Positions 1-35,472 of a stretch of DNA of 35,472 nucleotides are shown here, in pieces. Origin of the DNA: Marinilabiliaceae bacterium (GTDB taxonomy: Bacteria > Bacteroidota > Bacteroidia > Bacteroidales > Marinilabiliaceae); contig JAOZOF010000005.1 of assembly GCA_029933425.1 (NCBI GenBank), positions 1 to 35,472 on the forward strand, written 5' to 3'. Within the stretch, counting starts at the first letter, position 1, and each line of letters starts with the position of its first letter. The notes under the pieces are model-generated. The model searched no databases, was not told where the DNA came from, and saw nothing but the letters and a program-made list of their open reading frames with translations. The position numbers and the translations under genes are program-made.

Positions 1-243
1 TTATTTGATGTTGAAGTAAATGAGGATTTATTTGATGAATCGATTTCTTCTTTAGGTATTGAAGGTCAAAACACTCCTGCTTATTTGTGTCCGGCAGGAT
101 TAAAACGAATGGCGGAAGATTTTTTAAAATTTCCTGAGCAATACAAAACGAATATTGAATTCCTTAAAAATCAAAATTATCCATTTAGAAGTGGTGTAGA
201 TTTTTTGGAAAATGAAATGAACAATATAAAAACCAGGATTTAA
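1..243 (+). CDS. 3' end of an unidentified protein-coding gene (partial, runs off the left edge)
   Basis: Frame 1 is open from base 1 to the TAA at 241-243 (80 codons, LFDVEVNEDLFDE...NNIKTRI*). No motif recognised. Confidence 0.4.
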   Translation, partial: LFDVEVNEDLFDESISSLGIEGQNTPAYLCPAGLKRMAEDFLKFPEQYKTNIEFLKNQNYPFRSGVDFLENEMNNIKTRI

Positions 244-375
244 CCAAGTAGGCTGCCGCTTCCGTTTTTCCACCTTTGCCGACGTACAGGCAAGGCAGAT
301 GCGGCAAACAGGGAAAAACCCACATGTATAGAAACTAATTTCAGTACAATAGCTGATCTTTAACTTACAGGAACA

Positions 376-1365
376 ATGAAAAATAAAAGTTTAATTACAC
401 TATTAATTTTAGTTTTAATTATTGCTTATAGTTGCGTACAGAATAAAGAATTGAAAGATTCCAATAGTAACATATCCTGGATAAGGTTTAAATGGGAAGG
501 GGATTCTATCGGTAACAAATATTATAAAAAGTTAGCCATGTTCATTCCGTTCAAATTAGAGAACGTACCTTATAAATTCACTTCTCAACTTGACTTGGGA
601 GCACCTGTAACAATGATCTACGGAAATACCTTTTCACCCTTATTGGTTAATTTCCCTGATATTGCAAAGAAGCTTGATACGATAAAAACAAAATATGTTA
701 TTCAAGGAAAAAAAGTCGGAGGTTTTAATAACATTTCCTTTTATCTTGACACTGTTTTGTTTAAAGATCAGAATGTAGCCTTTTTTAAAGGTTTTGGCGA
801 TACATTGTCAAAAAGTAATTTTAAAAAGGATACCACAATACACATTGGTACAATAGGTTCAAATTTGTTCAATGAAAAAACATTGATCATTGATTTTAAG
901 AAGAAAAGACTTGCAATCTTGGATTCATTATTAAATAATACAGAAAATAAACTGATCGATATTATCATAAAAAACGGGCGAATTAAAGTGCCAATAATCA
1001 TTAATGGAGAAAAAGTGTATGTTCTTTATGATACCGGTTCAAGCTTTGCTTCTCTGTATTTATCAACAAAAAACTGGAACAGATACAGAGATACCACTTC
1101 AACTTTAGATACATTAATGGCAACAGCATGGGGAACAGAATATCCGTTACTTATTTCGAAAACAAATATTGAAATTAAAATAGGTGATTTGATCTTCAAA
1201 CCTGAAACCATTATGGCAAATGATCTTGATCCTTATTATAATTTTTATAAGAGAGAAAAAATAATTGGTTTGATGGGAAATCTGCTGTTTTATAATAAAA
1301 TACTTATAATTGATTTCAAAAATAAAAAGTTCGGACTTATAAATGAGGGGCAGCTAATCGAATAG
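376..1365 (+). CDS. Putative lipoprotein with a retropepsin-like (clan AA) aspartyl protease motif
   Basis: 329-codon ORF. The N-terminus MKNKSLITLLILVLIIAYSC looks like a signal peptide ending in a lipobox-type Cys. VLYDTGSSFASLY (around aa 219) fits the D-T/S-G-S/A aspartyl protease signature. An upstream QLDLGAPVTMIYG looks like a degenerate first copy. The gene is very AT-rich. Confidence 0.6.
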   Translation: MKNKSLITLLILVLIIAYSCVQNKELKDSNSNISWIRFKWEGDSIGNKYYKKLAMFIPFKLENVPYKFTSQLDLGAPVTMIYGNTFSPLLVNFPDIAKKLDTIKTKYVIQGKKVGGFNNISFYLDTVLFKDQNVAFFKGFGDTLSKSNFKKDTTIHIGTIGSNLFNEKTLIIDFKKKRLAILDSLLNNTENKLIDIIIKNGRIKVPIIINGEKVYVLYDTGSSFASLYLSTKNWNRYRDTTSTLDTLMATAWGTEYPLLISKTNIEIKIGDLIFKPETIMANDLDPYYNFYKREKIIGLMGNLLFYNKILIIDFKNKKFGLINEGQLIE

Positions 1366-1567
1366 ACGGTAAATCTCATGAACCGGCCACGGAGGGTCAG
1401 TCAAAAACCGGATGCTTTACAGCAATCTCACCTTACCTGACTCCGTATCGGACAACCGGTCTCCAATTTCATAAATAATTACTACTTTTAGGGGGCAGGC
1501 ATAGTCCAATCCCTTAACACCAAACCACATCCACACAAAAAATCACTCAACACAAATACCCTAATCC

Positions 1568-2341
1568 ATGAAAAAGTCCAATCTGTTCCGGTCAATTATA
1601 ATAATTCTCACTTTTCTACTGGCCGCATATGGTAATGGTTTATTAAGCAAAGTCACAGATATCTCCATAACCTCAGGAGTGGGCAAGGTCGTGTATTATT
1701 ACTCATGGTGGGTAATTCCTGTTATCATCACAGTTGGGTTGCTATTCGGGTTCAGGAATATCCTCAAAGAACTTCGAATTCAAACAGGTTTTTTAACGGG
1801 GTTGGTTTTTGCCTTTATCACTGTGTTACCGATGTTCATAAGTTCTGCAGTTATCGGTAGTATTGACAAAGAGTTGACTCTTACCGATCTGCTGCATTAC
1901 ACCGTGATAGGCGGTTTTATGGAGGAATTACTGTTCAGGGGATTTTTATTCGGAATACTGTTCCGAAAACTGAACTGGGGATTCATTCCGGCATCGCTGC
2001 CCGGAGCGATCATTTTCGGACTTGGACATCTGTATCAGGCATCCGACCCCGTGGGAGCATTCAGCATCTTCATGGTAACTTTTACAGGAGCATTATGGTT
2101 TGCGTGGTTGTTCATTGAGTGGGAAGAGAATCTGTGGGTGCCAATATTACTGCATATTTTCATGAATCTCTCATGGACACTGTTCAATGTTGGCGAAAAT
2201 GCGGCAGGAGATCATGTAACAAATATTTTCAGGGTCATAACCATTGCACTGACTATTGCAATTACCATAATCCGTAAGAAACGAAAAAAGATACCGGGAG
2301 GAATAAACAAAAGAAATCTGATCGTAAATACTTCTATCTAA
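1568..2341 (+). CDS. CPBP family (CAAX/Rce1-like) intramembrane metalloprotease
   Basis: 257-aa polytopic membrane protein. It carries the hallmark GGFMEELLFRGFLFG (EExxxR) motif, followed by GLGHLY and LLHIFMN histidine motifs in later helices. Confidence 0.85.
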   Translation: MKKSNLFRSIIIILTFLLAAYGNGLLSKVTDISITSGVGKVVYYYSWWVIPVIITVGLLFGFRNILKELRIQTGFLTGLVFAFITVLPMFISSAVIGSIDKELTLTDLLHYTVIGGFMEELLFRGFLFGILFRKLNWGFIPASLPGAIIFGLGHLYQASDPVGAFSIFMVTFTGALWFAWLFIEWEENLWVPILLHIFMNLSWTLFNVGENAAGDHVTNIFRVITIALTIAITIIRKKRKKIPGGINKRNLIVNTSI

Positions 2342-2611
2342 AACAAAATAATAACCAAAAGATTGAACACTTTAGATCAGTATGGATCACGCCTCATACA
2401 TACTCGATCATTCAGAATTCTATTAATGCTAATTAACAATGCATTTTGTAGTTAAATAATTTGCAAACAAGGACTCATTTTTGTATATTTATGGTTGCTC
2501 TCGTTCCAAACATGGGGGAACGTAGTAGTAATATAGTTGGCTGTTTTTCGAAAGAAATTCGTACTTTACACGGAATAAAGAATAAAATCGGCGTGACAGT
2601 TCAACAGGAAT

Positions 2612-2640
2612 CCCGAAGATCACTTCGGGTTTCTTATTTT
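2612..2640. terminator. Intrinsic terminator hairpin between convergent transcription units
   Basis: The stem is cccgaag (2612-2618) paired with cttcggg (2623-2629), with a 4-nt loop atca. On the + strand it is followed by tttcttatttt (2630-2640). On the - strand the same hairpin lies immediately after the stop codon of the 213-aa gene but has only a weak U-tract (auuccuguug). Confidence 0.55.
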
Positions 2641-3280
2641 ACACCCCTTGAATTGAGCTAACAGCCTCAGCAATTTTTATGGCATCACCTTCTGGTGAAT
2701 CGCCTGAGATCTCCATTTCAACCAGAATCCCGGCCTCCGATCTTTTTAGTGCATTTTCATAGATACGGTCGTAATAGGTAAGTAAAAGCGAAACCGCTGT
2801 TTCATAATCCTGTTCCATTATTGAGCGTCGGATACGGCGATATTTTTTTGGATTTAATTTATGTCTGATCTTTGATGCCGCATTCAATAATTTATCTACA
2901 GGATGTTCGGAATAAGTTCTGATAATTCGTTTGATACGTTTTTCTGCAGATACAATAAGAACTATCATTTTCCCTCTACTCATCTCATTCATCAACCAGC
3001 CGGGTATCTGCAGCCGGCCAAGATAGTTTGATTCATATTCGACCCATACAGGTCTGTCAGGGTGAAATGAATCAAGTCTTTCCTTTATTGCTTGTTCAAA
3101 AACCTCCTGTGAAAGCTGTTGTTTACCACCCAGTCCGCCAAACACCGATCCGTTATGTTTTGCAAGAAACTCCAGATCGAGCACCTGCTCTCCCTTGTTT
3201 TGCAGACACCTTAATATTTCCGATTTACCGGAGCCTGTTTTTCCAAAGATCAGTAGAAATTGCAGTTGCCCTGATTTCAT
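2639..3280 (-). CDS. Stand-alone P-loop protein homologous to the C-terminal domain of tRNA 2-selenouridine synthase (SelU/MnmH/YbbB); no rhodanese domain
   Basis: Walker A GKTGSGKS is encoded at 3221-3244. Four strings match my recollection of the C-terminal half of E. coli SelU. VLDLEFLAKHNGSVFGG corresponds to VDLEGLARHRGSAFG. QQLSQEVFEQ corresponds to QPQLSQASFEN. WVEYESNYLG corresponds to VLEDESRMIG. LLLTYYDRIYE corresponds to LLEEYYDPMY. The protein is 213 aa versus about 360 aa for full-length SelU. Its start overlaps the stop of the upstream gene by 4 nt (ATGA at 3277-3280). Confidence 0.8.
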   Translation of the reverse strand: MKSGQLQFLLIFGKTGSGKSEILRCLQNKGEQVLDLEFLAKHNGSVFGGLGGKQQLSQEVFEQAIKERLDSFHPDRPVWVEYESNYLGRLQIPGWLMNEMSRGKMIVLIVSAEKRIKRIIRTYSEHPVDKLLNAASKIRHKLNPKKYRRIRRSIMEQDYETAVSLLLTYYDRIYENALKRSEAGILVEMEISGDSPEGDAIKIAEAVSSIQGV

Positions 3281-5127
3281 TTCTTTTTGATCTCAGAAGT
3301 AGTATCAAACCTTAAACCGCTTGATCCCTGTCCGCGTCCGGTACGTTTTCTGCGGCCAAACCACGTAAATATACTTCCGTTATACCATCTTGCTCTTTGA
3401 AAAGTAGCCATGACCTGAACACCTGCCTTTGGCACTTCTTCCTCAAAAATATCGTATGGCGATTGTTGAGTGTCATCATCGTTCAAACCATATCTCAGAA
3501 TGTCTGTTCTTGGCCGGATCTGCCCCGGTGACAAAGGATACAACTGTTTAAATGTTCGAGGCATTGAAGCCCGCCGCAATTTTATGGCCCGGTTATCGTT
3601 CCCGATATGAACAGGAACAAACGGGATCCAGTTTTCCGGAATAGTACTTGCCAGTTGATATTTTAAAACACCATCCAGATGTTCATCATCTTCATCCTCT
3701 ACAGAATAAAGTTTCTTCAGGAACTCTGTGAGTTCATAAGATGTCTGATGACCATCCATACTTTCACCAAGCATATCCGGAATACGGTCCTCGACTGCCC
3801 AAACCATATTGGCCATTTCATCACGAATGAATTTAACCATCTCTACAGGATCACTTTCATGCACTTTTGTCAGTACCGGAGGGAAGAATATCCTGTTATC
3901 AATTTCCTGTTGTGTTCCCGACGCACCTGCTATGGTTGTAAGGCTGAACATGTTCCAACGGCTCCAGTCATTCCGGACACCTTTACCTGCAGCCTCAACC
4001 AAAGTTTTCTGTCCAAAACTGTCAGTTACAACAATACCTTTGATCTCCGACAAAGAACCTACAGGAACATCATATGGCACAATAAACCAGTTATTACCGT
4101 AAACAAGAGCAAATTCGGTAATAAGGATCTTTGCCAGGTTCTTCTCATCAGCTGAGATATTACCCAGATCGATCGCAGCATCTTCAAGTTCCCACCATCG
4201 TTTATTGGGCATACCACCAAACTGTGCAGCCGCCGGAATTACGGTCAGGGTCCTTCGTGAACGATAAGACTCTTCCTCCTCCGGAACTATATCTCCAAGA
4301 CCGTCAGGAGGAATATTTTTATCGATATCGAAAGAATACCAATCAAGACTACCGGAATAATACTCATTTGCCCTGAGCACAGTGTTTTCACCATCTTCAG
4401 GCAGGCTGCAGGCAAACTGATATTCAAGCTGGCTTGGATTCCATGACTTGTTATCTTCACCATCAGGATAATAGTATAATTTCTCAAACCATCTGATATA
4501 CTTATCAATAGCGGCAACAGCATTTTGATGATCACTACCGGTCAGATCATCAAAGAACCTGGTCATCACATCCAACCTGTTCTCCATCAGATCGTGATAA
4601 AAAACAGTACCATCCATCGCCCGTTCGTTAGCCGCATCCACAAACTGCATTGCTTTATGATTACTTAAAAGCCTGGCTTTAGCCACAACCTCGTTAGCAG
4701 GATCATCCTCTTCTATCTCCGGCATAACAACAGGATAAGCATCGATAAAATCATGTTTAAGATCACCCGGAAGACCTGCTGCCCCCATTATTCTGAACCA
4801 TTGACTGCCTGTTTTCACCTTTGTTTTGTAATCGAAACGAATAGTATCGGCTTCCACTTTTGTTTCAAGAGGAACATTATCGGCATAAGGTACCGCAGGA
4901 TCATCACCTGTTTGAAACTTCGATATCGTAGTTGTTTCCAGTGCAACCTTCACCAAAGTAGCCGAGCCGGTATCTTCACCCTGAAATTCTCCGAACTGCC
5001 ATTGCCGGCCAAGCATCCAGAGAGGGTCATATATTTCGGCCCTCAGCACATTGTCAAAGTCTTTTTTGCGAGGTCTGACCTCCATCCTGTTCCAGGAGCG
5101 TAACGGTTCACATTGCGAATTAGCCAT
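3277..5127 (-). CDS. Giant-operon protein D (616 aa), unknown function
   Basis: Uninterrupted 616-codon ORF starting 11 nt after the stop of the 2296-aa gene. No signal peptide. Distinctive strings are DPLWMLGRQWQFGEFQGEDTGS (encoded about 4969-5030) and NKRWWELEDAAIDLG...FALVYGNNWFIVPYDVPVGS. The C-terminal tail is basic (GRRKRTGRGQG). Confidence 0.88.
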   Translation of the reverse strand: MANSQCEPLRSWNRMEVRPRKKDFDNVLRAEIYDPLWMLGRQWQFGEFQGEDTGSATLVKVALETTTISKFQTGDDPAVPYADNVPLETKVEADTIRFDYKTKVKTGSQWFRIMGAAGLPGDLKHDFIDAYPVVMPEIEEDDPANEVVAKARLLSNHKAMQFVDAANERAMDGTVFYHDLMENRLDVMTRFFDDLTGSDHQNAVAAIDKYIRWFEKLYYYPDGEDNKSWNPSQLEYQFACSLPEDGENTVLRANEYYSGSLDWYSFDIDKNIPPDGLGDIVPEEEESYRSRRTLTVIPAAAQFGGMPNKRWWELEDAAIDLGNISADEKNLAKILITEFALVYGNNWFIVPYDVPVGSLSEIKGIVVTDSFGQKTLVEAAGKGVRNDWSRWNMFSLTTIAGASGTQQEIDNRIFFPPVLTKVHESDPVEMVKFIRDEMANMVWAVEDRIPDMLGESMDGHQTSYELTEFLKKLYSVEDEDDEHLDGVLKYQLASTIPENWIPFVPVHIGNDNRAIKLRRASMPRTFKQLYPLSPGQIRPRTDILRYGLNDDDTQQSPYDIFEEEVPKAGVQVMATFQRARWYNGSIFTWFGRRKRTGRGQGSSGLRFDTTSEIKKK

Positions 5128-5138
5128 TGTGTTATTTT

Positions 5139-8100
5139 TTAATCGTTATTTTCTGTATTATTTTCTGCAAGATCGAACATACCAAGTTTCGCCAATTCGT
5201 CACGATATTCGTTAACAACGGGATATTCGCCAAGAACAGCAGGAAGAACCTGCGTAAATATTGACTTATCGATATGTTCAGGCTCAACCAACCTGGCTTT
5301 ATACAAGTCCATAGTATCAAGGATCGTATACGCAAGATCGTCCCATTTCCACCAGCCTGTTTCTTCCGGCGGTACGGCAAGCAGCATACTTTGCGGCGGT
5401 TCGGCATCGGGCTGATCGTAATTGAAAGTAACGCCGGTAGTCTCTTCCTTTTGAGGAATGACCTCGATCCACTCATCAATGAGTAATCCGCATGTTCTAC
5501 TGCCTGAAGAACCGGCAATCAACTGATCTTTATTCAAAACAACCAATGAAAGTTTATCACTTTCCGGCTCATATTCCTGTGGATATTCCAGACCCAACCA
5601 ATAATCTGCAACTTCTCCGCCATCAACTGTCTTAACAGTCTCGTAAGGCAGTTGAACAGGAGTATATTCAGGAAAATGATTATCAAACAGCCGGGTCATC
5701 GTACTTACCATCTCTACCTTATTTACCCTTTCCCTCACCTTGGCAATGCTTTCAGCCCATGCATCCATAGCGAACTCATCAGCATTTCTCAGTAATCCCT
5801 GTTCCCTGCCAAGCCCGAGTATCTCTGCTAATTCTTCTCTATTACGCAGTGTAAAATGCGGCACTACAACAAAATCTTTCCCGAATAATTCCCCGGCAGC
5901 ATCTTTCAGACTGTTAACTTTTGTCATGTCTTCCAAACGGTCATCATACCCGATAAAGGCATCTGCTTTATTTGCTTTCACTATCATCTCCTTAAGTACA
6001 CCGACAGCCTGCACAGCAAGCGTTTTTCCATTGCCGCTGCCGGGATCATCAGGAACAGTGCCCTGTATGCCGAAATAAAAAGCTTCAAGAAGTTTATCAT
6101 TCAATGTATTGATCTCATCTTCGGTATAAACAGCTTCTTTAACTTCATTTACATCGTTCACATTTATTCCTTTACCATCAAATACTGATTGAATATCATC
6201 TCTGATACCGGAAAATTTCGAATAAGCTATGTTCGTTCGTAACATTAACTCATCGATATCCAATTGCTGCAAATTCAGATCATCGGGTACATTACTACCC
6301 GGAATAACATAGTCTTCAGCAGTTGTATGCCTCGATCTTGTTATTGTTTCATACAAACCGTTAAACAAAGGCATTACTTCATTAAATGTTTTAATATCCG
6401 GAGTAAGTGTTTCTGAGTTTTCAACCAAATGCTCATTTCTGTCTTTAAAATGAATATTTAATGTTATATCAACAGGAACAGACTGTGAGCTACGCACCTG
6501 ATACGCAATCAATTTATTAAGAGAATCGTCATTATCCTTTTCTGTAGAATTAAGGACATAAAGAGCATCGATCGGCTGAAGGCCAAGATCAGATAATCGA
6601 ACAATGTATGAATGCTCTGCATCATCCTGCATATAGGTAACATAACACCTTATCAATGAAGGATCGCCAATAATATTACCTAACCATTTGTTCAAAGAGG
6701 GTTCAGCAAAAGCCCTTGGGGTCAGAGCCACATTTCCCCAGTGCTGAGATATTGCTGCCGAAGGATCGGACTCAAGAAGTGATGATGACACTGTTTCCAG
6801 CTGAAGTACCATCCGCTGCGTAAGCACATGACCTGTTCTCGGAGTATTTACTATCTGAACTTCCTGCGGCACACGTCCTTCGGATAAAGCTGCAAAGACC
6901 GCAGCCGACCGTACATGATTACCCTGTACAATATGGTATACACTTTCCGAAAGCAACAGGTCACCCATAGCATCAAAAGCATTGGCCATTTCATCTATCT
7001 CTTTCAATATGGCCTCAAACTGTATATTGGTTATATTAGTATTTGGAAAAAGATCAGACTTAAGCTGTGACATGTTCGATCTCTCCAGTTCATAAAACGA
7101 ATCGGCTGATCTTAGTGCCTCTTCCCCCAGTAACTCACGAACTGACTCTAAAAGCTCCAGCCCGTTAACCACATGCATCAGATTCTTCTCTTCATTCTGA
7201 TTAATTGCTGTTCCACTGTCAACATCAGGAACAAGCGGGAATTTCCTCCTCAGATCATAAATGTATTTATCCAGCTCAATTCCCTGAGCAAGATAATTCT
7301 CATGCAATCCGCGTTCGAACTGATAGCCGAGCAGTGCACCTGTTTCCTGACCATTGCGAATGCCCCCTATCAATTTCAGCGCCATCCTGACCCTTTTAGA
7401 GGTCAGATTTACCGCCATGGCATTGTTCATGTCACCGGCTCCGCGGTTTGCCATGTAACCACCGCGTAATATGGCGGCAGTCATAGCATGATTGATAGAA
7501 GGAGTATGAATAAATCCTTCATTATCCTCATCGGTATAAACGATCTTGTTGTCATTTTCTTTAAGCCTATCGGGCAGGTCAACGGCAGGTTTTCTTTCAC
7601 CCCCGGGTTTCAGGTCTTCAAGCAAACCGAATGCCCCAAGGTAAATACCTTTAGGTGCCGTTCCTTTTCTCATCTTATCGAGACGTTTATTGGCAAGACC
7701 CAGTTGCCAGGCATCAAAACGATAAGTACACAGATCCAGGTGTTCGGCAAAAAGTCTTTCAAGAACACTAACAGGTAATTCATTAAGTTCAAGAAATTGG
7801 TTTTTAAGCTGTGTGACCTTAACAACATTAAGATCGTCTTCACGTAACTGGTATAAATAGTCACCCATTGACCAGTTATGAGATTTGATATGTTTCCACA
7901 ATTTATTATGTTCCCAAACTCCCTCACCTGCAAGCGGGAAATGCTCAAAGACCCTGATCCCGTCACTCATCATATTTTCCAGATCAGATAACCGTCTGAA
8001 CAGATAATCCCATTTTGTAAAGATTACATCATTACCATCAGGCCCGGGAATAAGATATGTTCCTTTTGAACCTGCCCTTCTTCGGGTATTTTCATTGATT

Positions 8101-11100
8101 ATCCTCTCTTCCATCAAAATATCGAGAGCAACATCCCTGTATGCAAGAGCCAGAGACTGACGAAGAAACATAAAGAAAAGTGAATTGCTTTTCAGATCGT
8201 CGTAAGCATCATCATTCCAAAGATGGTCAAGAGGAACAGAAAGCAATTTATTAATATAAGTATTCCCATTAACAGAAGGAAGGAAATCATCATCATTTTC
8301 ACGCACAAAAGGTCCTAACAACTGTCCAAACTCATTATGATACCTCAAACGGAATATCCTTGCCTCTCCTATCCGTTCAATGTGTTTCATGTCGAAATAA
8401 GTATCATCAATAAAATACCCTTCATCAAGAAGTTGTCCGAAGAGCGTTTTCATGTTTGCAGGACCGTACATGGAATCCTTTGAAAAATTAACCGTAAAAT
8501 CTTCTCCTATCGACGGTTTTATGCTCCGGCGCTGTGCCACATTGGTATTGTAACGATAATACTGTTCGATAGAAGTAGCCTGTAATCCCAGTAACTGTAT
8601 AAAATGTTCCTGAGCAGATTTTTGTTCCGGGTCAAAATCATCGATCTTCAACTTTTCTCTTTTTACAATGTCTGTCCATTGCCTTCTTAAGACTGACAGA
8701 AGATGATTTAACCTGATATCGAAACGCTGTTGCAGGATGTTATCAGAATATGACGAAGAATAGTATTTTATATCATCTTTATCAAGTGGTGGCAACTGTT
8801 CATTTCTATATGCCTTAAATCTTGAGAATGCGGTCGTTGGCAAAATACCATAAGGCTGGTTACCGATACGCAAAGCCGGAAGCCATCCCCGTCCCGTAAC
8901 ATATTTTGTAAAATATTCACGTGTTCTTCTGTTGTTATCGAGGTTAAATACAGTATCCAACACCTCTTCAAGATAGTACCCCATGGTACTGTTCCACATG
9001 CTTTTATTCATCAACAAAGCGTTGTAGATATCCCTGCCGTCTGCATTTTTCAGTCTGTTGAAAACGGAATCATCAACACCAAGTGCCTCCATTATGCGAT
9101 AGCCATCTATGTTTTGCCTGCCGGCAGAGTATTCCGTAAAAACAGGAGATCCGGTAATTCGCCTGTAAGTATCATCAATCTCATCCTGTGAGCTAAAACC
9201 TGAGACTTTCTTTTCTGTGTTATTCGTGGCTGTGCCTATGGATAGAAGATCAATACCTTCAGGTAAATATGCATGAGATCTTAACAGTTTTTCCAGCATG
9301 ATCTTGGCCTCTTCTGCTCCCGTATGTTTTACTCCGATAACAATGATCTTATCAAACCCGTTTTCTCTCTCATCAGGTCTCAGTGGTACAGTAATTCCCA
9401 TACCTTTTTTTACTGCCTCATCAAAATCGGTGAGCCATTTTGTATTCTCATCCATTTTCAGATTGCCTTTGTCATCATATTCAAAAAGGCCTTCTGTATT
9501 TGATGAAGGATCGATACCGACAATAAGAGGATCGGGAATGGCATTACCTACTTTTGTATGAGTAAATTCACCGTCTTTCATGCCGAGAAAAACAAATCGA
9601 TCAGGCATAACCTCTGAACGCGGAGCTCCGGACCAGGATTCTTCTTTTAACCTGTAATCATCAGGAAATTCAGGAAATACGGTAGATTCTAACAATGTAA
9701 TATCCTTAACTGCTTTCACTTCCTCCAGTTTACCGACAAGAGTAACTGCAGCATTAACAGCATCATCAAAATTGCTGATATCCTGAGACGTAAGTTGAAG
9801 GCCTGATAATTTATTGAAAGTCTGTTTCAGAGCATTTAATTTTTGCCCCACCTGATCCAGCAATCCGGCAACAGTGTTAAGCATACCGGCAGTTTCCTTC
9901 TGAAAATGGTCAGCCAGTATCACACATGCATTCAGCTCAAAATGCAGGTTATTCAGATTTACCGGTAAAAAGCTGAAGTTGCTTCTGTTCTGAGCATTTA
10001 TTTCATCAATGATACTATTTACTTCTTTAAGTTTGTTTTTGATCTCAATTAAAGGTCTCGACGGTTTACGGTGTCCCCGCCCTGTTCTTTCGGGAGTTAA
10101 AAGATCACGCAAATAAACGGCTCTGTTCTCACCGTACTTCAATGCAAGCGGGCGCCATGCTGCCAATTCTGTCTCCTCGTCATTGGCGGCATTCCATACC
10201 TCTGTCCAGAAATACCGGGTATCATCAAGCTCCTCACGGGTAATGGCTTCTTCATGAGAATTGATAAAAATATCATCAGGATAGATCCTTACCCAAAGCT
10301 CATCAACTGTTTCGGAAGGCATTTCAAAGATGAACTTCTTCCTGAAATCGTCATAAAAAGCATCATATTCATCAGTGATATCACTTTCCAATGTTCCTGC
10401 TATATCGTTTATCGCTTTCTTTGCCTGCTTCATCTCCTCAATTAACGAAGCCAGCCTGCGATTACTTTTAGCCTTTTTTTCTATTCTTGTAAAAAACGTA
10501 TTAAGACCATTAAGCCTGTAATGCAGGTCTTTAAAGAATCTTTCAGGAATAATTGTTGTTTTGGTTACCAAAGCAGCAAACTCATCCTTAAAATCCTGCA
10601 CTCTGCTTACTGCAATTCCCAAAGCCCTTTTATGCACAGTATCAGCATAAGCAAGTGTTCTGATATGTTCGGTAAGTTCATCTAATTTTCTTATTGCAAT
10701 GTTATAGGCATTAGCACTTTCAATAAAATTGGAATTTTTGATAAAAGCTCTGTTTTCCGGTGCTTCAAGTTTCAACCCTTCAAGGTCAGCCCTGTAATTT
10801 TCGTTGATATGGGATATACTGCGGGTTATCCCTGCTTTTTCATAGCGATTAGTTGGTTTAAGCCGCGATACCTGCCATGTATACTCTTCGAGCAGAACAT
10901 CAACCTCGCTCCATGTTGACCTTAACTGATGGATAATTTCGGGAGAACCGGTGATGATATCATGCCCTGCCTCCCTGAATTTTCGTAAGAGATGATAAAG
11001 ATGAACACGTGTTTCCTTTAATTCACCATAATTTTTAAACCCTTTTTTGTTTATCAGTTCCAGCTCAAATTTGATCATTTTGGCCTGGTAAACCAATTCT

Positions 11101-12029
11101 GTTCCGTTTACTCTTTTTAACTCATAAACATAGTTCAGTTTAGGAACTATCACCTCTTCTATCATTGTTGAAATATTACGCATTCCCGGAAGAATAAAAG
11201 AGTGATATCTTGTCAGAAACTCATTTCTTTTATAATCGGAACGAATACGTGAGAGTTTTTTTCTGACTTTGGTCAGAGCCCTGTGATACACTACCGGCAT
11301 TTCACTTATCCGGCTGATCTGATTTGGATTGGCAATTACATTTTTCATTGCCTTCTCTTCCACATCAACAAGAGTCTTGTCTATCTTCTCAAACTGTTTA
11401 TCAATGTAGTTGAAATAGTGATGTTTTGTCTTTGAAGTATACTTAACCGGTTTATCCGATATTCGCTGTAACACATCTTCAATGTAATTCAATTTACCTA
11501 CCAGTTGCTTTCCTTCGTCATATTCAGTCTCTTTTGCTTTTGCGATCCGGTAATTCTCAATTTTCAAAACAGCATTTTCCAAAGCCCGTCTGACATTTGC
11601 TAAATGTTGTTGTAACTCATGCGACAGACCTTCAAATTTTACAATCAGGCGGTCATAGCTTTCCCTGATATCCGCCACGTTCTCTTCCCACCGGGTATTC
11701 TCAGGATATGGCAGAGGCATAGGATCAACCATCCTTCTGTCAAGATCGCTGATCACTTTTTCTAATTGTCTACGCAGGTCTCTTGCTTCAGGGAGATCAT
11801 CAAGCTCAACATGTTCGAGTTTAAGGAACAGATATTTCAGCTCCACCAGAAGATGTAACACATCCGGATCGAAATTCAGTGACACAGGCCTGTCAACCTT
11901 CATGAACCTTGTTTCAAGCCTTACCGGCATCAAAAGAAAAGGGAACTGGTCGCTATGTCTCCCTGTAGCCTGTCGCACCTGCTGAATGTTAGGATCATTA
12001 AATTTGGTACTGATAATATCCTGACTCAT
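5139..12029 (-). CDS. Giant-operon protein C (2296 aa), unknown function; long N-terminal helical/coiled-coil-like region
   Basis: Uninterrupted 2296-codon ORF. No signal peptide, TM cluster, or T9SS CTD. The N-terminal motif FPFLLMPVRLETRF is encoded at about 11904-11945. Roughly the first 800 aa are rich in E/K/L/R heptad-like sequence. A later motif, GRGWLPALRIGNQPYGILPTTAF, is encoded at about 8830-8900. Confidence 0.9.
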   Translation of the reverse strand: MSQDIISTKFNDPNIQQVRQATGRHSDQFPFLLMPVRLETRFMKVDRPVSLNFDPDVLHLLVELKYLFLKLEHVELDDLPEARDLRRQLEKVISDLDRRMVDPMPLPYPENTRWEENVADIRESYDRLIVKFEGLSHELQQHLANVRRALENAVLKIENYRIAKAKETEYDEGKQLVGKLNYIEDVLQRISDKPVKYTSKTKHHYFNYIDKQFEKIDKTLVDVEEKAMKNVIANPNQISRISEMPVVYHRALTKVRKKLSRIRSDYKRNEFLTRYHSFILPGMRNISTMIEEVIVPKLNYVYELKRVNGTELVYQAKMIKFELELINKKGFKNYGELKETRVHLYHLLRKFREAGHDIITGSPEIIHQLRSTWSEVDVLLEEYTWQVSRLKPTNRYEKAGITRSISHINENYRADLEGLKLEAPENRAFIKNSNFIESANAYNIAIRKLDELTEHIRTLAYADTVHKRALGIAVSRVQDFKDEFAALVTKTTIIPERFFKDLHYRLNGLNTFFTRIEKKAKSNRRLASLIEEMKQAKKAINDIAGTLESDITDEYDAFYDDFRKKFIFEMPSETVDELWVRIYPDDIFINSHEEAITREELDDTRYFWTEVWNAANDEETELAAWRPLALKYGENRAVYLRDLLTPERTGRGHRKPSRPLIEIKNKLKEVNSIIDEINAQNRSNFSFLPVNLNNLHFELNACVILADHFQKETAGMLNTVAGLLDQVGQKLNALKQTFNKLSGLQLTSQDISNFDDAVNAAVTLVGKLEEVKAVKDITLLESTVFPEFPDDYRLKEESWSGAPRSEVMPDRFVFLGMKDGEFTHTKVGNAIPDPLIVGIDPSSNTEGLFEYDDKGNLKMDENTKWLTDFDEAVKKGMGITVPLRPDERENGFDKIIVIGVKHTGAEEAKIMLEKLLRSHAYLPEGIDLLSIGTATNNTEKKVSGFSSQDEIDDTYRRITGSPVFTEYSAGRQNIDGYRIMEALGVDDSVFNRLKNADGRDIYNALLMNKSMWNSTMGYYLEEVLDTVFNLDNNRRTREYFTKYVTGRGWLPALRIGNQPYGILPTTAFSRFKAYRNEQLPPLDKDDIKYYSSSYSDNILQQRFDIRLNHLLSVLRRQWTDIVKREKLKIDDFDPEQKSAQEHFIQLLGLQATSIEQYYRYNTNVAQRRSIKPSIGEDFTVNFSKDSMYGPANMKTLFGQLLDEGYFIDDTYFDMKHIERIGEARIFRLRYHNEFGQLLGPFVRENDDDFLPSVNGNTYINKLLSVPLDHLWNDDAYDDLKSNSLFFMFLRQSLALAYRDVALDILMEERIINENTRRRAGSKGTYLIPGPDGNDVIFTKWDYLFRRLSDLENMMSDGIRVFEHFPLAGEGVWEHNKLWKHIKSHNWSMGDYLYQLREDDLNVVKVTQLKNQFLELNELPVSVLERLFAEHLDLCTYRFDAWQLGLANKRLDKMRKGTAPKGIYLGAFGLLEDLKPGGERKPAVDLPDRLKENDNKIVYTDEDNEGFIHTPSINHAMTAAILRGGYMANRGAGDMNNAMAVNLTSKRVRMALKLIGGIRNGQETGALLGYQFERGLHENYLAQGIELDKYIYDLRRKFPLVPDVDSGTAINQNEEKNLMHVVNGLELLESVRELLGEEALRSADSFYELERSNMSQLKSDLFPNTNITNIQFEAILKEIDEMANAFDAMGDLLLSESVYHIVQGNHVRSAAVFAALSEGRVPQEVQIVNTPRTGHVLTQRMVLQLETVSSSLLESDPSAAISQHWGNVALTPRAFAEPSLNKWLGNIIGDPSLIRCYVTYMQDDAEHSYIVRLSDLGLQPIDALYVLNSTEKDNDDSLNKLIAYQVRSSQSVPVDITLNIHFKDRNEHLVENSETLTPDIKTFNEVMPLFNGLYETITRSRHTTAEDYVIPGSNVPDDLNLQQLDIDELMLRTNIAYSKFSGIRDDIQSVFDGKGINVNDVNEVKEAVYTEDEINTLNDKLLEAFYFGIQGTVPDDPGSGNGKTLAVQAVGVLKEMIVKANKADAFIGYDDRLEDMTKVNSLKDAAGELFGKDFVVVPHFTLRNREELAEILGLGREQGLLRNADEFAMDAWAESIAKVRERVNKVEMVSTMTRLFDNHFPEYTPVQLPYETVKTVDGGEVADYWLGLEYPQEYEPESDKLSLVVLNKDQLIAGSSGSRTCGLLIDEWIEVIPQKEETTGVTFNYDQPDAEPPQSMLLAVPPEETGWWKWDDLAYTILDTMDLYKARLVEPEHIDKSIFTQVLPAVLGEYPVVNEYRDELAKLGMFDLAENNTENND

Positions 12030-12075
12030 GATTATATTTTTTTCAATTATTAAATATTTCTAAAAGACCCGTTGT

Positions 12076-14976
12076 TCAGGGAAGCATTTCTGATGCATGC
12101 CGGGCATAAATAACAGGGTTCTGATACAGTATAAAAGCCATTTCAGCCGAATTGGTTCCCCACGACGGGTTTGAAGCTGTTGCTCTGATATAACTGCAAC
12201 TGATGCAGTACAACTCATCGAGGCTTCCGTCAGCGGGAACAAGGTGCCCCCATTCCAGGTCATTCCATACTGTTGCATTTCCCGCAGGTATGGTTTCCGA
12301 ATCATCCAGCCCGAAATTTATCTGTCCCGGACGCTCTTTCAACACAAAGAACCACCCCTCGGGATAATCATTGTTCCCCTGTGCCTCTTCTTTAGTCAGA
12401 TTAAAGCCGAAGATGGCAATATCCGGCTCAAGCTCAGCCTGAAATATAGGCGTTCTGATATTATCAGGATTGTTCATGTCAGACAATCCTCTGGGTTGTC
12501 CGGCTCCGCTGGACACAGCCTGCTGAGCAAAGATCACTGTGTTAGGATATTTTCGCAGCAAATCGCCACGGATAACGAGAACCACAAAGTTCTTTTTCTT
12601 CTCCGGTGTTCCCTGTTCATTGATTATCCTTTCATTGTGTTCGCCAAGATGATCATTCCATTGATCCATAGGAAGAATGTCATGATCGTCCCTAACGCTC
12701 AGACTATCCTTGTCGTCCCAGAAGTTCCTGAAATAGGAACCTCTCTGGTCAGTCGGGTACTCACGCCACAAAAGTTCTTTCGACATTTCATGGTTCAGCC
12801 CTGTCATAATAGATTCTATGAACACCTGATTGTTTTCAAGAAGTGTTATCGTATTTTCCGGTATTTCTCTGATGTTGGGAATGATATAATCCTGAGATAC
12901 TTTTTGCAGATAAAGAAACATGGGTTCCTGAATTTCAGGATAAGCCATTATTGGTTTTATTTTCGCCAATTTATTCTTTCCCACAAGTATTCTCGGGGAT
13001 AACATATTCGGTATTGTAACTAACGGATCGATCTGCTTTGACAACGATTGTGAGAATCCTTCCAGATCATGAAGTGATGGAGGAACAGGCTTAACAGGAA
13101 GCGTTGCAAGCTCTGATGCAAACGTCTGAAAATTATGCAAAAACAGTTCTTGCGAAGAAATAGCTTCAGGAGGAAGCTGTAAATTCTCATTTTCCTGTGC
13201 TTGCTGTGTATTCTGCAAATCAAGAAAATAATTTATAGCACTTTCAACCTCTGAAGTAGATACTACCATAGCAGGTTCAGTTTTCTTTTTAGCTGCTGTA
13301 AGAGCCCTCTCTTCTGTGCCTATATCTTCAAGGTTAAAATTAGTTATCAGCTCTTTCAGTATCGGGGTTCCGGTTGCATCCGCCTCTTCTTTGTTAAGAT
13401 TTTTAATTGCTTTCTTTCCCGGACGCACGATCTTTTTAAAAGCAGCACTCCTGACAGCATTAGGGATCTTGCTGCGTGTCAGATTCTCCTCAAAAGTTTC
13501 ATTGCTTTCAGGATGCAGAATGAACTTTTGTGCAGCAGAGGTCGTCATTAAAAGTTTATCTTTATCCATACGGGTAAAATGTTTCTCATAAATGGCATTA
13601 TTGATCATTTTAGCCATTTCGGCTTCCCGTATTTTCTGATTAGCCTCATTGATCTCACCCACCTGTTTCCAGGCCATCTCCATAAATTTCTCCTGATACT
13701 TTCTGACAATACCGGTTCCCACTGAGGCTGCTGCCCTGTTTTTAGGATCAAGATTAAGCTCATCAATCCATACTTTTACATTTCCGCCGGCTTTTCGCAT
13801 AAGAGCCTGCCACTTACCATAAATAGGCGGACTTACAACAGGATCATCAACTACTTTCTCAGAATAAAACACATCAGGATCGTTAGGATCATAAAACGGA
13901 TTTACAACATTGCTGCTGTCCTGGGTTGTTTCACTGATATCAGCTGAAACATTTAAAATGAGCTTCAGCTTGTCTCTGAACTGAGTATCGCCTGCTCCGC
14001 CCGGCCATACCGTCGGGGTGAACGAAGGAGGTTTAAGAGCTCCTTCCAGGCCCAGAACAGTGGTGTTTGCCATGTCATCCAGCCCCATCCCGGGTTTCTG
14101 GATATTCATATCACGTTTCCCGAAATTCGGTCCCAAAGGTTTAGCTGTAAGTATTCGCACAAGTGATTCGAAATCGCCGTTCCTTCCGGTTTTAAACTCC
14201 CAGTGGTAATAAACAGGATAATCATTAGGCCTTACGGATGAATCAGCCGTGCTACCGGTGGTCCATGAAGATTTTTGTGCCGGCACATCTTTGGGGTCTT
14301 CACCCAAACCCGCCAGTCGTCCTGTTTCAAAGGCAGGGATCAGAAAAGCATGGTATTTCACACCATCTTCTGCCCGCTCCAAATGCCGCGGACTTATCAA
14401 TCGGGAATATGCAATATCAGGGTTGGCTTTCAGTTCCTGCGTAAGCATACTCTGCACCCCGGTCCGGTTCAGAGAATGATTTACGTGTACATGCGCCCAT
14501 GCCCAGGTCTCTGTATTATCGGGAAACACCTTTGCGGCAGCATTATTTTTAATGCTTACAAAAGGTAACCCGTCACCCATATCCCTGAACTCATACTCTT
14601 CTTCTTTGGCCACTATCAGAAAAAGCCACGGACGCAATCTTTTTTCACTTTCAACCCTTATGGCAGGAGTATATCTCCATGGGAAATCCTCCTCGTAAAA
14701 TTCAATGTATGCCAACGCATTACTTTCAAAGTCTTCTGTACCCTCCTGAGGATGGACACGCAAAACAGCATCTTTGTTTATGCCTGTTACATCTCCGGGC
14801 CCCTGCAGTTTGATGTTTTTTGTTATCAGGGTATTGTTAAGATCGAACTGAACCGTGAGTTCCGCCCTCTCTTTAGTTGCAGTAACAGAAACTCCAAGTG
14901 TATCCTGCTCTGTTATCTTATTGGCTATCCCCAGCTTCAACCAGGGAAGAAATGAATATTTAGATAGTGAGGCCAT
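12076..14976 (-). CDS. Giant-operon protein B (966 aa), unknown function
   Basis: Uninterrupted 966-codon ORF starting 27 nt after the stop of the 1495-aa gene. No signal peptide. Distinctive strings are YSFLPWLKLGIA, LQGPGDVTGI, EEDFPWRYTPA, RPWLFLIV and C-terminal VLKERPGQINFGLDD. A short helical stretch is KFMEMAWKQVGEINEANQKIREAEMAKM. Confidence 0.9.
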   Translation of the reverse strand: MASLSKYSFLPWLKLGIANKITEQDTLGVSVTATKERAELTVQFDLNNTLITKNIKLQGPGDVTGINKDAVLRVHPQEGTEDFESNALAYIEFYEEDFPWRYTPAIRVESEKRLRPWLFLIVAKEEEYEFRDMGDGLPFVSIKNNAAAKVFPDNTETWAWAHVHVNHSLNRTGVQSMLTQELKANPDIAYSRLISPRHLERAEDGVKYHAFLIPAFETGRLAGLGEDPKDVPAQKSSWTTGSTADSSVRPNDYPVYYHWEFKTGRNGDFESLVRILTAKPLGPNFGKRDMNIQKPGMGLDDMANTTVLGLEGALKPPSFTPTVWPGGAGDTQFRDKLKLILNVSADISETTQDSSNVVNPFYDPNDPDVFYSEKVVDDPVVSPPIYGKWQALMRKAGGNVKVWIDELNLDPKNRAAASVGTGIVRKYQEKFMEMAWKQVGEINEANQKIREAEMAKMINNAIYEKHFTRMDKDKLLMTTSAAQKFILHPESNETFEENLTRSKIPNAVRSAAFKKIVRPGKKAIKNLNKEEADATGTPILKELITNFNLEDIGTEERALTAAKKKTEPAMVVSTSEVESAINYFLDLQNTQQAQENENLQLPPEAISSQELFLHNFQTFASELATLPVKPVPPSLHDLEGFSQSLSKQIDPLVTIPNMLSPRILVGKNKLAKIKPIMAYPEIQEPMFLYLQKVSQDYIIPNIREIPENTITLLENNQVFIESIMTGLNHEMSKELLWREYPTDQRGSYFRNFWDDKDSLSVRDDHDILPMDQWNDHLGEHNERIINEQGTPEKKKNFVVLVIRGDLLRKYPNTVIFAQQAVSSGAGQPRGLSDMNNPDNIRTPIFQAELEPDIAIFGFNLTKEEAQGNNDYPEGWFFVLKERPGQINFGLDDSETIPAGNATVWNDLEWGHLVPADGSLDELYCISCSYIRATASNPSWGTNSAEMAFILYQNPVIYARHASEMLP

Positions 14977-15003
14977 ATCAGTAGATTTTAAATTTTTCTG
15001 TTC

Positions 15004-18000
15004 TTAATCCTGTAAAACTGCTTTATAGTCAGGAATGATGATCAATTCATCTTTCAGTGACGGATCAGCAGTTGCAGCGTTCAAAAATGCCTCATTGGCT
15101 TCAGCTCTTGAACCTTGTTGGAAAGTAACCGAATCAAAAACCTTCAGATCGCTCTTTCTCGCAATAACAAAATGTTCTGTTCCAAGAGTGACTTTCTTTG
15201 GATTATTAAATGTCCGCACTCTGTTTTTCCCTGAGAGAACCGAATTACTTACAGCTCCTCCTTTTGCAAAATGAGTAAAAAGCTCTGCAGGAATTGTTAA
15301 CAGATCAGACTGATGAATTCCGTAGCTTGTCAGACCTCTGTCCGGATTGTCATTCATGCGTTCAGTATCCGAAATAATAACCTCATATTCCACATTTTTG
15401 TTAATGCCCCACTGCGTTTCGGGCTCATCTGTTCCTGTGGTTTTAAACCCGCCTTTAAGCTTTTCAAATGAAGGAGCTGATAATTTATCGTCATCACTCA
15501 TCTCTTTGTAAGCTGCAGGAACAAAGTCTTCCCTCGCCGTCCCGGTATCGAGAGGTGTTGTACCACTTGAGTTATAAAGTCTGATATCAGATATCTCAAA
15601 CAACTTATCACCTGTCGGATTATTATTCCCGAACCGTTCAATGGAGATCCCGAGAGGAACTATCTTCTGACTTACGGTAAGTGTACCGAAGGCAGCCATC
15701 AGAACTTCTCCTTCAGCAAGGTCGATATCTTTACGCAGTGTTATCAGGTCGAAATGATCAACGGGAAGTTCACTTTTCCAGTTATTGCTGTCGTTAAGAG
15801 CTTTGATAACAAGCGGCAAAACATTGACATCGGGAAGAGTGATCTTTTTCTCCTCACCGATAGTCTTACTAAATTTGGCAGTATACTTAATGAACAATAT
15901 TCTGAAAGAAGCCTTGCCGGAAGCAACCCACGGATTAGGCCCTGTAAGAGTAAAGCTGAGTGAAATAGAGAACAGGGTCGATCCACCGCATTTTACAGCC
16001 AGCCCGGCACTTACCTGTGCAATAAAACGAAAAGGATCGAAAATAAACAACACATCAAATCCAAATCCTCCTACAATTTTGAACATTGCCACCTTCAAGT
16101 AAAAGTCAATGGCAGCGCCAAACTGAACGGAGTTAGTTGTAAGGGCAAAATAGCTGGTAAGTGTCAGCCTCGGATTTCCGCTAAGGAAATTGATGGTCAG
16201 CCGTTTCATCTCAAAGAAATGCAGATGCGGTGCAGGTTTATAAGCCGGGTGAAATCCTCCCACTGCGACGGCAAAATCAGGACTGGCACCCCACGACAAA
16301 CGCAAAGCCATCTGACCTTCGAGAGTAAAGGTGACAATGCGTGAATCGAATAATCCTGCATCAAACGATATCATTCCTTTATTAAAGTCTATAACACCTA
16401 TGAATGCCACATTGATCTTTATCAATGCATGTTCTTTGGTAGGGATAGCAGTTCTTATCACACCGAGAATAAATATCCTTACAGGATCGTCAAATTCGAT
16501 CATCACTCCCAGTTCAATGGTAAGCAATGGCGGTGTATTCCAGGTTATCATGGCCATCGGGCCAATCAGGAACTGATCGCGCTTAGGCGGGAATATTGCA
16601 CGCAAATCACTTATGATCTGACTGATGTTGCTGATCACATTTTTGGGGAAAAGAATATTTGAGATAGATCCCGTATTGACACCTGAGCCTAATTTATCGG
16701 CATTAACAGTACGATGTAATCCGATCAAACCACCCACTCCTGAAAGGTAGAAATTATAACTCAGAGGTATCGGCGCCGGAAACTCCGTTGTTATGATTAT
16801 CAAAAGTGATGTCCCTTTACTTCCGTCAGGCAGAACTGTTGTAAGCAGGCCAATGGCAGTAAACGAGAACATATCCTGAATTGACAGCTCAAGGGCTCCG
16901 GCATACCGGTTGTTATCACTGTCGAAGAAAAGATATCCGCCTCCTGTAAAGATATCTGACTCAAGACTTATACCTATACCTTTAGGATAGATGACGCGCA
17001 AACTGACATCCACCGGACCCAGATTTCCCCCGCTGTCTTTTAATTCTATCTTAGCACCAAGTCCCATGCCTTCGATGGTACAGGTAACAGGGCCCAGCGA
17101 GAATTTCGTTCCTAACAGCAAAGCATCTATTTCTGTCGGATCTCCTGTTTTCAGATCGATCTGAATAGCCCTTATGGACATAACATCGCCAAAGCTCATA
17201 TCGACAGGCACAGTGGCACTTCCTCCCTGCCCTATATTTTTTATATTGAAACCATTCGGCCATGAAAGATCAATATCAATATCGATATTATCTGTTTCCG
17301 ACAGATCAAACTTTTTGATGTCAATATCTTTTGGCACAAATTTCTCAATACCCGGAATAACAATATGATTAACGATCTTACCTCCGAATCCGAAACTCCA
17401 TTTACTGCCATGTTTACCTATCGACAACATCGACAGCTGAACATTTATCAGATCTTCGATATCAACAACATTTATGTAATCCGTACCTTCCGGAATCTTT
17501 GCTGTTATAGCAAAACCATTTTCTTCAAAAGTGATATCTATATTCAGTTCAATATCAAAAGCATCAATTTTAATGGTTCCTGATATTTCGGTGTCAGATT
17601 CAATAATGCCGTCTTTGTTAAAACCGATAGTAAGTTTGGTGAGCTTGATCTCCAGCCCGCCGAGATAAAGTGATGGAACAGGGGAACCTGAAACACTGAT
17701 CTTGTAATTATCGTTGTCCTTCGTCAGATTTATTCCGATGGCCTGAGGACTTCCGCTGCCGTTATCAACCATTGGAAAGCACAAAGTGCCGTCTGCAGAG
17801 AACTCCTTAATGCCTGAAGTATTCAAGCTGAACAAAATAGTTCCGAGGTCTAGTTTTATTCCGGCTAAATCAAAAGCAGGAATATTATCAAAAGTAAATG
17901 AATATGTATCATCTGATATTGTCACAGCTATGTCCACTTGCGCATCTTCATCTGTTCCCGCTTTTTTCAATCCCTCAATGATCAGTTTTCCGTTGATGTT

Positions 18001-19491
18001 TGTAGTATCAAGTGAATTCTTATTGAATTGCAGATCAAAATTCTCGAGCTGTACTTTAAACAGGCCGGGCAGTTCAAAATGCAGCAAATCGCCCGGATGA
18101 GCCGGATCGGTCTCCATAACCAGATGTCCCGTAAAACCACCCGGATCTCCAATGAGCAGGTTCCTGCCTTTGATAACAGCAGTTGTTGATTGCGTATCGT
18201 CTGTCTGCCATATTGCAGGCAATGTTACCGTAGCTTCATCAATAAAAATACCTTTGAAAGTCAGAGGACGTCCATCGCTGTTGGCTTGCGGAATATTGGT
18301 ATCATCATGTATATCCAATACACAAGAATCAAAATCAATAGTAATACCTGTCTCCAAAACAGAAGATCGTTGCAGCTCACATGTTAACACCTCATCAAAA
18401 TCAAAACCGGATTCTGTTGTAAAGCTGAAATTACCCACATGAAAAGTCAATTTTGATGTAGCCGGTTCTTGTAAAAAATGATTCTGATCATCCAAAGGAA
18501 TAAGCATGCTACGGGGAAATTCAAAAGCCAGATCAACATTCGTTACATGTGCTTCAACCTGAGGTACAAACAACTCCTCGAACGATGATGGCATATCAGG
18601 AATATGAATATTCAGAAAATGAAAAAGCTCTTCTTTCAGGGTATTAAAATTACTGCTCACATCAATAACAAGATCTTTTATCAGATCAACAGCGCTATGC
18701 CCGAGGCTACTTAATTTTGTACCAACAGCATTAAAATCCAGATGAAGATCATATTCTATCCTATCAGAACCGGTAAGTCCATATTTTTGATTCAGGCTTT
18801 CAACCAGTTTATAAATTCCTTTTTTTATTACTGCCCCCAGTACCTCTGATGCAGAAGAAGGATCACTGACCACAGAACCGAGATTAAAATCGGAAATAAT
18901 ATCATCTAACGTTTTGCCCGCATTAGCAAGTAAGCTGTCTTTAATTTCATCAAATGTCGGCACACCGGAAAATGAAAGTTCATTCGCCGTCCCTGCCAGG
19001 TTATAAAACCTGTTCAGTTCATCAATAATAGCCTGAACAGGTATTGTTATCGTATCTGCTGCTTCCTCGTAATATGAGATCAGTTTATCAATAACACTCT
19101 CATAATCTATATCATAAATATTTGTCAAAGTCGTCAGGAGGGTATCCAGATCGGAGGGAATACTTTGAATATTAAAATCACTGATAAACTTGATAATATT
19201 CCATACATAATGAACCTGCAGGGGGATCTCTGTTGTTGTTACACTACCGTTCACAGCAGGATTCAACAGCAACTTCACTTCTAAACCCGGAAAAGTAAAA
19301 CTTATTGTTTTGGTAAAAACAAGGGTCAGATTGTGAGTGGCTTCATGACCACTGGCGCTTTTGTTTGTAACAACATGATTCTTATATTGAATATCAGCCA
19401 AAAACCCGGAAGTCAGGTCAGGAATATGCAGTTCTTCAGGCAAAAGATCGATAGAAATAAGGTCAGACAAAGGTAATAACGGGTCAGGCAT
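15004..19491 (-). CDS. Giant-operon protein A (1495 aa), unknown function; the C-terminal half resembles the DUF6603-type conserved module (from memory, unverified)
   Basis: Uninterrupted 1495-codon ORF and first gene of the operon. No signal peptide or CTD. It has three apparent zones. The N-terminal ~400 aa are acidic and helical-looking. A middle region is beta-rich with quasi-periodic sequence. A conserved-looking block runs from GGGYLFFDSDNNRYAGALEL through GVGGLIGLHRT, GPMAMITWNTPPLL and VGGFHPAYKPAP to FALTTNSVQFGAAIDF (encoded about 15850-16950). Confidence 0.9.
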   Translation of the reverse strand: MPDPLLPLSDLISIDLLPEELHIPDLTSGFLADIQYKNHVVTNKSASGHEATHNLTLVFTKTISFTFPGLEVKLLLNPAVNGSVTTTEIPLQVHYVWNIIKFISDFNIQSIPSDLDTLLTTLTNIYDIDYESVIDKLISYYEEAADTITIPVQAIIDELNRFYNLAGTANELSFSGVPTFDEIKDSLLANAGKTLDDIISDFNLGSVVSDPSSASEVLGAVIKKGIYKLVESLNQKYGLTGSDRIEYDLHLDFNAVGTKLSSLGHSAVDLIKDLVIDVSSNFNTLKEELFHFLNIHIPDMPSSFEELFVPQVEAHVTNVDLAFEFPRSMLIPLDDQNHFLQEPATSKLTFHVGNFSFTTESGFDFDEVLTCELQRSSVLETGITIDFDSCVLDIHDDTNIPQANSDGRPLTFKGIFIDEATVTLPAIWQTDDTQSTTAVIKGRNLLIGDPGGFTGHLVMETDPAHPGDLLHFELPGLFKVQLENFDLQFNKNSLDTTNINGKLIIEGLKKAGTDEDAQVDIAVTISDDTYSFTFDNIPAFDLAGIKLDLGTILFSLNTSGIKEFSADGTLCFPMVDNGSGSPQAIGINLTKDNDNYKISVSGSPVPSLYLGGLEIKLTKLTIGFNKDGIIESDTEISGTIKIDAFDIELNIDITFEENGFAITAKIPEGTDYINVVDIEDLINVQLSMLSIGKHGSKWSFGFGGKIVNHIVIPGIEKFVPKDIDIKKFDLSETDNIDIDIDLSWPNGFNIKNIGQGGSATVPVDMSFGDVMSIRAIQIDLKTGDPTEIDALLLGTKFSLGPVTCTIEGMGLGAKIELKDSGGNLGPVDVSLRVIYPKGIGISLESDIFTGGGYLFFDSDNNRYAGALELSIQDMFSFTAIGLLTTVLPDGSKGTSLLIIITTEFPAPIPLSYNFYLSGVGGLIGLHRTVNADKLGSGVNTGSISNILFPKNVISNISQIISDLRAIFPPKRDQFLIGPMAMITWNTPPLLTIELGVMIEFDDPVRIFILGVIRTAIPTKEHALIKINVAFIGVIDFNKGMISFDAGLFDSRIVTFTLEGQMALRLSWGASPDFAVAVGGFHPAYKPAPHLHFFEMKRLTINFLSGNPRLTLTSYFALTTNSVQFGAAIDFYLKVAMFKIVGGFGFDVLFIFDPFRFIAQVSAGLAVKCGGSTLFSISLSFTLTGPNPWVASGKASFRILFIKYTAKFSKTIGEEKKITLPDVNVLPLVIKALNDSNNWKSELPVDHFDLITLRKDIDLAEGEVLMAAFGTLTVSQKIVPLGISIERFGNNNPTGDKLFEISDIRLYNSSGTTPLDTGTAREDFVPAAYKEMSDDDKLSAPSFEKLKGGFKTTGTDEPETQWGINKNVEYEVIISDTERMNDNPDRGLTSYGIHQSDLLTIPAELFTHFAKGGAVSNSVLSGKNRVRTFNNPKKVTLGTEHFVIARKSDLKVFDSVTFQQGSRAEANEAFLNAATADPSLKDELIIIPDYKAVLQD

Positions 19492-20022
19492 AACAAATGC
19501 TTTAACAGTTTACTCAACAAAACTTAAAAAAATAACCAGGCTATAGAGTCTGCCGGAAACCTTCTTTAAAGGCGTATTAGAGGCTGTATTACCAAATAAG
19601 CATACAGAATACCATTAAGTCGCAGTCCGGGATATGCAGTAAAAACATAAAGATCATGCTATTACAACATGATTCACGGATATTCAAATTCTTAATAATT
19701 GAATCAAGTTAATAAAATATAAACTGCAAGACAATATTTTTCATGATTTTAACATTACAAAAAAGATTGCATACGTTTTTATAATCCATCGATTACCGAT
19801 ATATTTCTGAATATCTATAAATTTAAAACCATTAATTCCATAATAATAATGCAATGGAGCAATGTATAATAACCTCTTGAAAATACATAATCACATATAT
19901 TTCAAATGATTCCTAATCAGGAGACCCATCTAAATAACGCTCATGTACTAAACTACAGCCAATCCTTATCTAAATATCTCTATTTTAAGCCTGTAAATTG
20001 TAACAAATCGTAAGCTAATTCG

Positions 20023-20030
20023 TACATTTG
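20023..20030 (+). promoter_or_regulatory. Candidate Bacteroidota -7 promoter box (TAnnTTTG) for the histidine kinase gene
   Basis: TACATTTG at 20023-20030 is an exact match to TAnnTTTG. It ends only 4 nt before the ATG at 20035. Confidence 0.4.
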
Positions 20031-20034
20031 TTTT

Positions 20035-21387
20035 ATGATCTGGGAAAGCATCAAACAAAAATTAGATGAGGGGCAATACTCACCTGAAGACGGTGTTATG
20101 TATTGGCGTGAAAGAGTTCTGAAAAGTATTTTCCTGATTGTTATTATTTTCGGTTTTTTACCTTATCTATTCGGTTCATATATTGCCATTAAAATGGGGG
20201 TATACAGTGTCATGGTCACAAGCTCAATTGCTTATTTCACTGTAGTTTTTCTATTTTTCACAAAATGGATATCTCTGTTCATTCGCATCTTTCTTATCAT
20301 ACTTCTGACATATGCAATCGGATTCATGCTTGTTTTTAATATCGGACCCGAATCAAGCGGCCTGAGCTATTTTATCGGAGGATCATTACTTGCCGCACTA
20401 CTGCTGGGAATACGTGGTAGCATCTGGAGTCTGATAATCAACATTGTATTGTTCATATTCATAGCCATCGGATTGTATTATGATCTGTTCAAAGGATTAA
20501 TGATATCCAAATACACTATTCCACTGTGGGTTACTGTTACATTGAGTACCGAAATTATATGTCTGATGTCATCCATACCACTGGCAATGTTGCTAAACGG
20601 ATTAGAAAAAACCATTACAAAGCAGAAGACCTTACAGAAGACCTTGCAAGAAAAAGTCAGCCTTCTTGACCTGGCAAAAAGTAAAGCCGAAGAAGCAGAT
20701 AAACTGAAAACGACATTTCTGGCAAATATGAGCCATGAGATACGAACACCACTTAATGCTATACTGGGATTTACAGAACTTCTGCAACTTGAGACTTATG
20801 AAAGCACTGAGGAGAAAAACAACTATCTGAGTACGATACATAACAGCGGGACCTATTTGCTTAACATTATCAAAAACATCCTTGATTTTTCAATTATAGA
20901 ATCAGGACAGATGAAATTCAATATAAAAGAATTTAGCATAAAAGATATTATGACCGACTTAGAGCAGATGTACAAATTGTCTGCTAAAGAAAATAATGAC
21001 GTTTCTATAATCTTTGATATCCCTGAAAATGAGAAAGAGATCTTAATAAATTCCGATATCGACAAGATAAAACAGGTTATGATCAATCTGATAAACAATG
21101 CCCTGAACAATATGGAGAACGGCACAATACATGTCGGTTACCGTGAAAAAGATACTAAAATCGAGTTTTTTGTAAGTGACAACGGCTCAGGAATTCCCGC
21201 TGATATCCAGACATCCATATTCAAACGTTTTGTAAAAATCGAAGGCAAGAACAGGATCATGAAAGGTACAGGCCTTGGACTTCCCATATCGAAAGGAATA
21301 GTAAATGCCCTGGGCGGCGAAATTTGGATCAGATCAAAACCGAGTGAAGGTTCAACATTTTATTTTACCATTCCTCAGGTTAATTAA
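20035..21387 (+). CDS. Sensor histidine kinase (multi-TM N-terminal sensor, HisKA + HATPase_c); no adjacent response regulator
   Basis: The first ~190 aa contain about 6 hydrophobic helices, followed by a coiled linker. The H-box is FLANMSHEIRTPLNAILGF, the N-box is NLINNALNN, G1 is DNGSGIP and G2 is GTGLGLPISKG. Confidence 0.9.
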   Translation: MIWESIKQKLDEGQYSPEDGVMYWRERVLKSIFLIVIIFGFLPYLFGSYIAIKMGVYSVMVTSSIAYFTVVFLFFTKWISLFIRIFLIILLTYAIGFMLVFNIGPESSGLSYFIGGSLLAALLLGIRGSIWSLIINIVLFIFIAIGLYYDLFKGLMISKYTIPLWVTVTLSTEIICLMSSIPLAMLLNGLEKTITKQKTLQKTLQEKVSLLDLAKSKAEEADKLKTTFLANMSHEIRTPLNAILGFTELLQLETYESTEEKNNYLSTIHNSGTYLLNIIKNILDFSIIESGQMKFNIKEFSIKDIMTDLEQMYKLSAKENNDVSIIFDIPENEKEILINSDIDKIKQVMINLINNALNNMENGTIHVGYREKDTKIEFFVSDNGSGIPADIQTSIFKRFVKIEGKNRIMKGTGLGLPISKGIVNALGGEIWIRSKPSEGSTFYFTIPQVN

Positions 21388-21470
21388 ATTCCCGGTAAAA
21401 GGATTTGCGTTCAATGATGACACATTGTTTATCTTTTAATCTCATCTGTTTTTCTTTCAGCGATAAATTG

Positions 21471-21478
21471 TATTTTTG
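21471..21478 (+). promoter_or_regulatory. Candidate -7 promoter box (TAnnTTTG)
   Basis: TATTTTTG at 21471-21478 lies 21 nt upstream of the ATG at 21500. Confidence 0.4.
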
Positions 21479-21499
21479 CAAAAATAAAAATTCAACACA

Positions 21500-21751
21500 A
21501 TGGAAGTAACAAAAGATATAACGATAGAAGAGCTTGTCGACATGGTTCCCGGCTCAGTACGCTATCTGAGCGTAAAAGGCATCAAATGCATTGCATGCGG
21601 TGAACCTATCTGGGGCACGCTTGAAGAAGCTGCTAAGGAGAAAGGATTCAACGATCAGGAGATAGCAATGTTCGTACATGAACTGAATGAGTTGAAAGAC
21701 AATCCTGATGACGTTAAAAAAACTCCGCACGTGGATGTAAAAAAGCTATAA
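21500..21751 (+). CDS. DUF1858-type small redox-disulfide protein (hybrid-cluster-protein-associated family)
   Basis: 83 aa. The pattern TIEELVDMVPGSVRYLSVKGIKCIACGEPIWGTLEEAAKEKGFNDQEI fits the DUF1858 pattern (CxxC followed by TLEEAA..G.D). Confidence 0.65.
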   Translation: MEVTKDITIEELVDMVPGSVRYLSVKGIKCIACGEPIWGTLEEAAKEKGFNDQEIAMFVHELNELKDNPDDVKKTPHVDVKKL

Positions 21752-21772
21752 GTGATCTTCACCACTAGAGGT

Positions 21773-21806
21773 AAGGGATGGCAGAAATGTTCATCCCTTT
21801 TTTATT
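21773..21806 (+). terminator. Rho-independent terminator
   Basis: The stem is aagggatg (21773-21780) paired with catccctt (21792-21799), with an 11-nt loop, followed by ttttatttcc. Confidence 0.75.
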
Positions 21807-21954
21807 TCCGGAAAACGAATATCATCAAAAACATTACGAATACGAATTAAACCTCCGGCGAAAACTCATTGATATAAAAACCCAAAGACTTCATACCATA
21901 CTTTTACATTAACAAAAAAAGAAAATAAATTTTCAATCATTAAAAAATAGAATT

Positions 21955-22779
21955 ATGAAAAAGTTAGCATTATTGAGTTTAGCAGTGATTGTTTCAATGG
22001 GGTGCATGTTCGGGCAAATGAAAATTCAGCCCTCTAAAACGGTAGTTGTTATTTTAGGAAAAAAGAATCCAACATTGGATGAAGCCAAATTTCCCGATAT
22101 TAAATTTTATTACACTCCCGGACTGACATTAAAAGATAATGGCGGTATTTACGGTAAAAAATCAAAGAACAAAAAATCAAATGCATGGTCATCGGCTCTG
22201 GGAATGGGATCGACCTCACATTCAGAAGCAGTTAATGAATTTGAAGGTACTCCTGAAGAATTAGTGGAAGCAAAAGTAGGTTCAGGATACGCATTTATTT
22301 TTGACAAGAACGGAGTTGTTGCAGCAAAAAGATTTGCTTCAGGCAGCAAGGCAGAATTTTATAAAAGCACCGAATTTATGGTTTCATTTAATAAAATGCA
22401 AAGAAAATGGGAATCTGAAACTTTCGATAAGCTTATGAAAGACCTTGTAAAGAAAGGTGACACCACAAAACCGGGTAAGGCATCTAAAAAGCCGGAACAC
22501 AAATACGAAATTGGTTACGGAATAAACAGTGCTATGGTTGAAGATAAAGATGGAAATAAAAAAGACATTACAGAAATTATCAAGGGAGATCCTGCAACCC
22601 TGTTGGTATTCTTATATGTAAGTCCAGATTACGACCTTGAAAAAGCAAAAGAGAGCGGCAAAGGGAAAAAAGGGAAAGACTATTCAAATGATGTTGCACA
22701 GGCAATAGCTGCCGGAAAACAGATCAGTCCGTTATACAACCTCGAAGAGGGCATTTACGGTAAAAGGATAGAAAGATAA
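21955..22779 (+). CDS. Secreted Lys-rich hypothetical protein
   Basis: 274-codon ORF. The N-terminal signal peptide is MKKLALLSLAVIVSMGCMFGQ. The protein has many K-rich stretches and no recognisable motif. Confidence 0.7.
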   Translation: MKKLALLSLAVIVSMGCMFGQMKIQPSKTVVVILGKKNPTLDEAKFPDIKFYYTPGLTLKDNGGIYGKKSKNKKSNAWSSALGMGSTSHSEAVNEFEGTPEELVEAKVGSGYAFIFDKNGVVAAKRFASGSKAEFYKSTEFMVSFNKMQRKWESETFDKLMKDLVKKGDTTKPGKASKKPEHKYEIGYGINSAMVEDKDGNKKDITEIIKGDPATLLVFLYVSPDYDLEKAKESGKGKKGKDYSNDVAQAIAAGKQISPLYNLEEGIYGKRIER

Positions 22780-22802
22780 ATTGACATCAAATCTGCGCAA
22801 AT

Positions 22803-22843
22803 AAAAAGCCGGAACTGAAAGATCAGATTCCGGCTTTTTATTT
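22803..22843. terminator. Bidirectional intrinsic terminator between convergent genes
   Basis: The stem is agccggaa (22807-22814) paired with ttccggct (22828-22835). An A-run lies upstream and a T-run downstream, so it is flanked by U-tracts in both orientations. Confidence 0.8.
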
Positions 22844-22860
22844 AAGTCTTTCCACAACAT

Positions 22861-23778
22861 CTATCCTCTCACAAAAAGAGCCTTAATTATCTGGTTTGCA
22901 ATTTTAGGATTTTCTTTCAATCGGCGTGTACTGTACCCGAACCAGTCTTTCCCGAACGGAACATACACCCGCATGCGATGACCCTTGTCAACAATACTTT
23001 GACGCAGATCGGGTGTTACTCCGTAAAGCATCTGAAATTCGTACATATCTTTCGGTACGTTGTATTTTTCAATCAGCTCATATGCTGCCTTCACCAAGGG
23101 TTTGTCGTGCGTGGCAATACCTACGTACACCTTGTTCTTCAACATATAATCCAGTATCTTAATATAATTCTCATTTATCTCCTCGTAATTTTTAAATGCG
23201 ATCTCTTTAGGTTCAACATAAATGCCTTTACACAACCTGAAATTATTAGGAGCCTCTTCGGTATGGATATCCATCAGATCTTCCACATCTTTCATGGTCC
23301 GACGCATGTACGCCTGAAATACCAGGCCGACATTTTTCGGGAACTCTGCTTTCAACTTCCTGTACATCTCTATCTCAAGATCAACACAGGGAGAATCTTC
23401 CATATCGATCCTTACAAAATTATTGTACTCCGCTGCTTTTGCCACAATTTCCCTGACATTACTGTAACAAACATCTTTATCCAGCAGAAGCCCGAATGAA
23501 GTAGGCTTCAGTGAATAGTTTCCATCGATCTTTTCAGCCTCAAAACGCTCTATTATCTCAAGATACTCCTCCTTGCTCTTTGTGGCTTCCTCCAAGTCAG
23601 AAATAAATTCCCCCAGCAGGTCCACCGTAATCATCATATTATCGGCATTCAATTGCTTCGATACTTCTATAGCTTCATCTAAATTCTTCCCTGCAATATA
23701 CCTTTTCGAGAACACCCAAATGAACTTTTTTGGGAACAAAGGAATCATGTTTGCAATGAGTTTATTAATCATAATCAC
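22861..23778 (-). CDS. Proline dehydrogenase (monofunctional PutB/YcgM-like type)
   Basis: 305 aa, collinear with the Bacillus-type enzyme as I recall it. Matching strings include YIAGKNLDEAI, VDLLGEF and RIDMED. The C-terminal block is YEFQMLYGVTPDLRQSIVDKGHRMRVYVPFGKDWFGYSTRRLKENP. Confidence 0.9.
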   Translation of the reverse strand: MIMINKLIANMIPLFPKKFIWVFSKRYIAGKNLDEAIEVSKQLNADNMMITVDLLGEFISDLEEATKSKEEYLEIIERFEAEKIDGNYSLKPTSFGLLLDKDVCYSNVREIVAKAAEYNNFVRIDMEDSPCVDLEIEMYRKLKAEFPKNVGLVFQAYMRRTMKDVEDLMDIHTEEAPNNFRLCKGIYVEPKEIAFKNYEEINENYIKILDYMLKNKVYVGIATHDKPLVKAAYELIEKYNVPKDMYEFQMLYGVTPDLRQSIVDKGHRMRVYVPFGKDWFGYSTRRLKENPKIANQIIKALFVRG

Positions 23779-24069
23779 AATATTTTAATAACCGGGTTTT
23801 CAGTTTTCATCAACTTTTCGGAACTATTTGTCAAAATTTTCGTATCAATGATCATAAATCCAATTTAAGTATCAATTTGAAATTGGACAGTGTAAAAATC
23901 GCGATTTCAGTATCATGAAAAAATGACTAATCTCATTAACTGCTGATTTAGTGACATTTACTGATAAATATCAGTTAATACACATGACCAAATTCAGAAA
24001 AAGGGGACAACAACAAAATCTTAAATGGATCTGGGGAAAACATAAGACTTTTAATTAGAGGGCTTTTTA

Positions 24070-27000
24070 ATGGACGAAATAAAAAGAACCACTTTATTAA
24101 TCATTTTTTTATGGTTACTTGGAATTGTTACATCTTTCGGACAGGATTGTAATATAATTTCTAAGGCCAATGACATAAAACCGGACCGCCTTTGTGCACC
24201 CGTAAATGTTGCGTGGGAAGTTACATACCGTGGTGTTAACGACGGTGGAACAGGTGATGTTGTATTTGAGTTCGACTGGGATGACGGAAATCCACCTGTA
24301 CAGTACAATGCTGTAAAAATTTCAGCCGGCGAATGGTCCTATACCGCAAATCATACATACCCCATAGGCGGTGATAAATGTAACTACCACCCGTCAGTTA
24401 TTCTTATTGTAGCAGGTCAGACCTGTTCAAGTTCTGTTCAGGAACAGGTTGTCACAGTATGGGACACTGATGATCAGAACGGTGGAGAGATGGAGATAGC
24501 CCCTGATGTATTTCCTATTTGTTACGGCGACGACGGCACGGTTACATTTAATGATGTCAGCCAATGGAACTGTACCCCCCCCGATGAGAATGATGTCCCC
24601 AACTCAAGGAAAAGATGGGTACAGTGGATATACGGTACAGGCGGAACAAATATCAACACTGCACAGGTAAACGGTGTAGTGCAGGCATATCCCTTTGTAG
24701 GCCCCATAAACGAAACGACAGAACCAATACTTGGACCTGTTGCCCCATTCAATCAAACAGACCCGATTTACATTCCTGCAGGATATAATGTAGGTAATTT
24801 CTTCGAAGTTACGCTTCGAAACTGGAACTACTGTAACCCTTACGATGATCCCAATATTCCCGGACCTCCGTCCGATCTTGTCAACGGTGACTTCCCCCCC
24901 GTTGAAACAACTGCTATTGCCATTATTGTAGCCCTGCCCGACGGTACTATCACTGCAGTAGGACCATTCTGTGAAAATGAAGCCCCCATGAATCTGACTG
25001 CTGCTACCCCCGGCGGCACCTGGTCAGGCCCCGGAATCACAAACTCTTCTGCAGGAACCTTCGATCCCTCTGTTGCAGGTCCCGGATTACACACAATTAA
25101 TTATGACGTTACCAATGCCGCCGGATGTTCGGCCACAGGAACTACTACGATACAGGTTTGGGATGCTCCCGAAGCCGATATCCTGAACGGGGATGAAACT
25201 TTTCTTTGTCCGGGTGTAATCGACACTCTTGACGGGAATCCGTCAAATGGCACAACACCTTATACCCACCTGTGGACAGGTAATACTTCGCCACTGAACA
25301 ATACCAATACGCAAACCCCGGTCTTCAGCACTAATGTGACAGGAGTTTATCAGTTGATATATAAAGTCACTGATGTCAATTCTTGTAGCGATAAAGACAC
25401 TATAGATGTTCATGTTTATCCGGTTGATATCAGTTTCGACAATACAGATCTTACGTTGTGTACGAATGTGGCAGACACACTAAAGCCTAATCCTCACGGA
25501 GGTTCAGGAGTTTACACGATCCATGACTGGAGCGGTTTACGCACCGATCTTCTTTCAGCCAAAAATATTGAAAAACCTGTTTTCCTCTCTCCGTCCGAAG
25601 GATTGTTCAAGTATCAATATTCGGTTACCGACAATCAGGGTTGTAGTGCCTCCGACAGTATCTCAGTCCATGTTTACGAACAACCTGTTGCTGATGCAGG
25701 ACCCAATGATACGATCTGTGGTCTGTCAAACAACCTGAATGCCACGCCAAGTGCAGGTGCCGGAACCTGGTCACTGTTATCAGGACCGGGAAATATGACA
25801 TTCGGCAATGTTCATAATCCGGGCACCGGCGTTATTGTTGATGCCTATGGTTCATATTCCGTTGAATGGATGGAAGACAACCACACTTGCGGCGATGCTG
25901 ACACTGTAATACTTGTATTTTACAAGACTCCCTCTCCTGTTGCAGCAGCCAATGGAGACACCTGCGGACTGAACTATACCATCAGCGTAACGCCTGATAT
26001 AGGAATTGGTTACTGGAGTCAGAAGTCAGGCCCGGGTACTGCCACATTTGATGATGCGTTGGATACTCTTACTAATGTTTTGGTGAATATCGCCGGTGAT
26101 TATGTGTTTGAATGGATAGAAGCGAATACCTTTGGTTGTACAGGCTCTGATTCTATTAAAGTATCTTTCTATAAGATACCTGTTGCCGACATTGCTCCTT
26201 TTGATACCGTTGGTTGCTCTCCTGTGGAGATAGATTTTCAGAATACATCGACAGATGCCAACACCTATTACTGGACCTTCGGTGACGGCTCTGTTTCGAA
26301 CCAGTCAGACCCCATACACACTTTTAAGAACGGACTTGCATATCCCGACACATTTAACATAGAGATGGTCGCTTACACCACTTTCGGATGTTCGGATACC
26401 ACGCACAGATCAATGATCGTAAATCCATCGCCCGTCTCAGCATTTAAAGCTGACAAAGGACCGGGATGTAGCCCGCTCACCATCAATTTCACAAATACCT
26501 CAGCCGGAGCAGACTCATATCTGTGGACTTTAGGCGACGGCACCCCGGATAAGACCGATGAGAACATAAACCATACATTCCTGAATAACGAAACTTTCGT
26601 CCAGTCGTTCCCGGTAACCCTGGTAGTTGAGAACAGCTACAGTTGTACCGACACATCAGACATGTATGTTACGGTTTATCCATTGAACCATTTCAACATC
26701 ACCGCACAACCCGATACCGGGTGTAATCCATTGAAAGTGGACCTGGCTGCAGATCCGGGAGCATTCACTTACAACTGGGTCTTCGGTGACGGACAGTCTG
26801 TTCCCGGTTCAAATTTCATATCGCATGTTTACTACAATACCGGTGCTTCTCCTAAGACATTTACAGCAACTCTTCTCACGAGTTCCACATTCGGATGTCT
26901 CGATACATCAACTGTTGATATTGTTGTAAATCCTTCACCGGAAAGTAAGTTCTCATTCAATCCTGCCACAGGCTGTGCCCCGCTGAATGTGGCATTCAAC

Positions 27001-29001
27001 AATGAATCGCTGAATGCGGATTCGGCATTATGGAAATTTGGTGACGGAAATGAACTGTTCCTGCCTTCCGACAGCAACACAACTCACATCTTCCTGAACA
27101 CAGATTATTCGCCAAAAACATTCAAAACCGTTCTGATAGTTCAGAACCAATACGGATGTAAAGACTCCACGAACGATTTCATAACCGTGAACCCTGAAGT
27201 CTCGGCAATGATAGATACTGCAGGACGAGGGTGCAGTCCGTTCGGAATAAATATCATGAACAAGTCAACCGGAGCCAACGAATTTTTCTGGGACTTCGGC
27301 GACGGCAATACTTCAACCGGAGTTTTCGGTAACAATGTTTACATAAACAAAAGTGATACTTCAGCAACATACAACATAAGCATGGTAGCACGATCGGTTT
27401 ACGGATGTACCGACACTGCTTACACTACCGTGGAAGTATATCCGCAACCTGAAAGCAAATTCTCCTATTCACCTTCAGAAGGGTGTGCACCCTTGTATGT
27501 TGACCTTTTAAATCAGGCAGGCACTGTAACATCAAGCACATGGAAATTAGGTGACGGATATGAGGTTACTTTCCCCGGCGACAGTTCTCTGAATCACACA
27601 TATGAAAATACCGGATATTCTGTTATGCCTTACCGAATAACACTTTCGGTAGAGAACAGTTTCGGATGTAAAGATTCATCATCAAATACTGTTACGGTTT
27701 ACCCGCAGGTCAAGGCCAGCCTATCGGACGGAAATAACGGATGCAGCCCGCACCAGGTTGCTTTCTCGAACAGTTCGGTCAATGCCAACAGTTTTATCTG
27801 GGATTACGGAGACGGAAACACTACAAATGATTACTCAGGATACAACGTGTTCACCAATAACACAACAAAGGATACGACATACACTGTGATACTCACTGCA
27901 TCATCGGCTCATGGTTGTTCTGACACAGACACTACCACAGTAACCGTGTACCGGGTTCCTAAACCTGACTTTGATGCCATGCCGGAAGAACAACAACTGC
28001 CGAATTCCACTGTTACAGTGGCAAACAACACACCCGGCAACAACTGGGATTACACCTGGCTTTGGGGTGACGGCAGTTCAACAACGGATAAGGACCCGGA
28101 TCCTTACACTTATGGTAAAGACGGAGTGTTCAATATCAAACTTATTGTCGAGGGCGAACACTGTTCCGATTCACTGGTGAAAGCAGTAACCGTTCTGCCA
28201 ACAATGCCTGTTGTTGAGTACGGTCCCGACACTGCCGGTTGTCCGCCTCTTACTGTTCAGTTCTATAATAACTCTAAGTACGGCACAACCTATATGTGGG
28301 AATTTGGTGACGGCGGAGTATCATCGGAAAAAGAACCTGAATATATTTTCAGGACACCCGGTGAATACAAGGTCAAACTGACCGTTTACAGTGCGGGAGG
28401 TGTTGCTGAAGCAGAAAATGTAACAGTAACAGTTTATGATAAACCGACAGCCTATTTTGAAGCTGTTCCTAGCATAATAAAAATACCTGGACAGGAGGTT
28501 TCATTCCTTAACCGTTCCACCGATGCGGCAAGCTGTCTGTGGGATCTGGGCGATGGTCACACATCAACAGAATTCTCTTTCATGTACGAATACAAAGATG
28601 AAGGCGTTTACGATGTGTCACTCGAAGTCGCAAACGAAAAAGGATGTAAAGACAAGTACACCATCCGGGAAGCTGTTACCGCTGAAAAAGGCGGGGATAT
28701 TTCGTTCCCGAACGCATTCACTCCTAATCCGACCGGACCGAACGGAGGCCACTATGTTTATGGTGAGAAAGAGAATTATGTATTCTATCCATTTGTCCAG
28801 GAAGGAATTGAGGAGTACAATCTACAGATATACACACGTTGGGGAGAACTGATCTTTGAGAGTAATGACATAAAGATCGGCTGGGACGGTTACTATCGCG
28901 GCAAACTTTCACCACAAGGTGTGTACATATACAAAGCTACGTGTAAGTTCGGTACAGGATTAATAAAAGTTTACACAGGTGATGTAACTCTATTGAGGTA
29001 A
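24070..29001 (+). CDS. Large T9SS-secreted surface protein: Ig-like N-terminal region, 10 PKD domains, type-B (gliding-motility-associated) C-terminal sorting domain
   Basis: The signal peptide is MDEIKRTTLLIIFLWLLGIVTSFGQ. There are ten W-x-[FLYW]-GDG PKD signatures. The C-terminus, FPNAFTPNPTGPNGG...YNLQIYTRWGELIFES...GWDGYYRGKLSPQGVYIYK, is typical of the T9SS type-B CTD. Confidence 0.92.
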   Translation: MDEIKRTTLLIIFLWLLGIVTSFGQDCNIISKANDIKPDRLCAPVNVAWEVTYRGVNDGGTGDVVFEFDWDDGNPPVQYNAVKISAGEWSYTANHTYPIGGDKCNYHPSVILIVAGQTCSSSVQEQVVTVWDTDDQNGGEMEIAPDVFPICYGDDGTVTFNDVSQWNCTPPDENDVPNSRKRWVQWIYGTGGTNINTAQVNGVVQAYPFVGPINETTEPILGPVAPFNQTDPIYIPAGYNVGNFFEVTLRNWNYCNPYDDPNIPGPPSDLVNGDFPPVETTAIAIIVALPDGTITAVGPFCENEAPMNLTAATPGGTWSGPGITNSSAGTFDPSVAGPGLHTINYDVTNAAGCSATGTTTIQVWDAPEADILNGDETFLCPGVIDTLDGNPSNGTTPYTHLWTGNTSPLNNTNTQTPVFSTNVTGVYQLIYKVTDVNSCSDKDTIDVHVYPVDISFDNTDLTLCTNVADTLKPNPHGGSGVYTIHDWSGLRTDLLSAKNIEKPVFLSPSEGLFKYQYSVTDNQGCSASDSISVHVYEQPVADAGPNDTICGLSNNLNATPSAGAGTWSLLSGPGNMTFGNVHNPGTGVIVDAYGSYSVEWMEDNHTCGDADTVILVFYKTPSPVAAANGDTCGLNYTISVTPDIGIGYWSQKSGPGTATFDDALDTLTNVLVNIAGDYVFEWIEANTFGCTGSDSIKVSFYKIPVADIAPFDTVGCSPVEIDFQNTSTDANTYYWTFGDGSVSNQSDPIHTFKNGLAYPDTFNIEMVAYTTFGCSDTTHRSMIVNPSPVSAFKADKGPGCSPLTINFTNTSAGADSYLWTLGDGTPDKTDENINHTFLNNETFVQSFPVTLVVENSYSCTDTSDMYVTVYPLNHFNITAQPDTGCNPLKVDLAADPGAFTYNWVFGDGQSVPGSNFISHVYYNTGASPKTFTATLLTSSTFGCLDTSTVDIVVNPSPESKFSFNPATGCAPLNVAFNNESLNADSALWKFGDGNELFLPSDSNTTHIFLNTDYSPKTFKTVLIVQNQYGCKDSTNDFITVNPEVSAMIDTAGRGCSPFGINIMNKSTGANEFFWDFGDGNTSTGVFGNNVYINKSDTSATYNISMVARSVYGCTDTAYTTVEVYPQPESKFSYSPSEGCAPLYVDLLNQAGTVTSSTWKLGDGYEVTFPGDSSLNHTYENTGYSVMPYRITLSVENSFGCKDSSSNTVTVYPQVKASLSDGNNGCSPHQVAFSNSSVNANSFIWDYGDGNTTNDYSGYNVFTNNTTKDTTYTVILTASSAHGCSDTDTTTVTVYRVPKPDFDAMPEEQQLPNSTVTVANNTPGNNWDYTWLWGDGSSTTDKDPDPYTYGKDGVFNIKLIVEGEHCSDSLVKAVTVLPTMPVVEYGPDTAGCPPLTVQFYNNSKYGTTYMWEFGDGGVSSEKEPEYIFRTPGEYKVKLTVYSAGGVAEAENVTVTVYDKPTAYFEAVPSIIKIPGQEVSFLNRSTDAASCLWDLGDGHTSTEFSFMYEYKDEGVYDVSLEVANEKGCKDKYTIREAVTAEKGGDISFPNAFTPNPTGPNGGHYVYGEKENYVFYPFVQEGIEEYNLQIYTRWGELIFESNDIKIGWDGYYRGKLSPQGVYIYKATCKFGTGLIKVYTGDVTLLR
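26180..28690 (+). repeat. Tandem array of 10 PKD-domain coding repeats (protein-level repeat, about 240-258 bp period)
   Basis: The TGG of the WxxGDG signature occurs at 26272, 26524, 26775, 27031, 27289, 27541, 27799, 28056, 28296 and 28539. Confidence 0.85.
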
Positions 29002-29018
29002 AAGGTAAAAGGAGAAAG

Positions 29019-30098
29019 GTGAAAGAATCAATGAGAATGAAGATCCGGTACATATTAGTTTTAATTTCCCTGATCACTTTTTTAAGTGAAAGGAAAAGCT
29101 ATGCCCAGGATCCTCACTTTTCACAGTTTTACGCCAACCCTTTGTATCTGAGTCCTTCTCTGGCAGGTGCAACTGATGGAGGAAGGATTACACTTAACTA
29201 CCGTAATCAGTGGCCTGCAATATCAAAAGCTTTCTCAACTTATGCTGTATCTATCGACAATTTTTTCCCAACATTCAACAGTGGCCTGGGATTTTATCTG
29301 ATGCAGGATATGGCGGGAAGTGCCGGACTAAGGACAACCAATGCCGCATTCCAGTATTCCTACAACCTGATAATTAATGAACAGTGGCAGGTGGTGCCGG
29401 GTATTCAGTTCGAATACGGAAATAAGTCTATTGATTTTACAAAACTGGTCTTTGCCGATGAAGAAATAGGCGGTGGATCTTCGGGATCATGGGACAGACT
29501 TGAGAACGAACAGGCCAATTACATGGACCTTGCCGCCTCGGCTTTCGCATACAGCCCCAAATACTGGATAGGTATAACATTAAATCACCTTGCAAAACCC
29601 AACTATTCATTTCTCGGTGAAGAGATGCGATATGACCTGAAATATACGATTTTCGGAGGTTTCAACATCTGGAGGGAAAGAAAGAGAACAAGCAAAGTGG
29701 AGCGTTCTTTCTCATTCAGCTTCCGGTATCAGCATCAGGACAAGTTCAACCAGGCGGATGTAGGTGTTTACTGGCACAACTCGCCAATAGAAATTGGTAT
29801 CTGGTACCGCGGATTGCCGTTCGCCAATACAGAAAATACCCTGAACCAGGATGCCATTGTAGCACTGCTTGCTTATGATCTTGGGGCATTCCGTATCGGA
29901 TACAGCTACGACATTACTATATCGGGATTGGGAATACAATCGGCAGGAGCTCATGAGATATCGATAATCTTTGAATTTAATCAGAACTTTGGTCTCCGTG
30001 TCGGAGGACGTCGCCCTGCTGTTCCATGTTCATCAACGGCTAATCCGCTTTCAAGCACCCAGAGAAAGTACAAACGGAAATCAAGAAAAATATTCTAA
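29019..30098 (+). CDS. PorP/SprF family type IX secretion system membrane protein
   Basis: The hallmark N-terminal motif AQDPHFSQFYANPLYLSPSLAG follows a signal peptide, and the remainder is beta-barrel-like. The gene starts 17-35 nt after the cargo gene. The ORF track start at 29019 is a GTG, so the ATG at 29031 or 29037 is the more likely true start. Confidence 0.9.
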   Translation: MKESMRMKIRYILVLISLITFLSERKSYAQDPHFSQFYANPLYLSPSLAGATDGGRITLNYRNQWPAISKAFSTYAVSIDNFFPTFNSGLGFYLMQDMAGSAGLRTTNAAFQYSYNLIINEQWQVVPGIQFEYGNKSIDFTKLVFADEEIGGGSSGSWDRLENEQANYMDLAASAFAYSPKYWIGITLNHLAKPNYSFLGEEMRYDLKYTIFGGFNIWRERKRTSKVERSFSFSFRYQHQDKFNQADVGVYWHNSPIEIGIWYRGLPFANTENTLNQDAIVALLAYDLGAFRIGYSYDITISGLGIQSAGAHEISIIFEFNQNFGLRVGGRRPAVPCSSTANPLSSTQRKYKRKSRKIF

Positions 30099-30534
30099 AT
30101 AAAAGACCTGCAAAAAGTAAAGAAAGTAGATTCTACTTTAATATTTGAAAGTTAATCTTAAAAAAAATTTCAAAATTTCAATTCAATCTGACAAACTATA
30201 GAACAACATAGTTAAACATCCTTCAACTAGACCCATATGTTCTTTCTCCTTGATGAGAAAGAACCAAAGAATCAAGGCAAAATTAAGCTTCCCCCCGCTC
30301 TTTAAAAATTGCAGAAATAATATCAAAGTAAGAAAAATGCTATCGCATTTTTGAAACGACAAGCGCCTTTGATTTATTTCTATGCAATTTTTCAATTCAC
30401 CCTTACGCTTGCCCGCCCGCCTGACCAAGTCGGACAGGCAATTTTACCAAGCCTTCCCGCTTTAGAAAAACAAAAATTCTTCAGTATTAACTATTTCTGA
30501 TAAAAAAATCATTAGAGTATTTGTGGCTTTTGAT

Positions 30535-30542
30535 TAAATTTG
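30535..30542 (+). promoter_or_regulatory. Candidate -7 promoter box (TAnnTTTG) for ung
   Basis: TAAATTTG at 30535-30542 is an exact match. It ends 4 nt before the ATG at 30547. Confidence 0.4.
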
Positions 30543-30546
30543 CTTT

Positions 30547-31218
30547 ATGAGCAATGTAAACCCGCAAATAGAAAAGAGTTGGAAAGAGGTTTTGCTTGAT
30601 GAGTTCAACAAACCATACTTCGCACAGCTTAAAGATTTTCTGATAGAGGAAAAGAAACAATACACCATTTATCCTCCCGGAGCGCTTATTTTCAATGCCT
30701 TCAACCAGACTCCTTTCGACAATGTGAAAGTGGTGCTGCTCGGGCAGGACCCGTATCACGGCAGAGGGCAGGCACACGGTTTGTGCTTTTCAGTACCCGA
30801 CGGTGTTCAGCCTCCTCCTTCACTGATAAATATTTTTAAAGAGATAAATTCTGATCTCGGCTCACCTGTGCCACAAAACGGAAATCTCACCCGGTGGACA
30901 GAGCAGGGAGTGCTGCTTCTGAATGCTATTCTTACCGTACGTGCCGGACAGGCATCGTCACACCGTGAACACGGATGGGAGCAGTTTACCGATGCTGTAA
31001 TTAAAACTATATCGGAACAAAAGACAGGTGTTGTGTTCCTCTTGTGGGGAAAATATGCCCGGAGCAAAAAGATACTCATCGACAGCAGTAAACATCTGAT
31101 ACTTGAAGCCCCGCACCCTTCTCCTTACAGCGCCGATTACGGTTTTTTCGGATGTAAACACTTTTCGAAAACGAATAATTACCTCATTCAGCAGGGGAAA
31201 GAGCCGATAGAGTGGTAG
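30547..31218 (+). CDS. ung: Uracil-DNA glycosylase (family 1)
   Basis: The catalytic water-activating motif is GQDPYHGRGQAHGLCFSV. The C-terminal leucine-loop region is HPSPYSADYGFFGCKHF. The length of 223 aa is typical. Confidence 0.95.
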   Translation: MSNVNPQIEKSWKEVLLDEFNKPYFAQLKDFLIEEKKQYTIYPPGALIFNAFNQTPFDNVKVVLLGQDPYHGRGQAHGLCFSVPDGVQPPPSLINIFKEINSDLGSPVPQNGNLTRWTEQGVLLLNAILTVRAGQASSHREHGWEQFTDAVIKTISEQKTGVVFLLWGKYARSKKILIDSSKHLILEAPHPSPYSADYGFFGCKHFSKTNNYLIQQGKEPIEW

Positions 31219-31310
31219 CACCCCCTCTAACTCCCAGGGGAGAACAATTTATCTTTATCTTATATTACATTCGCACTAATTTGCAGCAATTCGTATAATT
31301 CGCGATAATA

Positions 31311-31347
31311 CAACAAACCCTCCGCAATCTTAAAAAGTTACGGAGGG
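31311..31347 (-). terminator. Probable terminator downstream of hsp20
   Basis: On the minus strand the stem is ccctccg paired with cggaggg (31318-31324 and 31341-31347 on the + strand), followed by tttgttg. A second GC-rich hairpin (agcggg/cccgct, about 31359-31394) lies closer to the stop codon. Confidence 0.5.
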
Positions 31348-31403
31348 TAAAGTCATTTAAGCGGGGGTGCGACTTCAAGTCATGCTCCCGCTTTGCTATG
31401 AAC

Positions 31404-31838
31404 TTACGATACTTTAATGGTCTTAGGTGGTTTTGGTTTAACCTCTTCTTTTTTACCTATGAACACTTCAAGTATTCCATTCTTGTATGATGCTTTGATA
31501 GTTGACTCATCAACAGTATCCTCAGGTAATCTGAAAGAACGATGAAATGAAGTATAGTTAAATTCACGCTTGGTGTAGTTCTCATCTTTTTCTTCTTTCT
31601 TCTCTTCAGAAGTAGCAGAAATAGTCATTATTCCGTTTTCCACAGAGATGTCGAAGTTATCTTTTTCGTAACCCGGTGCGGCAACTTCAAGAACAAATCC
31701 GTCTTCAGTCTCTTTTACATTAACTGCAGGCAGAGTATTTAATTCTTCCTGATCTTCGTTAAAAAATCCGCTTCTGAATACATTGTTGAATAAGTTCTCC
31801 AACTCAGGCATCATGTAGTTTCTTCTTACGATAGTCAT
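31404..31838 (-). CDS. Hsp20/alpha-crystallin family small heat-shock protein
   Basis: 144 aa. The alpha-crystallin domain runs PAVNVKETEDGFVLEVAAPGYEKDNFDISVENGIMTISA ... FRLPEDTVDESTIKASYKNGILEVFIGKK. AGGAGG lies 8 nt upstream of the ATG. Confidence 0.93.
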   Translation of the reverse strand: MTIVRRNYMMPELENLFNNVFRSGFFNEDQEELNTLPAVNVKETEDGFVLEVAAPGYEKDNFDISVENGIMTISATSEEKKEEKDENYTKREFNYTSFHRSFRLPEDTVDESTIKASYKNGILEVFIGKKEEVKPKPPKTIKVS

Positions 31839-32049
31839 TTTTATGTCCTCCTTAAATTTTTAGTTTTCAATTATTGTTTTCGCCTGATTTAGGACAAACA
31901 CAATGCCAACGGAAAAAAGAGGATATTTTGTCACGAAACAACTATCTATCAAGACATTGTGACTGATTAGTTTTATTTTTAAGAGACAAATTGACAGTTA
32001 AAACGGGATTAAGCGTGAATAAATACTTTTAATAAATATTCATCACTTC

Positions 32050-32727
32050 TTATTTAAGAACATCATTCAGAACTTTTGTTATTTCTTTTGTCCACAGTTC
32101 ATACCCCACATGATTCATGTGAAGATTATCGCTGACGAACAAGTCATTACGAACATTGCCATTACTGTCAAGCATAATGCTCCACACATCAGCAAAACCT
32201 GTATTTTCTTTCTTTGAACATAACTTACTGAGTTTCTTATTAACCACCTCATACTCTTTTTTCAGCCCCCATCTGCTTATACTGGGTTTTGCCGAGATGA
32301 AGATCACAGGAGTCTCAGGAAAGTCATTTCTTATCATTGATAAAAGATGTTTTGCATCCTTAAGTATTTCCGAAGGCTTTTTACCATCTGCAATATCATT
32401 ATCACCTTCGTAAATTAATATTACATCCGGCTTGTATGGTGCGATCAGTTTATCGTAGAAAAAAATCAGATCACTAAACTGCGATCCTCCAAAGCCATTT
32501 TTTATCACGTTATAACCTGAAAAACTGTCTTCAATATTATTCCATTTTCTTATGCTTGAACTCCCGGCAAACAGTAATACGGGTTTACTGTTATTGAAAT
32601 GATGATCTTTACTGATAAGTTCATTAACCTCATTATTGAAACGAGCCGGGTCCTGAGCCAACAATATTCCCTGCAAAAACAATAAGAGTATAAAAGAAAG
32701 AAAAACAGCTTTATACATATTTTTCAT
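32050..32727 (-). CDS. SGNH/GDSL-family hydrolase (secreted esterase/acetylesterase-like)
   Basis: A signal peptide is present. Block I is LLFAGSSSIRKW, block II is GFGGSQ, block III is IYEGDNDI and block V is SDNLHMN (DxxH). Confidence 0.8.
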   Translation of the reverse strand: MKNMYKAVFLSFILLLFLQGILLAQDPARFNNEVNELISKDHHFNNSKPVLLFAGSSSIRKWNNIEDSFSGYNVIKNGFGGSQFSDLIFFYDKLIAPYKPDVILIYEGDNDIADGKKPSEILKDAKHLLSMIRNDFPETPVIFISAKPSISRWGLKKEYEVVNKKLSKLCSKKENTGFADVWSIMLDSNGNVRNDLFVSDNLHMNHVGYELWTKEITKVLNDVLK

Positions 32728-32797
32728 ATGCTTGAGTTCATTAGAATTTATTTTAAAAAGAATTATTCGTTGATAAATTTACTCTTTTTGAGACCTG

Positions 32798-35472
32798 CTA
32801 TTTAACTATTACTACCTTACGTCCGTTCACTATCCAGTACATTCCGGGAATAACCAGTAATGAGAGGAAAAGTGAAAGGCTCATTCCTCCTATCATTGAA
32901 AAGGCAAGAGGACTCAGCATCTCGGAGCCTTCGCCTATACCATAGGCAAGCGGCAGAAATCCGAATATGGTTGAAAGCATGGTCATCAGTATGGGACGCA
33001 TACGAACACGACCTGCCATAAGAAGAGCTTCTTTCACATCATTGCTCTCCTTAAGGAACTTCTCTGTGTAATCGATCATGAGAATACCGTTGTTCACGAC
33101 CACACCTATTATCATGATCATCCCCATAAATGCAGAGATGTCGAGAGGAATCCCTGTTATCTGAAGCATCAGGAATACTCCGGAAACCGAAAGCACTGTT
33201 CCCAAAAGTATCACTCCTGCGGTACGGAATGATTTGAATTCGAACAAAAGGATGGCAAAAACCAGCAGAATACCGAAAACCAGAATTATCATCAATTCAT
33301 GAAATGCCCTTTGCTGACTTTTGTACTGACCACCGATCTCAATTGTGACACCCGGAGGGAGCGGAATATTCGAAAGCATCTGCTGCACATCAATGATGAT
33401 CTCACTGAGCGATCTGCCGGATATCTGACTTTTAATATTCACCACCTGGCTCAGGTTCTCATGGTCAATATCTGTTTTGCCGGGTATCTTATAGATCTCT
33501 GCAACCTCATTCAGTTGCAAAACCCTGTTTATGGAAGCAAGATAGACAGGCATATTCTCTATTTTCTCCAGATGATCGAAATCACTTTTAGGGTATCTGA
33601 CCCTTACCGGAATTATCTTCAGGCCTTCCATCATTCCCGTAACGTTATCACCCCAAAGAGCCATGTGTATGGCATCGCTTATCTCCTTCACCGAAAGTCC
33701 GTATCTTGAAGCAGCTTCCCTCTTTATTCTGAAGGTCAGTTCCGGCTCACCACTCTCAAAACCTTTGTAAACATCCACTGCTCCCTCGATGTTTTCCAGC
33801 GAATCAGCTATCTGAGCCGCAATGCTCTGTATTTTCTCTATTTTCTCACCAAAAACCTTGATAACAATAGGAGCGATCTCTCCGCTCAGGTCATTCAGCC
33901 TGTCGGGCAGCACCTGGAACAACTCAGGCTCAAGACGCGGCTCATGCGCTTCGTCAAAAGCACGCAACTGATCCATTATCTCAAAGGAGGAGCGTTTATG
34001 GTCCTGTTTAAGCTCGATCACGAAATCACCCTCATTCGCATGAGTACGCGGATGGGCAAGACTCCGTCCCACGCGAAGTGAATAAGCCTCAACATCGGGA
34101 ATGGTCATGATGTATGCCGCAAGATCGTCAAGAAGAGATTTGGTCCCTTCAACGGAACTGCCCGGAGGAGCAAGAAAATCGTGCACAATGGTTCCCTCAT
34201 CCCACTCAGGAAGGAAACCACTCGGTATCCTCAGGTAAGAGAATACCGTAACAGCCGCAAAAAGTAATACCAACAAAACAGTTATAAAAGGACGTTTGAT
34301 CAATCCTTTAAGTGCCCATTGCTGAACTCCTATGATCTTAGGCATAACCTTCCCCGGCCTTTTCTTACTTGCCGAAATGAATACTGAAGCCAAAGCAGGT
34401 GTAAGAAATACCGCAAGCAGCATCGAAACAATTATTGCGATGGAAAGTGTGGATGCCAATGCTTTAAAGAATATCCCCGGCACTCCTGTGAGGAACACAA
34501 GCGGAATAAAAACAACAAGCGTGGTCATCGTAGCGCCCAACAGAGGGGATATGATCTCACCTGTTGCCGTAACAACCGCTTCTTTCTTCGAATAACCCTT
34601 TTCAAGATATCTCTCAATGTTCTCAACCACAACAATGGCATTATCGACAAGAATACCTATAGCGGCAGCAAGTCCCCCGAGACTCATCATGTTCAGGTTC
34701 ATGCCCGAAAGATAAACGAAGATAAAAGATATCAGCAGAGCCACCGGAAGAATGGCGGCAGTAACAAGCGTTATGCGAATGCGACGTAAGAACAACAGCA
34801 GTACAAGAACAGTAAGCAATGCTCCGAGCAGAATGGCATCGCGAACACTTTTAATAGAGCCCTTGATAAAATTGGTCATGTCGTACCACTTACTCACTTT
34901 AACATCAGCAGGAAAACCCTTTTCCAGTTCTTTCCAGCGCTTGTCAACCTCCTCCATTATTGAGACTGCATTGGTTCCCGGCTGTTTGATCACGGTTACC
35001 AAAACGGCAGGTTTAAGGTTACTCTCACAGGCAATGAATGTCTCCTGCATAGCAGGCTCAATATCTGCGATCTCCGAAAGAAATACAGGAACAGCACCGT
35101 TGCGGGCAACTATGGTCTTGCCTATGTCCTCAATACTTAAAAATCTGTTGTCAGCTATGTTCAGGTAAAGTTTGTTCTCCTCATTCAGGCGCCCCACATA
35201 TTTAAGGTCATTCGACTGTCTTAATTTTTCTTCGATCTGTTTGTAATCGATATGCAGTGCTGCAAGCTTTTCAGGCTTAAGGTTTACCCTGTATTCGCGC
35301 TGATGCCCGCCCATGACCTCAATGTTGTATATCCCCGGAATACTTGCAAGCTGAGGACGTATGGTGTAAATAGCAAGATCACGCAATTGCTCAAGGTCAA
35401 GCCTGTCGGAAACAAGACTGTATCCTGCCACAGGATAGGTACTGGTGGTAAAACGACGCACCTCAAGCTGAA
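32798..35472 (-). CDS. RND efflux transporter permease subunit (AcrB/CusA/CzcA superfamily), N-terminus beyond the right edge
   Basis: The reading frame is open to the window end. The M in the ORF track is an internal GTG. Typical RND strings are present (LVDNAIVVVENIERYL and IIGVVVNNGILMIDY), along with two clusters of TM helices separated by periplasmic domains. Confidence 0.9.
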   Translation of the reverse strand, partial: QLEVRRFTTSTYPVAGYSLVSDRLDLEQLRDLAIYTIRPQLASIPGIYNIEVMGGHQREYRVNLKPEKLAALHIDYKQIEEKLRQSNDLKYVGRLNEENKLYLNIADNRFLSIEDIGKTIVARNGAVPVFLSEIADIEPAMQETFIACESNLKPAVLVTVIKQPGTNAVSIMEEVDKRWKELEKGFPADVKVSKWYDMTNFIKGSIKSVRDAILLGALLTVLVLLLFLRRIRITLVTAAILPVALLISFIFVYLSGMNLNMMSLGGLAAAIGILVDNAIVVVENIERYLEKGYSKKEAVVTATGEIISPLLGATMTTLVVFIPLVFLTGVPGIFFKALASTLSIAIIVSMLLAVFLTPALASVFISASKKRPGKVMPKIIGVQQWALKGLIKRPFITVLLVLLFAAVTVFSYLRIPSGFLPEWDEGTIVHDFLAPPGSSVEGTKSLLDDLAAYIMTIPDVEAYSLRVGRSLAHPRTHANEGDFVIELKQDHKRSSFEIMDQLRAFDEAHEPRLEPELFQVLPDRLNDLSGEIAPIVIKVFGEKIEKIQSIAAQIADSLENIEGAVDVYKGFESGEPELTFRIKREAASRYGLSVKEISDAIHMALWGDNVTGMMEGLKIIPVRVRYPKSDFDHLEKIENMPVYLASINRVLQLNEVAEIYKIPGKTDIDHENLSQVVNIKSQISGRSLSEIIIDVQQMLSNIPLPPGVTIEIGGQYKSQQRAFHELMIILVFGILLVFAILLFEFKSFRTAGVILLGTVLSVSGVFLMLQITGIPLDISAFMGMIMIIGVVVNNGILMIDYTEKFLKESNDVKEALLMAGRVRMRPILMTMLSTIFGFLPLAYGIGEGSEMLSPLAFSMIGGMSLSLFLSLLVIPGMYWIVNGRKVVIVK

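Follow-up and report, generated by a model that had tools for sequence, protein, structure and literature searches.

Tc toxins are encoded in one operon as a set of giant, soluble, acidic proteins that lack signal peptides; they pair an invariant machine with a variable enzymatic payload and show a mobile, patchy spread. Polymorphic toxins, including Rhs, CDI and T6SS VgrG-adaptor-effector systems, join a conserved delivery part to a rapidly exchanged module. The P-loop domain of the tRNA 2-selenouridine synthase MnmH/SelU has been proposed to bind tRNA, and geranylation depends on its Walker motif, a possible binding site for geranyl pyrophosphate (PMC4830565). Features of all three are found in a five-gene operon within a 35,472-nucleotide stretch of a Marinilabiliaceae contig (the window) or in its relatives. 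Sequence comparison identifies this operon as one copy of a widespread, mobile four-gene core (A-B-C-D), which appears to be undescribed as far as the present searches show. Because its copies elsewhere bear an exchangeable, payload-like enzyme gene, it probably represents a new type of protein machine.

The operon and its flanks comprise the following features:

15004-19491, minus strand: gene A, 1495 aa, DUF6603 protein, gene 1 of the four-gene core (ORF list and Pfam)
12076-14976, minus strand: gene B, 966 aa, core protein 2, family without annotation (ORF list)
5139-12029, minus strand: gene C, 2296 aa, core protein 3 and the largest, family without annotation (ORF list)
3277-5127, minus strand: gene D, 616 aa, core protein 4, family without annotation (ORF list)
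2639-3280, minus strand: gene E, 213 aa, stand-alone MnmH/SelU-derived P-loop domain (ORF list and NCBIfam)
19492-20034, minus strand: AT-rich leader of 543 nt with no ORF inside, presumed promoter region
2612-2629, no strand assigned: G+C-rich hairpin with a 7-bp stem (5 G-C pairs) and a 4-nt loop, 9 nt past the stop codon of E

The first-pass annotation had described five tightly packed genes on one strand, and the ORF list confirms their lengths, the gaps of 27, 46 and 11 nt (A-B, B-C and C-D) and the 4-nt ATGA overlap of D and E, as well as the share of the window then given (5586 codons, 47%). The AT-rich spacer before the operon and the hairpin after it, also reported there, are both present. 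The leader, covered by a 1-kb stretch with a GC content of about 0.33, is common to a divergent MASE11 histidine kinase gene (20035-21387, plus strand). It has no Rfam match, the exact Bacteroidota TAnnTTTG element is absent from its minus strand, and its sigma-70-like matches are weak and no more numerous than in shuffled sequence. The hairpin is likely a terminator. Its T-tract is weak on the minus strand and better on the plus strand.

Among 80 genome loci from Bacteroidota, Chloroflexota, Acidobacteriota, Actinomycetota, Pseudomonadota and Verrucomicrobiota, essentially every complete locus has A, B, C and D collinear, in the same order and on the same strand. This conservation is far above chance and bears out the earlier suggestion that these proteins recur as neighbours in unrelated phyla; at the level of genes, the proposed conserved multi-subunit module has very strong cross-phylum synteny. 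Overall, the cassette reaches at least 10 bacterial phyla and the haloarchaea, with further sites on Streptomyces and Nocardia plasmids and in Desulfobacterota, a B match on an unannotated plasmid in Gemmatimonadota, and, from a Candidatus Aminicenantes MAG, a DUF6603 homologue. In the haloarchaeon Salinigranum all four proteins are homologous to those of the window (D, E = 3e-78), the haloarchaeal cassette being carried on a megaplasmid. Across the family, A is at least about 1150 aa long, and B, C and D measure roughly 1000-1100, 1600-2400 and 620 aa. That the five ORFs are unrelated neighbours or annotation artefacts is practically inconceivable, given the synteny in 80 loci and archaea, the size of the families (thousands of members, with dozens of residues invariant) and the confident AF2 models. 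The missing annotation is all that speaks for it, and synteny, family size and the correlated identity matrices of A-D already refute it.

The identity matrices of the A-D families correlate pairwise (Spearman 0.64-0.81), and by these comparisons A-D are inherited as a unit. Cross-phylum identities equal within-phylum identities, cassettes lie on plasmids and beside integrases, and no recurrent genes are shared in their flanks; the cassette is, on this genomic evidence, accessory and horizontally mobile. Most of its hosts are soil and marine bacteria that degrade polymers and have large genomes, for example Saprospiraceae, Chitinophagaceae, Streptomyces and Pyrinomonadaceae.

The four large proteins had been described as motif-poor, which holds for B, C and D but not for A, which carries Pfam DUF6603 (PF20248; E = 8.6e-120; 401 bits, cut-off 27; covering 2-501 of 502 profile positions) at aa 764-1334 (nt 15490-17202). 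The domain is also matched by 35 of 36 aligned A homologues; it defines a family without known function, of which a literature search found no mention. Three regions of A can be distinguished:

18082-19491, minus strand: A aa 1-470, clade-specific N-terminal domain, 53% identical to aa 1-470 of A in locus L087
17287-18066, minus strand: A aa 476-735, repeated beta-rich modules, aligning to repeated segments in the giant A proteins of loci L030, L046 and L055
15859-17223, minus strand: A aa 757-1211, DUF6603 core, predicted beta-meander of at least 28 amphipathic antiparallel beta-strands (AF2)

The start codon and the N-terminus MPDPL..PL of A are kept in the relatives L087 and L089. The N-terminal domain has no Pfam match and no relation to payload family c6, and it occupies the position of the payload-linked exchangeable domain in other cassettes. 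Copies of the repeated modules are more numerous in relatives, L087 having about 330 aa more of this region. The DUF6603 core is modelled with a pLDDT of 80.4, and its strands have one hydrophobic face (mean Kyte-Doolittle +2.5) and one polar face (-0.66), an amphipathicity also expected of any beta-sandwich. Foldseek neighbours of the model are PapC/FimD ushers, ApoB100, LptD, SlpA, SprA and porins (E = 1e-4 to 1e-2, probability up to 1.0, sequence identity 7-9%, TM-scores 0.13-0.21), with no RHS, Tc or teneurin chain in the top 50. What the model shares with giant barrels (PapC/FimD, LptD, SprA, SlpA) and ApoB100 is a long meander of amphipathic antiparallel strands, and because the TM-scores are about 0.2, this likeness to membrane barrels and the ApoB100 beta-belt is weak, one of predicted topology only and no fold assignment. 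Unlike the giant membrane barrels, A has no signal peptide and is present in monoderms and archaea, which have no BAM-type insertion machinery; an outer-membrane beta-barrel was rejected on these TM-scores, the missing signal peptide and the homologues in Actinomycetota and Halobacteria.

In most other loci, a variable enzyme gene lies directly upstream of A, with small gaps or, often, overlaps. These payloads include trypsin-like or subtilisin peptidases, M64 peptidase, PLD, PhoD-like phosphatase, tyrosinase and several unknown families. The enzymes belong to classes typical of exoenzymes and toxins, which has been counted in favour of payload delivery.

Payload type differs between cassettes with B proteins 65-78% identical. 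The N-terminal approximately 400 aa of A were swapped together with the payload, DUF6603, B, C and D being conserved. At a B identity of 0.6-0.8, this part of A is 44-62% identical between cassettes with the same payload versus 21-28% (background) with different payloads, and the DUF6603 part is 64-80% identical whether the payload is the same or different. As in polymorphic toxins, a variable module (payload plus A N-domain) is exchanged on a conserved part, with DUF6603, B, C and D remaining 64-80% identical. Of the conflict, defence or toxin-like functions suggested earlier, this exchange points toward the toxin-like or effector end. The link between A N-domain and payload could also reflect joint recombination without physical docking. 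The window has no separate payload enzyme gene, and the payload model is therefore transferred to it from its relatives.

Domains of extracellular type are sporadically fused to components, including PKD, VCBS and peptidoglycan-binding domains, lamin-tail and BGTF surface domains (by PGAP annotation) and, weakly, a ConA-like lectin. Small unassigned ORFs lie near some payload genes, none of them conserved or identified, and no immunity-like gene was identified in the cassettes. No trafficking domain of known secretion systems was detected. The cassettes also come without any signal peptide, TM segment, lysis cassette or secretion gene, which, like the missing immunity gene, counts against payload delivery.

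The remaining core proteins were characterised through their families, and two further segments stand out:

10305-11903, minus strand: C aa 43-575, helical coiled-coil-like insert between the conserved LLPVRLETRF and ELWVRIYPDD
4960-5094, minus strand: D aa 12-56, invariant N-terminal string WNR.E.RPR...DPLWMLxRQWQxGEFxGEDxGS

B has at least 3120 relatives at E <= 1e-10 and is conserved at its two ends, the N-terminal aa 1-440 and the C-terminal aa 680-966, but variable in the middle. Its family members have no Pfam match in common, neither the protein nor its family profile matches PDB sequences, and no relatives were found in 2.9 million IMG/VR viral contigs. Pfam gave no match on 25 C-family members, and the C profile gave only non-significant coiled-coil matches against PDB. 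The insert in C has a 3.5-residue hydrophobicity periodicity and low Pro/Gly content, and with an alignment occupancy of 0.2-0.4 versus about 1.0 in the C core, it is present only in a 'long-C' sub-clade. Weak PHROG matches of C to tape-measure and tail proteins (E about 0.01) are located in the coiled-coil region. At E <= 1e-3 the D family numbers 5017 representatives, or about 5,000 clusters when grouped at 50% identity, with invariant columns at E16, R18, R20, D34, W37, Q42-Q44, G46, E47, D52 and G54. In the AF2 model of D (pLDDT 76.7, pTM 0.73), residues 1-53 have pLDDT < 50, leaving the string disordered, and aa 12-56 are a candidate docking segment for a partner subunit. Foldseek finds no structural relatives of this model in PDB (best E = 0.15) or BFVD.

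The peptide strings quoted from these proteins by the first-pass annotation are all found in the window, on invariant or near-invariant columns of the family alignments. None of the Walker A, HKD and YD motifs was found in A-D by a regex scan, and these proteins have no TM segments or signal-peptide-like N-termini. Pfam, NCBIfam and PADLOC return nothing for B, C and D, and A-D together have no match among the 5027 models of PADLOC-DB 2.0, E giving generic weak P-loop matches alone (mad8 1e-4, mad3 7e-4). PHROG matches are non-significant, restricted to C and D, and include no informative family. PDB sequence searches with profiles of all four families returned nothing or coiled-coil and helical-bundle noise, and Pfam, NCBIfam and regex revealed no NTPase, nuclease or helicase in the core. 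In profile-HMM searches, accordingly, no homology of the large proteins to Tc toxins, eCIS/T6SS parts, adhesins or any known defence system could be detected, and AF2 with Foldseek agrees in finding no relative of D and no RHS, Tc or tail protein for the DUF6603 part of A. A Tc/ABC toxin was rejected on sequence, as VRP1, TcA or TcB-binding domains are not matched by Pfam in the window proteins or the 25 C-family members. The RHS/YD-repeat beta-cocoon (TcB-TcC) was set aside for want of a YD motif, an RHS Pfam match or an RHS fold in the DUF6603 Foldseek top 50, and a contractile injection system for want of Pfam or NCBIfam matches, suitably sized partners in the window and a viral structural relative of D.

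Gene E matches NCBIfam NF008750 (MnmH/SelU; E = 3.5e-54) at model positions 138-325 of 346, the P-loop half only, and has the C-terminal P-loop domain of that enzyme with its Walker A intact:

3221-3244, minus strand: Walker A GKTGSGKS, E aa 13-20 (regex), kept in all aligned E homologues

E lacks the rhodanese domain and the catalytic cysteine (C97 in the enterobacterial enzyme), starting at the P-loop domain when aligned with longer homologues, and scores under the curated equivalog cut-offs (184.2 versus 241 bits for NF008750, 165.2 versus 219.75 for TIGR03167). A full MnmH/SelU tRNA 2-selenouridine synthase was rejected on the missing domain and the low score. PF26341 (AAA_SelU) is recorded for E orthologues in L081, L087 and L089, and an 80% identical relative has the same 4-nt overlap with D. 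The window belongs to the long-C sub-clade (coiled-coil insert in C plus gene E), and its close relatives have an identical A-B-C-D-E layout. Gene E is present in 9 of 10 long-C loci versus 3 of 45 others, in counts that ignore phylogeny, and because of this tie its sequence distribution makes it a lineage-specific accessory. The four large families are linked across phyla as anticipated, whereas the SelU-like gene, which had been thought to complete the system, is restricted to this sub-clade, the conserved unit being A-D. Homologues of E in cassettes lie on either strand and often keep the rhodanese domain, which is degenerate in several loci. E is thus homologous to the C-terminal P-loop domain of MnmH/SelU but, unlike that enzyme, travels with a mobile cassette across phyla.

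These observations suggest an effector-carrier complex, an explanation that as a whole has somewhat less than an even chance of being right. A-D would be co-produced and most likely come together in a single large soluble complex, in which B, C and D may form the scaffold and the giant amphipathic beta-sheet of DUF6603 may engage membranes or lipids. The exchangeable module would comprise the upstream enzyme gene or genes and the A N-terminal domain that presumably docks them, and the complex would act outside the producing cell, in antagonism or predation. The sub-clade of the window has a long A N-terminal extension (aa 1-735) instead of a separate enzyme gene and an approximately 530-aa coiled-coil insert in C; E is added, probably as a regulator or assembly factor that depends on a nucleotide or pyrophosphate ligand. 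The envelope-spanning assembly proposed earlier is unlikely: diderms, monoderms and archaea all carry the cassette in unchanged form, and it encodes neither TM segments nor signal peptides.

An intracellular immune or abortive-infection system, in which a giant sensor-scaffold releases or activates a peptidase, PLD or phosphatase on phage infection inside the producer, would agree with the patchy phyletic spread, the horizontal mobility with plasmids and adjoining integrases, the exchangeable effector-like enzyme slot and the P-loop accessory added in one sub-clade; the missing export signals also count for it, and the presence in diderms, monoderms and archaea alike suits a cytoplasmic machine. 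It is nevertheless unlikely, given that PADLOC recognises no component beyond generic P-loop noise for E, the core is devoid of NTPases, nucleases and helicases, the flanks are unlike defence islands and without recurrent neighbours, and several of the fused domains and payloads are of the extracellular kind (PKD, VCBS, peptidoglycan-binding, lamin-tail, tyrosinase, M64). Rapid payload swaps between close cores and a mobile, patchy spread are in turn more typical of conflict systems than of a non-toxic, cellulosome-like extracellular or surface scaffold displaying or stabilising degradative enzymes for nutrient acquisition or envelope remodelling. Such a scaffold, decidedly improbable since no component has a secretion signal and no carbohydrate-active payloads were seen in the cassettes, would account for payloads that are hydrolases and oxidases typical of exoenzymes, for adhesion-type domains fused to components and for the mostly polymer-degrading, large-genome hosts.

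It is very doubtful that the cassette is a highly divergent member of a characterised machine (Tc/ABC toxin, RHS cocoon, or eCIS/T6SS/phage-tail-like particle), and for A and D this is largely refuted. Its giant soluble proteins without signal peptides recall Tc toxins, as does its payload logic, and C has the weak tape-measure and tail matches. However, these PHROG matches fall in the coiled-coil region, Tc, VRP1, RHS, sheath, tube and baseplate Pfam matches occur in none of 36-40 A, B and D members or 25 C members, the YD motif is absent, and the four family profiles find nothing or helical noise in PDB. Foldseek finds nothing for D and no RHS, Tc or tail protein for DUF6603, and B relatives are absent from the IMG/VR contigs.

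Compared with Tc toxins, the cassette shows no VRP1/TcA domains, RHS/YD cocoon or Foldseek match, and has four core families rather than three. It also occurs in archaea, and its payload is a separate gene tied to the A N-domain rather than the C-terminal tip of TcC. The cassette differs from polymorphic toxins in that no known trafficking domain was detected and no immunity gene identified after the payload, in the position of its exchanged module at the operon 5' end, and in the predominance of peptidases and phosphatases, not nucleases or deaminases, among its payloads. It resembles them in having its recombination junction within one of the core proteins, near aa 735 of A in the window.

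The five genes of the operon, four encoding giant proteins (A to D) and one a small P-loop protein (E), are arranged in the window as follows, from upstream of A to past E:

19492-20034, AT-rich spacer of 543 nt upstream of A, common to A and the divergent MASE11 histidine kinase gene
15004-19491, minus strand, A, 1495 aa
12076-14976, minus strand, B, 966 aa
5139-12029, minus strand, C, 2296 aa
3277-5127, minus strand, D, 616 aa
2639-3280, minus strand, E, 213 aa
2612-2629, hairpin with a 7-bp stem, just past the E stop codon

The intergenic gaps are 27, 46 and 11 nt, D overlaps E by 4 nt (ATGA), and A to E sum to 5586 codons (47% of the window); in these features, as in the spacer and hairpin, the ORF list and the sequence agree with the five-ORF operon described in the first-pass annotation. 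A, B, C and D are all acidic, none of the five proteins has a transmembrane segment or a signal-peptide-like N-terminus, and a regular-expression scan found no Walker A, HKD, DEAD or YD motif in A to D, the sole Walker A being in E. Sigma-70-like promoter matches were not commoner than in shuffled sequences, the Bacteroidota -7 element was absent, and the window contained no Rfam family or tRNA. The GC content is 0.39-0.46 over the operon versus 0.31-0.38 in the left flank and leader (window 3001-19000 versus 1-3000), a step compatible with horizontal acquisition, yet the 24-30 kb region is equally GC-rich. An antisense GTG-started ORF of 252 aa inside B (window 12244-13002, plus strand) is probably spurious, and antisense ORFs of a similar kind inflated one flank cluster (c4) in high-GC loci.

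The large proteins had been described as motif-poor, which proved wrong for A: residues 764-1334 match Pfam DUF6603 (E = 9e-120), the only Pfam family common to A homologues (35 of 36). The description held for B, C and D, which have no match in Pfam, NCBIfam or PADLOC and only non-significant PHROGs matches (C and D). No common Pfam family emerged from the 39 D, 40 B and 25 C homologues scanned, fused D variants carried no informative additional domain, and single-sequence and family-profile searches of PDB sequences gave only compositional matches to helical bundles and coiled coils. hhalign detected no homology among B, C and D, ruling out that they are paralogues of one another. An HExxH string (HEATH, A residues 49-53, nt 19333-19347, minus strand) lies in the N-terminal domain of A; the related locus L087 has it, but it is not conserved in L003, which is more distant. 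Given its β-strand-like context, this string probably does not form a zincin site.

When one genome per species was scanned with B, 80 loci were recovered, from Bacteroidota, Chloroflexota, Acidobacteriota, Actinomycetota, Alpha-, Beta- and Gammaproteobacteria and Verrucomicrobiota. A tblastn search with the five window proteins placed A, B, C and D in identical order and orientation in virtually all loci of sufficient length, bearing out the earlier statement that these proteins recur, sometimes as neighbours, across unrelated phyla. Proteins from other phyla are as similar to the window protein as those from other Bacteroidota (about 35-37% identity), and the matrices of pairwise identity for the four families are correlated with one another (Spearman 0.64-0.81, 42 loci), indicating that the four genes were inherited and horizontally transferred as one unit. 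A-B-C-D is therefore a conserved, co-inherited and horizontally mobile four-gene unit. The earlier proposal of a conserved module stands, with a core of four genes instead of five, E being an accessory of one sub-clade.

Cassettes are present on Streptomyces and Nocardia plasmids and on haloarchaeal megaplasmids, including that of Salinigranum marinum, in which all four proteins are homologous to those of the window (D at E = 3e-78). In Halobellus, the 619-aa gene at the position of D has no detectable homology to D. A further instance is carried by a Desulfobulbia MAG, a B match lies on an unannotated Gemmatirosa plasmid, and tyrosine recombinases flank the Streptomyces europaeiscabiei copy. 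About 1.7 kb upstream of the Streptomyces longwoodensis plasmid cassette (L084), the opposite strand carries a gene for an RHS-repeat protein. Some genomes have tandem or partial second cassettes or serial DUF6603 genes (L050, L045, L049 and L092): in L050 a full payload-A-B-C-D copy comes immediately after the C and D ends of another copy, and in L092 (Spongiimicrobium salis) two DUF6603 genes lie ahead of a single B-C-D-E set.

Relatives at E <= 1e-10 among scored candidates numbered at least 1889 for D, 3120 for B and 1530 for A, and an exhaustive profile search with D retrieved 5017 representatives of 50%-identity clusters at E <= 1e-3 (1894 at E <= 1e-30). Annotated copies are all named 'hypothetical protein' or 'DUF6603 domain-containing protein'. 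Clustering of all flank ORFs revealed no fifth universally conserved gene. A phage origin was rejected, because B has no relative in 2.9 million IMG/VR viral contigs and the sole 'phage' record (L086, MT835531.1, 'UNVERIFIED: Bacteriophage sp.') is doubtful. In this 40-kb high-GC sequence from a human faecal virome, homologues of B, C and D occupy one end and the record stops within the cassette, so that it resembles a bacterial contig deposited under a phage name.

The slot directly upstream of A is nearly always filled by a payload gene from a changing set of families, in the same orientation as A and, where checked, overlapping it slightly or separated from it by a short gap. These payloads comprise one to three trypsin/Nal1-like peptidases, subtilases (S8), PLD, PhoD-like phosphatases, M64 peptidase, tyrosinase and the unannotated families c6, c9, c10 and c17. 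The PhoD-like partner recurs in Bacteroidota, Streptomyces and Salinigranum, and in Nocardia an S8 peptidase follows D instead. Inspection of payload N-termini revealed no recognisable Sec or Tat signal. Small ORFs of about 136-213 aa between or beside peptidase payload genes (L006, L023 and L090, upstream of trypsin-like payloads) are candidates that could encode inhibitors or immunity proteins. Apparent small 'A paralogues' upstream of A were really trypsin/Nal1-like peptidases, drawn into the A cluster because single linkage connected them via one protein of 1184 aa.

Payload type switches between cassettes whose B proteins are 65-78% identical (S8 versus PLD, c17 versus c10, trypsin-like versus c10 and c6 versus M64). 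Among locus pairs with B identity of 0.6-0.8, the N-terminal part of A was 44-62% identical in pairs with the same partner and 21-28% identical, the background of global alignment, in pairs with different partners, while the DUF6603 part was 64-80% identical in both. The N-domain thus tracks the partner over a conserved DUF6603 part, and the unit of exchange is the enzyme gene or genes together with the N-domain of A. The junction falls at about residue 735 of window A, where tblastn homology to most other A proteins starts. Close relatives of the window (59-80% identity) share its layout of long A, B, C, D and an E of about 210 aa with PF26341 AAA_SelU, without a separate enzyme gene; their A proteins (1817-1828 aa) have the same N-terminal 470-aa domain and more β-modules than window A. 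The N-terminus of window A was rejected as a fused copy of payload c6 (hhalign probability 0.2%).

The structure predicted for A residues 736-1495 (pLDDT 80.4, pTM 0.66) forms a continuous meander with a minimum of 28 antiparallel strands, each of 10-18 residues, with one hydrophobic face (mean Kyte-Doolittle value +2.5) and one polar face (-0.66), which points to a giant amphipathic β-sheet. Foldseek neighbours were the PapC and FimD ushers (E = 1.4e-4 to 1e-3, probability 0.96-1.0), the ApoB100 β-belt (E = 1.2e-3), LptD, SlpA, SprA, porins and VDAC, with no RHS or Tc chain among them. As TM-scores were only about 0.2, the predicted likeness to giant barrels and the belt is taken as one of topology, that of a very large amphipathic sheet, and not of family membership. 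Lacking a signal peptide and occurring in monoderms and archaea, A cannot be a standard outer-membrane protein. The model of D (pLDDT 76.7, pTM 0.73) combines a helical domain with β-rich domains and has no Foldseek neighbour in the PDB (best E = 0.15, TM < 0.1) or among BFVD predicted viral structures; its invariant N-terminal string (residues 12-56), disordered in the model, may be a docking segment. C residues 57-560, helical with a 3.5-residue periodicity, make up the N-terminal coiled-coil insert of C. This insert, which marks the long-C sub-clade including the window, sits between the conserved strings LLPVRLETRF and ELWVRIYPDD and is missing from most homologues.

E corresponds to the P-loop half of MnmH/SelU (NCBIfam E = 3.5e-54, model positions 138-325 of 346, score under the equivalog cut-off). 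An E-like gene adjoins D in nine of the ten assessable loci with the C insert versus 3 of 45 others (Fisher's test p = 3e-7, loci counted without phylogenetic correction), and the three exceptional loci also have a long C. E-bearing loci occur in Bacteroidota, Gammaproteobacteria, Acidobacteriota, Actinomycetota and Desulfobacterota, with E on either strand. Many E homologues retain an N-terminal rhodanese domain, in which the active-site cysteine is kept in some and lost in others, and Walker A is present in all those aligned. E is thus a sub-clade-specific accessory derived from MnmH. It is not a remnant of a selD-selU operon, as it accompanies the cassette across phyla and, in L087, the neighbouring AIRS-domain protein is of PurM-like type, without the Cys motif of SelD. 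The MnmH Walker motif is needed for geranylation and may bind geranyl pyrophosphate, and tRNA binding has also been proposed for the P-loop domain (PMC4830565). In this cassette E may be a regulator or assembly factor tied to the coiled-coil insert of C.

A MASE11/HisKA/HATPase histidine kinase gene (window 20035-21387, plus strand) diverges from A across the 543-nt spacer, a 59% identical relative (L089, 1164-4053) has a His_kinase and LytTR response-regulator pair divergently upstream of A, and L087 has the PurM-like gene at this position. The kinase beside A may reflect a regulatory link or coincidence. Further along (window 24070-30098, plus strand), a protein of 1643 aa combines nine matches to PKD domains with a CHU_C type IX sorting domain, and its gene is immediately followed by one for PorP/SprF, a typical T9SS cargo/PorP pair, indicating that the host is a member of the Bacteroidota with a T9SS. 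The operon proteins themselves all lack a T9SS C-terminal domain.

A to D together would form one complex carrying the enzyme, and its action outside the producer cell is favoured because the payloads fall into exoenzyme and toxin classes, components bear occasional fusions to domains of extracellular type, and most hosts are hydrolytic or predatory bacteria with large genomes. These fusions include PKD, VCBS with peptidoglycan-binding domains and a weak ConA-like lectin match; B of the S. longwoodensis plasmid is fused to VCBS repeats (1706 aa), and in the S. marinum cassette (L093) PGAP annotates a 'BGTF surface domain' on C and a 'lamin tail domain' on D. The main weakness of the extracellular reading is that no export route is visible. 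Its chief rival, an intracellular defence system with enzyme effectors, is opposed by the lack of a PADLOC match, of a core NTPase or nuclease and of a defence-island context.

Under the fullest version of extracellular action, a soluble complex of about 0.5 MDa would be released from the producer, the DUF6603 amphipathic β-sheet would enter or wrap the target membrane, and the exchangeable enzyme, docked on the N-domain of A, would be translocated. Delivery would need neither a dedicated secretion system nor a core NTPase, and in one sub-clade it would be regulated by an exapted MnmH-like tRNA-modification enzyme. That all of these steps hold jointly, making A-B-C-D a new class of self-contained protein-delivery nanomachine common to Bacteria and Archaea, is rather unlikely. 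The cassette itself is genuine, departs strongly from chance and ranks with the better candidates for a prokaryotic machine not yet described; its exchangeable enzyme slot offers an immediate experimental handle on mechanism. If the proposal is true, thousands of genomes, covering at least ten bacterial phyla and haloarchaea, each give 15-20 kb to an unnamed four-protein machine with three of four parts lacking a Pfam family and at least one lacking a structural relative. It would also provide the first biological context for DUF6603 and for a non-canonical, cassette-linked SelU/MnmH branch, and hint at a new intercellular protein-delivery route indifferent to envelope type, relevant to microbial ecology (predatory or antagonistic Bacteroidota, Streptomyces), toxin biology and engineerable delivery chassis.

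In the open full-text literature, no paper on DUF6603, PF20248 or AAA_SelU was found, and descriptive terms gave no description of the cassette. By every testable criterion the cassette also falls outside Tc/RHS systems, contractile injection systems, PADLOC defence systems and outer-membrane barrels. Its likeness to Tc toxins and polymorphic toxin systems lies in the combination of an invariant carrier with a swappable payload, and it resembles polymorphic effector systems in the joint exchange of the enzyme and the N-domain of A on a conserved core.

Follow-up and report, generated by a model that had tools for sequence, protein, structure and literature searches.

We report that a 213-amino-acid gene at the end of a giant operon from a Marinilabiliaceae bacterium encodes, on the combined evidence of profile, conservation and selection analyses, a functional, stand-alone P-loop domain of the SelU/MnmH type, and we show that the diverged family of SelU-like paralogues to which it is assigned is tied genetically to one clade, here called 'CEPFR', of this operon. 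SelU is a two-step enzyme and the roles of its domains are still debated. In the natural, selected family described here the rhodanese has been inactivated or removed, on more than one occasion as it appears, and the P-loop left invariant. This represents an evolutionary dissection of the enzyme, from which one would expect the P-loop half to be active by itself. The fold, known from tRNA modification, has here probably been put to a new use. For the operon, which consists of four genes and some 5400 amino acids of protein with no recognisable domain, the near-exclusive linkage of the SelU-like gene to a single clade of DUF6603 operons provides a first biochemical handle, with two leads into the system, namely an enzyme of prenyl or phosphate transfer and a cysteine peculiar to the clade.

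The window, by which we mean the whole stretch of DNA that was analysed, is 35,472 nt long (assembly GCA_029933425.1, contig JAOZOF010000005.1, positions 1-35,472 of the forward strand). Its relevant features are collected in Table 1.

Table 1. Coordinates within the window of the giant operon, the SelU-like gene and their sequence elements.
Feature	Position	Strand	Basis
GC-rich hairpin between the convergent SelU-like and CAAX-protease genes	2612..2629	.	10 bases past the SelU-like stop codon
SelU-like protein, SelU/MnmH C-terminal P-loop (AAA_SelU) only, 213 aa, ATG start	2639..3280	-	ORF; MnmH profile; domains of homologues; AF2; dN/dS
YYD motif, residues 169-171	2768..2776	-	at least 90% conserved in every SelU-like group
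SelU signature H-x-G-S-x-F-G, residues 42-48	3137..3157	-	group conservation; position from model
Walker A GKTGSGKS, residues 13-20	3221..3244	-	sequence; group conservation
ATGA start/stop overlap of the 616-aa and SelU-like genes	3277..3280	-	sequence
616-aa protein, last core gene, no known domain, N-terminal C6-EPLRSWNRME	3277..5127	-	more than 1890 homologues; Cys-motif correlation
2296-aa giant protein, soluble, no known domain	5139..12029	-	profile searches; gene order
966-aa protein, no known domain	12076..14976	-	profile searches; gene order
DUF6603 protein, 1495 aa, first operon gene	15004..19491	-	Pfam PF20248, E 8.6e-120
AT-rich intergenic region upstream of the DUF6603 gene, presumed operon promoter region	19492..20034	-	inferred

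The preliminary description of this DNA had proposed that the 213-aa protein corresponds to the C-terminal P-loop half of SelU and lacks the rhodanese domain, and profile alignment bears this out: residues 5-190 match the NCBIfam MnmH model NF008750 at positions 138-325 of 346 and nowhere else (E 3.5e-54), and AAA_SelU (PF26341) is the sole precomputed Pfam domain in the close homologues. The protein begins 12 residues ahead of Walker A, and the DNA upstream belongs to the intact 616-aa gene in another frame. All four of the motifs quoted in that description are present in the translation, namely Walker A, VLDLEFLAKHNGSVFG (residues 33-48), EYESNYLG (81-88) and LLTYYDRIYE (166-175). Homology to canonical MnmH extends along the whole C-terminal P-loop domain, with 35-41% identity to the Bacteroidota enzymes, and the alignment shows no variation at the Walker A, HxGSxFG, E81/E83, R115/R118 and YYD positions. 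Within Walker A, G13, G16, G18 and K19, the last being the counterpart of SelU K155, reach at least 90% conservation in each of the canonical, window-clade and operon-linked groups, and G16, G18 and K19 are invariant in two alignments (A2 and A4). In the signature loop, G44, S45, F47 and G48 are conserved across the same three groups and H42 is invariant in the alignment with canonical MnmH (A2).

The AlphaFold2 model of the protein (pLDDT 91.8) has an NMP-kinase-like fold, for which the best PDB neighbours found by Foldseek are adenylate, dephospho-CoA and UMP/CMP kinases, NRK1 and Fap7 (E ~1e-5, TM 0.4-0.5); a sequence search of the PDB returned no solved SelU structure. With these kinases the protein shares its fold and the separation of the acceptor site from a donor site at the P-loop, and in the model the HxGSxFG loop appears to sit where the acceptor (NMP) site of the kinase-fold relatives lies. 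Identity to them is, however, only 10-17%, SelU moves a prenyl group rather than phosphate, and no kinase family of Pfam or NCBIfam reached its cut-off (CoaE 13.9 against 27 bits, AAA_18 21.7 against 29.4 bits). The net charge of the domain was considered as a hint of RNA binding and dropped, as the pI ranges widely, from 5.1 to 9.6, among the members.

Despite this homology the protein is not a canonical MnmH, because it falls below every equivalog cut-off: it scores 184.2 bits against 241 for NF008750 and 165.2 against 219.75 for TIGR03167 (E 2.3e-48). Ten operon-linked relatives likewise score between 139 and 205 bits with the MnmH model (cut-off 241), and some 29 positions that are at least 90% conserved in canonical MnmH are altered. 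All of 100 bootstraps recover canonical MnmH as monophyletic; on whether canonical MnmH or the other operon-linked forms are the sister of the window clade they are divided, at 47 of 100. Some sources nonetheless label the SelU-like proteins 'tRNA 2-selenouridine synthase', an annotation error through which the selenouridine trait would be overcounted in the Bacteroidota.

Could the gene nevertheless supply the P-loop subunit to a split but otherwise ordinary selenouridine synthase, with its rhodanese and selD elsewhere in the genome and its position beside the giant operon incidental? There is a precedent in the archaeal bipartite SelU, whose P-loop domain likewise forms a separate polypeptide and of which, in the account of Su et al. 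2012 given in PMC4830565, both halves have to be present for tRNA binding and for selenation. The match to the model of the archaeal P-loop subunit (TIGR04569, E 2e-13) is weak, however, at 50.7 bits against a cut-off of 180, and whereas the archaeal rhodanese gene lies immediately downstream of its partner, there is none within 10 kb of any short form. Nor is selD found in the window or in about 90 giant-operon loci (~1.7 Mb in total), whereas two canonical Bacteroidota mnmH genes are each followed directly by selD, away from any giant operon. Add to this that operon adjacency is kept in 24 of 28 loci with unrelated flanks beyond, and that relatives which retain a rhodanese have lost its catalytic Cys, and the split-enzyme explanation becomes distinctly improbable. 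The housekeeping pathway, raised in the preliminary description as what would overturn its reading, is thus argued against by the pairing of canonical mnmH (n=2) with selD away from the giant operon, and within the sequence available the SelU-like gene is not a housekeeping selenouridine synthase.

We also looked for a rhodanese within the window itself, and Pfam scans of the larger ORFs revealed none. A tblastn search with about 100 MnmH rhodanese domains returned Walker A spill-over and, in frame within the 616-aa gene (4783-4920), a weak match. This hidden-rhodanese candidate recurred at E 0.004-0.02, but profile-profile comparison with hhalign gave it a probability of 0.5% and it is therefore a chance match.

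Among the operon-linked relatives the rhodanese domain may carry the Cys, lack it or be absent altogether, and the P-loop motifs are invariant throughout. Where the domain is retained without its catalytic Cys, selenation is ruled out. The fold was not taken up as a bare P-loop: operon-linked relatives still have a rhodanese, with or without the catalytic Cys, which suggests that the domain was lost, probably on more than one occasion. Unlike canonical SelU, then, the 213-aa protein has no rhodanese domain with its catalytic Cys (C97, CxxG loop), its neighbour is the giant operon rather than selD, and, for want of that domain and Cys, it cannot selenate as SelU does. The stepwise loss across relatives, Cys first and then the domain, is also what would be expected of a functionless remnant of housekeeping mnmH decaying beside an inserted island. 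We regard this as extremely improbable, and it is largely refuted by selection analysis, because dN/dS of the SelU-like gene is 0.12-0.21. The ORFs are moreover intact in 28 loci with the catalytic motifs invariant at an overall identity of ~30%, the ATGA overlap is precise, and the short forms make up about 60 clusters (50% identity) among the best 150 representative matches.

The association with the operon was examined from both sides. A tblastn search found the SelU-like gene beside a homologue of the 616-aa gene in 24 genome loci and three metagenome loci; expressed by type of operon, it adjoins the ~620-aa gene in 24 of 28 Cys-type ('CEPFR') genome loci and in none of the 39 loci of other types. 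It is the sole gene family common downstream of the operon across 28 loci, and the flanks beyond are unrelated. In the reverse look-up, three of the four short forms picked on long contigs adjoin a giant operon, the exception (L088) having none within 10 kb; conversely, four Cys-type operons have no SelU-like gene within 10 kb downstream. The 616-aa and SelU-like proteins also co-vary in their pairwise identities (r 0.86; Mantel test, 0 of 2000). The window operon is a typical member of the DUF6603 (PF20248) giant operons in gene order, and the SelU-like accessory occurs only in the clade that also has the long (~2300 aa) third protein. The expectation that homologous operons would carry the gene as a conserved accessory holds for operons of the same clade and for the reverse look-ups, and fails for the larger, more distant part of the family. 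The functional link between gene and operon is drawn from gene neighbourhood alone. A conserved fifth gene was also sought in the operons without a SelU-like gene and rejected, their downstream neighbours being unrelated (CobA, a xylose-isomerase-like TIM-barrel protein, a 2OG oxygenase, a transposase and a TIR-trypsin protein, among others).

In the window the ATG of the SelU-like gene (3280-3278) overlaps the TGA of the 616-aa gene (3279-3277), as had been described. The same order of a ~2300-aa gene, a ~616-aa gene and an overlapping P-loop gene of ~211 aa is found in four other assemblies (L001, L002, L003 and L084), at 54-99% identity, the overlap being 8 bases in L003 and 4 bases in the other three. 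In the lineage of the window the gene is physically coupled, through the overlap, to the last gene of the giant operon. Translational coupling, as first claimed, is not general: about half of the related loci have the SelU-like gene on the other strand, where it converges with the 616-aa homologue and so must have its own promoter. In the window, scans for an internal promoter of the SelU-like gene with sigma-70 and Bacteroidetes-type consensus sequences stayed at chance level. Downstream, the gene converges on a CAAX-protease gene (Pfam scan), and the hairpin between them, whose T-run is on the plus strand only, likely marks the end of the operon transcript. The convergent layout is a better fit to an enzyme or regulator acting in trans than to a stoichiometric, co-translated subunit.

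This bears on the idea, put forward in the preliminary description as a nucleotide-dependent switch, that the protein is a non-catalytic or NTPase 'switch', a chaperone or an assembly subunit, through whose P-loop ATP or GTP would control a complex of the giant proteins. The intact Walker A, the kinase/NTPase-like fold of the model and, in the clade of the window, an overlap that suggests co-production with the 616-aa protein are all compatible with it. We nonetheless hold such a role to be unlikely, given the separate, convergent transcription in about half of the loci and the members that have a full rhodanese domain with its Cys. Furthermore, HxGSxFG and YYD, which lie outside the P-loop, are conserved in all groups, and this suggests that the SelU acceptor site has been kept, beyond mere nucleotide binding.

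What the protein does may be approached by analogy with SelU, in which the Walker A lysine K155 is needed for geranylation and the rhodanese Cys97 for selenation only (PMC4830565). Binding of geranyl-PP is absent from the N-terminal domain (PMC12177912) and the C-terminal half is its proposed site (PMC4830565, PMC12177912). Throughout the clade Walker A, HxGSxFG, E81, R115 and YYD are conserved; with the P-loop positions kept and both the rhodanese and the strand variable, the system appears to need the P-loop half. On this basis we give about an even chance to the SelU-like protein being a dedicated enzyme, acting in trans, that employs the pyrophosphate-donor (geranyl-PP) chemistry of SelU without the selenium step. 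Its P-loop would bind a (pyro)phosphate-bearing donor, which in SelU is geranyl pyrophosphate, and it would perform the first, selenium-independent half of the SelU chemistry, the S-alkylation of a sulfur nucleophile; the selenation that depends on the rhodanese Cys would not be possible for it. By default the candidate substrate would be the wobble 2-thiouridine (s2U34) of tRNA-Lys/Glu/Gln, which is the substrate of SelU (PMC4830565), the alternative being a component of the giant system. A 2025 study located the tRNA binding of SelU in its rhodanese domain (PMC12177912), so that a lone P-loop domain may not bind tRNA.

A more specific form of the protein-substrate alternative would have the domain act on a protein thiol in place of the thiocarbonyl sulfur of tRNA s2U34, and S-prenylate (geranylate) Cys6 ('CEPFRxWNRLE') of the ~620-aa protein. 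The invariant N-terminal Cys of the ~620-aa protein is found only in the operon clade with the SelU-like gene, whose mark it bears in the window as C6-EPLRSWNRME, and the ~620-aa proteins of this clade are otherwise very poor in cysteine. We see this as a long shot, albeit one which, if true, would mean a protein prenyltransferase of P-loop/kinase fold unrelated to the known ones and the lipidation of a giant soluble assembly. Alternatively, the enzyme might be a self-sufficient tRNA geranyltransferase, which would mask s2U34 tRNAs either on behalf of the giant system or against it.

The last of these touches on an earlier suggestion, that of a conflict system directed at translation. The giant operon would attack or sense s2U34 tRNAs, and the SelU-like protein, as immunity or effector enzyme, would either mask the wobble base of the cell's own tRNA-Lys/Glu/Gln or modify the tRNAs of the target. 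The substrate of the parent enzyme accords with this, for tRNA-Lys/Glu/Gln are the targets of known anticodon nucleases such as PrrC and the zymocin gamma-toxin. An independently transcribed neighbour, too, fits the layout of an immunity gene, and the operon is patchy across phyla and occurs on plasmids beside IS elements and integrases. Against this, the accessory is a single conserved family and not a variable cassette, most operons of the family are without it, and the operon proteins have no nuclease, toxin or defence-domain match. Searches of NCBIfam, PADLOC, PHROGs and PDB sequences with the giant proteins gave nothing significant, and Pfam gave DUF6603 only; the defence models of PADLOC-DB yielded weak, generic P-loop matches to the SelU-like protein only (mad8 and mad3, E 1e-4 to 7e-4). 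The suggestion is still speculation and we rate it improbable.

Tuning of the giant genes to wobble decoding was examined and discarded. The fractions of G-ending Lys, Glu and Gln codons are 0.28, 0.38 and 0.70 in the operon and 0.30, 0.41 and 0.74 in the neighbouring genes, so nothing in codon use ties the operon to wobble decoding, and no tRNA or structured RNA was found near it. Upstream of the DUF6603 gene, the intergenic region shows no outstanding promoter consensus. No publication on DUF6603, PF20248, PF26341 or the operon came up in literature searches.

The order of a DUF6603 protein followed by proteins of ~970, ~2300 and ~620 aa recurs in Bacteroidota, Acidobacteriota, Cyanobacteria, Chloroflexota, Pseudomonadota, Bacillota and Actinomycetota. 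The gene for the 2296-aa protein is conserved in its place: where a locus extends far enough, it almost always precedes the 616-aa homologue. In the homologous operon on a Rhizobium plasmid the DUF6603 gene is again the first. All of the more than 1890 homologues of the 616-aa protein are unnamed, and its AlphaFold2 model (16 sequences, pLDDT 50) was unusable for a fold search. Members of the 616-aa family also occur on plasmids of Streptomyces, Rhizobium and haloarchaea and on a single contig labelled 'UNVERIFIED bacteriophage'. They carry either no annotation or the labels hypothetical or 'lamin tail domain-containing', and none gives a functional clue. Short forms of the SelU-like protein are present also in the isolates Ginsengibacter hankyongi and Chitinophaga filiformis.

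Five consecutive genes of the giant operon, all on the minus strand of the window, encode a 1495-aa DUF6603 protein (PF20248, E 8.6e-120), proteins of 966, 2296 and 616 aa and a 213-aa SelU-like protein, whose ATG (3280-3278) overlaps the TGA (3279-3277) of the 616-aa gene. The preliminary description had called this ORF and overlap, and had read the product as the P-loop half of SelU alone; the ORF call and NCBIfam bear this out, and all four of the SelU motifs it quoted are found in the translation. The NCBIfam model for MnmH, the tRNA 2-selenouridine(34) synthase, matches with E 3.5e-54 (184 bits, cut-off 241) and, as a check of the domain boundaries, aligns at positions 138-325 of 346 only. 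TIGR03167 matches with E 2.3e-48, the model of the archaeal SelU C-terminal subunit weakly (50.7 bits against 180), and PF26341 (AAA_SelU) is the sole precomputed Pfam domain in close homologues. The claim that the window encodes no rhodanese also stands. Pfam detected no such domain in the larger ORFs, and tblastn queries made of about 100 rhodanese domains from MnmH returned Walker-A spill-over, one weak in-frame match in the 616-aa gene and nothing else. That weak match was rejected by hhalign (probability 0.5%).

The nearest homologues of the 213-aa protein fall into eight clusters (211-225 aa, 52-99% identity), after which the next-best matches are full-length MnmH proteins at about 41%. 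In four other assemblies (L001, L002, L003 and L084) the order of ~2300-aa, ~616-aa and SelU-like genes is kept, with a 4- or 8-base overlap, and the genes further downstream vary. The source organism of the window corresponds to a MAG of Bacteroidota, GCA_029935835.1. With dN/dS of 0.12-0.21 within the window clade, the gene encodes a real stand-alone SelU P-loop protein under selection; that the gene is a decaying remnant is very improbable. Ten bases past its stop, between the convergent CAAX-protease and SelU-like genes, lies a 7-bp GC-rich hairpin with a T-run on the plus strand only. For the 329-aa protein encoded beyond the CAAX protease, Pfam gives weak matches below threshold, an aspartyl-protease domain among them, and the homologue of this protein on L084, a 99%-identical MAG contig, is divided into two ORFs, a strain-level frameshift or assembly error.

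Coordinates of the features discussed, in the window unless another locus is named
Feature	Location	Strand	Remark
329-aa protein	376-1365	+	beyond CAAX protease
GC-rich hairpin	2612-2629
SelU-like ORF	2639..3280	-	213 aa, N-terminus MKSGQLQFLLIFGKTGSGKSEILR
616-aa gene	3277..5127	-	upstream of SelU-like gene
Cys6 codon of 616-aa gene	5110-5112		N-terminal-type split scored in loci L004-L038
DUF6603 / 966-aa / 2296-aa / 616-aa operon, part before 616-aa gene	5139-19491	-
1643-aa protein and PorP/SprF gene that follows it	24070-30098	+
Divided 329-aa homologue	L084 12031-12901
Inserted paralogous genes	L018 11899-15557; L032 11861-15190		Chitinophagaceae
Single-domain-rhodanese-like sequence	L014 13633-14519	-	Spongiimicrobium salis
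Protease-TIR fusion	L053 12012-13109	+	Pyrinomonadaceae

One clade of the operon has the SelU-like gene as a conserved accessory. When species-representative genomes were scanned with a pattern for the 616-aa family, 571 relatives were confirmed, and 80 loci of many phyla were retained; a tblastn search with the 213-aa protein finds the SelU-like gene in 27 loci (24 genome and three close metagenome loci). It lies no more than ~600 bp beyond the 616-aa homologue in most of these, and ~3.5 kb off, behind two inserted ~600-aa genes, in two Chitinophagaceae loci. Every positive locus has a long (~2300 aa) third protein and a 616-aa homologue with an invariant N-terminal Cys in the motif CEPFRxWNRLE; in the other operon clade this N-terminus reads P-A/T-I/V-T-x-WNRLEGRPR, with no Cys. 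If the count is limited to loci with 1 kb or more of sequence downstream, the gene is present in 24 of 28 of the Cys type and in none of 39 others (Fisher 2e-14, uncorrected for phylogeny), which supports the earlier proposal of a recruited accessory. It is the sole gene family downstream of the operon that is common to 28 loci, the flanks beyond being unrelated. The 616-aa and SelU-like proteins vary together in pairwise identity (r 0.86; Mantel, 0 of 2000), as is consistent with inheritance as a single module, although shared species phylogeny contributes to the correlation. In the reverse direction, a profile of the short form recovers at least 57 clusters of 205-242 aa with PF26341 only; ~60 of the best 150 matches in a 50%-identity representative library are short forms, and 3678 proteins match in total. 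Of four short forms taken from long contigs, three are neighbours of a 616-aa homologue and the fourth is not. So far as the searches reached, this robust linkage is undescribed. In L018, L032 and L090-L092 (Chitinophagaceae), two to three paralogous genes of ~500-640 aa stand between the 616-aa homologue and a convergent SelU-like gene, and those of L090-L092 have PKD domains.

Three domain states occur among the operon-linked proteins. Full-length forms that keep the Cys of the rhodanese C-x-x-G-G-x-R-S motif (L009, L011, L014, L027, L028) are all co-oriented with the operon, full-length forms in which this Cys is replaced (L005-L008, L010, L012, L017) are all convergent with it, and the rhodanese-less form of ~205-240 aa, which includes the window clade, is found on either strand. 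An obligatory, translationally coupled subunit is not the general case, given the convergent loci; because the gene changes orientation between loci and needs a promoter of its own where it is convergent, we infer that the protein acts in trans. Promoter scans of the window gave results at chance level. The ten operon-linked relatives tested score 139-205 bits, and all fall short of the equivalog cut-offs for MnmH (241 bits). Conservation extends across all groups at G13, G16, G18, K19, E37, G44, S45, F47, G48, E81, G88, P93, R115, Y123, Y169, Y170 and D171, and ~29 positions conserved to at least 90% in canonical MnmH are altered, the stretches PQPTTEQFQN and KKLGGQHF being examples. Canonical MnmH forms a monophyletic group in 100/100 bootstraps, support for the placing of the window clade is weak (47/100), and domain charge varies too widely among members to serve as a clue. 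The 213-aa protein belongs to a diverged, operon-linked family of SelU paralogues. Many rhodanese-less or Cys-less homologues (among P0241-P0360) are labelled 'tRNA 2-selenouridine synthase' by JGI and UniRef, probably an over-annotation, and hypothetical by NCBI. Just past the Cys-containing full-length gene of L014 lies a single-domain-rhodanese-like sequence (tblastn E 5e-6).

In archaea the enzyme is divided between two adjacent genes, both needed (PMC4830565), and an ordinary housekeeping SelU split in this way is an unlikely reading of the 213-aa gene: none of the short forms has a separate rhodanese gene within 10 kb. Two canonical Bacteroidota MnmH genes (P0039 and P0092) stand directly upstream of a gene for a 339-344-aa AIRS/AIRS_C protein, selD, with no giant operon nearby, and the SelD proteins linked to them have no significant tblastn match in the window or any giant-operon locus (~1.7 Mb). 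Within the sequence available, the SelU-like gene is distinct from the mnmH-selD pair; it is a rhodanese-less, operon-dedicated SelU paralogue.

An AF2 model of the 213-aa protein (115 sequences; pLDDT 91.8, pTM 0.86) has adenylate kinase 5, dephospho-CoA kinase, UMP/CMP kinase, NRK1 and Fap7 as closest PDB neighbours (E about 1e-5, TM 0.4-0.5), and a sequence search of the PDB found no SelU structure. The model predicts an NMP-kinase-like P-loop fold, with a P-loop donor site and a separate acceptor region. In SelU, the Walker A lysine K155 (K19 here) is needed for tRNA geranylation and is taken as the geranyl-PP site, rhodanese Cys97 is essential for selenation only (PMC4830565), and the isolated N-terminal domain does not bind geranyl-PP (PMC12177912). 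Without rhodanese, the known route of selenation would be closed to a SelU, which could still bind a donor that bears pyrophosphate and alkylate a sulfur nucleophile. The operon-linked paralogue may therefore be pictured as an enzyme that would employ the retained donor and acceptor sites and work without selenium. An NTPase switch or assembly factor is a minor possibility. In the speculative conflict-system reading the enzyme would confer immunity or be an effector, with s2U tRNAs as its target; this is improbable. No tRNA or Rfam element was found in the window, and Lys/Glu/Gln codon use of the operon does not differ from that of neighbouring genes. The 616-aa protein of the window has two Cys in total, and it is a long shot that its clade-specific Cys6 is the new sulfur acceptor, i.e. 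that the P-loop enzyme performs protein S-geranylation.

Through the paralogue, the function of the SelU domains and a widespread giant operon without an assigned function both become open to biochemical tests. The DUF6603-966-2296-616 order is kept in nearly all loci of sufficient length, across many bacterial phyla. The giant proteins are soluble and very Cys-poor, with no transmembrane segment or signal peptide and no NCBIfam, PADLOC, PHROGs or PDB-sequence match; DUF6603 is the only recognisable domain. Homologues in the 616-aa family number more than 1890, none of them named, and AF2 modelling of the 616-aa protein gave a result too poor for use. A Rhizobium plasmid carries the operon from the DUF6603 gene through the 616-aa homologue, every gene annotated as hypothetical, and the literature search found no paper on the operon or mentioning DUF6603, PF20248 or PF26341. 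The 616-aa family also occurs on Streptomyces, Rhizobium and haloarchaeal plasmids, in the last labelled 'lamin tail domain-containing'. In L053, an operon of the non-SelU type, a fusion of a trypsin-like protease and TIR directly follows the 616-aa homologue; this combination is typical of defence islands. A 40-kb human-faeces contig (L096, MT835531.1, 'UNVERIFIED: Bacteriophage sp.') has 966-aa, 2296-aa and 616-aa homologues, and the abundance on it of long, overlapping ORFs with GTG starts points to high G+C, so that it may be bacterial rather than viral. T9SS genes are present in the window, where a T9SS cargo and its outer-membrane partner form a pair: the 1643-aa protein, which has a CHU_C type IX secretion signal and numerous PKD repeats, and the PorP/SprF protein.
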